In this document: positions 1-64,000 of the stretch, one piece after another | Numbering within the stretch: position 1 is the stretch's first letter | Layout of the letters: each line of letters starts with the position of its first letter | Source: Macrostomum lignano | Taxonomy: Eukaryota | DNA length: 64,000 nt | NCBI GenBank assembly: GCA_002269645.1 | Contig: NIVC01000032.1 | Coordinates: forward strand, 1,178,001 to 1,242,000 | Reading direction: 5' to 3' | Notes under the pieces: model-generated | The model's database searches: none | What the model saw: the letters and a program-made list of their open reading frames with translations, nothing else | Told to the model about the DNA's origin: nothing | Position numbers and translations under genes: made by a program

Positions 1-1
1 G

Positions 2-130
2 GGCAGGCCCAACAAAGGCTTGCCCATTGAGGGATGCATTCGCACTAACAGCAATCATAACATTGGTATTGACGATTTCGCTTGTACCGATCAGCATAAA
101 TACATCTGCGAGTGTCAGTATGTGTTTTGA
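2..130 (+). CDS. C-terminal part of a C-type lectin-like domain (partial exon; gene begins before the window)
   Basis: Frame 2 reads GRPNKGLPIEGCIRTNSNHNIGIDDFACTDQHKYICECQYVF*, matching the CTLD end pattern P-N...E-x-C...D-D-x-x-C...Y-I-C-E. A GTATGT donor-like site near 118 could continue the gene instead of this stop. Confidence 0.65.
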   Translation, partial: GRPNKGLPIEGCIRTNSNHNIGIDDFACTDQHKYICECQYVF

Positions 131-782
131 AACTCGTAAGGCCAAAACACAATAGAATAATTTCTAAGTTGGCGTAAACGAACTTTTAATACGGGATTGC
201 TGATCACACTAATCAGACTTCAACGTACGCTGTGTTGAGTGACACTCGGAGTGGCCATAGACTATTTCATTTAATGAACCGTTTTGTGTTGAGTAATTTA
301 TCATTGGCCAAAGACTATATGTATTGTTTTTCTGCCATTTTCTGAAACTTGAGTTTTTGCCGTAGGATGCAGTTTTTGTCGTGCAGGAATATCTCAAGCC
401 AATGTAAGACAATATAACGATATGCACAGATACTTGATATACTAAATTTTATAAACTAACAGCAATGGGGGGTTAACTGGAAGAGAGAACTCCAGGCAAC
501 GGCCAAAGCCACGAGCGGTAGCCTCCAGAACTCCAGTTAACTTCATTGCAGGAAATATCTATGGCACGAATCGAAGTGGCCCAGAAGGAGGAGGCACAAA
601 CGTCTATGGCACGAAAGCCAAAAGGCGTGGAGAGTTCATGGCAATGACAATCCTATTGATTGAATGGAGGGTTGAAATGTCTATGGCAAAACTTTCAGTG
701 GGGGTGAAGGGGTTTGTGTGAGGGATTCCCAGGCAGTAAGTAGTCTGTCCAAACCTGTTGATTCAAGAGTTTTCTGTCCATC

Positions 783-1355
783 ATGAGCGACCCGATAATA
801 CATTATATTAATTGGGGTAACCTCCCGTGTGAGGACCTCGGCAACATCACGCAGGATGAACTGAACTTCCTCTCGGAATCCTCTGCCGTTGATCGGCACG
901 ACGAAGATTTCGATGCGTTCCTGAAGTATGTCCAAAATGGTCCAGCTGATACTGGGCTGCCAATGATCGATGGAGATGAAAAGATAGACGTTTCCGAGAT
1001 GGACAGAATCGAGATCGAGAGTCTGCCTGAGGATACTCGGAAGCAGATGTACCAGCATGGCCAACGTTTTCGAGACTTCCTGGAAGGGGAGAATCTGCGC
1101 AACATTCAGCATGTCAACAATGCTACATTGAACCAATATCTTCGGTACTTCTACTTCAAGCTGAAGAAACAGGCTGTTTCTATGGCACTTGATTTGAATG
1201 GTTCTTCACAAGCTGTTGCGACTCCATTGCGTGAGAGTTCACCGGTGCCAGTACCTGTGTCGTCTTCCGTGCAGATCACCGGCATCAGTCATGACAATCC
1301 GTCGGTCAGGTACAGTTTCCACAACTGTTCATTCAATGGTTGCAAATTTGAGTAA
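783..1355 (+). mobile_element. Crypton-like (DUF3504/tyrosine recombinase) transposon ORF with the catalytic domain deleted in frame
   Basis: The N-terminal part (ESLPEDTRKQMYQHGQRFRDFL...LNQYLRYFYFKLKK) resembles the core-binding region of animal Crypton/KCTD1-15/ZMYM-type proteins. It is joined directly to Q-AVSMAL, a Ser-rich spacer and the terminal FHNCSFNGCKF typical of Crypton C-termini. No R-H-R-H-Y catalytic residues are present. Confidence 0.6.
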
Positions 1356-2231
1356 TGGACTCAACCGTCGTATTTTCTGGACTTTCTCCTGCTGTCGTGA
1401 TGAGAACATGACCATAGGTTAGACTTGCACTCAATTGACTAAGCAGTGTTATTGTTGGAACATTTTTTGTTGGACTTCAATAAATATAAGAATTTCACGC
1501 TTCGTGTTACTTTTTTCGCCTATGGTATTGTTGTCCAGTCTTGTTATTTTACCTCCAGAAAATGGCCGGTCATTGTCCGGAGGTCATTGCCATGAACAAA
1601 TATTTCGGGCAATGATATATTCCTGCACGGTCACGAGTCACGGCTGAAGTAGCGAGCCATTTAGCGGCGTTATTGCGATTGCTACCCAAAAGCATCAGTT
1701 TATATCTTACCTAACATTGTATAACCTCCTTTGCTTTATATTACTGCTGTTCATTTTTTGTCTATGGTTATAATCTTTATGGATTCTCTCTCCTTAAAAG
1801 TCCTCTTAAACCATCCAAAATATAAAACTGTTTAAGTTAAAAAAATTTATGGCTATGGCACCCCTTTCAAATTTAAGAATCTTCCAGTTTATTGCTAAAA
1901 GAATCATGTGGATACAAGTTAAGCTCATCATTTCGATCGCAGAGATGTATGACAAAATAGTACACATAACATGAAAATCGTATCTATACTTTGGCAGACA
2001 TAGGCACAGCCACAAAGGTATAAAATATAAAAGTAAAATTAAATAGTTTAGCGAACACGCAGTCTCATATATAAATAATTACAAAAGTAAAAAAAAACTG
2101 TTTTTGTATGTTGGAAAAATTTAAACTAAACTAACAAAAATTGCACAGATAAGACAGAGAATTTGGCGTATTAAAAGATATCTGACAACCAGACAAAAAT
2201 GACCAACATAGGTAATCCTTGGATACCAGAT

Positions 2232-3359
2232 CTAAGACTTATAGAGCTCCGGGCCCAGCACGAACCGCTGAAAGATTTTACTGCAGTCCGTCAAATTGTC
2301 GTTGTAAAACTTCGTCCCAGCGCCGTACCAGATTGAGCCGGTCTTCTTCAGGTCGTGCACAGCGTACACGGGCTGGTTGCGGTCTGTAATAGGGTCCAGA
2401 TTGTCCACATTGGAGCAGTACTGGGTCAGGTTTTTGCTCACTGATTTGCCCACCAGCAACTGGCAGGCTTCCTTCAGCGCCCTCAGTCGCTCCTGGGTGT
2501 AGGGAATTCTGCTGCTGCTGAGACGGTTGTCACCGTAGGGATAGAAGCTGTGAGCTGGCGGTATGTACACGGTCTCCAGAGGGTGGTTGGCCACGGGGAA
2601 GATTCGCTGGTATCGCTCCAAGAACTCGGTCAGACCGAACGGTCCTGCAACGCTAAACTGCGTCGGTGCCCGACTTTCCAGCTGCTGCATGACGGAGTGC
2701 AGGAATGCGTGGCCGGGGGTCGACATGAGAAAGGCGGGACTCGCCAGCGGCTTCACGGGCCAGTGCATGCCGAGGAACTGCAGCGAGTGCGGATCGGGCT
2801 CTCTGGTCACCACGGCGTGGAAGCGGCGGAACTGGTCGATGCTGCGAACGAGGGTGTAGTCCAGGTCTGCGTAGACGCCGCCGAACTGCGAATCGGGAGA
2901 ATAGAGAGGGCGTTGGCTGTTTGTGAGCGATTGTAGAGTCTTTGCTAGAGATGCTGATGAGCAGGACTGTCGAGTAGCTCTGCGGTAACACGTCCAACTC
3001 TCAGGCTAAACACCTCTGCTTCAATTCCTGTCTATTCAAGGCCAGCTGTTAAAACAGAAAGTGCCTGGCGCTGCCCGATGATCTGATAAGAGAGCGTGGC
3101 TTTTGACATGTATATAGAACGATTTACGTAGGAATATCTAGGAGTAATGTTAGAGTAGGCGGTGAGAATCAACAGAAAATTGGGATCTTCTAAGTTTTGT
3201 TAACATTATTTTGTAAATAAATTTGCTGATTTTAGACCAGTCTGTCTACGAACACGTGGTCGTGACCCGATTATTCTCAAGGCCAGCGTAAAGACGACTA
3301 GCAGTGGGGTTTAAGGGGCTTAGCGCATGTGAATAGTGGCTCGTTTCTGCCCGAGAAAC

Positions 3360-3390
<31 letters not shown>

Positions 3391-6300
3391 CTAGGTAGAT
3401 TATGTTTATGAGCTTTAAGAGTTCAACGCATGATCAGTCGCGGATTTAGAGGGGGGCGCACAGGGCGCGCGCCGCCCCCGGTGAGTTTGATTTTTTTTTA
3501 TATGGAAAATACACATTATCATGTACATATACTTGTACATGATATGAATATATATGTACCTTTGGTAGTCTGCGCCTGGGGATTGCAATCCCGGGATCCC
3601 GGGATCCCGAAATCCCGGGATTGGGCCTAAATCCCGGGATTTCCAGTCCCGGGATTCGGGACTCCAAATCCCGGGACTAATGTTTGTTAATATTTTTACA
3701 AAAAGTGCTGTAATATAAACATAATTAGGCCCTCAACTAGTTTATTATACTGCGCTAATTTTCGTTAATTGCCTCACGTCGTGTGGCACCTTTTTAAACC
3801 CCGCATCACAGATTTAAATGTGAAATTAATTCCAATTTAAATTTTGATAAGATTTGCTTCTTTACTACTAATTAGTACATTTATACTACTTACTTCAATA
3901 GATCACAAGATAATGCTGTTTATCATCTACACATAGATCATTATCTCTATAACAATAAAAAAAGTAAGCAAAAAAGCGTTTAGCGCATATTTTGCCTTAA
4001 AATTTCAACCTAGAAGCATAACAATCTGTATTATTCTGATCCCGGGATTCAATCCCGGGATTGGCCAAATCCCGGGCCAATCACAAATGATGATTGCTCA
4101 TTTTGCAATCCCTATCTGCGCCCCCCCCCCGTTCAAAATTTTCTGGATCCGCTACTGCGCATGATTTGGAAGTGCGCGCGTAGATTATTTGCCTATAATT
4201 TCAAGTACGAATCGAGGGGAGAGCGAGTGAGCTGACCTTTCTGGCTGATGGGTGGACAAGAAAAGTGCGGTGGGCGCTCTAGAAAACGTCAACTCAACTA
4301 GAATGCTAACAACATGGCATGGGAATCAGAGGGCGAAGGTTATTGCCTACTTTGGCCCAGTTCTACCCCACATAAATAATTTATAGGAAAGAGTTTGTTT
4401 GGAGAAAAAGGAAGAGAAAGGTATACGCGCGACTGAGTCAAGGACGACTGAAGTAATTTATATATATATACTTAAATAGTCCTTGGATTGAGTTCTGACT
4501 CAGTGTATCTGCGAGAGAAAAATATGAGTTTGAAGGCTGCATGGGTAAAACATTGCGCTTTGATGGAAATTAGCTGACAAAGGAGAGGAAATAGAAATAG
4601 AGGCACCCTGTTCTCCTTTCCGAGGTCCTCGCTGCTCAAGGCAACTAACTCACCATTTATCTAATAATTGTTAATCAATTATTCGCCTCTCATGCTCTGC
4701 AATGTTACGTAAAGCTAAACATAGTACATTTATAATCGTAATTCATGATTTATTGCACTTTGTGTCATTTCGACACTAATATATTATTAACTTAAACTTA
4801 AACTTTAACTATGTAAATTGTCCGATAACCATCGATCGCTGAGGCTATTCTTGCCAATTCAATAAGCGCGAAATCAATACTGTACTGTACTGAGGTGTAG
4901 TACAGTGGGACTGTCCGAGAGTACAGTGCTGCCCAGCCCTACAACGACTGCTCAAAAGGAAAGCTTATAGCGACTGTTTGAGTAAGCCATGGGGAGAGTC
5001 TGTAGCGAGTGAATCAAAGCGCAGTGGAATTAACTTTGGCGTAAGTGAGAAAGAAAGGTTGCAACCTCTCGGCTCGGCTCACCTCGGCTTTATTTGATTT
5101 TAGAGACAGTAAACGAGAAACAGCTTGAGAATATATTCTATGGTCAAAATGGGGCTCGCTACTAGCTGATTAATGCTACAATATACTTCCCCCTCCTAGA
5201 TGAAGTACATCACTATGCATTAGATAAGCGGAGACAAGAGGTTTGAGCAGTGAAGGCCGGGGAACGAGTAGGCAAGCAATGCAGATGTCATAGGTTGATC
5301 GGTTAAAGCACTGTTTAAGTATTGCTAGGTGGACTGTCCTTCTGGAAGACTTGCACGGAGGTCTCGCTCTTGAATCGCACGCGGTTTGAGCGGCGCGACC
5401 TTGTGTTAGAGGCGGGAGCGTCGCCTGGCGGGGCCGGTGTAGCTGCTGGCTGCTCTTGATGGGCTGTTGGCAGGGTGGCGGGCTTTACACGATCGATCGA
5501 CACTACGGTAGGCTTGCCGTTGATCTCGAGTGTCATTGTGGTGTCGTGCCGGTCCAGCACCGCGTACGGGCCTTGGTAAGGAGCCTCCAGGGGTCGTCGC
5601 ACGCGGTCCAACCGCGCAACCAGACGTGTGTGCACGAACTCAGCACGGCTGGCAAATGCACGGCTATCTCGCGCGTTCTCGGCTGCCGGTATGGGAAAAT
5701 AAGCTGGTGTAGACTAGTCAAGAGCTCCTTGAGCGCAGACGTGTTGGTGACAACCGGTGGGACCAGCGGTTGCTCACCCGTAACAACGGAGAACGGAGAG
5801 GCACCTGACTTATCTGGGAAAATGCCCATGCCCAGGAGCACGACGGGCAGCTGCTGCAGCCAGTTTTTGCCGCGCGCCTTCAAACCAATCTTTAGCGTCC
5901 GGTGTGCACGTTCGATGATACCGTTAGCTCTCGGATTATAGGCTGAAGTGCGGATGTGGTGGATGCCAAGTCCGTCAAGTTCTTCCTGAGCTCAGCTCGG
6001 AATTGGGATCCCTGGTCACTGATCAGCGTCAAAGGTGGGCCAAACCGAGAAATCCAGGTTTCCAGGAAGGCTCGTGCGACTGATGTGGCGGCAATGTTCG
6101 AAAGCGGTGCTGCTTCGAACCAGCGTGAGTAGGCATCGATCCTGGTGAGTAGGTAGCGAGGCTTCGGGCCGGGATCTTCAGACTCAGGAGGCGGTAGTGG
6201 TCTGACCAGGTCAATGTGTACCGTCGTGAATCTCTGAGATGGCATAGACAGCTGCTGCAGTGGGCGTTGAACATGTCGTCCAGTCTTTCACTGCTGGAAT

Positions 6301-8720
6301 TGTTGGCACTCGGCTACCCACCTGCGAATGTCGGCACACATTAGTGGCCAGAAGAACCGATAGCTAATGAGCCGTTGCGTAGCTTTTCTGCCGGGGTGTG
6401 CGAACGAATCCAGCGAGTTGAACACCGCACGTCGAAGTACTTCAGGGACTACGGGACGCGGTTTAGTCTGCGAAGTCTCACAGCGTAATGGGTAGTTTTT
6501 AATCCCGATATCGAAGTTGCTGAATGCCGTCAGCAGACACGAGATAGCCGAGGAACTCCACAGACTTGCGGAAAAAGGCTCGATCGTCTCCGCAAGGTCT
6601 CCAGGAGCCGTCCTTTTTCTTCACCATGTGAAGCGGGGAAGCCCATGAACTGGCGGAGGGGCGGACGATGCCAAGGCGCAGGAGCTTGTCGAACTCCGCT
6701 TTTGCAACCGCGAACTTGGCCGGGGCAAGCGGTTGCGGCCGACAAAAAATGGTCGATGCCGAACCGACGTGGCGGGTGCTGCAGTGTAGTCCGGAGCTTC
6801 CAGAACTCGAGGTAACCGAGCCAGCGGTGTGGTCGGCTCAAGCAGCGTGGTGGCATTGATTTGAGGGACTGAATCACTAGAAGGACAGAGAGTCGCACGC
6901 AAAGATGTCACAGGGTCTTGAATGCGCCGTGACTTCAGGTCGATGAGGAGACCAAACTTGAGAAAGAAGTCTGCACCGAGGATGGGCGCAGTACTAGTAA
7001 CAATGAACGTCGCAGGATATGGTCTACGAAAGCCGGGGATAGCAAGTGTGACACAACATTGGCCGAAGGTTCGGATCTCACGGCCATCGATGCCGCAAAG
7101 TTTGACATGAGTGGGTGCGAGTAGATTTTGAGGAACAAACTGCAAAGGAAGAAGTGACCGTTCGGCGCCGGTGTCAACGATGAACGAAACGGGCGTACGA
7201 ACGACTTGGCAACGAAAAAGCAGCGTGGTGGCCTTTGACGGGTCGCGGCTCAGCCGATGCACGTGACCAACTAGTTTGACACCTGGTTTCGAGCGGTTTC
7301 GAGCCTGGCCACTGGCACCATGGTAGGCACGTGCGAGCATCGGCGGCGTAGTAGAGTAGAGATGACCGTTGCAGATCTTGGGTCATCGGCGTGAGTTCCA
7401 GTTGGAGCGCGAGTCGTTGGGCTTCCTGCTACGAAAAGAACCAGCGTCTCTTCTCGGGTGCTCTTGGCCGGTGGCAGAGGTGCGGTTTATAGAGGTGAAC
7501 GGGGTGGTGCAACCGGCGACAGCCAGCATGCTGTCGGCGATCTTCGCAAACGCGTCCAGCTCCGCCTGTTCGTGACCGACCAAGGCGGAGCGGATGTGGA
7601 TGGGCAGTGCAGTTAGGAGTCGAGACTTGATGATGCTGTCATCGACTTAAGCCTACTTCGCTGAATCGCCGCTTGATGTTGGTTACCAACTGAGATAGGC
7701 GGCGATCCCCACACACACAAAATTGACTATGGAATTTCTAATCGAGGAAACCGTTGACAGCATCACTTAGGCACACACTTAGAAAGGCTGTATAGGAAAT
7801 GGATAGGTTGGATATCTCAGACGTATCTTGGAGAATCCTGAGCGGAATGGAGATCTAGATGTCTTCTCTAAAGCAATAAATTTCTACATTTAGCTTTGCT
7901 TTGCTATCTGCAGCGCAATTTTTCAAATAGCTGTTAAAAGACTTCAACTATGCTAAAAGTTTATCCTTTGTAGCTACGGTATATGTAATGAAACATAGCA
8001 AGTACTACATGCAAGTTTTCCAAAAAATGTAGGATACGAGTTTCAACAGAAGCAGTTTAAACAGTAAATTGACACTTGCAACCAGAAACTTTGATGGCTG
8101 ATTGAGAAGCGTATAATCTTAAAAGTACAACTAATCTTAAAAGGCATTGCTTTCAGTGCAATTGCATGTAGATATGCTCTCACCTTGAATAGCAACATGT
8201 AGCGGATCATGTCAACGCGCATGATGTGATGCTGCAGAGACTTGTACTTGCCTAGCAACCCGGGGAACTGGGTAGCAACAAACGGTTCCAAGTCCTCGTC
8301 GCGCCACAACACGTAGGTCCAATCCGGATGAATTCTCTTCCAGGAGAGCAGCTGCTCGGCAAAGTAGCCGGATACGAGTTTGCTCTTCCACAGGATGTGA
8401 CGAATCTTCGGAATAGGGAACGCATCGCCAACCTGCCGCAGGTGCCTGACGTAGTCAGCTCGGCAGGTCTCCACCGAGCAAACCGAAGGCAGTCGAACGC
8501 TCAAATAAATAAATTTGTTTGCAGTGGAGTCGTTCCGGCTGTCAGACACGTGACTGTCAATCGCTGCAGGTCGCATCATTATCGGTGGCTCCAAGCCGTC
8601 ATGCTGAACTGCTGTCGTCAGTTCTTCCGGCGTGCATCTGAGTTTGCCATGGAAGCAGAGGATTGAAAACAGTGTTGCTATCGACAGGCCAGCGGTCAGT
8701 ACAGTTAATAGTTTATTCAT
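2232..8720 (-). CDS. Glycosyltransferase family 32 (DxD; MIPC-synthase/SUR1-like), type II membrane protein, 2 exons, about 396 aa
   Basis: Exon 1 8720-8184 (MNKLLTVLTAGLSIATLFSILCF anchor; IPKIRHILWKSK...WKRIHPDWTYVLWRDED...RVDMIRYMLLFK|gtgag). Exon 2 2885-2232 (ctcccgattcgcag|FGGVYADLD...EPDP...FLMSTPGHAF). The phase-0 join gives RYMLLFKFGGVYADLD. Confidence 0.9.
3435..4157. mobile_element. hAT-type MITE (outer element)
   Basis: Imperfect TIRs CAGTCGCGGATTTAG / CTGGATCCGCTACTG; exact 8-bp TSD CGCATGAT at 3427-3434 and 4158-4165. Confidence 0.85.
3577..4114. mobile_element. hAT-type MITE nested inside the previous element
   Basis: TIRs TGGGGATTGCAA / TTGCAATCCCTA; exact 8-bp TSD TCTGCGCC at 3569-3576 and 4115-4122; subterminal ATCCCGGGAT repeats at both ends. 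Confidence 0.85.
5020..7712 (-). mobile_element. Degenerate Ty3/Gypsy LTR retrotransposon inside the GT32 intron (5'-truncated; RT core and RNase H deleted)
   Basis: Gag remnant (GDRRLSQLVTNIKRR...DDSIIKSRLLTALP), protease (FIVDTGAERSLLP), RT start (KKKDGSWRPCGD) fused to RT end (FRKSVEFLGYLVSADGI), integrase Zn/core (HPGRKATQRL...RFFWP...RFTTVHIDLV...SDQGSQF) and GPY motif (LEAPYQGPY). A polypurine tract lies at about 5186-5198, followed by TGTAGC at 5180 as the likely 3' LTR start. The LTR's far boundary is approximate. Stops and frameshifts are present. Confidence 0.9.
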
Positions 8721-10451
8721 TTGTTCGGTATTCGGATCGATTAATAATATTCTGTTGGCAAATAGAGTCAAGCTTTCTTAGCCTAAAGGAAAATTTACCT
8801 AGCAGATTGGGAGACGCGACGGTGCAGAGATGCGGTGTCTGTGTGCTACTCTAGTAAGCCCACCCTCCGTCTGCACTGCAACTGGTCAACTTGATCTTCA
8901 GCGGTTGGCTGGGGCCCCTGCCATGGAGATCGGGGGAACGAGTTTTCAGACTTACAAAGGAAGCAGAAAGCCGCCATACTAGCTGTGTGTGAAAAGGAAG
9001 TAGCGCCTGAAAACGAAGGTTTGTACGAAGTGGGCATTCCAGATTGTCATTGAAATTCTCCATGGCTCGGGTTAAGAAAATTTCCTGCAACAGCTCTCCG
9101 TCTCCACTTATAGCATACGGGTCTCATGTGCCTCAGGCAGTTGTTGAGCGAGCGTCATTGCTCATACAAAAGAAAAAACTCATAAGCCTTACATGCGTGC
9201 TGTCGGATCTTATGGTTAGTTGGCCTTGCCAAGTCTCATCTTGCGTACGGTGAGCAGAGGCAACAGCCGTTGCAGTGAAGACTTATAATTGTTCGTCAAA
9301 CTGCACGCACGTACAGTAAACTTCGTGTATGGATATAAGGTTAGAAATCCGTAAGAATAGGCCACATAAAAAACCATAGTGAAATATTGCCAAAGCGAGG
9401 GGAGGTTGGTTACTCATTTATGTTAAAAACAGATTAATACCTGTTCTTTTCCAAGTGCTTTTTTCCGAACTTTAATTAGGAGAGATGCAATCAACGATTA
9501 TTATTATTATTCCTGTTGAAAATTATTTGCATATTTTCTTGGTTTTGATTTCGTTTTCCACAAAAATAACTTGAGTTACAGTATTTTTAAATGAGCTTTC
9601 AAAAAGAATGAAAGATAATGCTAGATGCACTACTTATTAGTACACACAATTGAGCTTCGGTTAAGGTCCTTAGGAAAATCATTAAAAAAATCTGAAAAAC
9701 AACTCGACAGAAGTTCGCTTTTTAGGTTTTTTTATGTTATTTTTCTTCCTGACATTTTTCGCTGTGCGGGAACCGAGCAACGCAGGCACACGAAATTGCA
9801 TGAGGACCACCTGCAGGCTAATTTTTTTGCACACCTTCAAAAACTGCCTTGGAGACCGTCGAGATATTCAAAAACTCTGCCAGAATGTCTGATTTTTCCC
9901 ATAAGCGCTAGTGTAATACCCCCTTCAATATACCCTTTGCACCAATAAGCACTGCGCCTCAGTGCGGTTTGCCATGCCTCAAGAGATCAGCTCTGGCTTC
10001 ACCCCAGCTGGAGCTGCTGGTCATTCAACAGATGACACCAGCTGTGACTATGGACACCTCCATGGATAGGAGGCCTTGTGGATTGACTGGGTTTGGTTGA
10101 CGCTTATTATCTGAAATTATCTGTAAAATTCCGGAGCATTATGTTACTTTATGCAATATGTTTGACAATTTAAAAGCATGCAAAAACACGAAACTAACAA
10201 TTGCTATTTAATTGAATTAACAATAGTTTCATAAGGTATGCAAATTAAAGTACATTATTCTGGTTCACTCGTAGGACCTAAAGGACTGAAAGTACAGCTA
10301 AAATAAAAAATTCATCGCTACTTATAATCATGCATTAACAAAGCCTAAGAAGTTAAAACACTCTACCTTTGCAATAGTTTATATGGTAAAGTACTATTTC
10401 TGAATAATATCGATTTATATTAATTGCATTTTCCTTCAGTTTTCAATTCGC

Positions 10452-13400
10452 TTATAGATCGATATTCTCCAACTTCTCCTTCACCCATCTGATCTTCTCC
10501 TCGTCCTGCGTCTCCATGGCAACGCGTCTCTCGTCCTTGATGGTCTCCATGTGACGCAGACTGAGCTCCACATGCTCGCGGCAGTCGCTATAGCGAGCCA
10601 GAGTGAGCAGCTCCTCCAAGTCCGGGTCTTCTTGCAGTTCCTCGAGCCACACATCTAATGCGATTGGCTGGAATGCTTGGAGCAGCTCAGCTTGAATACT
10701 CCAGCTCAGGCAGCGGAAGTTCACGTACAGGTGAGAGGAGAGAGGCTGCGACAGTCTGGCTGTGAGCAGAGTCTGCGTGAACTCGGGAAGGAATGGGAAG
10801 CGAGGCGGAGAGTCGCAGGGGAGGCAGAACCTCCACGCCCAGTCGCAATCAAGAGAGCACAAAGTACCAACTTCTTTTGGACTCAAACCGCATTTGACTC
10901 TGGTCTTCTGGAGCTCCATCGCGAGTTTCTCAGCCTCCTCAACTTCTCCGAACTTTAAATGCGACATGGCGGTCAGACACAGGGCTGCACACTTGCACCA
11001 CTGCTGCTTATTCAGGAGACTGAGTTGCCTCATCAGTGTGTCTCTGTTGCTCGATTCCAACTGCAACTCGCTCACACACTGGTGCACCACACTGTACACG
11101 TCAGCGAACTTATAATGCATATCAGGGTAAGAAGTACCTTCTCTGATCTTAGTCGCAGCGGGTGGCGCTGTCAGAGGCAGCAGGGTGAACGGGTGAAAGT
11201 AGAAGCTCTCTGACTGCAGAGGTCTCACGAGCCTCTTCAGCTGCTCGACCACTCCATTGATGTCGCTTCTCATCTCGTTCAGTCGGTTTCGAACCCTTGC
11301 CTTCGTGTTGTCGAAGTCGCCGCCGATTCCAGCGTTCTTGAAGTAAAGTGGAGCGTCGGGCATGAAGAAGTGCGGCATGCACTCATCGGGCGAGTTGCGT
11401 GAGCTGATGAAGTTCAGCATCATGTCGAGGGACTCCAAAAGCCGAGCGATCAGATTCTGAGGTTGCCAAGCCTCAGCCGAAGGGTCTGTGCCGTTCTTCT
11501 CCAGCATGAAGAACAACAGAGTCTTTGCATGGTAGGTCTTGAGTCCAGGTGTGTCCAGAGTGTGAGGCAAGTGTCGCTTGAAGATGAACTTGATCATTGT
11601 GAACAGCTGGCCCTGCACTGTGCCAAGGTCCGCCATGATCTCTTTCTCTTGGAATCCGAAACTCACTCTGAGCTCGTTGGTCGAGTTCGGTCTGGTCGCC
11701 CTCACGAGATGAACGTCGCGAAAGTATTTCAGAATTTTTCTGATCATGTCATCACAGAAACTGCTGCAGCACCAGATGGCGTAGCACGTGTCCTGTGCAG
11801 GCCGCACACCGCACGCCCTGGCGGTCACTGCAGGTTGGCTGCCTGCAGAGAGCAGAGAGCGGAGAGTGCATTAAAATAAAAGCAAATATGCGATAAACTG
11901 TAGCTCACTCACCTGCTCCCACTGCCACTTGTGCGTGACCCTCCTTGACTATCAGCTTTGTGGCATCTCTGCAGGAGCTTCGAGATCTGTTACAGCCTCC
12001 TTCCAGATGGAACTCCTGCCCAGCAACCAGCACAGTCCAGTCGATGTCCGAGTCTGCAGCTGTCCTGCCGTTTACTTGGGCCAGACTGTTGGCCCAGCCC
12101 TCTGCGTAGCTGCCCGTTATCTGCCTGTCATCCTGCGTGAGGACTTCAGCGACTCCTTTTAGCCAGTGAGCCAAAGTCTGTTGACAATTTGCTCTCTCCT
12201 TTGTAAATCCCGCCTCGCTGAGCAGTTGATGCAGTTCCTCACTCAGCTGTCTGTATCGCTGAGAACTGTCTGTGGGCCTGTGGGGCAAAATTCCAATACA
12301 GGAAACTGCAAATGAACTGCTCAACACACGTTGTCGAACCAAAAGGAATGAAACCCACTGGAGAAGAACCGAATCGCGAGTAGCGGCTGCCTGCTGGGTT
12401 TCTGAGCATCTGCAATGTACAATGGAACTCTTGTGTTTTAATGTTTCTGTGCCGTAAGTAAATTTAGGGCACGATGCAGGGTCGCATGCTACTTGCATTA
12501 ATCTACTTGGGTCCAGCAGGCGCAGCACCTCTCGCTGCTCGAGTCGCTCTGCCAGCTGTGCGCACGTCAGACCCCGACCGTCTCGATGACTCGCATCCGC
12601 TCCTCTGTCCATCAGAGCCTTGGCTGCTCGCACGTGACCGGCTTCGCACGCTCGCGACAGAGCAGTCCGACCCTGACTGTCTTCGGCACTCACTGACGCA
12701 CCGAGATCCAGCAGTTTCTCAATGAGCTCGTGATGACCTGCATCAGCTGCCAGCATGAGAGCAGTAGCTCCAGTGCTGTCTGACTGATCAACATGCTCTG
12801 AGCTGAATCTCTCATCATTGATCAGTGTGACAGCAAGAGCGACGTGTCTTTGAGAGATGGCGACACGAAGCAGCTGAGTGACCTGAGCTGGCTGCATTCG
12901 AGAGAGCGTGTCGGTGAGAACAGAGTTCCTGCCTTCGATGGCCATCGCTGCGGTGAAGCTGAGGATGGGGCTGAATTGGACGAGCCAGTCAGGCTCGAGG
13001 CCAAAATCCGACACAACATTTTCTCTTAGGCGAGAGCATGCAGCCAGTGTGCAACGAAATCGGAAGTCTTCGGTCTCAATACGAGTATCCATTTTGAGAC
13101 GAAGATAGAAATACTTCACCACTTCTAAGTGATCCTCGCTTGCAGCAGAAAGCGCAGCATTCATGCAGCACTGATCTATTACATTCTGATGGTCGGCTAT
13201 CGCTTGCACCAGGAATTGCACCACCTCCAAATGACCCTTGATTGCGGCAGATTGCAAAGCCTCTATGCAGCACTGATTTCTTACACTTTGGTTAGGCATG
13301 GCTTCCACCAGAAATTTAACCACTTCTAACTGGCCATGCTGGGCTGCCAAACGGCAGTTAGTTGCGCAGAACATTGTCTTACTTTGCTCAGTTTGCAGAT

Positions 13401-13507
13401 GCTGAAATCGAGCTTTCACAGTCGCCACTATTCCGGTGGTGACTGCCTCATCAATGCTTGGCGTTTGATCCATCCTCTTTATGATTTCGCTACTGAACTT
13501 CTGGGCC
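10452..13507 (-). CDS. Ankyrin-repeat + cGAS-like receptor (Mab-21/cGLR nucleotidyltransferase) with helical C-terminal tail
   Basis: ANK repeats (GHLEVVQFLV, GATALMLAADAGHHELIEKLLDLGA, GRTALSRACEAGHVRAAKALMDRGA). NTase motifs ITGSYAEGW and DSDIDW, third Asp in QDTCYA. Mab-21 C-lobe ELRVSFGFQEKEIM, LKTYHAKTLLFFMLEK, MPHFFMP. An 85-nt intron lies at 11912-11828 (gcag|gtgagt...ctgcag|tg). A further intron probably lies within about 12500-12280. Acceptor at 13507 and in-frame ATG at 13473. Confidence 0.88.
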
Positions 13508-14279
13508 CTGCAGAGATAAAAATGGTTTTATTTATCCATTAAAAGGTATTGGTTTGATTGCTTTCCGGGGTGTTCGTTGCGGCCGTCGATTGGTTGGGTA
13601 GCTGTGTAGACAGCTGGGTAAAATCATACCGCAATGTGCTACTTAGAGTAACACTCTAAGAAAAGTCAATCTACACTGTAAATCTGCAACCTATTTTTGA
13701 AATGAGTAATTCACAAACAGGGTGACTTACAAAATTTTACTGTAAATATAAGAGAAAATCGAACGCAACCAAGAAGACGCCCTTCAGGAGGATCAATTAC
13801 AGATACTAGAGACTCAGAGAAGTCATGCTTTAATTTTGCTCTTACTTTGAGTTCAATTAATCTTCTAAACTCTTGTTTTTAGCATTACTCTATCGCTCAT
13901 ATGAAAGTTTGTTGAGTCTGTTTGCTAACCTCATCACTTTGCTAGGAGTCGAGACTTTATTTAGCATGCGTACTTTGTATTTGCGCTGTCAAACTTTCAA
14001 GAATATAGCGCGCATCAGCCGTGACTCAGCTGCAAAATTTGTAGTTGTGCACTGTACTATGGCATGCGAGTAATCTTAACTTAGATTCATAATCTGGAGA
14101 CGCTTTTCAAGCAGTTCTTGAATAACGAATCACGTGTTCGCTTTAGCATACCTGCACTGATAAAAATAGCAATATAGGAAAGTGAGAGTAGAAGTGAAGG
14201 AGACACGTGGGTTGAGATAGAACAAATTGATAAGGACAGTTAAGAGAGCACAGGCGCTCACCTTTACTGTTGCTGTCTT

Positions 14280-16345
14280 AGTCACCGGTGCTTCTCCTTG
14301 CTGCTGTCTCAGTCACCGGTGCTTCTGCTTGCTGCTGTCTCAGTCACCGGAACTTCTCCTTGCTGCTGTCTCAGTCACCGGAACCTCTCCTTGCTGCTGT
14401 CTCAGTCACCGGAACTTCTCCTTGCTGCTATCTATGTCACCGGAACTTCTCCTTGCTGCTGTCTCTGTCACCTGAACTTCTCCTTGCTGCTATCTCAGTC
14501 ACCGGAACTTCTCCTTGCTGCTGTCTCTGTCACCTGAACTTCTCCTTGCTGCTATCTCAGTCACCGGAACTTCTCCTTGCTGCTATCTCAGTCACCGGAA
14601 CTTCTCCTTGCTGCTATCTCAGTCACCGGAACTTCTCCTTGCTGCTATCTCAGTCACCGGAACTTCTCCTTGCTGCTGTTTCAGTCACAGGTGCTTTCTC
14701 CTTGCTGCTGTCTCTGTCACCTGAACTTCTCCTTGCTGCTGTCTCTGTCACCTGAACTTCTCCTTGCTGCTATCTCAGTCACCGGAACTTCTCCTTGCTG
14801 CTATCTCAGTCACCGGAACTTCTCCTTGCTGCTGTCTCTGTCACCTGAACTTCTCCTTGCTGCTGTCTCTGTCACCTGAACTTCTCCTTGCTGCTATCTC
14901 AGTCACCGGAACTTCTCCTTGCTGCTATCTCAGTCACCGGAACTTCTCCTTGCTGCTGTCTCAGTCACCGGAACTTCTCCTTGCTGCTATCTCAGTCACC
15001 GGAACTTCTCCTTGCTGCTATCTCAGTCACCGGAACTTCTCCTTGCTGCTATCTCAGTCACCGGAACTTCTCCTTGCTGCTATCTCAGTCACCGGAACTT
15101 CTCCTTGCTGCTATCTCAGTCACCGGAACTTCTCCTTGCTGCTGTCTCTGTCACCTGAACTTCTCCTTGCTGCTATCTCAGTCACCGGAACTTCTCCTTG
15201 CTGCTGTCTCAGTCACCGGAACTTCTCCTTGCTGCTATCTCAGTCACCGGAACTTCTCCTTGCTGCTGTCTCAGTCACCGGAACTTCTCCTTGCTGCTGT
15301 CTCTGTCACCGGAACTTCTCCTTGCTGCTGTCTCAGTCACCGGAACTTCTCCTTGCTGCTGTCTCAGTCACCGGAACTTCTCCTTGCTGCTGTCTCAGTC
15401 ACCGGAACTTCTCCTTGCTGCTATCTCAGTCACCGGAACTTCTCCTTGCTGCTGTCTCAGTCACCGGAACTTCTCCTTGCTGCTATCTCAGTCACCGGAA
15501 CTTCTCCTTGCTGCTGTCTCAGTCACCGGAACTTCTCCTTGCTGCTGTCTCAGTCACAGGTGCTTTCTCCTTGCTGCTGTCTCAGTTACCGGAGCTTCTC
15601 CTTGCTGCAGTCTCAGTTACCGGAGCTTCTCCTTGCTGCAGTCTCAGTCTCCGGTGCTTCTCCTTGCTGCAGTCTCAGTCACCGGAGCTTCTTCTTGCTG
15701 CTGTCTCAGTCACCGGTGCTTTCTCCTTGCTGCAGTCTCAGTCACCGGTGCTTTCTCCTTGCTGCTGTCTCAGTCGCCAGAGCTTCTCCTTGCTGCAGTC
15801 TCAGTCGCCAGAGCTTCTCCTTGCTGCAGTCTCAGTCACCGGTGCTTCTCCTTGCTGCAGTCTCAGTCACCGGAACTTCTCCTTGCTGCTGTCTCAGTCA
15901 CCGGTGCTTCTCCTTGCTGCAGTCTCAGTCACCGGTGCTTCTCCTTGCTGCAGTCTCAGTCACCGGTGCTTCTCCTTGCTGCAGTCTCAGTCACCGGTGC
16001 TTCTCTTTGCTGCAGTCTCAGTCACCGGTGCTTCTCCTTGCTGCTGTCTCAGTCACCGGTGCTTCTCCTTGCTGCAGTCTCAGTCACCGGTGCTTTTTCC
16101 TTGCTGCTGTCTCAGTCACCGGTGTTTTCTCCTTGCTGCTGTCTCAGTCACCGGTGCTTTCTCCTTGCTGCTGTCTCAGTCACAGGTGCTTTCTCCTTGC
16201 TGCTGTCTCAGTCACCGGTGTTTTCTCCTTGCTGCTGTCTCAGTCACAGGTGCTTTCTCCTTGCTGCTATCTCAGTCACAGGTGCTTTCTCCTTGCTGCT
16301 GTCTCAGTCACAGGTGCTTTCTCCTTGCTACTGACTCAGTCGCAG
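14280..16345. repeat. 31/32-bp minisatellite (CAGTCACCGGAACTTCTCCTTGCTGCTGTCT)
   Basis: Direct tandem array; 31-bp units dominate on the left and 32-bp units appear on the right. Confidence 0.95.
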
Positions 16346-17301
16346 CTGATGCAGACCTAAATTGGTAGTTTAACTTCCTGCAGACTGCAGAGTCAGATAA
16401 AATTGCTGTTTACGATAGCTACAAGCGTAAATGGCTTTATGTGCAACGCGCGTAGCTCCTATCTGCTTCTGCAAGCGACCCGCAGTTCTCTAAGTGAATG
16501 TACATATGTACAAACGCGTGCAAATATGCGCAAAACTCTCGTATATGGAGGGGAAGGCTATGTACAGAGGACGGAAAAGGGGGTAGAGAATGAAACGCCT
16601 GTATTGTGATACGGATAGGAACATAATTCATGCACGGCTAGGCAAGGACAGCAACTGTAAAAGTCTATAATTGAAATTTGAATCTAATTTTACTTTCCAA
16701 CCGAGGGTTTTCTAAATATTTACACCTTTTCTGTTCAATTTCAACAAAGCTCACATTCAATTTCGGCATATTTTTGGCGCGCTGTTTTTAGTGTACTGTA
16801 TTAAGCTTCAACAGACCCTCTTAAACTAACAACAAATACGGTAACTGACTGTGGGAGACAGAGCCCGCCTTCACAATGCACACGAGAACGGGCAGAATTG
16901 CCATCTGGCGCAACTCATAAAGCCACCGATCTGTCTCTGCCCTCGCACCTTTATGTTTAATTTTATTTGTTAAAATTGAATGCAGCATGCCGAAATTGAA
17001 TGGGTCCTTGCCGAATTCCAATGACGGTTCAAGTAGCTAAATATAAAATGATGAAATCGAATATGAGCCTGCCGAAACTGAATGACAGTTTAGTTGAAAT
17101 CGAACGGTAAAAGGTTTACTTAACTTTGGGTAGCTTCTCGCTCACTATTAAGTACCTTCAGTCGTCGCCATGACTGAAGTTCAACTGATTTTAACTGCGC
17201 ATTGTTTTTTATCCTTGCGTCAACTAACAATCGATTTATTTTTGTCAACAATTTTTATAACGCTTAGATTACGCGACCTCCATTTCAATTTGTTTCACAA
17301 T

Positions 17302-17430
17302 GGGGTCGTACTATAAAGCTGTCGTAGCGTAAGTTCTACACTGCGTTTTAATTTCAAACTTTTACACTGCGGAGGTACATGTAGGAGCTAAAAACGATCT
17401 TATCTTACCATGGGTTTATAGAACGGGCCC
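17302..17430. mobile_element. Small MITE, possibly PIF/Harbinger-like
   Basis: Imperfect TIRs GGGGTCGTACTATAAA / TTTATAGAACGGGCCC, flanked by AAT on both sides (17299-17301, 17431-17433). Confidence 0.45.
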
Positions 17431-17821
17431 AATGTCTCTTCGCGAGATTGTTTGTACGAGCTAATCATTGCTTATGAGTACATGTACATAAGAGATTGAA
17501 TTAAAAGTCGGAAGAATAACACCTCTAATTGTTGACACCTGCCAAATTCGTGTCTAATTAATAATCATGACGCTTTCACGACGTTACGACAGTTGGTCGT
17601 TGGTTACCGACTGTTTTGAGGGACACTGCAGGAGCAACAATAAAAAAAATGATTCACTTTAAAAAGTCGGTTTTCTGTTATTTATGATTGCTTCAACTTC
17701 TTTAGATTTATTTGCTCAAAGTGATAAATAGCTACTATCTTCAATTGCAGGGGTGTCAATGGAAGGAAGGATCCTAAGCATAAAATCAGTCAAGTATTTC
17801 AGAGTCATCGAGTTGAAAAGC

Positions 17822-18607
17822 TCAACGCGGTGTCATGATATGCCGGCCCCCATCTACGGGAACGATGGTGCCAGTGATGAAGCTCGCAGCATCCGAGGCT
17901 AGAAAGGCCACCACAGTGGCCACCTCCTCCGGTTGGCCGGCCCTGCCCAGAGCGTGCGTGGTCTTGGACCGCTCCAGGAAGGCGGCGTAGGCTTCATCGG
18001 ACATGCCCGATCGCTTGTGAATCTCCGTGACAATCACGCCAGGATTCACCGAGTTCACGCGAACACTCTTCGACGCTAAGTCGAGCGCCGTACACCTGGT
18101 GAACTGGTCCAAAGAGGCTTTAGTCATGCAGTAGGTCATGACGTTTGGAAAGGCGCAATTACCAGCTACGGAGGACACGTTAACAACGCTGCCCCGACCG
18201 GAGGCGATCAGATGCGGCACGGCGGCTTGAGTCAGCTCGATCGCTGTGTCAACATTCAATCGGCGAAGTCCTTCAGCAGCGCTAGACGAATAAGTCTTAA
18301 CGGTGTCGTTGAGAAGAGCTCCAGCAGCGTTGACAAGAATGTGCAGGCGGCCGAACGCGTTGATGGCTGCTGGCACAACTTTGGCCAAATCAGCTGGTTG
18401 AAGCAGATCAGCAGAGAGAGTTGCTGCTGAGCTGTCCGACCCGACCTGCTTGCAGGCGGCCAGAGTCTCGTCCAGAGCGGTCTGGCTGCGGCCAACAAGC
18501 AGGACTCGAGCGCCGAGGCGAACCAGCTGGACAGCCACGGCTCGACCGATGCCAGAACTGGCCCCGGTTACTATGGCAACGCGATCGGTTAGGGATAGGG
18601 AGTCCAT
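17822..18607 (-). CDS. Classical short-chain dehydrogenase/reductase (FabG-like), intronless, about 261 aa
   Basis: TGASSGIG NAD(P)-binding motif, VNAAG, NVSS, YCMTK catalytic motif, VNSVNPG and DGG tail; ATG at 18607. Confidence 0.93.
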   Translation of the reverse strand: MDSLSLTDRVAIVTGASSGIGRAVAVQLVRLGARVLLVGRSQTALDETLAACKQVGSDSSAATLSADLLQPADLAKVVPAAINAFGRLHILVNAAGALLNDTVKTYSSSAAEGLRRLNVDTAIELTQAAVPHLIASGRGSVVNVSSVAGNCAFPNVMTYCMTKASLDQFTRCTALDLASKSVRVNSVNPGVIVTEIHKRSGMSDEAYAAFLERSKTTHALGRAGQPEEVATVVAFLASDAASFITGTIVPVDGGRHIMTPR

Positions 18608-18648
18608 GAATGAGCGAGGCGTATACTTGTACTTTTCAATGTGCGCTA

Positions 18649-18789
18649 GTTGCCATGGCGATACTGCTAAGGTGCCTATTCTAGAATCTCGAATTTGTAG
18701 GCCAGAAATCAACAGCCTAGAGACGATAGGGGGCCTATAGATAACTCGGCCCGGATTATCTTATCAATTACGCTAGTTGCTATAGCAAC
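18649..18789. promoter_or_regulatory. Two RFX X-box motifs upstream of the SDR ATG
   Basis: GTTGCCATGGCGAT at 18649-18662 and the palindrome GTTGCTATAGCAAC at 18776-18789; both are preceded by CGCTA. Confidence 0.6.
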
Positions 18790-18819
18790 AACAATACTAG
18801 GGAACCACTTTTAGATTAA

Positions 18820-19165
18820 AGCCGGGACTGTGTGCACCCTGGCACACTTTAAGCGATATTGTCGCACAACCGGCGAGAGGCATTGCTGCCAATTCAGCCG
18901 ACTCCCCTGAGCAGGCACACAGGCGCGCGGATACGTACGCAGTCATACGCACAGCACACACTCACACAGGAGTGTACAGCGGCCCTAACTTTATTTATCG
19001 TTAGGCATGTACACTTCACTGTGCCTTGGGGGTTGGGCCTCAAAGGCGTTAATTGCACGAGCAGAGCCAAGCCGAGATTCCAATTTAGCCCCAAATTAAT
19101 GTGACTGCACTTGGAGTCGAGCCTGGGCCGCTGGGGCATCAGAGCCTGCGCTGGACCACTGGGCT
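18820..19165 (-). mobile_element. tRNA-derived SINE, family A copy 1
   Basis: Highly similar to 24942-25313; B-box-like GGCTCGACTCC on the minus strand; no clear TSD. Confidence 0.8.
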
Positions 19166-19316
19166 CTACATGGATTAATAAAGTAAAAAAAGGTAAAAGA
19201 AAAACATTTTCAATTCCATCGTACCATAAACTGACTGTTACATTTATATTTGAATCGGGTACAAGATTATTGCTAAAACATGTCAGTTTAATAATTCCAC
19301 ATTTTCAGACATTTTT

Positions 19317-20811
19317 TCATTGATTGTCGTCTTCTTCACTTTCTTCCTCCTCCTCTCCGTCATCACTTGAGCCACCATCGGACTCTCCCAGCCGGTGCCG
19401 GATCCAAGCCGAAGCCTGAGCGGCAGTCTCAAACTGTTCCGCCTGCAACAGTCGCAGAAACGTTCGCTTGTCCCGTTCGCGCAGCTGCTGCACCTCCGAG
19501 TCGAGGCTGGCAGCTGCGGCCGCCGCCGCTCCGGCTGACTGATTTGCCAGCGATGGCGCCTCTGCCGGGGTCAGCTCTCGCTGCTGGGCGCACTTCTGAC
19601 ATTCGGCTCGATCACGGGCGCAGCTCTGACACACCTGGGAGAGAGAGATTTATTAATTATTAATAGTTGAATAATTTAATGACGAATGTTCATAGAATAC
19701 AATAGTAAACGGGTCATAGTGCTACTGGTCATACCCAAAGAAACTGGTCATAGTGCTACTGGTCATACCCAAAGAAACTGGTCATAGTGCTACTAGTCAT
19801 ACCCAAAGAAACTGGTCATAGTGCTACTAGTCATGCCCATAGAAACTGGTCATAGTGCTACTAGTCATGCCCATAGAAACTGGTCATAGTGCTACTAGTC
19901 ATGCCCATAGAAACTGGTCATAGTGCTACTAGTCATGCCCATAGAAACTGGTCATAGTGCTACTAGTCATGATCATAGAAACTGGTCATAGTGCTACTAG
20001 TCATGCCCATAGAAACTGGTCATAGTGCTACTGGTCATACCCAAAGAAACTGGTCATAGTGCTACTAGTCATACCCAAAGAAACTGGTCATAGTGCTACT
20101 AGTCATGCCCATAGAAACTGGTCATTGTGCTACTAGTCATGCCCATAGAAACTGGTCATAGTGCTACTAGTCATGCCCATAGAAACTGGTCATAGTGCTA
20201 CTAGTCATGCCCATAGAAACTGGTCATAGTGCTACTAGTCATGCCCATAGAAACTGGTCATAGTGCTACTAGTCATGATCATAGAAACTGGTCATAGTGC
20301 TACTAGTCATGCCCATAGAAACTGGTCATAGTGCTACTAGTCATGCCCATAGAAACTGGTCATTGTGCTACTAGTCATGCCCATAAAAACTGGTCATTGT
20401 GCTACTAGTCATGCCCATAGAAACTGGTCATTGTGCTACTAGTCATGCCCATAAAAACTGGTCATAGTGTGGAAGCTCATTCACTATACCAAAATAGATG
20501 ACTAAATCAAAAGCTTGACAAGCAACCAATAAAATCCGTACACATTTTCAACTCACAGTGAAATAAGCGCTCTGTATGCACCGTTTCTCGCAACGCACGC
20601 ACTTCCTTGGCTGAGTAGGCAGCTTGTACTTTTTATACTTCACCTTCCAGTCTAAAATATCTTTGCAGCGCTGACAGGTGAGGCCGCCAAAATTCAGTTG
20701 ATTGACAGTTTTTGTACGCTGAGAAGTGTCATGGATGCTGTTCTTGAATGCATGACTATTCTGATGTTTCTGAGGCCTACTTCGATTGGCGTTGCCCCGT
20801 TGCGAGCTCAT
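19317..20811 (-). CDS. C9orf85: C9orf85 homolog (DUF2039), 2 exons, about 190 aa
   Basis: Exon 1 20811-20557 (MSSQRGNANRSRPQKHQN..AFKN...CQRCKDILDWKVKYKKYK...KCVRC...|gtgagt). Exon 2 19634-19317 (ctcccag|VCQSCA...acidic tail). Phase-0 join. Confidence 0.92.
19710..20470. repeat. 34-bp minisatellite in the C9orf85 intron
   Basis: About 22 copies of AAACTGGTCATAGTGCTACTAGTCATGCCCATAG. Confidence 0.95.
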
Positions 20812-20944
20812 GGCAGTAAGATGTACATGTAGTTAAAGTCAGTGCGTGAAGTGATTTGACCTTTTACATTTATAACTTCTAATATGAGATAGTACGCATA
20901 CTAGACGAATGGTTTGTAATTATGGGTTCCTACCATGAGGCTCA

Positions 20945-21515
20945 TGCTGATGGCGGCGGTTAGATATAGGTTGGTTGCTATGGTGCGGTTGCTGTGGTGC
21001 GGTTGCTATTGTGTGGTTTCTATAGGTTGGTTGCTATGGTGGTGTCTATGGTGGTTGCTATGGGTTGGTAGCTACGGTGGTTGCTATGGTGGTGTCTATG
21101 GTGGTTGCTATGGTGGTGTCTATGGTGGTTGCTATGGGTTGGTAGCTACGGTGGTTGCTATGGTGCGGTTGCTATGGGGTGGTTTATATAGGTTGGTTGC
21201 TATGGTGCAGTTGCTATGGTGCGGTTGCTATGGTGTGGTTTATACAGGTTGGTTGCTATGGTGTGGTTGCTGTAGGTTTGGTTGTTATGGTGTGGTTGCT
21301 ATGATGCGGTTGCTTTGGTGGTTCCTATGGTGCGGTTGCTATAGTGCGGTTGCTATGGTGTGGTTTTTATAGGTTGGTTGCTATAGAGTGGTTGCTATGG
21401 TGTGGTTGCTATGGATTGGTTGCTATGGTGTGGTTGCTATGGATTGGTTGCTATGGTGTGGTTGCTATGGATTGGTTGCTATGGTGTGGTTGCTATGGTG
21501 TTGTTGCTATGGATG
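20945..21515. repeat. Irregular GGTTGCTATGG-based tandem repeat
   Basis: Dozens of GTTGCTATGG cores separated by short variable spacers. Confidence 0.9.
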
Positions 21516-21775
21516 GCAAAGTTATGCATGCTCGCTAAACGGTAAGAGGAATGGCATGGTTCTATCAGTTTGTTTAAATACAAACACACTTGAAAAATGA
21601 ATACAGAAATTATTAGCTATTAAATTCTGTTCAATACCAACGCCAATCGATATAAAATTGGAAGATGCTACAATACAAAAAAACTTTTCGTTAACAAAAA
21701 TGCCGATTTCATTATGTATTTTTCTAAACAGTTTGAAACAGTTTAATAATTAAAATTAGCATAGCGCTAGACACA

Positions 21776-22417
21776 TCAGTCCCAGGCATCGCTAATTACA
21801 GGATCAGCCGGTGAAAGCCTCAACTCTCCCCACTCCGCCTCGTTGATATCAGAGTCCCTGAGGGCACCCGACAGCAGAATCCAGCGAGAGAAACAGCCAA
21901 CATCAATTGGTCTCAATCGAGTCCAGCGCGGTTTCAAATGCTCGCAAGTGTGATCGGGCAGTCGACAGTCCGAGCTCAGCTCCGTAGCCCATAGCAACGA
22001 GACAAATCCCAGATTTAACCGTCTCAATTGTTGAGCATCTCTCAATTGGCACAGTCGGTTAATAAACTCAGCGCATCGGGGACTTCTAACCGATGGGGAT
22101 AATTGTCCCAACTGTAGGCTGCACTGTCGCAACTGATTAGTGTAATCCCCGTAGCTTGGATTGTTTCGCCAAGCCACAATGCCTAATGAGGCCACAAACA
22201 GGTAAGCTAGAGTTTTACGCGGTGCAGACTCCATGTCGGCCAGGGCTTCCGCGGCAGCTTGTCGGTAATCTACTAGAAGCCGGCGCAGATAAGAGGACAG
22301 ATTCGAATACTGACGATGCCAGAAATTTGCTTTCAACTTTTCCTGCTGCTGGGTCTCTAAGGCTGCCGTGCAAAGTCGACGAATGAGAACGAGTCGAGCC
22401 ATGGAGATGATTGGCAT
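21776..22417 (-). CDS. TIMM29: Mitochondrial TIM22 complex subunit Tim29 homolog, intronless
   Basis: LLVDYRQAA.EAL.DM..AP.K..AYL, a hydrophobic TM, NPS, LRRLNLGFVSLLW, DC...C.HLKP, IDVG and D.DINE.EW match the Tim29 pattern. The start could be 22417 or 22402. Confidence 0.85.
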   Translation of the reverse strand: MPIISMARLVLIRRLCTAALETQQQEKLKANFWHRQYSNLSSYLRRLLVDYRQAAAEALADMESAPRKTLAYLFVASLGIVAWRNNPSYGDYTNQLRQCSLQLGQLSPSVRSPRCAEFINRLCQLRDAQQLRRLNLGFVSLLWATELSSDCRLPDHTCEHLKPRWTRLRPIDVGCFSRWILLSGALRDSDINEAEWGELRLSPADPVISDAWD

Positions 22418-22494
22418 GAATTTGATCAAGTTTAGCCATGATTTAATGGGTGATGCGTAGAAGCTGGAATTTAGCGATTCTTATAGCAGTAATA

Positions 22495-22659
22495 ATACCA
22501 ATAATATTAATAGTAACAATAATAATAATAATAATGATAACAGTAGTAGTAGTAGTAGTCGTAGTAGTAGCAGTAGTAGTAGTATTAGTAGTAGTTGTAG
22601 TAGTAGTAGTATTAGTAGTAGTATTAGTAGTAGTTGTAGTAGTAGTAGTGTAGTAGTAT

Positions 22660-22691
<32 letters not shown>

Positions 22692-22710
22692 TAGTAGTCG
22701 TAGTAGTAGC

Positions 22711-22744
<34 letters not shown>

Positions 22745-22788
22745 GTAGTGTAGTAGTAGCAGTAGTAGTAGTATTAGTAGTAGTTGTA

Positions 22789-22824
<36 letters not shown>

Positions 22825-22851
22825 GTTGTAGTAGTAGTAGTGTAGTAGTAT

Positions 22852-22883
<32 letters not shown>

Positions 22884-22933
22884 TAGTAGTCGTAGTAGTA
22901 GCAGTAGTAGTAGTATTAGTAGTATTAGTAGTT

Positions 22934-22978
<45 letters not shown>

Positions 22979-23190
22979 TAGTAGTCGTAGTAGTAGCAGT
23001 AGTAGTAGTATTAGTAGTAGTAGTAGTTGTAGTAGTAGTAGTAGTAGTTGTAGTAGTAGTAGTATTAGTGTAGTAGTAGTAGTATTAGTGTAGTAGTCAT
23101 AGTAGTAGCAGTAGTAGTAGTGGTAGTAGTAGTAGTAGTAGTAGTAGTGGAAGTAGTAGCAGTAGTAGTAGAAGCAGTAGTATTATTGCT
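22495..23190. repeat. (AAT)n grading into a (GTA)n microsatellite
   Basis: About 650 bp of interrupted AGT/GTA triplets. Confidence 0.97.
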
Positions 23191-23704
23191 TAAGAGTTGT
23201 GGGCTTAACTACTACTAGTAGTATACTTCTAGAGTTCATCTCTTTATCAAATACGACTGACTGGCCGGGTGATATATTGTTTGTATTTTTATTCAAGTCG
23301 ACACCTCGAAATGAATAAGAGTTTCTACAAAATATCCCTAATCACAAAGCCTAGATAACGATTTATAAAAAAATTGTAAATCGCAGAAACAATATTCAAA
23401 AACATTACAGCAAGTTAAAAGCCTCGCCAGTTTGCGCGTGTATTTAAATTTGTCCAGCTAACAATAACAGACAAGACGGCAGACGATTGAAATTTTTGCT
23501 TTCAAAACGTGCTTTTAGCAATGAATGAAAATGCGCATAGTGGGAAAATGTTTTGAAAACAAACCGGTCCTCACATTGTAGCTACTGAAGTGCAGTTCAT
23601 GAATATTGCCAAGTTTAATACGCATCCAGCTAGACTAAGAGAAACCTAGATTCTTTTTTTCCTGTTTAGGTTGTTTGTTTAATTAATTACCTGTAAAGGT
23701 TATG

Positions 23705-24385
23705 GGGTTGGTTGCTATGGAGTGAATGTAATTAACTGGTTGCTATGGAGTGGATGTAATTAACTGGTTGTGGTTGCTATGGAGTGAATGTAATTAATCG
23801 GTTGCTATGGAGTGGATGTAATTAATCGGTTGCTATGGAGTGAATGTAATTAACTGGTTGCTATGGAGTGGATGTAATTAACTGATTGCTATGGAGTGGA
23901 TGTAATTAATCGGTTGCTATGGAGTGGATGTAATTAATCGGTTGCTATGGGGTGGATGTAATTAACTGGTTGTGGTTGCTATGGAGTGAATGTAATTAAC
24001 TGGTTGTGGTTGCTATGGAGTGAATGTAATTAACTGGTTGCTATGGAGTGGATGTAATTAACTGATTGCTATGGAGTGGATGTAATTAATTGGTTGCTAT
24101 GGCGTGGATGTAATTAATCGGTTGCTATGGGGTGGATGTAATTAATTGGTTGTTATGTGTCGGTTTCTGGATCTGCGTGGATGCTATGGAGTGGGCGTAA
24201 TTAATTACATGCTATGGGGCGGTTACTAGGGCGTGGTTGCTATGGGGCGGGAGTAATTAATTGGTTGCTATGGCGTGGATGCAATTAATTGGTTGCTATG
24301 GAGCGAGTGTAAATTAGTTGCTTTGGTTGATCGATATTGAGTGGTTGCTATGGAGTGGATGTAAACAATTGGTTGCTATGGTTGG
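23705..24385. repeat. 28/33-bp minisatellite with GGTTGCTATGG core
   Basis: Units such as GGTTGCTATGGAGTGGATGTAATTAACT. Confidence 0.92.
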
Positions 24386-24505
24386 TTGATAATAGCTTTT
24401 CAATATGATCGTTAATGATTGGTTTTGCAATATTACCAAGATGCCTTAAAGCAAAAGCAATTTAAACTGCATAACAGATGTACAGGATACCTTCCCAAAT
24501 CAATT

Positions 24506-27500
24506 TCATTCCTTATTCTTTCGCTTCTTATTATCCGACAATCGTCGTTTTTTAATCTTCTTCCCATCGGCGGCATTGAAATCCTCTCGAGGTCGTTTCA
24601 ATGCCTTGACCTTTCTTGTCTGCAGTTTGTCCAACTCTTGCCGGCCGACGTGTACACGACCGAGACGATTGCCCAGACCATCGTCCGGCACAATGTTCTT
24701 GATCTTCTTGATCGTGGCAACTTTCGGCTGACGGCGAGCCTGCTTAGACTGCTCCGGCGTTGCCAACTTGTGCCTGCGCAGTCGCAAACCGAAACGCGGA
24801 CCCATCTCGGACAGCTCGACTCGGGGAATTTTCGAACCGGAGCTCTTCAGCAGGATGCGATAGGATCTGCGGGTTCCGTTTGGGATGGTTGATCTGATGA
24901 CTGATTCCCAGTCACTTGCGTCGCCTCAAGAGTCGTAGGTATTTTTTATTAGAGGCAGGGGGGTTGTGTGCACCTTGGCGCACTTTAAGCGACATAGGCA
25001 CACAACCAGCGAGAGGCATTGCTGCCAATTCCGCCGACTCCCCTGAGCAGGCACACAAGCGCGCGGATGCGTGCGCAGTCATACGCACAGGCACACACTT
25101 ACACAGGAGTGTACAGCGGCCCTAACTTTATATTATCGTTAGGCATGTACACTTCACTGCGCCTTGGGGGGTTGGCTCTCAAGGCCGTTAATTGCACGAG
25201 CAGAGCCAAGCCGAGATTCCAATTCAGCCCCAAATTAATGTGACTGCACTTGGAATCGAGCCTGGGTCGCTGGCACACCAGAGCAGCGGCGCTACCGCTG
25301 GGCTACGGCCCCCCAAGAGTCGTAGGTAACACAGGTAAAAAATAGGAAAGAAGTTCCTCTAGAAGACTCTAAAACAACAAGATGTCACGGTACAAGTCGC
25401 CAAAAAAATTCCTCCAAGAGTCAACTTGAGACTATTTGTGAATTTGGACAATCAAAACGGGACGCCATAGACATTCAAGCCAGGCCACAAATCTCACCCT
25501 AGTCATGAACTTTAGCAGTTAAGCAAAGTCTACTGAGGGAGGCTTGGCCATAGACTATAACTTTGGACATTCAAAAAGCCTTTCAATGGCGCCAGCAATT
25601 CCTGTAGCAGATCGCCAGCGGCTGATTGATGCGATTGAGCAAGGGTCATCCATTGCAGGAGCTGCAAGAATCTTGCGGTAACGGATACTTTGTTCACATT
25701 TAAATATTCCAGTTAGCCCTGAGATTTCATTAAATTGGGCAAATTCCCGTTTTGAACGGCTTTTTTTCATTTTCTCAAAACGACAAGGGCCGTTTTAGCG
25801 AAAGCAGAGCCAATCTACGAGTCTAGTATTGTTAATTCAATGGTCTCGTACTCTAATGTCTGCTTAAATTAATGCCCAAAGAATTTTAAACAACACTGCG
25901 TGCGTTTGTAAAGCCTATGTACAATTCGATCGATAATTTCTGTTTTCAAGTTGGTTTTTCTCGCCGGCCAATAGAAAAGCCGCGCATATATTATGCTAGC
26001 CTGAAATTAAGCTCTCCTCGCGCGCCCACCCCAGCCCGCTCTTTATCAGTCCTGTCTGGGTGGGGCGCCCGGGGTTAGACCCTTGTTTGCTGTTTACCCG
26101 TCTCTCCGCTTCGCTCCGCCACAGTTCTAAGTCACACCTCTGCCAAGTCTCAGTCACGCCACCGCCACCGTCAATTCTCGACCACGCCACCACTACCGTC
26201 TGTAAAGGGTTCTCGCTACGAGTACCGCCACCACACGATCACTGCCATCACATCGTCGCCATTGCCTCAGGCTCATCAACTCGCTCTATCATCTATCATC
26301 TATCTTGTTGTTGCGCAGCCGCCCAGTGCATTCCTTACGGATTCAGCAAATACTCAGGCCCATCTCTATTAACTACCCAGACGGAATTGATAATAACGAG
26401 CCCTAACTATCCACTCATACGGGTACAATAAATGAGAACTGCGGCCACCGCCCGCATCATTCGTCACTATCATCAAGTGCTACCGCTACAAAGTTTGCCT
26501 CTGCTGTATTCGTATTCGTCAGTTAATTTCGAGTCTGCCGGTTAATCGTCACAAGTCGCCCCCCTGAGTCGCTTTCTTTTTGGGAATATTCTGGAATATC
26601 ATTAAGAAATTAGGAGTCGCATCAATGATATGCGTCACAAACGCCTCACCTGACAAGAATCTGGCCATCGCAATAGGAGAATTGAATCAGCTGCTCAAGG
26701 CCTTGGAGACGAATCTTCTCAACCCGAGGACCTTGGAACATGTCCAGCAGCAGGTTTTTAATAGCCATCAGAGTTGGGTCGCTGTCAAACTCTTCGCCCT
26801 AAAAATTATTGTTTTCAGGTGTAGGGTGGATTGTTGAAATCGCATTCAAGAGATTTAATCAAATCAGTCATAGCACACAATTTGTCTAAATCATAGCCTA
26901 GGATGTCTAGATGCCAAGATTAATGGCTAAGATGACCAAAACATATTTAAATACATAGATCAGCCATCCCATCTAGATTTCACTCATTAGATGTCTAGAT
27001 GACAGCAATCACAATGTCTAGATGACAGCAATCACAATGTCTAGATGATAGCAATCACAATGTCTAGATGACAGCAATCACAATGTCTAGATGACAGCAA
27101 TCACAATGTCTAGATGACAGCAATCACAATGTCTAGATGATAGCAATCACAATGTCTAGATGTCAGCAATCACAATGTCTAGATGACAGCAATCACAATG
27201 TCTAGATGACAGCAATCACAATGTCTAGATGTCAGCAATCACAATGTCTAGATGACAGCAATCACAATGTCTAGATGATAGCAATCACAATGTCTAGATG
27301 TCAGCAATCACAATGTCTAGATGACAGCAATCACAATGTCTAGATGATAGCAATCACAATGTCTAGATGTCAGCAATCACAATGTCTAGATGACAGCAAT
27401 CACAATGTCTAGATGACAGCAATCACAATGTCTAGATGTCAGCAATCACAATGTCTAGATGACAGCAATCGCAATGTCTAGATGTCAGCAATCACAATGT

Positions 27501-29869
27501 CTAGATGATCACAATGTCTAGATGATCACAATGTCTAGATGATCACAATGTCTAGATGATCACAATGTCTAGATGACAGCAATCACAATGTCTAGATGTC
27601 AGCAATCACAATGTCTAGATGATCACAATGTCTAGATGATCACAATGTCTAGATGATCACAATGTCTAGATGACAGCAATCACAATGTCTAGATGATCAC
27701 AATGTCTAGATGTCAGCAATCACAATGTCTAGATGACAGCAATCACAATGTCTAGATGTCAGCAATCACAATGTCTAGATGATCAAAATGTCTAGATGAC
27801 AGCAATCACAATGTCTAGATGTCAGCAATCACAATGTCTAGATGATCACAATGTCTAGATGACAGCAATCACAATGTCTAGATGTCAGCAATCACAATAT
27901 GCAGATGACAGCAATCACAATGCCTACATGACAGCAATCACAATGTCTAGATGACAGCAATCACAATGTCTAGATGAGAGCAATCACAATGTCTAGATGA
28001 CAGCAATCACAATGTCTAGATGACAGCAATCACAATGTCTAGATGACAGCAATCACAATGTCTAGACGACAGCAATCACAATGTCTAGATGTCAGCAATC
28101 ACAATGCCTAGATGACAGCAATCACAATGCCTAGATGACAGCAATCACAATGCCTAGATGACAGCAATCACAATGCCTAGATGACAGTAATCACAATGCC
28201 TAGATGACAGCAATCACAATGCCTAGATGACAGTAATCACAATGCCTAGATGATATCAATCAGATATCTAGATGACAGCAATCACAATGTCTAGATGACA
28301 GCAATCACAATGCCTAGATGATATCAATCAGATGTCTAGATGACAGCAATCACAATGTCTAGATGATCACAATGTCTAGATGTCAGCAATCACAATGTCT
28401 AGATGACAGCAATCACAATGTCTAGATGTCAGCAATCACAATGTCTAGATGATCAAAATGTCTAGATGACAGCAATCACAATGTCTAGATGTCAGCAATC
28501 ACAATGTCTAGATGATCACAATGTCTAGATGACAGCAATCACAATGTCTAGATGTCAGCAATCACAATATGCAGATGACAGCAATCACAATGCCTACATG
28601 ACAGCAATCACAATGTCTAGATGACAGCAATCACAATGTCTAGATGAGAGCAATCACAATGTCTAGATGACAGCAATCACAATGTCTAGATGACAGCAAT
28701 CACAATGTCTAGATGACAGCAATCACAATGTCTAGACGACAGCAATCACAATGTCTAGATGTCAGCAATCACAATGCCTAGATGACAGCAATCACAATGC
28801 CTAGATGACAGCAATCACAATGCCTAGATGACAGCAATCACAATGCCTAGATGACAGCAATCACAATGCCTAGATGACAGCAATCACAATGCCTAGATGA
28901 CAGCAATCACAATGCCTAGATGACAGCAATCACAATGCCTAGATGACAGCAATCACAATGCCTAGATGATATCAATCAGATGCCTAGATGACAGCAATCA
29001 CAATGCCTAGATGACAGCAATCACAATGCCTAGATGACAGCAATCACAATGTCTAGATGACAGCAATCACAATGCCTAGATGACAGCAATCACAATGCCT
29101 AGATGACAGCAATCACAATGCCTAGATGACAGCAATCACAATGCCTAGATGACAGCAATCACAATGCCTAGATGACAGCAATCACAATGCCTAGATGACA
29201 GCAATCACAATGTCTAGATGATATCAATCAGATGTCTAGATGACAGCAATCACAATGTCTAGATGTCAGCAATCACAATGCCTAGATGACAGCAATCACA
29301 ATGCCTAGATGACAGTAATCACACGTCTAGATTACAGTAGCCACATGGCTAGATCACACTTATTACAGTCATCCTATGTCTAAACCAAACTACAATAAAA
29401 TAGTATTTAAATAATGTTCAACAATTAGACTCACCTGAAAGCTAAGACATGGCTTAGTGCCAACAGGCACCTTGGCAACGGGAAAAGTACACAATGGCTG
29501 GTAGCCTTCAACGCCAAACTCAATCATATCCAGCAGCTGGTAGTTAAACAGCCTGCCTAGCACCAGATTATTCGGTCGCTTTTTCGAATGGCTTGCAAAA
29601 GCGAATAGCGAGCAGTCGTACTTTCGACTCATCTTTTCAACAAAGCTAATCTCTTCGAATGGTAAAATTGGATTGCGGCGTTTCAGCATCAGAGCGTGCG
29701 GCTTTTTTAAGCTGTACAAATCTTTCAGACAGGAACCGATGGCTTCGCTAGTATTGCCGCCGCGGATGAGTAAGCACGACTTTGTGTTTTCTATCACCTT
29801 CTCTTCTCGCCTGGCTAATGCTCGCTTGCCGGCTTGAGTCTTCGGCTTGATCACGCTGTTTGAGGCCAT
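24506..29869 (-). CDS. RPF2: Ribosome production factor 2 (Brix domain), 3 exons, about 314 aa
   Basis: Exon 1 29869-29435 (KPKTQAGKRAL..RE.KVIEN...SHSKKRPNNLVLGR...DMIEFG...|gtgagt). Exon 2 26798-26650 (GEEFD...KNLLLDMFQG...GLEQLI..|gtgagg). Exon 3 24866-24506 (RSYRILLKSSGSKIPRVELSEMGP...KNI). Phases are consistent (435+149+361 nt). Confidence 0.95.
24942..25313 (-). mobile_element. tRNA-derived SINE, family A copy 2, with 15-bp TSD
   Basis: Head GGGGCCGTAGCCCAGCGG (A box) and GGCTCGATTCC (B box), A-rich tail; exact TSD CAAGAGTCGTAGGTA at 24927-24941 and 25314-25328. Confidence 0.9.
26990..29335. repeat. 23-bp minisatellite (with a 17-bp variant) in RPF2 intron 1
   Basis: TCTAGATGACAGCAATCACAATG repeated about 100 times; shorter variant TCTAGATGATCACAATG. 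Confidence 0.97.
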
Positions 29870-30039
29870 GCCAAGCTGCACTGCTGATGGATGGCTTGCT
29901 TGATTGACAGTTTGCTACTGAGCTGCTGCTCGCAGTGGGAATGGGTTTTTGTAGTGAAGACTCCATATTGATTCGTTGATTGCTCAAGTAAAGTTCATAG
30001 TAGAGATGAGAAAAATATCAATTTTCTAGGGAGAAAGAC

Positions 30040-30215
30040 AGCTAGACAGGCAGACAGACAAACAGACAGACATCAGGCAGGCAGGCAGACAGACAGACAG
30101 ACAGACAGACAGTCAGACAGATAGGCAGGCAGGCAGGCAGACAGACAGACGCTAAGAGAGAGACAGACAGACGGACAGACAGACATAGACAGAGACACTC
30201 ACAGTGACAGAGAGA
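30040..30215. repeat. (GACA)n/(GGCA)n microsatellite
   Basis: Direct inspection. Confidence 0.9.
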
Positions 30216-30882
30216 CAAATGTGCATACGAAAAAAGGACACAACAAATCAACTAAGACAAAAAACCAAAAAGACAGACAATTATCGAATTTTTTTTTAAA
30301 TTTACTATTCCTACGAGCAAATGAAATAAGAAAACCATTAGCTATACAACTATAATTAAAATCCCAATAAAGAAAACCAAAAAATTCTGTGTATTTAGTA
30401 CGAAAAGCATATTTTGGCACAAAAAAGTGAGACTCAGTCAACAAGCAACTACATGTATTCAACTGTTGTTAGTATTTCAGATCTGTACAAGTAGCACAGA
30501 AATGCTGTATGTGCAACACATAAAATTTGGCTACCGTAAAACAATCATTAATAAACCCGATGAAAACGGTTCCCAGGCCAAGAAGCGTCCCAGAGCCACT
30601 TTCATGGCTCCAGAGTCGTTGCAAATCACACAGGTAAAATAGAAAAAAGTGACTTTAGACAACTCTAAAACGACAAGATTTCGCACTACAAGTCGCCAAA
30701 AAGTCTTTTTGAGGCGTTTTACTGTCTGCGACTCTGGGGCAACGCAAGTGACTCTGAGTCGCTGTAGAATCAAACAAGTCATTTGAGTCGTTAAAAAGTC
30801 ACAAGAGTCTCCTCAAAATCGCTAGAGTCCCTAGTGAGTTGTTTCCAGTGACTCTTTAGCGACTCTTGTCGCGGTAACATTT

Positions 30883-33181
30883 TCAACGAGAAGGATGCTC
30901 AATTCGCCACTGCAGCAGAGCCGCATTGAATTCCTCAACCGCGCCCAGAACATCGTCTATGGTAGTATCCGGTCCAACGCTCAGTCTAACAGCTGATCTG
31001 GCAGCCATAGGATTGACGCCAGATTCTAACAGAACAGCGGATGCGCCGGAATTGGCGGCGGCGTGACAAGCTGAACCGGCGCTGGCAAGAATGCGGCCTC
31101 TACTAAGTAGATAGTTCCTAGCTAAAGCAGCTTCGCGCAGTTCCATATCGTCAGTATTATTATCAGTTGCTAATTCTTTACTCTGACCAGCTGATTCCAA
31201 TATTTTGGTTGATACAATTGACACGTTGAGCGTGTTTGGCAGAGTGGGACCATTTGGAAAATTATTGTTCACGATTAGTCGAAAGCCGGTGAATTCTGAC
31301 ATCTCCGGATCGTTAATGGAGTTCAGCTGCGTGAAATGTTAGGGAAATTAATAGCATTTAAGGATAATCTAGAATTGAAGCGGTTATTGAATTATCTAGC
31401 TACTAGAATCAAACCGATTATTGAGATATCTAGCCATTGGATTGGAATCAAAGTGACGTTATGACTATTGAGATATCTAGCCATCGGAATTACAGCTTTT
31501 ATTGTGCGACTGACATATTACCATATCCAATTGACTTTCGAAGGTGGTTTTGATGCACAATGGAGGAATGACACACAGAGGAAATCCAATTCAACACCCA
31601 GAATTACCAGTCTATCCCGCAGCTGATCTCGCATCTCAGCCAGCTGTACCATCAGAGGCTGCCTGCGATCAACATCATCCAGCTGAGTCTTCGACAGACG
31701 CGCGGCTGCCCCCAGACCGGCAAGTCCCGGTGTATTCTCAGTGCCAGCCCTGACGCCATTCTCCTGTCCGCCGCCAAGCAGCAGTGGCGCCAATTTAGCG
31801 CGCAATCTAGCGCTACAATACAGCGCCCCAACACCTTTGGGTCCTTGAAATTTATGACCAGCCAAGCTTAGGAGATCTAATCCATTGGGAACTTTGACAG
31901 GCACTTTGCCGACAGCTTGACAAGCGTCAGTGTGGAACAATGGCAGGCCAGAGTTGGCGTAGGAGGAACACGACGAATCGACTGTCAGGCTATTTAGGCG
32001 ACGCCATTCCGAGAGCGCATTTGCAATCTGCGAAATTATTAGTTCGCGTGATTTTTTCAACTAAGTGTGTGCAATGTTGAGTTTTTTAACGGATGTCTTA
32101 GTTCAAGTCTTTAAATCAGGGGTCGGAAATTTTTTTTACCTTAGGGGCCAGATAAAGAATCCAGCTCATGGCCGCGGGCCTGGTGAGAAAGGAAAGGAGA
32201 AGGAAGAGAGGAGAGGGGAGAGACTAAAGACTAGAGATAAGAGATGAAAGGGGAGAGAAGATGAGATGAGAGATTAGTTGGGAGATGACAGGAGAGAATA
32301 TAAGAGGAGCGAGGAAATTAGGAAGATGAGGCGGGAGAAGAAGACTCTAGGACTAACCGGCTGCGATTAAGGATGGGGTGCTTTCCCAGACCTAGATTTC
32401 ACATCACAGAAACGTTTTAAGCTTTATAATTTTAGGTATTGTTTCTTCTTTTTTCATATTTGGCATGTTGATTCGATTTTTGGACTTGTGAAATTTAGGC
32501 ATTATACGGAACCTCCCTTAAGTGTCCAGCGAGGCACTTAAAAGTTATTTTTACAGTACTGACGCACTTTTTGTAAACATCACTGGTTTATACCTCGGCT
32601 ATGGGAAATATGGCTCCAGTCTCATTATTTGCCCACATCACGGTCACTAAACAGGTATCGCCCCAGCGCAATGCAGCAACAAGTTCGCCAACATTTGCCA
32701 GAGCGCCAGTGCTTGAATTGATGCGCAACCAGGTTACATCAACTAAACCTAGAGCCACCAGTCGTTCAATAGGTTTACGAATCGAGTCGTGTTCAATACA
32801 GCTGGCTACAATATGAGGCCGACCAACAATAGCATTCTCAGCTCTATCCAAATTCCGGTACATCCAAACAGCCTGTTTCACAGCCCAATTATTGCTCTCT
32901 GTACCGCCGGATGTGAAAATCAACTCTGCTGGCTGACAGCCAATCAGATCTGCTACAGATTCGCGAGCAACTTCAACTATGCTGCGAGTCCGACTGCAAA
33001 TGCTCGGATTCTGCCAGCCGGTGTACATAGCTTCAATAACGGCATCGCGAGACTGCGAAGACATTGGACTAGTAGCATTGTAGTCTAAATAAATTGGCGT
33101 CTTCGTTGCTTCTTGCTTGTGTTGTTGATATTGTTGTTCATTGCTTGTTTGTTGGCTACGAGGCAGCTGTTGATGCGACAT
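30883..33181 (-). CDS. SCLY: Selenocysteine lyase (PLP-dependent class V aminotransferase), 3 exons, about 483 aa
   Basis: Exon 1 33181-32594 (IYLDYNATSP, FTSGGTESNN, IEHDSIR, MWANNETG..PIAE|gtataa). Exon 2 32027-31608 (HTDACQAVGK, GHKFQGPKGVGALY, GGGQE..RAGTENTP; an alternative acceptor at 32060 is possible). Exon 3 31326-30883 (LPNTLNVS, SAGSACH, VRLSVG). EHDS is the SCLY-type residue pattern, whereas NFS1 has EHK. Confidence 0.85.
32117..32395. mobile_element. hAT-like end (CAGGGGTCGG...) followed by a GA-rich tract; related sequence at about 48925
   Basis: Shares GGCCAGATAAAGAATCCAGCTCATGGCYGCGGGCC with 48925-48960. TSD not confirmed and the end is approximate. Confidence 0.5.
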
Positions 33182-33637
33182 TTGGCATAATATAAAAATT
33201 TACATTGACAATTGATGATTCATAAAATGTACCACTTGTAATTGACTACTAAGGTGCCTTGAAATTATGAATGTGTACTTTACCTACAGTCCGTGTTATT
33301 GCAACATTAGCTAGGGTAGGGTGGAGGCAGCTAAATACTAAGACAGTATAAATATTAAATATCAAGAGGACCTATGCCGGAGCCATCCAAGGAAAGGTCA
33401 TGATGGTCAGCTGTCTCCCTAGTGAAAATTGAAGGGCCTCGTGTGCAATGGGAAAATCTTGTTAGTCCAACAAAAAAAGCAAAACGCAATCCGATTTAAG
33501 TGGACCTCTTTCATACATAACACTACAACACTGATTTTACTTGAAAGCGCGTATAAATCTTAGTAAATTAACACAAATTGAAAATGCTTTAGTAAAATAA
33601 GTTATTTCACTTCTTCCTTGGTAAATGTTTTTTCGCG

Positions 33638-34872
33638 TTAATAATTGCAAACAACATCAACGCGATTGTAAGGCTCTAGTACTTTACGCAGACTGGCAAT
33701 TAACTCAGTCTGAATGAGCTCCACCTGTTCAGTTGGGCAGTAATCGTCTAGAGACGATCTGGCAATGGTGACGCAAGCAGGAGGACCGTATCGAGCTGAC
33801 AACTCACTCAACCAATTGCCAAAACTGTCAATCATCAGGCGAATCTCGTCTGGCGAAGAGACTCGATGCGGTAGGTCGCCACCAAGACCGTCTTGACCGC
33901 TGAGTACTTCGTGTAAATCTTCTGGCGTCCATGTTGTAGCAGTAGCAGTAGCGCTACTATCGCCGTTTCCATGACGACGAGCCCACGCGAACAGAGAACG
34001 AAGAACAGTTCGATCTTGAGCATCATCCTTCTCGGCGTCATCAACTTCATCAACGTTGATAGCCTCGCTACTCGTACTAGCTTCAGTTTTACTATCCAAT
34101 TCACTGGAAACTTCCATCATGATTTGACCCAACCGTTCCAAGCGTTGCTCCCTTCGCCTGCAAGCCGTCTCAAGAGCCGGGCCCTCTTCGACAATTTCGC
34201 CACCGCGCCAGCCGTAGACGCTACGAGCGGCGCTAATCAGATCAGCTGGTAGCCACTTCGACGGAGCGTCCTGCGTAGAGAAATAGTCCAAGTCAACATC
34301 GACAACGTAAGCGGCAGCCTGACCGAGACCCGATTGGCCGACACAATCGCAATCCAGTGCACTGCTAAACTCGTGCGAGCACAGGTGAAATTGGCTAATC
34401 TTATTACTATTCTTGCCTATCTCTGCTTCGGGTATGGAGGTCAAATGGTGACAGTACATACACTCGGCCGCAAAATAAGGCAGGCCGCAGTCTAAACGTA
34501 AAGGTGCTTCAACAGCAGCAGCGGCTGACGATTCAACTGGACAAGGACCAATACGAACTAGACGACGCTTTATATCCGGCAGCTGGTCCGACCAAGGCGG
34601 TCGCAGCCAAACAACGTATCAAAGTGGCCAGCATAGGCAGCTGGCAGAATCCAACTCCCAATACTCAGTTGCGATTGCAACGCGCCATCAACTCCAGCGT
34701 CCAGGCATTCGTTGGCTGTTAACTTAGGCGGCAACTGCAGATCAGGATGCGAGTCCAGGTGCAACAGTGTTAAACGAGAAAACGGCAAACGCTTTGAACC
34801 GATTAAACGGTAGATATCCAATAGCACCTCGTGGTGCGGCTCGCGAATGAACACGCGTATTGGTTGGCGTTG
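33638..34872 (-). CDS. C5orf22: UPF0489/C5orf22 homolog; one apparent 1-nt frameshift near 34610 and no in-frame ATG
   Basis: PIRVFIREPHHEVL.DIYRLIGSKRLP, LHLDSHPDL, LSIGSWILPAAYAGH, then in a shifted frame WLRPPWSDQ...YFAAE...VDVDLDYFSTQD...TIARSSLDDYCP.EQVE.IQ. Confidence 0.85.
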
Positions 34873-34957
34873 CTTGACCAGAAAGATGTTGTAAAAAACT
34901 TGGTTTATTTTTGCAAATAGCACAATATATCTGCTTTTAGAACAAAACAAAGGAATT

Positions 34958-37900
34958 CATAGGCGTAGGAACGGGGGGTGGGAGGCAGTGGGGCCATGCC
35001 CCCGGCCACTTTTTAAAATGGGGGGGGGGGCAGTAATGGTATCTGGCCCCTCCACATTTTAAATGTAAAATGTAGACTTCTTGCTTATTTTTGGTTTTTG
35101 CTGCTTTGCATGAATTCATTTTGCTGCAGGGCGGCAAAACATAGCGCCTGCAGCGCCAAAATGAGAGCCTGCGGCGCTAAAATGCGGGCCTGCGGCGCTA
35201 AAATGAGTGCCTGTGTCGCTAAAATGAGTGCCTGCGTCGCTAAAATGAGTGCCTGTGTCGCTAAAATGAGTGCCTGCGTCGCTAAAATGAGCGCCTGTGT
35301 CGCTAAAATGAGTGCCTGCGTCGCTAAAATGAGTGCCTGTGTCGCTAAAATGAGTGCCTGCGGCGCTAAAATGAGTGCCTGTGTCGCTAAAATGAGTGCC
35401 TGCGGCGCTAAAATGAGTGCCTGTGTTGCTAAAATGAGTGCCTGCGGCGCTAAAATAAGTGCCTGTGTCGCTAAAATGAGTGCCTTTGTCGCTAAATTGA
35501 GTGCCTGTGTCGCTAAAATGAGTGCCTGTGTTGCTAAAATGAGTGCCTGTGTCGCCAAAATGAGTGCATGCGGCGCTAAAATGAGTGCCTGGGGCGCTAA
35601 AATGAGTGCCTGCGGCGCTAAAATGAGTGCCTGCGGCGCTAAAATGAGTGCCTGCGGCGCTAAAATGAGTGCCTGGGGCGCTAAAATGAGTGCATGCGGC
35701 GCTAAAATGTGTGCCTGTGTCGCTAAAATGAGTGCCTGCGTCGCTAAAATGAGCGCCTGTGTCGCTAAAATGAGTGCCTGCGTCGCTAAAATGAGTGCCT
35801 GTGTCGCTAAAATGAGTGCCTGCGGCGCTAAAATGAGTGCCTGTGTGGCTAAAATGAGTGCCTGCGGCGCTAAAATGAGTGCCTGTGTTGCTAAAATGAG
35901 TGCCTGCGGCGCTAAAATAAGTGCCTGTGTCGCTAAAATGAGTGCCTGCGGCGCTAAAATGAGTGCCTGCGGCGCTAAAATGAGTGCCTGCGGCGCTAAA
36001 ATGAGTGCCTGTGTCGCTAAAATGAGTGCCTTTGTCGCTAAATTGAGTGCCTGTGTCGCTAAAATGAGTGCCTGTGTCGCTAAAATGAGTGCCTGTATCG
36101 CTAAAATGAGTGCCTGGGGCGCTAAAATGAGTGCATGCGGCGCTAAAATGAGTGCTTGCGTCGCTAAAATGAGCGCCTGTGTCGCTAAAATGAGTGCCTG
36201 CGTCGCTAAAATGAGTGCCTGTGTCGCTAAAATGAGTGCCTGCGGCGCTAAAATGAGTGCCTGCGTCGCTAAAATGAGTGCCTGTGTCGCTAAAATGAGT
36301 GCCTGCGGCGCTAAAATGAGTGCCTGTGTCGCTAAAATGAGTGCCTTTGTCGCTAAATTGAGTGCCTGTGTCGCTAAAATGAGTGCCTGCGGCGCTAAAA
36401 TGAGTGCCTGTGTCGCTAAAATGAGTGCCTGCGGCGCTAAAATGAGTGCCTGCGGCGCTAAAATGAGTGCCTGTGTCGCTAAAATGAGTGCCTGTGTCGC
36501 TAAAATGAGTGCCTGTGTCGCTAAAATGAGTGCATGCGGCGCTAAAATGAGCGCCTGTGTCGCTAAAATGAGTGCCTGTGTCGCCAAAATGAGTGCATGC
36601 GGCGCTAAAATGAGTGCCTGGGGCGCTAAAATGAGTGCATGCGGCGCTAAAATGAGTGCCTGCGGCGCTAAAATGAGTGCCTGCGTCGCTAAAATGAGCG
36701 CCTGTGTCGCTAAAATGAGTGCCTGCGTCGCTAAAATGAGTGCCTGTGTCGCTAAAATGAGTGCCTGCGGCGCTAAAATGAGTGCCTGTGTCGCTAAAAT
36801 GAGTGCCTTTGTCGCTAAATTGAGTGCCTGTGTCGCTAAAATGAGTGCCTGCGGCGCTAAAATGAGTGCCTGTGTCGCTAAAATGAGTGCCTGCGGCGCT
36901 AAAATGAGTGCCTGCGGCGCTAAAATGAGTGCCTGTGTCGCTAAAATGAGTGCCTTTGTCGCTAAATTGAGTGCCTGTGTCGCTAAAATGAGTGCCTGCG
37001 GCGCTAAACTGAGTGCCTGTGTCGCTAAAATGAGTGCCTGTGTCGCTAAAATGAGTGCCTGTGTCGCCAAAATGAGTGCATGCGGCGCTAAAATGAGCGC
37101 CTGTGTCGCTAAAATGAGTGCCAGTGTCGCCAAAATGAGTGCATGCGGCGCTAAAATGTGTGCCTGTGTCGCTAAAATGAGTGCCTGTGTCGCTAAAATG
37201 AGTGCCTGTGTCGCCAAAATGAGTGCATGCGGCGCTAAAATGAGCGCCTGTGTCGCTAAAATGAGTGCCTGTGTCGCCAAAATGAGTGCATGCGGCGCTA
37301 AAATGAGTGCCTGGGGCGCTAAAATGAGTGCATGCGGCGCTAAAATGAGTGCCTGCGGCGCTAAAATGAGTGCCTGCGTCGCTAAAATGAGCGCCTGTGT
37401 CGCTAAAATGAGTGCCTGCGTCGCTAAAATGAGTGCCTGTGTCGCTAAAATGAGTGCCTGCGGCGCTAAAATGAGTGCCTGTGTCGCTAAAATGAGTGCC
37501 TTTGTCGCTAAATTGAGTGCCTGTGTCGCTAAAATGAGCGCCTGTGTCGCTAAAATGAGTGCCTGTGTCGCCAAAATGAGTGCATGCGGCGCTAAAATGT
37601 GTGCCTGTGTCGCTAAAATGAGTGCCTGTGTCGCTAAAATGAGTGCCTGTGTCGCCAAAATGAGTGCATGCGGCGCTAAAATGAGCGCCTGTGTCGCTAA
37701 AATGAGTGCCTGTGTCGCCAAAATGAGTGCATGCGGCGCTAAAATGAGTGCCTGGGGCGCTAAAATGAGTGCATGCGGCGCTAAAATGTGCCTGCGGCGC
37801 TAAAATGAGTGCCTGCGTCGCTAAAATGAGCGCCTGTGTCGCTAAAATGAGTGCCTGCGTCGCTAAAATGAGTGCCTGTGTCGCTAAAATGAGTGCCTGC

Positions 37901-39176
37901 GGCGCTAAAATGAGTGCCTGTGTCGCTAAAATGAGTGCCTGTGTCGCCAAAATGAGTGCATGCGGCGCTAAAATGAGTGCCTGGGGCGCTAAAATGAGTG
38001 CATGCGGCGCTAAAATGAGTGCCTGCGGCGCTAAAATGAGTGCCTGCGTCGCTAAAATGAGCGCCTGTGTCGCTAAAATGAGTGCCTGCGTCGCTAAAAT
38101 GAGTGCCTGTGTCGCTAAAATGAGTGCCTGCGGCGCTAAAATGAGTGCCTGTGTCGCTAAAATGAGTGCCTTTGTCGCTAAATTGAGTGCCTGTGTCGCT
38201 AAAATGAGCGCCTGTGTCGCTAAAATGAGTGCCTGTGTCGCCAAAATGAGTGCATGCGGCGCTAAAATGTGTGCCTGTGTCGCTAAAATGAGTGCCTGTG
38301 TCGCTAAAATGAGTGCCTGTGTCGCCAAAATGAGTGCATGCGGCGCTAAAATGAGCGCCTGTGTCGCTAAAATGAGTGCCTGTGTCGCCAAAATGAGTGC
38401 ATGCGGCGCTAAAATGAGTGCCTGGGGCGCTAAAATGAGTGCATGCGGCGCTAAAATGAGTGCCTGCGGCGCTAAAATGAGTGCCTGCGTCGCTAAAATG
38501 AGCGCCTGTGTCGCTAAAATGAGTGCCTGCGTCGCTAAAATGAGTGCCTGTGTCGCTAAAATGAGTGCCTGCGGCGCTAAAATGAGTGCCTGTGTCGCTA
38601 AAATGAGTGCCTTTGTCGCTAAATTGAGTGCCTGTGTCGCTAAAATGAGTGCCTGCGGCGCTAAAATGAGTGCCTGTGTCGCTAAAATGAGTGCCTGCGG
38701 CGCTAAAATGAGTGCCTGCGGCGCTAAAATGAGTGCCTGTGTCGCTAAAATGAGTGCCTTTGTCGCTAAATTGAGTGCCTGTGTCGCTAAAATGAGTGCC
38801 TGCGGCGCTAAAATGAGTGCCTGTGTCGCTAAAATGAGTGCCTGTGTCGCTAAAATGAGTGCCTGTGTCGCCAAAATGAGTGCATGCGGCGCTAAAATGA
38901 GCGCCTGTGTCGCTAAAATGAGTGCCTGTGTCGCCAAAATGAGTGCATGCGGCGCTAAAATGTGTGCCTGTGTCGCTAAAATGAGTGCCTGTGGTGCTTT
39001 ATAAAATGAGTGCAGACAAGATGGATTCTGAAAATAATCGGTACATGATAATGTGCATTTTCCATATAAAAAATCTAACTCGACGGGGGCGTGCGCCCTG
39101 TGCGCCCCCCCCCCCCCCCTAAATCCGTCACTGAACCTGCCCCCTCCCCACTTTTTAAAATGTTCCTACGCATATG
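34958..39176. mobile_element. Composite hAT-type MITE containing a 3.9-kb satellite and an end of the 3435-family MITE
   Basis: TIRs CATAGGCGTAGGAAC / GTTCCTACGCATATG; exact 8-bp TSD AAGGAATT at 34950-34957 and 39177-39184. Segment 39040-39133 is the reverse complement of 3435-3530. Confidence 0.85.
35150..39010. repeat. 21-bp satellite (GCTAAAATGAGTGCCTGTGTC), about 180 copies
   Basis: Direct tandem array with recurring variant units (CTTTGTCGCTAAATTG, CCTGGGGC, GCATGC). Confidence 0.97.
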
Positions 39177-39470
39177 AAGGAATTCTATATCAATCTTTTT
39201 AAGCTCGATGAAAAATTATTGAGTAAAAATTGAAAAATCCGACAGCAATAAAAATACAATTATGATCTACTATGAGCATGTATCTCGTTTTTTTATATTT
39301 TCTTCATAGATGAGCAGCAATGAGAACAGTTTGATGAAAACTATTATTAGTAAACACTGTATGATTTTATGTAATCAGACTCAACTATCAGACGTGCTAT
39401 TTACTACAGATCAAATGAAGTTAAAAACCCACGAAACTACACGAAGTTCCCCAGATCCATAAAGTTTCAC

Positions 39471-39962
39471 TTATTCCTTCTTCTCCTCCTGAGCAGCCAA
39501 CAAAGCGGACTTGATACCAATCTTCTTCAACTCCTCAATCAATTCGCCATTTTGATGCATTTTAATCAGCACATCACAGCCGCCGATGAACTCGCCATTA
39601 AAGTACACCTGAGGAATAGTTGGCCAATCGCTAAACGTTTTAATATCCTGCCTCAGCTGCTCATTGTCGAGAACGTTGTGCGCGGAATACACGTCCGGTT
39701 TTAAGCCGTGAAATTCGAGAATTTTGATAACGGCATTGGAGAAACCGCAACGTGGCTCCTCCGGTACGCCTTTCATAAAGACGACAACCTTGTTGGCTTT
39801 GACCATTTCGGCTATTTTATCGTGCATTGAACCGGTGGTGCTGGAAGTCGATAGCGATGACGTAAGCAGTGAAGACAGGGTTGGCGATAGCTTACATTGA
39901 CGCAGCGAAGCTGTCGTATTGAATAGGCAGCGTAAATTAAACATGCTGATTGCAAAGTTCAT
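39471..39962 (-). CDS. GLRX5: Mitochondrial monothiol glutaredoxin 5, intronless
   Basis: [47 protein letters not shown]; Ser/Arg-rich N-terminal presequence. Confidence 0.96.
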
Positions 39963-40429
39963 GCATGAGTGTGTACGAGCATCTCAAGTGACTTAAGTAG
40001 ACAAAGTGCAATAAGTTGACAAAGTGTAACAGTGTGCCCTCAGTCAGATTGAAAACTAGAAGTCATGCGCAAACGTGTTTTTGGACAAAGATCAGTTAAT
40101 CTAAGCCAAAACAAAATTAGGCGAGCCCTAAAAATTCGGTTGCGAGCATCTAAACCAAGAAGTCAGAATGATTGCGAAAGCCGGAAAGTCCCAGAAGAGA
40201 TCGCCAACACAGGCGACCGTCAAATTCTGCGAAATATTGACTATCGAATAGGCATTCTGACAATTGTTGCGTTGACGCAAAATCGCTTCCGCGTTTTCAA
40301 GGCTCCACTATTTCTGCGTCAGACTTTGCGCTTCATCATCATTCTGAGGACTAATTATTATTCTGAGTTTGTTTGAGCACTGACCTCGCTACCTGGCAAG
40401 AGTACAACTTGGCTATTTTCCAGGGTTTC

Positions 40430-41600
40430 GTGGTGATTCTACCAGGTGAAGTGGTGATTCTACCAGGTGAAGTGGTGATTCGACCAGGTGAAGTGGTGAT
40501 TCTACCAGGTGAAGTGGTGATTCTACCAGGTGAAGTGGTGATTCTACCAGGTGAAGTGGTGATTCTACTAGGTGAAGTGGTGATTCGACCAGGTGAAGTT
40601 GTGGTGATTCTACCAGCTGAAGTGGTGATTATACGAGGTGAAGTGGTGATTCGACCAGGTGAAGTGGTGATTCTTTCAGATGAAGTGGTGATTCTACCAG
40701 GTGAAGTTGTGGTGATTCTACCAGCTGAAGTGGTGATTATACGAGGTGAAGTGGTGATTCTACCAGCTGAAGTGGTGATTCTACCAGCTGAAGTGGTGAT
40801 TCTAACAGCTGAAGTGGTGATTCTACCAGATGAAGTGGTGATTATACGAGGTAAAGTGGTGATTCTTTCAGGTAAATTGGTGAATCTACCAGATAAAGTG
40901 GTGATCCTACCGGGTAAAGTGGTGATCCTACCGGGTAAAGTGGTGATCCTACCGGGTAAAGTGGTGATCCTACCAGGTAAAGTGGTGATCCTACCGGGTA
41001 AAGTGGTGATCCTACCGGGTAAAGTGGTGATCCTACCGGGTAAAGTGGTGATCCTAGCAGGTAAAGTGGTGATCCTACCGGGTAAAGTGGTGATCCTACC
41101 AGGTAAAGTGGTGATCCTACCAGGTAAAGTGGTGATCCTACCAGGTAAAGTGGTGATCCTAGCAGGTAAAGTAGTGATCCTACCAGGTAAAGTGGTGATC
41201 CTACCGGGTAAATTGGTGATCCTACCGGGTAAAGTGGTGATCCTACCGGGTAAAGTGGTGATCCTAGCAGGTAAAGTGGTGATCCTACCGGGTAAAGTGG
41301 TGATCCTACCAGGTAAAGTGGTGATCCTACCGGGTAAAGTGGTGATCCTACCAGGTAAAGTGGTGATCCTACCGGGTAAAGTGGTGATCCTAGCAGGTAA
41401 AGTGGTGATCCTAGCAGGTAAAGTGGTGATCCTACCAGGTAAAGTGGTGATCCTGCCAGGTAAAGTGGTGATCCTACCGGGTAAAGTGGTGATCCTACCG
41501 GGTAAAGTGGTGATCCTACCAGGTAAAGTGGTGATCCTACCAGGTAAAGTGGTGATCCTACCAGGTAAAGTGGTGATCCTACCAGGTAAAGTGGTGATTT
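40430..41600. repeat. 21-bp minisatellite (GGTAAAGTGGTGATCCTACCG / GGTGAAGTGGTGATTCTACCA)
   Basis: Two sub-arrays: a GAA variant on the left and an AAA variant on the right. Confidence 0.95.
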
Positions 41601-42124
41601 CTCAGGAAAAAGGCCATTATTCAGGGTCAATTAATAGGATTTATTAACTTTCCTGGGTAAAGGGTCGAATCTTTAGGATGAAGGGGTGATTCTTCCTAAA
41701 GGAGTTAATAAGGGAATTTTTTTAGGGGCAGGTCGTTTTTAGTAGGTGTCGACATCCACGTATGCTAGTTAGCTAATTTAATTGTAAAAAGAGTCAATTA
41801 AAAAAATCTGGGTTAAATCAAATCAGCATCGTGCAGAAGAAATGCAGTTAAACACCATATAGTACAACTGAGAACATGTACTTTTAAAATACAACATACA
41901 TGAATACTGTATTACCTACGCGCATATTAAAACTTAATTAAGCCAGAATTTAAAAGTGTAGCAATCAGCATAGGAACGAAGATTGACTCTTATTATTACA
42001 CCATTGTATCGTGTAGACGAATAACATTTCGTCACTATGGCAACAAAAGTACACACTTACAATGGGATTAACACGGTTACTGTATAATAAAGCAACAAGT
42101 TCCAAGCAAACAGACGCGCAACAA

Positions 42125-43472
42125 TCAGGGCTCGCTAGTGCGAAATGTGTCGGACAAGATGACGAAGGTACCGTCGGACTGGCGTGACAGGACGAACGCT
42201 TGAGAAAATAATTTATGCCGGCGATCTTCGCAGCGTAGAAATTTTACCTGACCGTGGCAGGTAGCAAGCAGCGAGTTCGGCGGAAATATGTCGCCGTCAA
42301 GGAGTTGAGCGCTAACGCTGTAGGGCTGCGCTACGCAATTGGGTAGTTGAGCATAGAACTGCCCGATCTCCTGCGGGTTAGAATTCAGTGGGCAGGCCTA
42401 ATCTAGCTCAGCCAATGAGAGAGCAGTATAAGGAGAGGGTGAAAGTCAGACGGACGAAACTCAGCCTAGGGGGCAGGTCCAATCTAGCTCAGCCAATGAG
42501 AGAGCAGTAAGGAGAGGGTGAAAGTCAGACGGACGAAACTCAGCCTAGGGGGCAGGTCCAATCTAGCTCAGCCAATGGGAGAGCAGTAAGGAGAGAGGTT
42601 AAAGTCAGATCCAAGCGGACAAGAAGAAAGCCACTGTTTATCGGCTTGGCTGATGGGGGGGGGGCTTTTCTCTTACACGTTATGCTCTCGCACTGGATTT
42701 GGCTCTTTGAAGTCTTCCTGTAATCTTCTAATTTTCTTTTCTTGAATAATTTCGAGCCTGAGACAGGGTGGAGTCAGTAAAACTGGATCAACGCGCTAAT
42801 TTAATGGGGCAAAATGCTAATTTGTATAGTACGAAACAGATAAATACTGCTACCCTTCAGGATAATGTCCCTGGAATATGATAGCACACAACATAAAACA
42901 TCGCCTTGAATCATTTATGACGCCAGACTCTTAAATCTTTTAAAATTGCAATCCTACGAAACTTTCACAAGACTGTACAAACCTTCAAGACTGTACCTTC
43001 CTAAAACTGTACAAACCTTTGAAAGACGTTACAACCCTTCACAAGACTGCACAGACCTTCCCAAGACTGCACAGACCTTCCCAAGACTGCACAAACCTTC
43101 CCAATACTTTACAACCCTTCAAAAGACTGCACAAACCTTCCCAAGACTGCACAACCCTTTACAAGACTGTACAAACGTTCCCAACACTTTACAAACCTTC
43201 ACAAAACTGTACAACTCTTCACATGATCGTAAAAACCTTAAAACTACAACATTTCAAAAAATTAAACAACAAAAAATAAAATGAAAATAAAATTATCAAA
43301 CCTGTTTCCCTGAATGCCTGTGACCATTCCAAGCTAGCACAGCCTGATCGGCATATAGTGGAGTCAAATTCTGTCTAGTGTCGCTCATTCTTTTGTAGTA
43401 CATTGTGCAGAAACGAACTGCAGCTGCATCGCATCGAGCCTGATCTAAAGGCTTATTGTTGTCAGATGACAT
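42125..43472 (-). CDS. NXT1: NTF2-related export protein (NXT1/p15), 2 exons, 138 aa; absent from the ORF track
   Basis: Exon 1 43472-43302 MSSDNNKPLDQARCDAAAVRFCTMYYKRMSDTRQNLTPLYADQAVLAWNGHRHSGKQ|gtttga. Exon 2 42370-42125 ttctaacccgcag|EIGQFYAQLP...ATCHGQVKF...LFSQAFVL...FVILSDTFRTSEP*. Phase-0 join; the length matches the NXT family. Confidence 0.9.
42390..42610. repeat. About 80-bp tandem repeat (about 2.7 copies) with CCAAT boxes in the NXT1 intron
   Basis: ATCTAGCTCAGCCAAT starts at 42401, 42482 and 42561. Confidence 0.85.
42955..43215. repeat. Degenerate 20-bp minisatellite in the NXT1 intron
   Basis: CCAAGACTGCACAGACCTTC-like units. Confidence 0.8.
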
Positions 43473-44884
43473 GACTCACTGATGATGGTATTGGTGACAA
43501 ATTAATTAATTCACAAATAAAAATGATTGTAGCTAATTAGCTAAAGATGCATGCAATGAGATTAATATTTCCAAATTACATCCAGCACTAATAAACAGCA
43601 AAAACAAAAAAGCTGTATTTCAAAATATGGTAGAGTTCTCCAAAAAAACAAAATTTTCTGTATCCATATCTCAAACTTTTCCTATAGCCTATCATGATGA
43701 ATATTTGTAAAAACCATATCTAATCTCATAGCTTAAGCTAAGCTAGCCAGTCAGCTTGGTTAAACACTTATTTCCTAGATGGCTAGTAACTCAAATGTAG
43801 GACTTATATATGAAAAATTTCCTATGCAACAAATAGGCTATTTTAATGTTCTGCTATGTATTAGAGGGGGTAGATGACGCACTGAATTCAATGCAAATAA
43901 AACCTCAGGAATGCAATTAAATTTTAATGATTATATGCTGAAGAGGCTGGGTAACCATTATTTGCTCCTTTTATTTGAGCTGTACTTTCTGGGATAGTGG
44001 ACAAGTTAGCTACATTGGTATCTTAACAGTAGAAGGGCCAATAAACCATGTGACAATTTACCTTATAAAAATTTATAGAGTGCAGTTTAACTAAAAAGTG
44101 ATAGACTATAGTTTCACCTAGATAATTTTAATAGACTTCAGTCACAATGTTCTACTTTCCTGTCTTAATTTCTAGGGCTTAATTTTTATAGATTTTTTTC
44201 TAAATATGATTGCAATTTCTAACAACTTCAACTTCTAAATAGAAATTGGACTCATAATCATATAAATATATATATATGCTATATATGCTAGGCTTGGCCT
44301 AGATATTAGCTATAATCCAAATCATGGCAAGCATATGCCAGAAAAAAATTCTAGTTTTATTTTACAATTCATTCTTGTCTAATTTTCTTAATATTGAGAT
44401 TCAATATTAAGCCTAACTTGCATCTACTAGGCCTATTTATACTCTACTATCTATCAATATCATATATGCCCAACCTCAAAATTTCACCTATCCAGTGCAA
44501 CTTAGTTTTGTCCAGATTTGCGACTTAGTTCCTCCCAAATGCGACTTAGTTCTTCCCAAATGCGACTTAGTTTCTCTTAATTGCAACTTAGTTCTCCTGA
44601 TTGCAACTTAATTTTCATTTTGTATATGACTTTCTTGCCTTTTTTTCTTTCCTCTTTCCCCTTCTCTCTCTTCTCCCTTCTTTCTTTTCCTTTTCTCTTT
44701 CCTTTCTTTCCCCAAGTTTTTGTTTTTTGCCTTTTTAATTTTGCAACTTACCTTGGCCAGCAGCCATTTCACTTGTCTAGTTTGGATAGGTCGGACAGGT
44801 GTTGGGCATGATTGATCAATATTAATATTGACATTACTTGTTAAATATACAATGATAATAGAAAGAAAAACATTGATTATTTTA

Positions 44885-45878
44885 CGAGGGGTGTCCAAAA
44901 AGTAGTGATACTTTTAACCGTAGCTCTCGTTCTGTAGCTTCCTGTGATTTAAAATTTTATGAACTGATAGCGGAAAATCTCTTCTACAGACTGCTTTTTG
45001 AATTTTTAAAATTGATACCAGAGAACAAAAGTTATACCCACAAAAGTAACAGTACCTGTACCATAGAGTTACACAAATTATAGGCTGAGCTTCACGAGAT
45101 CCATGCCGAATAAGCTTCGATGAATTGTTGATTTCGGCTTGTCCAACCTGTCAGCGATCTCTCTAATGGTCATTTGGGAGTCCTCATCAAGAAGATTCAG
45201 AATGGAGTCCGCCAGTACATCAGGTCGATGAATGTATGGCCGCCCCATCCAATGCTGATCTGCCAAGTCAATCCTTCCCTCGCTGAACTGCTCCATCCAT
45301 CGATAAACTGTCATTTTGCTGACCGCAGAGGATCTGTGCGCAGAGCAAAGTTTTGCGTGAATTTCTGAGGCACCATGGCCAGCGCCCCAAAGAGTGAAGA
45401 TAGTACTTTTCTGAGCAACAACTGAGTGCACATTCATGTGTGTTGTCGAGTATGGGCAATGAAATCATGAACGAATCGCAAAATGCAAGCAATCCTCTGT
45501 TTGCAAGTAAAGTAATGCATTTAATGCTTTATTTTTCTGCGCCTGATCCCGTCCATAGATAAATTTCAGTCAGTCACAGTGAGCATCATTTTGCAATTGG
45601 GGTTTGGTATTGCTTAAACAAGACATTTATCGATGCCTTCTTAATGAATGAGTGCAGAAGTCAACTATTATAAATTTCGATATAATTTGTGTAACTCTAT
45701 GGTACAGGTACTGTTACTTTTGTGGGTATAACTTTTGTTCTCTGGTATCAATTTTTAAAATTCAAAAAGCAGTCTGTAGAAGAGATTTTCCGCTATCAGT
45801 TCATAAAATTTTAAATCACAGGAAGCTACAGAACGAGAGCTACGGTTAAAAGTATCACTACTTTTTGGACACCCCTCG
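44885..45878 (-). mobile_element. Internally deleted mariner element with about 198-bp near-perfect TIRs
   Basis: TA|CGAGGGGTGTCC...GGACACCCCTCG|TA; TIRs 44885-45082 and 45681-45878. The internal ORF 45437-45078 encodes only mariner N-terminal HTHs (ASEIHAKL...VSKMTVYRWMEQFSEGRIDL.D....GRP...TIREIADRL). Confidence 0.92.
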
Positions 45879-47734
45879 TATATTGAGCTTGTTAATAACT
45901 TGTTTTATATCAAATATAAGTATAATAACATCAGCAAGCTTCTAGTTTGTTTTGTGATTTTTTTGTTTGAGTTGATACTACAACACAGTGCCTCTGACAT
46001 ACATGCGCAACTATTGGCTGACAATGGCCAATCTGGCCACCGTAAATTGTGGTGGACCAAGGGTAAGTCGCAAAAATGCCAACCCAAAGAATATGGACCT
46101 AGTACTAATTAGATGCCAAGGCACTTAGACTTGATAAGACAGTCATAGTTACTCCTGCTGTTTTTCCAAAACTGCATTAATTTTGCTTTAGGGTTTTTTC
46201 ATAGCTAAGTTACATTTTTGGTCAAAAAGTAAGTTGCATGGCCAATGTAAATCAGGCGGGTTGCACATGTATGAGTAGATAGAGTAATAGTAAGGCAGTA
46301 AAAGTAGCAATATATGGAGTAGTAGATAAAGCAATAGATAAAGCAATAGATATAGCAATGTATAAATCAGTAGATAAGAGCTAGAGGCTAGAGCATTTTC
46401 TAATACCATTTCCTATCCCTTTTGGCCATAGATATCATTTTCTATTATGGTACTATAGTCTCAAGATATGTTTTTTTATTGCAGCATTGATTCAAACTTG
46501 AAAATAATATCAAGAAACAAGTGAAAAGTTGCTATAAGCATATAATATCATAGTCACAAATAGTCATGTAATCACAAATTTTGAATTTTTGAGATTCTTG
46601 AAACTAAGATTGAGATTTTAAAAAGTGTCAAGATCTTGACAACTAAGATCAAGATTGAGATCTTGTCCAGGCCCATTCTATATAAGATGGACATATTTGG
46701 AAAATAGAAAAAAAGTCAATATTTTTGCTTGCCATTGCCTTATCAGCCAATTTTTTTTACCAAATCTTCTTTGTATATAATGTATAGAATCTAAGAATAA
46801 AAAAATGATAAAATGTTGGATTAGTATGTTATCAATTGGCAAAAAGTTATTTTTGTTAAAAAATTGGACATTTTCTAAGCAAAAGACATCATTGAGTTCA
46901 TATACCTTTAAAAAACAAATAGAAGGCTTTGGAAGGTTAAAACAAACTATATATAAAATTATAGTACTTGCATCATCAGATAAAAACATTAGCAACCATA
47001 TAATCTATTATATTTTTAATATACTAGTACCTCAAAGTTACTGAATTGACAGAAAAATATGTTACAACCATAATGATATGACCATAAGGCTGCCTTTTCT
47101 TTTGTATCTTTGTTGCATTTTTTGTTTATATATTCTAATAAGAGTATGACTTCTAAAGATGTTCTTAGTCTAATTTAAAAAAAATTATTGCAAAATACCA
47201 AAAATGAAAAATGTTATAAGACTTTTACCTTTTAGTTTCTATATGTCAAAAACCCTGTTGTTACAACCATAAGTGCCATTCAAGGTTTAATAGCATCTAT
47301 ACTAATGATGATATCTATATGAAACTTTATAAACATATTCTTGACAAAATAATCTTTCATTCAAAATATTGGTTTAGTGTATTCTATAATTAGATTTTAT
47401 TTTATAAGTAAAAATATTCTGTCATTTTATGACCATAATTATATGGAATGGCCTTCCAGCCTTTACTGGGTAGCTATCTTTCTAAGGGGTTTATTAAGGT
47501 CTCACCATTGTACAATAGTTATAGAAAGTTTATTAGCTAGGGCCTACTAATATATAGATAGATTATAAGAAAAAATAGAGATATGGCAGAATGGCTATAG
47601 ATATAAATATGGGTAATTTGGCTAAAATAGAGCTCTATTCAATGATCTAGATAAAAGTTACAAAGGCTTATTACTTATTTTCATTCTTAGTCTTCATCTT
47701 TAACACAGCTTTTTGGTCAAAATTTAGCTATAAA

Positions 47735-48410
47735 TCTCTACCTATAAAAGTCAAAACTCTGTCTGTGTGTGGACAATTTTGATCGCTATGGACTCCCAAA
47801 CTGCTCAACCAAATTACACCAAACTTTACACCCACCCTAAACTTACTACGGAGAATGTCTTAGGCTACCTTTTAATTTCCTAGACTCAAGTCTTCCTACC
47901 TAAAAGTACAAAAAACTGCTCAAAATGCGCGATTTTTTCACTAAATCCTCTATAGCGCCGCTCCACTTCTACCGATTCTCTTCAAATTTGACACAGACAA
48001 TTTCAACTATTTTGACACAATCGTGTAAAATTTCAAATCTCAAAGTTAATCCTGAAAGCCGCTGTGCACTTTTAAAGTTAGGCTGTTTTTTTCAGCGTAG
48101 CAACCACCCCAACCTCCACCCGCCTGCCTCTCTTTCCTGATACCGATCTGAGCCCAGATGTGTAAAATGGTTTCAAAATTGACTAACTTTCAGCTGCCAT
48201 AAGTTTGCTCCACGGAAAGCGATTGGCTTCAAACGTGACACAATTCTTCATTGACTCATTCTCTATCTAAATGTAAAGTTTCAACTCTGTAACTCAACCG
48301 AAAAAGAAACTGTAAGCATGTGAAGTTTGTCTGCTTTTTCTGTTGTTTGTGCCACTCACTCATTCCCCCAGAGCCAGACGAAAGGTCAGGCGATAGGGCT
48401 CAATGTACAT
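47735..48410 (+). mobile_element. Possible non-autonomous Helitron/Helentron-like (DINE-1-like) element
   Basis: Begins CTATAAATCTCTACCTATAAAAGTCAAAACTCTGTCTGTGTGT, resembling DINE/HINE 5' cores; possible GC-rich 3' hairpin near 48375. Boundaries are uncertain. Confidence 0.35.
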
Positions 48411-48959
48411 AGTGAATGTACAGTGTTTTGGAATAACTTTTTAATAGCTTTCTCTGCATCCCCGCGAGTGGAGAGGCGTGGAGAGGAGAGATTTTAGCGA
48501 GAGATTCAATTTCAAACCACTGTCCTCTGAATAGACAAGTCTGCAGCAGTTAAACAAGGATGGCAAATCAAGGTGATATGGCATGGTTTGTAAAAATATC
48601 GAAAAATTAATGAATAACTGATTACAATGCAATCCTACTAAATTAGTTACACCATGAAAATTTTAACATTAAGATTCGCATAAGGTAACTTTAAAATTTA
48701 AATGGCCTCCTAAGAAATATGCATTTCCTTGGTTGTTAGACTGCTGCAGACTGTGGTGGTAGAGCTGGAGAATGGAGATATACAAATTTCTCTCAGGGCT
48801 GCTAATTGGCCAGAAAGATGACGTGATTAAAGCATGAGAAATGATAACAACCATGATAGTACTACGTCCCATGATAGTACTTTCGAAGTAGGGATTAGCA
48901 GATAAGCAGATTTTTATCTCAAAGGCCAGATAAAGAATCCAGCTCATGGCTGCGGGCCA

Positions 48960-49679
48960 GATGAGAGTGAAAAGGAAAAGTGGTGAGGAGAGAGCAAAGA
49001 AGAAAGGAGGAAGAAGCGAGAGGAGGGGAGAAAGGAAAGAGAAGAAAGAGTAAAGGTGAGAAGAGGGGAGAGATGAGACAGAGGATCGATGAGAGAGGAG
49101 AGTAGAGAAGATTGAGAAGAGAGTAGAGATTAGAGAGCAGAAAGAAGATGACAGAGGGTCAAGAGGAGAGGAGAGATAGAGAGGAGAGAGTAGAAAGGAT
49201 AGAGAAGAGAGGAGATAAGAGGGGGATAGAGGAGTGAGAAGAGAAAAGATAGAGATAAGAGAGTGGTGAAAGAAGAGGGGAGAAAGAAGAGATAAGAGAG
49301 TAAAGGGAAGAGGAGGAGAGAGGAAAGAGATGAGATTCTAGAGATGAGACAGATGAAAGAAGAGATGAGAGAAAAAGGTGAGAGGAGAGTGCAGAGAGAC
49401 GAGAGAAGATAATAGAGGAGAGAGAGTATAGAGAAGAGGGAAGAGAAATGAAGAAAGGAGTAAGGAAAGAGAGGAGTCAGAAGAGGTGAAAAAGAAGAGT
49501 ACAGAGGAGATAAGTGAGAGAACGTATAAGAGAGTAAAGATGACAGATGAGAAAGCAGATGAACAGAGGAGAGATAAGAGAGAAGAGATTACAGAGACTA
49601 GAGGAGAGAGGAGAGACAGGGAGAGAGAAGAGGAAATAGGAGAATGAAGAGGGGAGAGAATAGAGAGAAGAGAGATGGG

Positions 49680-49744
<65 letters not shown>

Positions 49745-50250
49745 CAGAGCAGAGTAACAAGAAGAGATAAGAGAGAAAAGATAAAAGAAGAGAAAGGAGA
49801 GATAAAAGAGCGGACGAGAGAGAAGAAAGGTGAGGGAAGAGACGAGCGACAAGGGGAGAGAGAAGAGATAAAACAAGAAAAGAGATGAGAGGAAAGAGAG
49901 AGAGGAAAGAGGTGAGGGAAGAGACGAGAGAAGAGGGGAGAGAGGAGAGAGAGAGGAAAGAATAGAGAGGAGAGATGAGAGAGTAGAGGAGAGAGTTAAG
50001 AGAAGAGAGAAAAGAATAGAGAGGACAAGGAAGAGATGAGAGAAGAGAGGGAGAGAGGAGAGAGGAGAGGAGAGAGAAAAGAAGAGGGAAGAGATGAGAT
50101 AAGAGAGATGAAAGAGATGAGAGATGAGGGAAGATACGAGAGAAAAGAAGAGAGACGAGAGACGAGAGACGAGAGACAAGGGATGAGAGAGAAAGGAAAC
50201 AGAAGAGACGATAGAAATTTTAAAGGATCCAAGGGACATAGGGAGAGTCA
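48960..50250. repeat. About 1.3-kb polypurine (GA-rich) low-complexity tract with a (GA)n core
   Basis: Almost only G/A on the plus strand; perfect (GA)n run at about 49685-49740. Confidence 0.95.
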
Positions 50251-52684
50251 GGGAGAGGCCAGAGTTTGCCAATACATGTTTTAGAGTCAGACAGACATTG
50301 CCTGGCATTCTGTGGAGTACCCCAGCAAACAATATCAATGTTTGCCTCAAACCCTAATTTTACACAAATGTGCTCCATTTTATGTCTACCTCTATCCTAC
50401 TAACATTAATTTGTTTGTGTATGGCCTTAGATTTCAGAATACATGCAAAAGTAGTTCCGGGGATTGGAATCCCCTGGGTTCAAAATCTGCGGGTTTCAAT
50501 AGCTTGTATACTTATATACTAAACTTGTACTTGACCAATTTTGGTATATCAACAACATATCTATCAATGTGAATATGTTAAAATTTTTAATGTGATAAAA
50601 ACTGTTTTTGGACCATGGGATATTATTAGTATATAATATTATATTCTATTGATACATAAGCAAAATCATCTAGGTTTATTTTTATATAACAAAGATATTA
50701 TAGTAGGGGCCTATCCTAACTTTCAAAATTTCAATCTTAAATTAGACTTTAACTAGGCCATAGATATGATTTTGTATCTTAGCAACTAAAATCTTATCAC
50801 AATAGAAACTTAGACTTGTTTTTAATTTAATAGGCCTAATAAAGTAACCCTTTGTTAAAAATAAAGGGCAATAAAAAGAGCAAGACAAAATTAAACTTTA
50901 AAAAAAGAAAATGATAAATAAAGAAGAGCAATGCCAAAAGAAAAAGAAATAAAAAAAAATAAATAAATATGTGTTAAATTATTAAATAGAGGCCTAATTC
51001 TATACTTTCTAAGGAATTTTTTCTTGTGCAAACTGCTAAAACTAGTATTAGGCCTAGGCCAAACTCCAATTTTTGGCATAGGCCAAAGATAGGGCCTAGG
51101 GTATAGGCCTACAAAGAGTAAAATATCTACCAAGTCCAAAGTTTCTAGAGTAAATAACACAAATTATAGAATCAATCATATAATACATAACAGACTATTA
51201 TTACTTAATTACTTAATAGTTGTATATGCCTAGGCCTAGGCCTAGCCTAATTCTTGCCTCTTGACAAGAACAACCCAAGCAAGCCTCAACCCTAGTTTTG
51301 ATTAGGCCCTAGAGATGAATAGGTGATGTGATGCCGGCCGATGGTGCGATGCTACATAATTTTAAGGGTCACCTGCCACCTCACCTGGTTAGGCCTGCCG
51401 CCTATTTTATCGTCCTAAAATCCTACAAAATTTGTTTCGTTTCTGCTTTTATGACCGTCCATAAGTAACCCAATGACACTTCCAATTCACCTGTAATACT
51501 ACTATATGAAATGACAATGACACTTCCAATTCACCTGTAACCTGTAATACTATTATATGATTAATGTGCAGCTATAAAACTTCTTTCTTAAACCACTTGA
51601 CTTTTTAGGAAAGACAAACTTTAACAAATATTATTAAAAGCTTTAAGCATTTACTTTAAAAGTAATTTAATTATTACTGTTAGAGTTACTATGTCTCTTT
51701 AAAAAAACACAGAATCGTCTATTTTATGAAAATTTATCAGATAAACTCGTGGTAGTGGTAATTTAATCTTTGCATTTTCATAGAAGTTGTATACCTTTGC
51801 ATGTCCTTAAGCTCCCCGGATCTTGAAGTCCTCCTCGTCAATCAATGTAACAGTTGAAAAAGGTAGACCTGCGGTGAAACCTCTCCTGTTGTCTAGTTTT
51901 TTCTCTTTAGCTTCATAAATGAGTAGAAGAATTTACTCTCAACTTTCAAATAGTAAAATACGAGCTAACTTTAAATAAGTCTCCAATAAGCCTTATTGTG
52001 TGCATTTTAATTAATAGCTTTGTAGAGTCTTACAGCTTGACTTGAACTAGTATTTGGTTTGTATTATTTACAATTGCAGTGTTTTTATCCTACAGTTACC
52101 TATAGAAAAAACCTACAGTTTTTTTTCAGCGTGGTAATCGAACCATTTTCCATACCAAGTATGGAATGAGTTAAAGCAATTCCATTATCTAGTGCTAATG
52201 AGCGGTGAGCCAAGGAATGTATGTAGTTTATGCCTAATACTTTTGTTAAAACAAAAATCTTTATTTAATCTTAGGTGTTATATAAATGAGTAATTTAAAT
52301 TGTCATTTTTTGTATTGTTTGCACTCTTTTTAAGTGAAATTAAATTTTTTTGTAGGAGTGAAAATATAGGCCTAGTTACACTTTGTATATTATTCAAACA
52401 TATTGCTGGTAAGTAATGAAGACTTTTTTATAACGCGCCAGCACATAAAATGTAATTTATTTGACATTTTTTATATTTTTGCTTTAGAATGAATGCAAAA
52501 AACTTTTTGGTATGCTACAAAAGTACTCTGAGTGAAACATAACTAGAAAAAATATTGATGATAGATCTTCAATTTTTCTTTAAATTTTATATCCTAAATA
52601 TCTCATTTTTTATAGAAGCGATCAATGTCTTTGATACAAAATAATTATTCATAAGCAATAATACTACTTTTACACTCATTTCAG

Positions 52685-55600
52685 GCAACTAACAAAACCT
52701 TTGATCCTCCTTGCATCAGCCAGGATGCATTTTGGAATTTCATAGTAGTGACTAGTCAGTCTGAAAAGTCAGCAGATCAAGTGTGTCAAGCTCTGATCAT
52801 CGAAAAGCAGGCCAATCGTTTAAGTATTGGCGAAATACTCACAATAGTAGACCCGGCACCCTGCATTGGCAGTGGTGGTGCTACTCTGAATGCCCTCTAT
52901 TGCATTGCGGAGCATCTGTCAGCCGCTAGTGGCTTGTGCACCCTCAGCCCCGATGAGGCTCTGGCCAATCGGAGAATTCTTTTGCTGCATGTTGGCTCTG
53001 GTAGCCGGCCGTATCTGTTTGACCCACTAGGTCGGCATGTGGTTATGGTGCCAACAGGAGGTGAGGCGTTGAAAATTTTTCTTAGTTTCTCATGGCTTAT
53101 GCTAGTTATGATGTGCCAAAATGAATTATCACTGAATGTCAAAGTGGTTGCCATTCGATGTCAACATGAGAGTCACTGGATGCTATCATGACTGTCACTG
53201 GATGGCATCATGAATGTCACTGGATGCCGTCATGACTGTTACTGGATGCCAGCATGATTATTGATAGATAGAATCAAATGATAGAGTTTTAAAATACGAT
53301 CGTCCATTTCTCTACCAGATGGCGTCGATGAAGTGACGAAATCCGAAAACGTCTCGCTTGTCTCGGAGCGTTGGGCAATGTTAGCCGTTCACTGTGTTCG
53401 CCAGATGACCTGGTTTTGTTCCGCTAGTGCTGCCACCCCCGACAAAGACAATATCGATGCGTCAGCTGAGGCGGATGCAAGCCCGGCCGGTGTTTGGGTC
53501 TGCGGTACCGACTTTTATATGCGCCTGTCTCGGCCAGTCTCTTGGGGACAGCTTGTTAGCGATAGTTGTCCCGAGGTAGGTATTGCATGCTTTGAACTTA
53601 AATAGGTTTTTCTCTGTAAGCCTAGTGAGGGGGTTGTAGCCTAGTGAGGGGGTTGTAGCCTAGTGAGGGGGTTGTAGCCTAGTGAGGGGGTTGTAGCCTA
53701 GTGAGGGGGTTGTAGCCTAGTGAGGGGTTTGTAGCCTAGTGAGGGGGTTGTAGCCTAGTGAGGGGGTTGTAGCCTAGTGAGGGGGTTGTAGCCTAGTGGC
53801 GTCGGACTCACGACTGAAAGATCGGGGGTTCGCTTCCTAACCCACTTGAAACAATGTGTGTCCTTGAGCAAAGCACTTAACTCTGCATTGCTTCAGTTCG
53901 TAAAATGGGTGCCAGCATTAGCTCGGGTAATTGAGGGTTGTGTGTGTGTGTGTGTGGCAACCCCCAGTCATTGGACTGAACAGCCGTACGCAGCCTTCAG
54001 ATGCGCCACGCAATACCATTAGGGCAGGTGTAATCAAACAATTATTATTATATTATTAGGCTTTTTTAATTAGACCCCCTTCGAGATCGTAGTTAGACAA
54101 AATAGTGAACAGATTGTCGAGAGTCGACAATGCTCGAGAGTCGGAAGCGGGCATGTCATGCCCTGAATTTCTCATTGTCGGAATACACGCCTCAAGTACA
54201 AACAAGTCCTACCATGGCCACATAAATATGGCCTCTCGTTAAATGAACTCCAGTAGACTTAGAGCTAATAGGGTCGAAAAAATTTGACACAAATTCTCTC
54301 AAAGATCATCTCTACTGTTATTCCACCTTAAGGTGCTAACAGTGGCTGGCTTGTGCAGTGCAGATGAGGCCATGCAACACGGTGTACTGGCTCTAGACTC
54401 AGCCACCGGCTTTGTTACTCAAGTTGTCTACAGACCAAGTGCCGAGTCTCTAGTTGGCCTCGAAATCGGTTGCGTACCCGATGACTCATCCTCGAAGTTG
54501 TTGCCCAGATTTGCCCGCGTGTCCGGGCCGTATTATTTTCCACCATCGGTGGCCGCGGCGATGGTCGGCCTGCACACTACCGCTCCGCTGCATGGATGCA
54601 TCTACGACGGGATTGACAGCGGAGCTCCGCCGATCTACCTGTCACTCGTCTTTGACCTGCTGGCGGCATTCTGTTGTCCCGACTCGAAAGATCAGGCTAG
54701 TGACGAGCCTAATGAACTTTTAGCGTCGGCATCTACAACTGAGCTTGCGATGCGTCAGAGCAGAGGACTTGGTGATTTAGCAACCTTAGCGGCATTGAAT
54801 GCTGCGGATTCTGCGGCTAGAATTGATGAAGCTAATCGACAGTTAAAGGATCGGCTAGGAGGCTTTAAAAACCGACTGGTCCTGCTGTCTGGGGCAGAGT
54901 TTTGCTATCTGGCCAATGAGCCCGAGGCTTATTTCCGATTGCTGTTGGACTTTCAGTCGCAAACTTTGTCTGCTTGGAGGTTTCACTGCAGCTACAATGT
55001 TGATTGCAGCGTGGAATCTGCAGCTATGGTGGCAGTTTCCGGCTTGTCCGAAGCATCCGCGGCTACTGAGAGACAGCAGGTGCTGTTGAAAAAATTGATT
55101 CAACTGCCTGTTGATTGTTATTTAAGTTGCGTACGAGTTCGACTACGAGATGATGAAGATGGTGCATCAGGTGTGTATTTTTAGATTACTCCCACTGACA
55201 TTTTTTTAGCTTGAGCACATACAATGGCACCAATACTGTACGCATGCACGCACTCACAAAATGCTCACCCGGTGTACAGCGGTCCTGGCTTTCTACTCGT
55301 CAGACATGTACACTCTCTGTTTTGGGGGCTTGGCCCCAAGCTTCCATGAGGTGTACGCATCCCTTTGCGTGACACATACTTCATCATGGGTGACTACGAG
55401 CTATAATCAGCACACATTCACATCCAGCATAGGTCACTGCAACTTGGCTTCAAAAGGTTCCGTTTTATCCTTCATCGCTTTTTCTCATTCTTCTAACAGC
55501 AAGCGACGGCAGTCGAGTTTACTTTGGAGTTGCTAGAGCGGACCAACTGATGAGCCCTTTGATTGATAATGCTCAACAAGCAGAGTCGGAACATCGTTGC

Positions 55601-58600
55601 TCAATGCTTGGCCAATCAGTGAACAATTTCTGCTTAAGAACTGGTCTAAAATTGGCTGAGTTATTTCACGATAACGACTCAAAGCTGCCGCAGTGTCTTT
55701 GGCACTGTCGACTTTTCCCTGTCACTGGGGCCAGCGATGAAGAAAAAGTGAGTTAAACTGTCATCGAGTTTTTTGTTTATATTGCTGTTTACTTTAACAA
55801 TCTCAACTTAGTGGCTCTAAACCGACTCAAGCGACTCGTAAAATGCTCTTTAACAAATTCAACAGAGATACTGTATAGGAAAGTGTCAAATTTTACGTAA
55901 TAAAATTTCTCAGCCGTATATTTCTATGCTGATTGTCTTTTATGAAAAATACTACTGAAAGCAGACGAAAAAGAAATTTCAAGAAATTTAAGCAAAATTC
56001 AAAGAAATTTCGAATTCATTCTGTTGTAGGTTCGCAGGGTTAGGAACCATTGAATCATAGGGCGGACAACCATTGTATCATGGTGTCATAGAGATGAGGA
56101 TTATTGCGTTATGGTGCCATGGAGCTGAGGACTTTTGCGTCATAGTATCACAGAGCTGACAACCATTGCGTCATAGTGTCACAGAGCTGGCAACCATTGC
56201 GTCATAGTGTCACAGAGCTGACAACCATTGCGTCATAGTATCACAGAGCTGACAACCATTGCGTCATAGTGTCACAGAGCTGACAACCATTGCGTCATAG
56301 TGTCACAGAGCTGACAACCATTGCGTCATAGTGTCATAGAGCTGACAACCATTGCGTCATAGTATCACAGAGCTGACAACCATTGCGTCATAGTATCACA
56401 GAGCTGACAACCATTGCGTCATAGTGTCACATAAGGTCTTTATGTACAACCTTCGTCTACTTTACAGATGGCTTAAGAAAGCGATGATGGAAGAAAGCAA
56501 AATTAGAAGGTTCGATTTAAGTTCAAAGCATCTCCTTGTAACTGTGCGTGCTCCATCGGATTGCTGCTTTCTTGTTTATTGCATTCGAACAAAGGCAGAG
56601 CTGGGCTCATTCTAGAGCATTAAATAAAAAATTTTCTTTTAAATCCCCATACCTCACACCATCCCACCTGACTTAGCTGCAGGGGGCTCCGGGCACCCGG
56701 ATACAGCATGGAGGCGTTCCGCCCATTTCGCTAACCCCTGGCGACCACGGGCAGCTGGTGCTGCGGTGTCGCGCAGGGAGATCCGGTGGTGCCGGTGTAT
56801 GCAGCGCGGTCCCCCTCCGGAGAGTCCAGAAAGTGGATGGTCGCTCGCCCGGTAGCCCTTAGGTAGCGGACGATCTGGCAGAGATTCTCGGGACTGAAAA
56901 CGTCGGAGAGGTCCGGGTTTGGGCCGAGGTAGGTGAGCCTGTCCTGAGTAAAGGCGGGGCATTCACAAATGAAGTGCTCCGCATTCTCGACACCGGAGAG
57001 GCAGAAAAGGCATTCCTCACTGCGGATTTTTCCCTGGAGGTGACGATCTCTGGCAAAACAACCATGACCCGAGAGGGCCATGGTAACCGCCCTGATGTCC
57101 CTGCGGTTGAGGGGATCCACCTAAGGGACACCTTGTTGGAGGCGCCCTACGCGATTAAGCTGCCCGATGCAGTTGAGGACTGTACGCGAGAAGGTTGTGT
57201 TGCGATCAAGGGCGTGGAAGGTGAAATTCCCCCAAACTTGTTGATTGTACAGCTCGATGGCGCAGGAGCTGGTGGAGAGAACTTCGTTCTGGAAGATGGT
57301 AGAGCAGGTTCCGGTGTGCTGGGAGAAGGTCGCCACGGTTCTCCCTCCAGACACTATTCAGTAGCTGTAGCCAGAGAAGAGGTTAATTCGGGACCCGTCA
57401 GTGAATCAGTGAATTTCACGGGGTTTCCAGTTATCCCTTTTTTAGTGAGGGGTGGAATGCTGGTTTTGAATTTTAGCGGAGGGCAGAGCGTGGACGGGAT
57501 TCCTTTCGAGAGGGTCAGCACAGACAGCGGCGGTCGATCGTTGCCTCCACTGACAGATCAAAAGGGAAGATCCAGTGAATGCCAGCAAAGAGCATACGTA
57601 GAGGGAGTCGCGCTCATGATAGCTCGACAAGCTCGACCTTGCACCTTTTAAGAAGTTCAATGACTTTATATGCTTCTTTCCTAGGTTAATTGACAGTTTG
57701 ATCAATATTTGTGTTAAAAAAAGTCTGTCAGCAGTTTCATAGCTTTGAAGATAGGAGCATTTTGTCAGTAATAATACTGAAATTTTCCACAGAAACAGTT
57801 GTTTATCCAAAGAATCCAATTAATTTGGAGAAACAAGCTGTGCTATTTGTATTTTCATGCAGTCAGGATGGAAATTTAGAGATTGCTGTAATGCTGTGAC
57901 TCTTGGGCGAGAATTGCTGAGTCTGCTGTGGCTCATGAGGGGGGCGCTGATTGCTAGTCTAGAATTTAAAATTTAACACAAAGACCCCCTTTGTCTTCTA
58001 CAAACGCAAGTAAAATTTTGAAACGCTGAAATCACAATGGGCTTTACTGACGGAATTACGACTTGTATTTGACGGTGAATAAACCATTCTATTGCGCGAA
58101 CAAAAGCGAAGTGCTAACCGGAGGTACAACAGCGACACAGCTCGCGAGCAAAATTCGTCAGCTTAATTGTATTCACTTTGAAATCCTTTTAAACTGATTG
58201 CTTTTTACTGGAAAAATTCTCGAAAAGCATCATAAACGTGCAAATCGCGCTTGATTAAAAAATCCTTATAACTTTTATGGTGTTTGAAAAGTCACAACAA
58301 ATATGGTATGATCGACTAAGCAACGCAGTGAAGCGTCGTTTTTTTCGATCTAAAATAGAAGCATGATGACGCAATAAATCGTGTTATCTAAAAATAGAAA
58401 CAGAGTAAACACAATAGCTAAATGATGTGACCTAAAAAATAGACACAATATGAACACGGTAAAGCGTGCGATCTAACAATAAAACCAGAACAAGAGAGTA
58501 GCGCGCAGAGGATACAGGCATTATAATCTGCTGTTCAAATTATTATCAATTCGGTCAAATCATTTGTTTAAAAGTGACCTTACATGTTTCGCTAGGTTTT

Positions 58601-61600
58601 TTAGGGTGTGATTAGTCAATAGAAATAAGTTTAATGGGTAGCAAAGGACGAAATCAGGGAAACTAAACTAGCACTTAAACAACAAATATGGATATCTGCG
58701 AAGTATGTTGCCAAAAAAGGACTGTCTAAGAGGAATAACAAGACGCACGGATAATTTCAATCTCTCAAACGTCATCAGTCATCAGTTCTGCCAATTCACT
58801 TAATTCCTTTGCTGTGTATCCATAGTTAGCCACTTTTAGAATCGGCCTTAATTGTTCCATTGCTGAACGATTTCAAACAGTGTCTAAACGCGGCACTTCG
58901 TTTGTACAAGACAAAGAAGTTGACGCACTGATTCACCAAAGCCAGGGTGAGGCTGGTGTAAGCTAGGTTCGTTATCAAAACCAAATAGTCCAAGTTTTCG
59001 GCTATGTCCAGCAAGTAAATTGAAATCTCCATCACTGGTCTCATTATCATGAGCGGCAACGTCAGTAGAAAGTAGATGATGGACAAAATTAGAACGAGCA
59101 TAGTTCCGCTCAACTTCTGGGCACTGCCGTTCCCTGTGCTATTGTTGCTAGTAGTCGAATAGAGAAGCTTCCGCTTCTTCACAGCAGAGGTCACCTCGTA
59201 GAGCAGGAAAACGTTCAGCCCCAGCATCAGCACGATAAAGATCAATGGCGGATTGGACATTACCGTTGTGTAAGCAAGCATCAACAGTTGAGTCTCCTTC
59301 GAGTGATAGCAGTAGATTAAAACGATTCCGCCTGGCATGTGAACTGTCTCGTGACCAACTAGAATGCCGTTCGGCAGGGCGATCATCGCCGCCAATACGA
59401 ACGATGCAATGAGAGCCCTGACCGCCCACTTTATGCCAACTTTCCTCATCATCAGCGGCCGTCGAACAACCAACACCCGGTCAGTCACCAGCACTAGCAG
59501 CCACATGCAGGATAGAGCGTGGCAGAAGTTCATAGCGTAGCGAGATATTTTGCACGCGACGTCGTTCAGATTGTAACTGAAGAAGCCAAATTTGCCTCTG
59601 GTGATCCAAGACAGGCCTTTAGTTAGGAATCCGTTGAAAATTCCGATCACTACTAGGCTAATAGTGTCCGCAATGGCGATGCAACCCAAGTAGAGATTCT
59701 GCCGACTAAGCGGTCTCAGGCGGCGTAGCATGGCGTGGGCAACGAGGCTGTTGCCAATGGCTCCAATAACAATGATGATTGGCAGCAAGATGGCTGACAT
59801 TGACCCGATCACGTGGGACAGAATGCAGTACAGATGCCTCGACGGGTCTCCACTTTCACAATCTCGCACAATCTGCATCGCGCTCTCTACGAAACCGAAT
59901 CTTATCAGTTTTTTCGATTCATTTTTCGTATGGAGATTATCGGCTTGCATATTGCTGCTTTAATGAAGTATTTCTAAACGGAGTCATCGATAGCAGCAGC
60001 TTGTGAACTCTCTTCTTGGAGATGTTTAAATCAATCCAGCGATCCGGCAATATTCAGGCATGATCCAATCAAATCTTGCCAAATTTTTAAAGGCATATCC
60101 TATTGGCCAAATTCATCGAATTGGAGTACTTCTTGTAAGCCAGACAGATTTCTTGTCAACAAAAAAACTGACAAAATATTTGCACAGATTTTTTTCTTGA
60201 AGTCTTGTTTTGGTACCCATGGTCACTTGTATTTGTGCTTTGGTCAAAATTTTAAGGAGCATAAATTCTTTGATCAAGAGCTGAATCAACTAGCCTGGCT
60301 GATTTTAGGTGGACGTAACTAAAATACAGTGTCTTCAATTGGAAGTTGTTAGAGCCTCAGGTTGACATGTAGGAGAAGCCATGCACTTTTTAAGTCTTTT
60401 TAGTCAAGAATCGACTGCTCTCAAAGGTCAACGATTAAAAAAATTGTTTTTTTAGCTACGAATCCTAATTTAAAACAGCGCGTGGAGACTGCGAGTTCAA
60501 TATGGCTTTTTGAAGATTAAACATATAATGTTTCGTGGTTTTTAATCTAAATGATGAATAAACAACACGGGACTGCCTGGTGAAAGATTATATTTGTTTT
60601 ACTGAGTGACCTCAGATCTAATTAAAACTATATGTTAAAATATTCGGCATGTAAAGAGCAATGCATTGTTTTTACTATGATTTTAAACTTTTTCCCTCAA
60701 TATCTCAATATTAGTAACTTACTTCTTGTCTATATATTACAAAGGATGAATTATCATTGTTCGTAAAATTATAACCCTATTTATACCAATAAAAACCGAC
60801 TTAATTAGAAATTCACTACGATTAATAATAAATAATCTATAGATACAACTTTACGAAATACCGAACTCGAGAAGTAGTTTTGGAATTGTAGAATGCATAA
60901 GCCAGTACTATAAAATAACTCTTGACTCCTATATAATGATTAATCTACTAGATGACTTGTGCCACTAACGCTAGTACAAGTAGTGTAGTGCCTACAAGCA
61001 TATAACAACGCTATAAAACACTTGTACGTACAAGTACAGTCAAACCGTACATCTACGTCAAATCAAATTGAGGTCTAAAGTCAGCCAAGCAAAAACGGAC
61101 TTAAAGCACAGAACCCGATCAGGCGGGAATTAAGGTTAAAAGCCACGAAAGTTAATCAAGAAAGTTTCTATGGCACAGCGTTCAGGTGAACTGAACTGAA
61201 CCTAAGCGTTACGGAAGCTGATGGATTTTGATGGCATTAGCGTTGCTTGATGTCTTTTCAAGCCCAGAGCAAATTTTGCTTTGGGTAAAGCTCAAAGCAA
61301 AAATTTTTTATACGTAAAATTCCAACAAAACTGAAGGCCTCAAAGGGGGTCGCTTCAACATTGTCGAAACTTCACATTGACGTTAAGTTTACATTGTCAA
61401 AACTTCACATTTTCGAAATTTCACATCGACTAAACTTACTTCAAATTTCGAGCACAGAATTTCAAAACGTCAAAACTTCGATGTAAAATTTCGACAATGT
61501 AAAGCGAAGTGTAATGTCAATAAAACTACTTTGCAATAAAACTTTAGCTTGAAATTCTCGCCTGGCTGTTCAACTGCCCTGATGGCGACGGCGCGTCTCA

Positions 61601-64000
61601 ACCGGATTTAGCCGCTCTGTGGCGCCGTTGCCGCCGACTGTCAATGGCCGACATTGTTGCCAATGTTGACATCGACTCGGAGCTGACGCATCGTCGATCA
61701 GTAGCCCAATCGGCTCTTGTCAGAGCTTTGTCAGCCACGCTGCGACACTCTAGCGGCACTCGCAGCAGTGGTGGGGTGTCAGGCCTCAGGTCTTTGTTCG
61801 GCTTGGCTGTCGCCCATGGTTTCGACAGCCCACTGCTGCCCGCTCTCGACTCGCTGGCTCTGCGGCTGGCAGCCGAGGGAGGCGGCGACGGCATCGCCAG
61901 GGCGAGGTCGGCTCGAGTGCTGGCCGCCATCGGGCTGCTGCTGGGTGAGTCTGTGATTTGATGCCTGTCACTCTGCCGTAATCTCAGCCCTACATGTAGC
62001 TATCTGTGCCTGTCACTCCTCCATCTCACTCCCAGTACCCGCCTGTCACTCCTCCGTCTCACTCCCAGTACCCGCCTGTCACTCCTCCATCTCACTCCCA
62101 GTACCTGCCTGTCACTCCTCCATCTCACTCCCAGTACCCGCCTGTCACTCCTCCATCGCACTCCCAGTACCCGCCTGTCACTCCTCCATCTCACTCCCAG
62201 TACCCGCCTGTCACACCACCCTCAGGCACCCAAGCCGGCAGTCGCGGCGGCCTCCGCAGCGGCCCGGCCGATAACCGACGCTGGTCGGGCGCCCTGTCGG
62301 ACATCTCGGCCGGACAGCTCTCGGCCGGTCTGTCTGGCATGGCCAACCTTCGAGCCGAGTGGGCCGGCCGGCCGGATCTGCTAATGCGAGCGGCGCGGCA
62401 CTACGAGAGAGCCGCACAGCTGCTGGTGTCCGGCGCCGTGCGAGCGTCCTGCCTTGACGACCAGCTTGGTGAGTGAGTGGGCTTTGTTTGTTTGCTCCTG
62501 ACAAGGTTCTCGCTAGCTCAAGTGAACGAATCATTAATAATAACCCATATCCTAATCCTCATTAATAATCAGTATCTTAATCCTCATTGATAATCCATAT
62601 CTTTATCCTCATTGATAATCCATATCTTAATCCTCATTGATAATTCATGTCTTAATCCTTGTTGATAATCCATATCTTTATCCTCATTAATAACCCATAT
62701 CATAATCCTCATTAATAATCAGTATCTTAATCCTCATTGATAATCCAAATCTTAATCCTCATTGATAATCCATATCCTAATCCTCATTGATAATCCATAT
62801 CTTTATCCTCAGTTATAATCCATATCTTAATCCTCAATTATAGTCCATATCTTAATCCTCATCGATAATCCAAATCTTAATCCTCATTCATGATTCATAT
62901 CCTAATCCTCATTGATAATCCGTATCTTAATCCTCATTGATAATCCATATCCTAATCCTCATTGATAATCCATATCTTTATCCTCATTAATAATCCATAT
63001 CTTTATCCTCATTGATAATCCATATCTTAGTCCTCATAGATAATCCAAATCTTAATCCTCATTGATAATCCATATCCTAATCCTCATTGATAATCCATAT
63101 CTTAATCCTCATTGATAATCCATATCTTAATCCTCATTGATAATCCATATCTTAATCCTCATTGATAATCCATATCTTAATCCTCATTGATAATCCATAT
63201 CTTAGTCCTCATAGATAATCCAAATGTTAATCCTCATTGATAATCCTTATCTTAATCCTCTTTGATAATCTGGTTGACACCTGAATCTCCGGCATGGCAC
63301 TGCCTCGCAGATGCAGCCAGAAGCGTGTCGCGGCCAATCCGCCCAGCGGTGCCCATCGGCCACGGCGTCACAGCGCTCTGTCCGGCTCGCATTGATCTGT
63401 CCGGCGGTTGGTCGGACACGCCGCCAATCTGCTGGGAATTCGGCGGCTGCGTCGCCAATATTGCCGTCCTAGTTGACGGCCGGAAGCCCATCGGCTGCCG
63501 GGTTGAAGCCTTTGACCATCGGCCTGGGCCTGGTCGATCACTGATTGAACTGGTGAACGCTGACGCCAACTCCAGTGGTGCTGTCGTTGGACTAAACAGT
63601 CTGGAATACTTAGCTGACTGTTCCAGGCCGCTGGTGCCTGGAGCTTTAGCTAAATGCTGCCTAATCGTGTCCGGTTTGTTTAGCGTTGACAGCTCTGCCG
63701 CCTGTGGCAGTTTAGCCGAACAGGTGTCGCGCGTGTGCGGCTCGGAACAGCGGGGCATTCGGGTGACAGCTTGGTCTGTTCTGCCGGCTGGCTCCGGTCT
63801 GGGCACCAGCAGCATCTTAGCTGCGGCTGTACTGGCGGCTCTTCATAGATGGGCCGGGCTAGGCACCGATTTGGACAGGCTAGTGCGGGGAGTGCTGGCT
63901 GTTGAGCAGCTGTTGAGCACCGGAGGCGGATGGCAGGATCAAGTTGGCGGCCTGTATCCAGGAATTAAGGTGGCAAGGTCGCCTAAAGGACTGCCGTTGA
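52685..64000 (+). CDS. FCSK: L-fucose kinase (GHMP kinase with N-terminal pyrophosphorylase-like domain); at least 7 exons, runs off the window
   Basis: Exons 52685-53060 (WNFIVVTSQ...DP...[16 protein letters not shown]), 53319-53575, 54333-55170, 55500-55747, 61548-61944, 62226-62468 ([10 protein letters not shown]) and 63311->64000 ([45 protein letters not shown]). All junctions are GT-AG with consistent phases. Confidence 0.92.
53616..53787 (+). repeat. 19-bp tandem repeat (GTAGCCTAGTGAGGGGGTT, about 9 copies) derived from a SINE head
   Basis: The array runs directly into the SINE at 53788, which begins with the same GTAGCCTAGTG. Confidence 0.9.
53788..54058 (+). mobile_element. tRNA-derived CORE-like SINE, family B
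   Basis: A box TAGCCTAGTGG, B-box-like GGTTCGCTTCC, central GTGTCCTTGAGCAAAGCACTTAAC...GTAAAATGGG resembling the CORE domain, (TTA)n tail. Confidence 0.75.
55225..55365 (-). mobile_element. Diverged fragment of SINE family A
   Basis: GTGTACAGCGG...CATGTACACT...TTGGGGG resembles the centre of 24942-25313. Confidence 0.5.
56095..56430. repeat. 31-bp minisatellite in FCSK intron 4
   Basis: CAGAGCTGACAACCATTGCGTCATAGTGTCA units. Confidence 0.92.
56640..57647 (-). mobile_element. 5'-truncated non-LTR retrotransposon 3' end (RNase H remnant and C-terminal zinc knuckle; R1/Loa/I-like)
   Basis: ALSGHGCF..D....G......CLFC....[20 protein letters not shown] with an interrupted upstream frame; A/T-rich 3' flank. 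Confidence 0.78.
58826..59950 (-). CDS. Class A (rhodopsin-like) peptide-receptor-like GPCR, intronless, nested antisense in FCSK intron 4
   Basis: Seven hydrophobic segments; TM1 GAIGN, TM2 YL..IAIAD, TM3 CK...DRV, TM4 ALP, ECL2 Cys, TM6 YFLLTLP, TM7 [10 protein letters not shown]...FR. Confidence 0.88.
   Translation of the reverse strand: MQADNLHTKNESKKLIRFGFVESAMQIVRDCESGDPSRHLYCILSHVIGSMSAILLPIIIVIGAIGNSLVAHAMLRRLRPLSRQNLYLGCIAIADTISLVVIGIFNGFLTKGLSWITRGKFGFFSYNLNDVACKISRYAMNFCHALSCMWLLVLVTDRVLVVRRPLMMRKVGIKWAVRALIASFVLAAMIALPNGILVGHETVHMPGGIVLIYCYHSKETQLLMLAYTTVMSNPPLIFIVLMLGLNVFLLYEVTSAVKKRKLLYSTTSNNSTGNGSAQKLSGTMLVLILSIIYFLLTLPLMIMRPVMEISIYLLDIAENLDYLVLITNLAYTSLTLALVNQCVNFFVLYKRSAAFRHCLKSFSNGTIKADSKSG
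61350..61507. mobile_element. Small inverted-repeat element (MITE-like) just upstream of FCSK exon 5
   Basis: CGCTTCAACATTGTCGAAACTTCACAT versus the reverse complement of ATGTAAAATTTCGACAATGTAAAGCG. Confidence 0.5.
62005..62220. repeat. 33-bp minisatellite in FCSK intron 5
   Basis: CCTGTCACTCCTCCATCTCACTCCCAGTACCCG, about 6.5 copies, abutting the exon 6 acceptor. Confidence 0.92.
62535..63270. repeat. 25-bp minisatellite in FCSK intron 6
   Basis: TAATCCATATCTTAATCCTCATTGA, about 29 copies. Confidence 0.95.

What the first reader, a model, noticed from the sequence alone, without database searches (positions are those of the whole stretch)
10452..13507. Intact ankyrin-repeat cGAS-like receptor (ANK-cGLR): candidate innate-immune second-messenger synthase
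Seen: about 8 ankyrin-like repeats fused to a Mab-21/cGAS-fold NTase that keeps G-S-x-x-E-G, D-S-D-I-D and a third Asp (QDTC), followed by a TPR-like helical tail. Established: animal cGLRs make cyclic dinucleotides for STING and often carry accessory sensing domains. Seen and inferred: the segment between the third Asp and VHLV is unusually short and lacks the W..R...WP motif common in invertebrate cGLRs. That suggests a lineage-specific subfamily that may sense protein ligands through ANK repeats, or make an atypical product.
Basis: partly seen in the sequence, partly recalled or inferred. Interest (0 to 1): 0.75.

Follow-up and report, generated by a model that had tools for sequence, protein, structure and literature searches.

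The report
Flatworm ankyrin-repeat cGAS-like receptor gene
This is an intact gene of the flatworm Macrostomum lignano for an ankyrin-repeat protein with a cGAS-like enzyme domain, but a 2023 survey already listed and tested this exact protein, so the gene is real and not new.

Summary
On the minus strand, 13473..10452, lies a three-exon gene. Its 954-aa product is 100% identical to GenBank PAA93208.1 (BOX15_Mlig001946g3, Macrostomum lignano).

Anatomy:
- An N-terminal ankyrin solenoid, which is exon 1.
- A disordered linker.
- A cGAS/Mab-21-fold nucleotidyltransferase domain.
- A conserved all-helical tail of about 235 aa.

The enzyme domain alone models very confidently (pLDDT 92.7). Its best matches among solved structures are cGAS, Sp-cGLR1, MB21D2 and MAB21L1. 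The active-site motif ITGS-X20-DIDW-X57-QDT fits the published cGLR definition. These residues are kept in 33-38 of 38 Macrostomum paralogues that are as little as 24% identical.

The reading "ANK-cGLR, lineage-specific subfamily" is therefore supported. It is not new. Li et al. 2023 list this protein as sample #92 of their 140-enzyme cGLR screen. They expressed it without the ankyrin part, and it is not among their 15 named active enzymes. They also describe ANK-cGLR fusions as a class.

Product, ligand and downstream receptor remain unknown. I could not test whether M. lignano has STING. "TPR-like" was not shown for the tail. Interest is modest.

The parts
13474..13510 (-). Short 5' untranslated stretch (13507..13474) preceded by a CAG splice acceptor (13510..13508). 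This could be a 5'-UTR intron acceptor or a spliced-leader trans-splice site.
   Evidence: Sequence read. M. lignano trans-splices 38.8% of its genes (PMC5730564). The assignment is an inference.
12497..13473 (-). Exon 1: start codon and the whole ankyrin-repeat module (aa 1-325). It has three N-terminal 33-aa ANK-like repeats (aa ~41-121), degenerate middle repeats, and three canonical ANK repeats (aa ~235-320).
   Evidence: Pfam Ank_2 E=1e-24. Repeat HMM. AlphaFold helix hairpins at pLDDT 80-95. Coordinates.
12410..12496 (-). Intron 1: 87 nt, GC-AG (donor GCAAGT, acceptor TTGCAG), in frame and without a stop codon. Retention would add 29 aa of linker.
   Evidence: Removing it gives exact identity to PAA93208.1.
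11913..12409 (-). Exon 2: disordered linker (aa 326-372), the long N-terminal spine helices of the NTase domain, the ITGS motif (G425-S426 at 12114..12109), and the metal-binding D447-I-D449 (12048..12040).
11843..11912 (-). Intron 2: 70 nt, GT-AG, phase 1. It splits codon G492 inside the NTase core.
   Evidence: tblastn of the spliced protein against the window.
10452..11842 (-). Exon 3: the rest of the NTase core with the third catalytic Asp (D509, 11792..11790), the Mab-21 C-terminal helix bundle (Pfam PF20266, aa 583-657, 11570..11346), the helical tail (aa 719-954, 11162..10455) and the stop codon (10454..10452).
11163..12270 (-). cGAS-like nucleotidyltransferase domain (aa 373-718); the span includes intron 2.
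   Evidence: AlphaFold2 model pLDDT 92.7, pTM 0.93. Foldseek against PDB: cGAS 4o69 E=4e-9, TM 0.58; Sp-cGLR1 8gjy; MB21D2 7lt1; MAB21L1 5eom.
10455..11162 (-). Family-specific all-helical C-terminal domain (aa 719-954). It contains the near-invariant block RFPFLPEFTQ..TARLSQP.SSHLYVNFRCLSWS.
   Evidence: Its HMM is found directly after the NTase domain in every M. lignano subfamily examined. About 11 helices at pLDDT 60-85. No Pfam or PDB sequence match.

Best explanation
**Shown.** This is the intact, transcribed Macrostomum lignano gene BOX15_Mlig001946g3. Its 954-aa protein has four parts:
- an ankyrin-repeat solenoid (exon 1);
- a flexible linker;
- a cGAS/Mab-21-fold nucleotidyltransferase with a complete GS / D-x-D / D active site;
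- a conserved helical tail found only in this family.

It is one of dozens of Macrostomum paralogues. They share the enzyme-plus-tail core and differ mainly in the number of N-terminal ankyrin-like repeats.

**Inferred.** It works as a cGAS-like receptor. The enzyme is held inactive until a ligand engages the protein. The ligand is more likely a protein or another non-nucleic-acid molecule than dsDNA or dsRNA, and is probably read by the ankyrin array and/or the tail. The two aspartates D447 and D449, with D509, then bind two Mg2+ ions and join NTPs into a cyclic di- or oligonucleotide. That product activates a downstream receptor, which is not identified in this species.
For: **Identity and transcription**
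- Exact identity to PAA93208.1.
- Location NIVC01000032.1 of GCA_002269645.1.
- GenBank models for this assembly come from an RNA-seq-guided transcriptome (PMC5730564).

**Fold**
- Domain model pLDDT 92.7, pTM 0.93.
- The top 50 PDB matches are all cGAS, cGLR, MB21D2 or MAB21L1, at probability 1.0 over about 390 aligned columns.
- Pfam Mab-21_C E=1e-7.
- hhalign against cGAS/cGLRs gives 97.7% probability.

**Active site**
- I-T-G-S, X20, D-I-D-W, X57, Q-D-T fits the published h[QT]GS-X8-20-[DE]h[DE]h-X50-90-h[DE]h rule.
- The residues sit at the start of strands 75-89 and 135-144 of the model, as expected for a pol-beta-type NTase.
- Conservation in a 38-sequence family alignment with 39% mean column identity: G 38/38, S 37/38, D447 36/38, D449 35/38, D509 33/38.

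**Ligand class**
- The cGAS zinc thumb is absent.
- NTase pI is 7.25 and whole-protein pI 5.87, against about 9 for cGAS and dsRNA/dsDNA-responsive cGLRs. Li et al. state that nucleic-acid-responsive cGLRs have high pI.

**Receptor-like family features**
- 98 representatives at E<=1e-10, all those with names from M. lignano.
- Ankyrin-like repeat number ranges from 2 to 20.
- Li et al. 2023 independently classed this protein as a cGLR.
Against: - No enzymatic activity is known. Li et al. purified aa ~370 onward (no ankyrin part) and screened it with pooled nucleic-acid ligands. Its row carries no entry in the column naming the 15 active enzymes. The figure with the raw TLC is not held, so weak activity cannot be excluded.
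- The N-terminal NTase core is not recognised by Pfam PF03281 or by profile-profile alignment. It is recognised only by motif and predicted structure.
- TM-scores to cGAS are moderate (0.5-0.6).
- The positions flanking the third Asp are Q and T, not hydrophobic.
- Other flatworms lack both cGAS and STING. Whether M. lignano has STING was not tested.
- No expression or infection data were examined.
Confidence: 0.6

Rival explanations
1. Catalytically silent scaffold. The Mab-21 fold is kept for structure or for nucleotide binding only, as is suspected for MAB21L1. The protein acts through ankyrin- and tail-mediated protein interactions and makes no second messenger.
For: It is not among the 15 active enzymes of the published screen. 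MAB21L1 is among the structural matches. The tail block is more strongly conserved than much of the enzyme domain.
Against: The GS and all three acidic residues are kept in 33-38 of 38 paralogues down to 24% identity, which is hard to explain without catalysis. The screen used a construct without the ankyrin module and only nucleic-acid ligands, so a negative result there is weak evidence.
Confidence: 0.2
2. Active nucleotidyltransferase with different chemistry. It makes linear 2'-5' oligonucleotides as OAS does, or transfers a nucleotide onto a protein or RNA, rather than making a cyclic dinucleotide for STING.
For: The segment after the third Asp is about 20 aa shorter than in other subfamilies and lacks the WP..W..R.R..WP motif. 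STING is absent from the other flatworms examined. OAS and cGLRs share the fold (established knowledge).
Against: The best structural matches are cGAS and cGLRs. Nothing in the sequence points specifically to OAS-type or protein-modifying activity.
Confidence: 0.12
3. Non-immune role. It is an expanded flatworm gene family used in development, the germline or stem-cell biology, with the cGLR fold co-opted.
For: No infection or expression data were examined. Mab-21 proteins have developmental roles. Many M. lignano gene families are inflated by hidden polyploidy.
Against: The family shows large lineage-specific expansion and variable repeat arrays. Relatives are predicted to be fused to caspase, kinase or RING domains. 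These are typical of defence receptors, not of conserved developmental genes.
Confidence: 0.06
4. Pseudogene or annotation artefact. Two unrelated reading frames lie next to each other by chance or through mis-assembly.
For: None beyond the split into two frames in the raw sequence.
Against: Splice sites are canonical and the frame is preserved. There are no internal stops over 954 codons. The product is identical to a transcript-derived GenBank protein. Dozens of paralogues have the same architecture.
Confidence: 0.02

Closest known systems
PAA93208.1 / BOX15_Mlig001946g3, sample #92 in the cGLR screen of Li et al. 2023 (PMC9980059; published in Cell 2023)
   Same: It is the same protein: 954/954 residues are identical. 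The printed 399 aa of construct #92 are an exact substring of the window protein.
   Different: Nothing differs in sequence. The published construct starts at RPTDSS and therefore lacks the ankyrin module. No product or ligand is reported for it.
ANK-cGLR fusions as a class (Li et al. 2023 Fig. 1C and S2; e.g. Stylophora pistillata ANK-cGLRs)
   Same: Ankyrin repeats are fused to a cGLR enzyme domain. The authors propose them to be protein- or ligand-interaction modules.
   Different: The Macrostomum family carries an extra conserved helical tail of about 235 aa, has a variable 33-aa repeat array, and has no detectable full-length relatives outside the genus. I found no paper in the held library that functionally characterises any ANK-cGLR.
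Sp-cGLR1 (PDB 8GJY) and other invertebrate cGLRs such as Cv-cGLR1
   Same: Same fold (Foldseek E=6e-8). Sp-cGLR1 is the best sequence match among solved structures (E=6e-4, C-terminal domain). Same GS / DxD / D motif.
   Different: Those enzymes are single-domain, basic, and activated by dsRNA or dsDNA. This protein is near-neutral to acidic, carries ANK and tail domains, lacks the WP..W..R.R..WP segment, and has no shown activity.
Vertebrate cGAS
   Same: The closest solved structures (4o69 E=4e-9, TM 0.58). The catalytic motif pattern and the C-terminal helix bundle align.
   Different: About 14% identity. There is no zinc thumb and no basic N-terminus. The GS-to-DxD loop is 8 residues longer, and the segment after the third Asp is shorter.
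MAB21L1/2 (developmental Mab-21 proteins; PDB 5EOG, 5EOM)
   Same: Same fold and the same Pfam C-terminal domain.
   Different: MAB21L1 is a conserved single-domain protein of about 360 aa with no shown catalysis. This is a multi-domain member of a large lineage-specific expansion with a fully kept catalytic triad. TM-score to MAB21L1 (0.48) is lower than to cGAS (0.58).

Membership tests
cGLR (cGAS-like receptor), criteria of Li et al. 2023 | Active-site motif h[QT]GS - X8-20 - [DE]h[DE]h - X50-90 - h[DE]h | tested here: met
   I423-T-G-S426, 20 residues, D447-I-D449-W, 57 residues, Q-D509-T (rule quoted). The GS-to-DxD spacing is at the upper limit. The residues flanking the third Asp are Q and T rather than hydrophobic. 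The columns are conserved in 33-38 of 38 paralogues.
cGLR (cGAS-like receptor), criteria of Li et al. 2023 | [quoted passage not shown] | tested here: inconclusive
   C-terminal half: Pfam Mab-21_C E=1e-7 and hhalign 97.7%, E=1e-12. N-terminal core: no Pfam PF03281 hit, and hhalign did not align it. It is recognisable only by motif and predicted structure.
cGLR (cGAS-like receptor), criteria of Li et al. 2023 | [quoted passage not shown] | tested here: met
   AlphaFold2 pLDDT 92.7, pTM 0.93. Foldseek against PDB: the top 50 hits are all cGAS, Sp-cGLR1, MB21D2 or MAB21L1, probability 1.0, TM 0.48-0.59, about 350-400 aligned columns.
cGLR (cGAS-like receptor), functional definition | Ligand-dependent synthesis of a nucleotide second messenger | not testable with these tools
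   From the literature only: the ANK-less construct #92 was screened with pooled nucleic acids and is not among the 15 named active enzymes. The raw TLC figure is not held.
cGLR-STING pathway | A STING (or other) receptor for the product encoded in the same genome | not tested
   M. lignano is absent from Li et al. Table S5. Other flatworms lack STING. No tool here can search the M. lignano proteome by taxon.
Vertebrate-type cGAS (dsDNA sensor) | Zinc-thumb insertion H-X5-CC-X6-C and a basic DNA-binding surface | tested here: not met
   hhalign shows a gap where cGAS has KTCCENKEEKCC. NTase pI is 7.25 against about 9.0 for cGAS.
MAB21L1/2 orthologue | Conserved single-domain protein of about 360 aa, one or few copies per genome | tested here: not met
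   The protein is 954 aa with ANK and tail domains. The family has dozens of paralogues restricted to Macrostomum. The structural match to MAB21L1 is weaker than to cGAS.
Ankyrin-repeat proteins | Tandem 33-aa helix-turn-helix repeats matching the Pfam Ank models | tested here: met
   Ank_2 E=1e-24, Ank_4 E=2e-18, Ank E=7e-18. About 10 helix hairpins with a 33-35-aa period in aa 1-325 at pLDDT 80-95.
TPR-repeat proteins (for the C-terminal tail) | 34-aa TPR consensus repeats | tested here: not met
   No TPR family at E<=1 in Pfam and no sequence match among solved structures. The model shows about 11 helices, but the fold of the tail alone was not compared with solved structures.

The most novel reading that the evidence does not exclude
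The Macrostomum ANK-cGLR family could be a modular immune-receptor repertoire that senses proteins rather than nucleic acids and signals without STING. This would be in a phylum otherwise thought to have lost cGLR-STING signalling.

Features that fit this reading:
- dozens of paralogues with a constant enzyme-plus-tail core;
- a variable array of 2 to 20 ankyrin-like repeats encoded on a separate exon;
- some members predicted to be fused to kinase, caspase or RING domains.

On this reading, the ANK-less construct appeared inactive in the 2023 screen because the sensor module and the right ligand were missing.
Probability: 0.15. Interest if true: 0.7.

Novelty: already known. Interest (0 to 1): 0.3.

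Why it matters
For the scan, this finding is a correct call of a gene already in the literature. The protein is in GenBank, and the Kranzusch laboratory's 2023 cGLR catalogue lists it and cloned it for the screen. It should not be counted as a discovery.

Several questions remain open and are mildly interesting:
- No ankyrin-fused cGLR has a known ligand or product.
- Macrostomum is the exception among flatworms in keeping, and greatly expanding, cGLR-type genes, while planarians, flukes and tapeworms lack both cGAS and STING.
- If the ankyrin arrays prove to be the sensing part and the genome lacks STING, this family would show a protein-sensing, STING-independent branch of cGLR signalling.
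- M. lignano offers transgenesis (PMC5730564), so the question can be tested.

Tried and rejected
1. **Pfam PF03281 (Mab-21 NTase core).** No hit, even on the spliced protein. Only Mab-21_C was found, so the fold claim rests on structure prediction.
2. **Sequence and profile search of PDB**. Only weak C-terminal matches (best E=6e-4 to Sp-cGLR1).
3. **hhalign of the family against a cGAS/cGLR alignment**. Only the C-terminal half aligned. Equivalence of the catalytic residues therefore rests on the motif pattern and the predicted strands. I had no access to model coordinates to measure the geometry.
4. **Full-length AlphaFold run**. It gave a good ankyrin solenoid and a moderate tail, but a poor enzyme domain (pLDDT 25-50), because its alignment held only close paralogues. 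I relied on the domain-only model for the enzyme domain.
5. **Bacterial promoter/terminator scan**. It is irrelevant to a eukaryotic gene and I disregarded it.
6. **Literature search for the locus tag Mlig001946**. Nothing found.
7. **STING in M. lignano.** It could not be tested. The species is missing from Li et al. Table S5. A protein search with a STING query lists only the best 120 hits, with no taxon filter, so I ran no further search on it.
8. **More copies in the window.** tblastn finds only this gene.
9. **Pseudogene or chance-ORF reading.** Rejected.
Full report
**What is in the sequence**

On the minus strand there are two long open frames: 13473..11905 (522 aa) and 11828..10452 (458 aa). 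They are joined in frame by a 70-nt intron with GT-AG ends (11912..11843, phase 1, polypyrimidine tract before the acceptor), which gives a 983-aa reading.

The best database hit has one further gap relative to this reading. That gap corresponds to an 87-nt intron with a GC donor (GCAAGT) and a TTGCAG acceptor at 12496..12410. Its length is a multiple of three and it has no stop codon, so the frame stays open whether or not it is removed.

With both introns removed, the product is 954 aa and identical at every residue to PAA93208.1, hypothetical protein BOX15_Mlig001946g3 of Macrostomum lignano. The collection places that protein on contig NIVC01000032.1 of assembly GCA_002269645.1, in a gene of 3,022 nt, which is the length seen here.

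GenBank gene models for this assembly were derived from a genome-guided RNA-seq transcriptome (Wudarski et al. 2017, PMC5730564). The model joining the two halves therefore rests on transcript evidence.

There is only one copy of the gene in the window.

**Anatomy of the protein**

- **Ankyrin module, aa 1-325 (exon 1).** Pfam gives Ank_2 at E=1e-24 and related models. The full-length AlphaFold model shows about ten helix hairpins with a 33-35-aa period at pLDDT 80-95. The module has three parts:
  - three copies of a family-specific 33-aa ankyrin-like repeat;
  - a degenerate middle part;
  - three canonical repeats.
- **Linker, aa 326-372.** Predicted disordered.
- **Enzyme domain, aa 373-718.**
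- **Tail, aa 719-954.** About eleven helices at pLDDT 60-85. An HMM of it is found directly after the enzyme domain in every M. lignano subfamily examined. It has no Pfam family (no TPR model at E<=1) and no sequence relative among solved structures. The tail is real, helical and conserved, but "TPR-like" was not shown.

**Is the enzyme domain a cGAS-like nucleotidyltransferase?**

By sequence alone, only the C-terminal half is recognisable:
- Pfam Mab-21_C, E=1e-7;
- best solved-structure hit Sp-cGLR1 8GJY, E=6e-4;
- hhalign of a 38-sequence family alignment against cGAS/cGLR sequences taken from Li et al. Table S3: 97.7% probability, E=1e-12, covering CHLV..LRVSFSF.EK through HFF.PD.

I therefore built a family alignment from an exhaustive profile search and modelled the domain. 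The model is very confident (pLDDT 92.7, pTM 0.93).

Foldseek against the PDB returns only cGAS, Sp-cGLR1, MB21D2 and MAB21L1 in the top 50. Probability is 1.0, about 350-400 columns align, and TM-scores are 0.48-0.59 (best 4o69, E=4e-9).

The motif reads I-T-G-S426, twenty residues, D447-I-D449-W, fifty-seven residues, Q-D509-T. This fits the rule Li et al. used to define cGLRs. The GS follows the first strand. The Asp pair opens strand 75-89 of the model and the third Asp lies in strand 135-144. This is the pol-beta-type arrangement.

In the 38-sequence alignment (mean column identity 39%, members down to 24% identical) these residues are kept as follows: G 38/38, S 37/38, D447 36/38, D449 35/38, D509 33/38. 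That argues for selection on catalysis.

**Differences from known members**

- The cGAS zinc thumb is absent.
- The GS-to-DxD loop is at the upper limit of the published range.
- The segment between the third Asp and VHLV is 26 aa. It is about 48 aa in other Macrostomum subfamilies. It lacks the WP..W..R.R..WP motif visible in the bivalve and coral cGLRs of Li et al. Table S3.
- The enzyme domain has pI 7.25 and the whole protein 5.87, against about 9 for cGAS and two cnidarian cGLRs. Li et al. state that dsDNA- and dsRNA-responsive cGLRs have higher pI. This makes a nucleic-acid ligand less likely, but that is an inference.

**The family**

A profile search of 1.84 billion representative proteins found 378 hits at E<=1e-3, 98 at E<=1e-10 and 69 at E<=1e-30. 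Every hit covering the whole domain that carried a name was from M. lignano.

Outside the genus, only the C-terminal half matches. The best named case is a protein of the annelid Lamellibrachia satsuma, at E=2e-13.

The number of N-terminal 33-aa repeats ranges from 2 to 20 among paralogues. Some predicted relatives carry further domains:
- a C-terminal protein kinase (PAA66964.1);
- a C-terminal caspase domain (PAA93319.1);
- WSC and RING domains.

For the caspase case, the exons are collinear on one contig across three introns. I did not verify the transcript. Counts are inflated by two annotation sets and by the known redundancy of this assembly, so "dozens" is the safe statement.

**What is already known**

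Li et al. [quoted passage not shown]

Sample #92 is PAA93208.1. The printed 399 residues of its construct are an exact substring of the window protein, starting at RPTDSS. The construct therefore lacked the ankyrin module. Sample #93 is the paralogue PAA68676.1.

The screen used a pool of nucleic-acid ligands.

The same paper states three relevant things:
- some cGLRs are fused to TPR or ankyrin modules;
- "most platyhelminthes" have no cGLR other than Mab21-like proteins;
- 87% of cGLRs are single-domain.

Other work reports loss of cGAS and STING in Schistosoma and in the planarian Schmidtea. M. lignano is not in the table of cGLR and STING counts per species. I found no paper that characterises any ANK-cGLR or mentions this locus tag.

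**Mechanism**

Shown:
- an intact, transcript-supported gene;
- an ankyrin array;
- a cGAS-fold domain with a complete and conserved catalytic motif;
- a conserved tail;
- a genus-specific expansion with variable repeat number.

Inferred: a ligand-gated nucleotidyltransferase whose ankyrin array and/or tail read a non-nucleic-acid ligand, and whose product acts on an unidentified receptor. I put this at about 0.6.

The main rival is a catalytically silent scaffold (0.2). It is supported by the absence of reported activity and weakened by conservation of the catalytic residues. Altered chemistry (0.12), a non-immune role (0.06) and an artefact (0.02) follow.

**Verdict**

- The finding is an already catalogued cGLR, so novelty is "already known".
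- Interest is 0.3, kept above the floor for two reasons: no ankyrin-fused cGLR has a known ligand, and Macrostomum is an unexplained exception among flatworms.

Noticed in passing
window 12497-13473 (exon 1); relatives P0041, P0042, P0046, P0010: Exon 1 ends exactly where the ankyrin module ends. Its C-terminal canonical-repeat part (28% of the query, 48-53% identity) also occurs in M. lignano proteins that pair it with a protein kinase and no Mab-21 domain. This suggests the sensor-like module has been shuffled between effector enzymes.
   Followed up: partly
relatives P0126 (PAA93319.1; locus L002 3001-11307), P0010 (PAA66964.1), P0121: Predicted family members carry extra effector-type domains: a C-terminal caspase (Peptidase_C14, E=3e-27), a C-terminal protein kinase, or WSC plus RING. 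For the caspase case, the exons are collinear on one contig across introns of about 65-600 nt. Transcript continuity was not checked, so a merged gene model is possible.
   Followed up: partly
paralogues P0002-P0037 compared with window aa 41-121: The copy number of the N-terminal 33-aa ankyrin-like repeat (NRDRCCIEAA..AA..G..EVVKFLV.Q..DQ) ranges from 2 to 20 among paralogues whose enzyme-plus-tail core is 60-80% identical. The window gene has 3.
   Followed up: partly
window 12410-12496: The first intron has a GC donor, is 87 nt long (a multiple of three) and contains no stop codon. Retention would simply insert 29 residues into the disordered linker, so it is a candidate alternative isoform.
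   Followed up: partly
window 13508-13510: A polypyrimidine tract and CAG acceptor lie 35 nt upstream of the start codon. This could be a spliced-leader trans-splice site, since 38.8% of M. lignano genes are trans-spliced.
   Followed up: no
window 14271-16341, 19702-20469, 26991-29358, 35154-38993, 40430-41598, 62540-63270: The window holds many long minisatellite arrays with periods of 21-34 nt and up to 183 copies. They create long spurious open reading frames on both strands, for example 14764-16368 and 35116-38937.
   Followed up: no
window 17822-18712 (-), 58826-59950 (-), 32588-33181 (-), 54333-55184 (+), 8043-8771 (-): The neighbouring coding pieces are unrelated to immunity. They are a short-chain dehydrogenase (E=9e-53), a rhodopsin-family 7TM receptor (E=1e-10), an aminotransferase class-V fragment, a fucose pyrophosphorylase fragment, and a weak glycosyltransferase match. 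No second cGLR lies nearby.
   Followed up: partly
window 6621-7340 (-): An open frame with a weak retroviral-type aspartyl protease match (RVP, E=9e-5). It is probably a remnant of an LTR retroelement in the host genome.
   Followed up: no

Follow-up and report, generated by a model that had tools for sequence, protein, structure and literature searches.

In C. elegans, SL2-type operons (reportedly described by Blumenthal and Gleason in 2003) contain 2-8 genes, and trans-splicing, coupled to 3′ end formation of the gene upstream, resolves their polycistronic precursor. They have a dedicated SL2 leader for downstream genes and spacers of about 100 nt, and genes for mitochondrial functions, RNA processing and ribosome biogenesis are overrepresented in them. 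In parasitic flatworms (Schistosoma mansoni, cestodes), candidate operons, mostly gene pairs, have been defined by spacers of ≤ 300 bp, a cut-off called very conservative by its own authors (PMC12582326), and the 3′-terminal AUG of the spliced leader (SL) has been described as an initiator (Cheng et al. 2006, cited in PMC12582326). For Macrostomum lignano itself there are already published SL operons and 'transcriptional units' (Wudarski et al. 2017, PMC5730564; Ustyantsev & Berezikov 2021, PMC8629364). Repeats inflate the operon spacers of this species, the criterion applied being a repeat-adjusted distance of < 1 kb, and the largest operon has 9 genes (PMC8629364). In the Mlig_RNA_3_7 naming, a shared prefix stands for one cluster of transcriptional units, and SL and poly(A) peaks were used to cut the genes out of these units (PMC5730564).

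The window analysed here is a stretch of 64,000 nt from M. lignano assembly Mlig_3_7 (GCA_002269645.1; NIVC01000032.1:1178001-1242000). It contains a head-to-tail run of eight minus-strand genes, NXT1, GLRX5, C5orf22, SCLY, RPF2, TIMM29, C9orf85 and SDR, which we read, with a probability of about 0.7, as a spliced-leader-resolved operon region. The features are listed below from the upstream end (a slash between two positions marks a splice junction).

43551..52683, unstranded: divergent AT-rich region (by composition) from NXT1 (minus) to a fucokinase-like gene (plus), with a plus-strand acceptor at 52683/52684
44883-45880, unstranded: mariner-like element with inverted 200-nt ends, specific to the window copy
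42125..43557, minus: NXT1 (Mlig012923g1), Pfam NTF2; CDS 43472..43302 + 42370..42125, 138 aa
40430..41598, unstranded: 21-nt minisatellite, 55 copies (TRF), in the NXT1-GLRX5 spacer
39471..39964, minus: GLRX5 (Mlig012208 family), Pfam Glutaredoxin; stop at 39471
34958..39176, unstranded: non-autonomous element in the GLRX5-C5orf22 spacer, with inverted ends CATATGCGTAGGAAC... / ...GTTCCTACGCCTATG and AATTCCTT on each flank
33638..34880, minus: C5orf22/UPF0489, Pfam UPF0489
30883..33188, minus: SCLY-like cysteine desulfurase/selenocysteine lyase (Mlig005709g2), Pfam Aminotran_5; ATG 33181
24506..29934, minus: RPF2 (Mlig015320g1), Pfam Brix; ATG 29869
21776..22418, minus: TIMM29 (Mlig015320.g2), Pfam Tim29; name from PMC7806878
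19317..20815, minus: C9orf85/DUF2039 (Mlig015320g3), Pfam DUF2039; ATG 20811
18829..19165, unstranded: dispersed (SINE/MITE-like) repeat of 337 nt in the C9orf85-SDR spacer (by sequence comparison)
17822..18608, minus: short-chain dehydrogenase, SDR (Mlig004297 family), Pfam adh_short

The Pfam matches of all eight genes lie on the minus strand (that of SDR at 17822-18712), as do those of an ankyrin+Mab21 protein and a GT32-like ORF downstream of SDR, and the NCBI gene calls between 11776 and 49938 are minus-strand only. None of the 9 plus-strand ORFs within the run has a Pfam match above the curated cut-off, and a scan of the run for RNA genes gave no tRNA and no Rfam match. The genes are therefore same-strand neighbours uninterrupted by an other-strand gene, which is the adjacency asked for by the M. 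lignano operon definition, and the Pfam and NCBI results confirm the earlier note, which had described eight genes in one orientation without an opposing gene. It had also called these genes single-copy; this was wrong, as the locus is present in the genome as three near-identical copies, in the window, on contig 56 and on contig 895 (also PMC7806878). Upstream of the run the NCBI calls place no annotated gene between 43472 and 49938, and the AT-rich region at 43551..52683 holds the NXT1 outron and presumably also the promoter of the unit.

Several gene models agree with deposited proteins: the unique one-intron model of NXT1 is identical to PAA93216.1, the 484-aa model of SCLY (introns 32593..32028 and 31607..31327) to PAA93213.1, the 314-aa model of RPF2 to PAA93212.1 and the 190-aa model of C9orf85 to PAA93210.1. 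The first RPF2 intron (29434..26799) holds a 23-nt satellite (26991-29358) and is followed by a second at 26649..24867, while the C9orf85 intron (20556..19635) contains a 34-nt satellite. In the window the frame of C5orf22 is broken by a 1-nt deletion near 34616; the CDS of the contig-895 copy, Mlig033541g1, encodes 413 aa.

Joint annotation extends over five of the genes. In the window RPF2, TIMM29 and C9orf85 (Mlig015320g1, Mlig015320.g2 and Mlig015320g3; PMC7806878 for TIMM29) form one annotated unit, and in the contig-895 copy C5orf22, SCLY and RPF2 (Mlig033541g1, g2 and g3) form another. These last three are also fused into one chimeric protein, A0A1I8IHQ3, in an older annotation based on the ML2 assembly. 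It is highly probable that the five genes C5orf22-SCLY-RPF2-TIMM29-C9orf85 are co-transcribed, the two annotated units being one. NXT1, GLRX5 and SDR have unit prefixes of their own (Mlig012923, Mlig012208 and Mlig004297) in all three copies, and no annotated unit or chimeric protein joins NXT1 to GLRX5, GLRX5 to C5orf22 or C9orf85 to SDR. The single polycistronic unit proposed in the earlier note is thus backed by annotated units for C5orf22-SCLY-RPF2 and for RPF2-TIMM29-C9orf85, and membership of the other three genes is inferred; that all eight, with NXT1, GLRX5 and SDR, lie on the same primary transcript is a tentative proposal, to which we would give slightly less than even odds.

The spacer lengths given in the earlier note were reproduced. 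The distance from the C5orf22 stop to the SCLY ATG is 456 nt and that from the SCLY stop to the RPF2 ATG 1013 nt; the GLRX5-C5orf22 spacer is 365-371 nt without its TSD-bounded element, and the C9orf85-SDR spacer 375 nt without the 337-nt repeat, of which a 90.6% identical copy lies at 24965-25304 in RPF2 intron 2. With tandem and dispersed repeats removed, the stop-to-acceptor distances from NXT1-GLRX5 to C9orf85-SDR are 996, 365, 452, 796, 725, 421 and 375 nt, and, as these were measured from stop codons, the true distances from transcript end to acceptor are shorter. All seven are below the 1000 bp published for M. lignano, while the spacer from SDR to the cGLR gene that follows it, at about 2240 nt, is over this limit. 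All are also longer than 300 nt, although the cut-off of that size (PMC12582326) applies to annotated gene models and not to stop codons. At 365-996 nt, far over the 100-nt mode reported for M. lignano, the spacers leave room for internal promoters. The canonical AATAAA was missing from several of the spacer sequences when these were scanned.

The insertion between GLRX5 and C5orf22 was correctly recognised in the earlier note: an 8-nt duplication, AATTCCTT, bounds it at 39184..39177 and 34957..34950, and its ends are inverted. The element carries a 21-nt satellite (183 copies at 35154-38993, TRF) that measures about 0.47 kb, 2.1 kb and 3.8 kb across the three locus copies. The NXT1-GLRX5 minisatellite likewise occurs in all three with differing copy number. 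As they are found in every copy of the locus, the element and the satellites are old and not recent insertions. The C9orf85-SDR spacer is also about 700 nt in each of the three copies.

To place SL junctions, the boundaries of annotations were used together with the differences among the three locus copies. For NXT1 the putative junction is 43550/43549, preceded at 43557..43550 by the SL-like ATTGCATG; up to the junction, contig 56 has ATTGCATG as the window does, and contig 895 has ATTTTATG. This site, 77 nt upstream of the ATG, is more likely, from the copy comparison, to be the trans-splice site than the AG 6 nt before the ATG, which is present as the earlier note reported but probably does not have the acceptor role suggested for it. 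For GLRX5 (39960/39959) the window has GCATG (39964..39960) in place of the TTCAG of the paralogs, both of which read catttcag/AACTTT; the SL AUG is in frame and the CDS annotated on contig 895 begins at the first base past the acceptor. The GLRX5 'ATG' at 39962 is therefore most likely not genomic sequence. At the C5orf22 junction (34879/34878) the window reads tttcTG and the paralogs tttcAG (catctttcag/GTCAAGC in contigs 895 and 56), and the contig-895 CDS begins exactly past tttcag. This gene has no genomic ATG, and the SL AUG would give M-VKQRQPIRVFIRE...; the start codons assigned in the earlier note thus need correction for both C5orf22 and GLRX5.

At SCLY (33186/33185) tattATG in the window corresponds to tattCAG in the paralogs (tatattcag/CCAAATG in contigs 895 and 56), and the contig-895 CDS opens at the first in-frame codon, one base past the acceptor. 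At RPF2 (29933/29932) cccacTG corresponds to cccacAG; this acceptor is also used by the chimeric protein A0A1I8IHQ3, and a published table gives RPF2 (Mlig033541.g3) the flag TRANSSPLICED. TIMM29 has two junctions 15 nt apart, 22415/22414 and 22400/22399, with the SL AUG in frame at both; partial CDS annotations begin exactly past these ATGs, and the -4 base is T or the SL base C depending on the copy. At C9orf85 (20814/20813) the window and contig 895 read ttacTG and contig 56 ttacAG. For SDR the putative junction is 18605/18604, where all copies read cattCATG/GACTCC; the SL AUG is in frame (M-DSLSLTDRV..) and the partial contig-56 CDS begins exactly past the ATG. The ATGs of TIMM29 and SDR, like that of GLRX5, are probably not genomic sequence; since all three copies read ATG at these two genes, each may nevertheless have a genuine genomic start codon. 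The annotated 5′ ends of GLRX5 (window and contig 56) and SDR (window) are off any acceptor. Trans-splicing of the downstream genes is suggested by the CDS starts, by SL-suffix substitutions at seven of seven downstream junctions and by the RPF2 flag, and all eight genes carry evidence of an SL acceptor, which we read as marking real trans-splice sites.

In the window, then, the acceptor AG reads TG, ATG, CATG or GCATG, with the last 1-4 bases of the leader (..GCATG) overlaid in nested fashion. As the assembly was polished with Pilon using STAR-mapped RNA-seq (published method), the altered acceptors are interpreted as footprints of reads carrying the leader end, the real genome having AG at these places. 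At the main junctions the copies differ at eleven sites between -2 and -5, and a twelfth variable site is at the second TIMM29 junction. That the derived base is the SL base at all 12, with changes nested from -2 upward, fits reads starting inside the leader and not mutation. The 20 kb aligned contain 11 AG-to-TG changes; five of them fall exactly on junctions, where about 0.004 would be expected by chance, and the footprints are commonest where the copies diverge enough for unique read mapping. The changes do stand in the deposited sequence, the window C5orf22 is frameshifted as well and an earlier assembly was reported with a full SL fused to a protein-coding gene (PMC8629364), all of which would suit a decaying homeologue lacking acceptors, or germ-line conversion by SL-mRNA cDNA. 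Such real genomic change is nonetheless very improbable: the frequency of change tracks the uniqueness of read mapping, at least 6 independent conversions at one locus are implausible and, as the introns are retained, there is no sign of cDNA-mediated conversion. If the leader bases GCATG/CATG/ATG/TG were true germ-line sequence, SL-mRNAs having repeatedly templated conversion of their own 5′ junctions, the leader AUG would be 'fossilised' in the genome and trans-spliced cistrons would gain a genomic start codon; we regard this as a very long shot indeed.

Under the operon reading, RNA polymerase II would start within the AT-rich 9 kb that lie upstream of NXT1 and read the minus strand through the cistrons. 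The mRNA 5′ ends would arise as the 35-nt leader (..TTGCATG) is joined by trans-splicing to a [T/C]TNCAG acceptor that lies 0-77 nt upstream of each coding sequence, and cleavage and polyadenylation inside the spacer would give the 3′ ends. The leader-terminal AUG, in frame, would be the start codon of GLRX5, C5orf22, TIMM29 and SDR, and the sole one for C5orf22. Satellites and small transposons would have enlarged the spacers with the unit unbroken.

The run might instead comprise several shorter units, with NXT1, GLRX5 and SDR as monocistronic trans-spliced genes under their own promoters and only C5orf22 to C9orf85, or two three-gene units, polycistronic. Their separate prefixes in all three copies would fit this, as would the 996 nt left between NXT1 and GLRX5 after satellite removal; about 60% of the genes that undergo SL trans-splicing in M. 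lignano lie outside operons (PMC8629364), and about 2 kb upstream sufficed for promoter activity in the genes tested (PMC5730564). The splits, however, coincide exactly with the 1.2-kb satellite, the 4.2-kb satellite-bearing element and the dispersed repeat, and it is at such repeats that units assembled from RNA-seq break (PMC8629364). All three junctions also pass the published <1 kb criterion, and after repeat adjustment only about 370 nt, 3′UTR included, remain between GLRX5 and C5orf22 and between C9orf85 and SDR. Shorter units are therefore unlikely, though they merit serious consideration. It is much less probable that there is no operon and that these are eight independently promoted same-strand genes with trimmed outrons, the annotated units and the ML2 chimera being artefacts of read-through or short-read merging. 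StringTie/TACO units do rest on coverage continuity and not on single molecules (PMC5730564), the spacers are long by operon standards and flatworms are without an SL2-like marker of downstream genes (PMC12582326). Against this, the junctions that were merged differ from copy to copy, the merges jointly tile five genes, and an independent annotation of another assembly fused three of them. The 1704-nt RPF2 mRNA implies a 3′UTR of about 700 nt, which leaves, repeat-adjusted, just about 450 nt up to TIMM29. A published table puts RPF2 in the stringent neoblast class, and TIM29 is neoblast-enriched (PMC7806878). Ten consecutive same-strand genes without an opposing gene are an unusual arrangement, with a nominal chance of about 2^-9, calculated after the run had been singled out.

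As an operon region, the locus would be a clear and large flatworm example, with five to eight genes over 26 kb, in which kilobase-scale satellites and transposons are tolerated between cistrons and the start codon of the spliced leader is apparently needed or used by four of eight proteins. Because TIM29, for which a phenotype in stem cells and regeneration has been published, belongs to the locus, an RNAi or knock-out experiment on one cistron or on the upstream region may affect its neighbours. For users of Mlig_3_7, RNA-seq polishing seems to have replaced trans-splice acceptors by the leader end, so that AG dinucleotides would be lost and spurious ATGs created precisely where expressed genes that are trans-spliced have their 5′ ends. 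This could skew statistics on motifs, the calling of start codons and the way promoters or outrons are designed for transgenes. As a useful technical by-product, the footprints could point to trans-splice sites without recourse to reads.

The finding is already known in kind, since M. lignano operons have been described and the existing annotation already divides the locus into multi-gene transcription units, although no paper was found that calls this particular locus an operon in its text. It shares with the described M. lignano operons the species, the single 35-nt leader, the [T/C]TNCAG acceptor, same-strand neighbours, satellite- or transposon-inflated spacers of < 1 kb when repeat-adjusted, an enrichment in conserved, neoblast-expressed genes and gene names from multi-gene units. 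There is no difference in kind: eight genes are near the top of the size range (maximum nine), and the 365-996 nt spacers are towards the high end of what is accepted and not at the 100-nt mode. With parasitic flatworms the locus has in common one leader type ending in AUG, chimeric gene models as a sign of polycistronic precursors and acceptors serving both cis- and trans-splicing, as the RPF2 acceptor does in the chimeric model. It differs from the C. elegans operons in its single leader, in its much longer, repeat-filled spacers and in an AUG-ending leader that is able to supply the start codon.

The eight genes named in the earlier note (NXT1, GLRX5, C5orf22, SCLY, RPF2, TIMM29, C9orf85 and SDR) and their minus-strand orientation were borne out by Pfam, as were a protein with ankyrin and Mab21 domains (cGLR) and a GT32-like ORF downstream, also on the minus strand. 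The absence of an opposing gene held as well: NCBI gene calls across window 11776-49938 are exclusively on the minus strand, and plus-strand ORFs within the run gave no Pfam match exceeding the curated cut-off. Searches of the window for tRNA, Rfam, tRNA-derived SINE and SL RNA genes found nothing. Spliced models of NXT1, SCLY, RPF2 and C9orf85 were rebuilt by a relaxed intron search and validated by exact match to database proteins, which was obtained for all four; the cGLR exon model had no exact match. The GLRX5 protein cluster includes BOX15_Mlig012208g1/g2 of Macrostomum lignano, and the M. lignano clusters contain genome-derived proteins exclusively. Leader-bearing transcript contigs were sought, giving no record for the exact GLRX5 ORF and no Logan RNA assemblies in the M. 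lignano clusters.

Window 29471-49938 and the sequence L001 are exact reverse complements. The same gene order was found on NIVC01000056.1 (contig 56; sequences L002 and L004) and NIVC01000895.1 (contig 895; L003 and L005). The window copy differs from the other two by about 4%, and contigs 56 and 895 are 99.3-99.4% identical over NXT1 and C5orf22-RPF2 and 93-97% further down. An intact C5orf22 (a 413-aa frame) is present on contig 895 only, the frame being damaged by a 1-nt deletion in the window (~34616) and a 2-nt deletion in contig 56 (L002 ~12540); these may be either decaying duplicates or assembly errors. Synteny in related species was also sought, and the closest non-self GLRX5 in the collections searched was 56-60% identical; the TIMM29 search returned matches from M. 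lignano alone. One long foreign contig inspected, L007, was rejected as a flatworm operon, its neighbours being zf-AD.

Wudarski et al. (2017) mapped leader-containing reads in this species; of the assembled transcripts, about 7% proved to be precursors carrying multiple trans-splice sites (PMC5730564). In their scheme, each cluster of these 'transcriptional units' receives a common prefix, and genes are cut out at SL and poly(A) peaks (PMC5730564). The gene names from C5orf22 to C9orf85 in the three copies agree with this scheme.

Published gene names at the three copies of the locus
C5orf22: contig 895, Mlig033541g1; contig 56, Mlig016861g1
SCLY: window, Mlig005709g2; contig 895, Mlig033541g2; contig 56, Mlig016861g2
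RPF2: window, Mlig015320g1; contig 895, Mlig033541g3; contig 56, Mlig013633g1
TIMM29: window, Mlig015320.g2; contig 895, Mlig018840g2; contig 56, Mlig032364g1
C9orf85: window, Mlig015320g3; contig 895, Mlig018840g3; contig 56, Mlig018840g1

As a prefix common to unrelated genes requires origin in one unit, the units, pooled across copies, tile C5orf22 through C9orf85. An independent line comes from the earlier ML2 annotation, in which UniRef A0A1I8IHQ3 is a chimeric protein of 762 aa that joins the C-terminus of C5orf22 to SCLY and the N-terminus of RPF2 and takes in the RPF2 5'UTR. From the units together with this chimera, RNA appears continuous across the five genes. In the accessible part of a published table (PMC5816591), Mlig033541.g3 (RPF2, 1704 nt) is labelled TRANSSPLICED and stringent neoblast, and is paired with Mlig018840.g4, the annotations being RPF2 and C9orf85; this was the sole row for the locus found in that part of the supplement. 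Neoblast enrichment is thus reported there for RPF2, and elsewhere for TIM29 (PMC7806878).

The spacers were compared with the published rule of a repeat-adjusted distance <1 kb; operon spacers in this species are lengthened by repeats (PMC8629364). The lengths in the earlier note were reproduced for C5orf22-SCLY (456 nt) and SCLY-RPF2 (about 1 kb), and closely matched for GLRX5-C5orf22 (about 370 nt without an element with inverted ends and a AATTCCTT duplication) and C9orf85-SDR (about 375 nt without a 337-nt dispersed repeat). All seven adjusted stop-to-acceptor spacers fall below 1 kb (996, 365, 452, 796, 725, 421 and 375 nt in run order), with 3'UTRs still counted inside them. With an RPF2 mRNA of 1704 nt, the 3'UTR would be about 700 nt long, leaving about 450 nt, repeat-adjusted, before TIMM29. 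AATAAA/ATTAAA poly(A) signals were absent or uninformative in several spacers. By TRF, the long spacers and two introns consist largely of satellites. A 3.9-kb array was considered as a simple satellite with no surrounding element, which was ruled out by its inverted ends and 8-nt duplication. The satellites and the TSD-bounded element are old spacer features, common to all three copies with differing repeat numbers.

Trans-splicing in M. lignano adds a 35-nt leader, CGGTCTCTTACTGCGAAGACTCAATTTATTGCATG, at acceptors with the motif [T/C]TNCAG (Ustyantsev and Berezikov 2021, PMC8629364). The junctions of the run were compared among the copies.

Sequence ending at each proposed junction (window coordinates, minus strand)
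43550/43549, NXT1: window ATTGCATG; contig 56 ATTGCATG; contig 895 ATTTTATG
39960/39959, GLRX5: window catGCATG; contigs 56 and 895 catttcag
34879/34878, C5orf22: window tttcTG; contigs 56 and 895 tttcag
33186/33185, SCLY: window tattATG; contigs 56 and 895 tattcag
29933/29932, RPF2: window cccacTG; contigs 56 and 895 cccacag
22415/22414, TIMM29 site 1: window aaattCATG; contig 56 aaatttATG; contig 895 aaattCATG
22400/22399, TIMM29 site 2 (15 nt on): window atctcCATG; contigs 56 and 895 atctcTATG
20814/20813, C9orf85: window ttacTG; contig 56 ttacag; contig 895 ttacTG
18605/18604, SDR: cattCATG in all three

On contig 895, partial CDSs annotated for GLRX5 and C5orf22 start with the base right after the acceptor, and the one for SCLY begins one base past the acceptor-adjacent base, at the first in-frame codon. 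With the leader ATG prefixed, C5orf22 reads M-VKQRQPIRVFIRE, a conserved N-terminus without a genomic ATG, and GLRX5 reads on in frame. Annotated CDSs begin immediately 3' of either the first or the second ATG in TIMM29, and immediately 3' of the ATG in SDR on contig 56. The RPF2 acceptor, 63 nt upstream of its ATG, is the one that the chimeric ML2 model uses.

Twelve sites at -2 to -5 differ among the copies and in 12/12 the derived base is the leader base, the leader-type changes always forming one contiguous block beginning at -2. The aligned non-satellite sequence, 20 kb in total, contains 11 AG-to-TG changes when read in gene orientation. Five coincide exactly with junctions, where chance would give about 0.004. 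In a single sequence, SL-suffix matches of 7-9 nt are near chance (12 seen, about 8 expected); such matches count as evidence solely through the comparison between copies. The Canu assembly was polished by Pilon with Illumina DNA reads and STAR-mapped RNA-seq (genome paper methods). Reads starting within the last few leader bases would align with terminal mismatches, and would outvote the DNA reads most at -2 and progressively less upstream, which predicts a nested pattern, as seen. The window copy, whose divergence suffices for reads to map uniquely, has the most complete set of footprints; in contigs 56 and 895 they occur chiefly where those two copies differ from each other. We therefore read the leader-type changes as likely polishing footprints, not genomic sequence, on the strength of the nested leader-base pattern, the RNA-seq polishing and the dependence on mappability. 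They would then record a pile-up of leader-bearing reads at all eight genes. If this reading is true, reference trans-splice acceptors have been overwritten by RNA-seq polishing, of which no mention was found in the literature searched.

Window positions 53589 (+), 10177 (-) and 8008 (-) are possible further polishing footprints at other trans-splice sites, their number being close to chance. Outside the eight junctions, AG in the paralogs is TG in the window at 30698, 39014, 43728 and 14113 (-), in gene orientation; the change at 30698, which follows a TTTTAG between SCLY and RPF2, may point to a minor additional trans-splice site.

The prefix units, the A0A1I8IHQ3 chimera, the footprints at the eight genes and the spacers of <1 kb support the proposal that all or part of the run is an SL trans-spliced operon. 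Co-transcription of the core five genes, C5orf22 to C9orf85, is given a probability of about 0.8; for all eight genes it is a little short of an even chance. NXT1, GLRX5 and SDR have unit prefixes of their own, and the prefix breaks fall at a 1.2-kb satellite, a 4.2-kb satellite-bearing element and a dispersed repeat; assembled units are said to break at repeats (PMC8629364). Internal promoters are possible, given how far the spacers exceed the 100-nt mode. SDR is probably the last gene of the unit, since the SDR-cGLR spacer is 4.3 kb (about 2.2 kb without a 31-nt satellite at 14271-16341) and the cGLR candidate acceptors show no leader-type change.

Upstream, the promoter presumably lies in a 9-kb AT-rich region common to NXT1 and a divergent fucokinase-like gene. 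This gene has an intact acceptor, ctcatttcag followed by GCAACTAAC, and no in-frame genomic ATG; the leader AUG is in frame and would supply its start, so that, judged from sequence, it too is probably SL trans-spliced. A database look-up of the GPCR ORF at the upstream boundary gave no record.

Features flanking the run (window coordinates)
5300-7340 (-): ORFs like retroelement protease/integrase fragments, downstream of the GT32-like gene
10452-13473 (-): 954-aa protein, the cGLR, with N-terminal ankyrin repeats and a C-terminal Mab21 domain
44883-45880: mariner-like element, 200-nt inverted ends 99.5% identical, HTH (Mos1-type) ORF at 45078-45437
48985-50192: GA-rich low-complexity tract of ~1.2 kb upstream of NXT1, with strong strand asymmetry
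52683-52760 (+): acceptor region of the fucokinase-like gene
54333-55184 (+): Pfam Fucose_pyrophosphorylase of the same gene
58826-59950: GPCR ORF

The mariner-like element is missing in the contig-56 copy and its insertion therefore postdates the divergence of the copies.

The run is real and its operon interpretation is supported, and it is not new: operons of this kind have been described in M. lignano before, and existing annotation already treats the locus as multi-gene units. In this species 30% of genes are trans-spliced and 15% are in operons, the largest reported having nine genes (Ustyantsev and Berezikov 2021, PMC8629364). A leader-supplied start codon is known in flatworms (Cheng et al. 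2006, as cited in PMC12582326). The logic and gene content of the run are similar to those of C. elegans operons, from which it differs in its one leader, its long repeat-filled spacers and its start codon from the leader.
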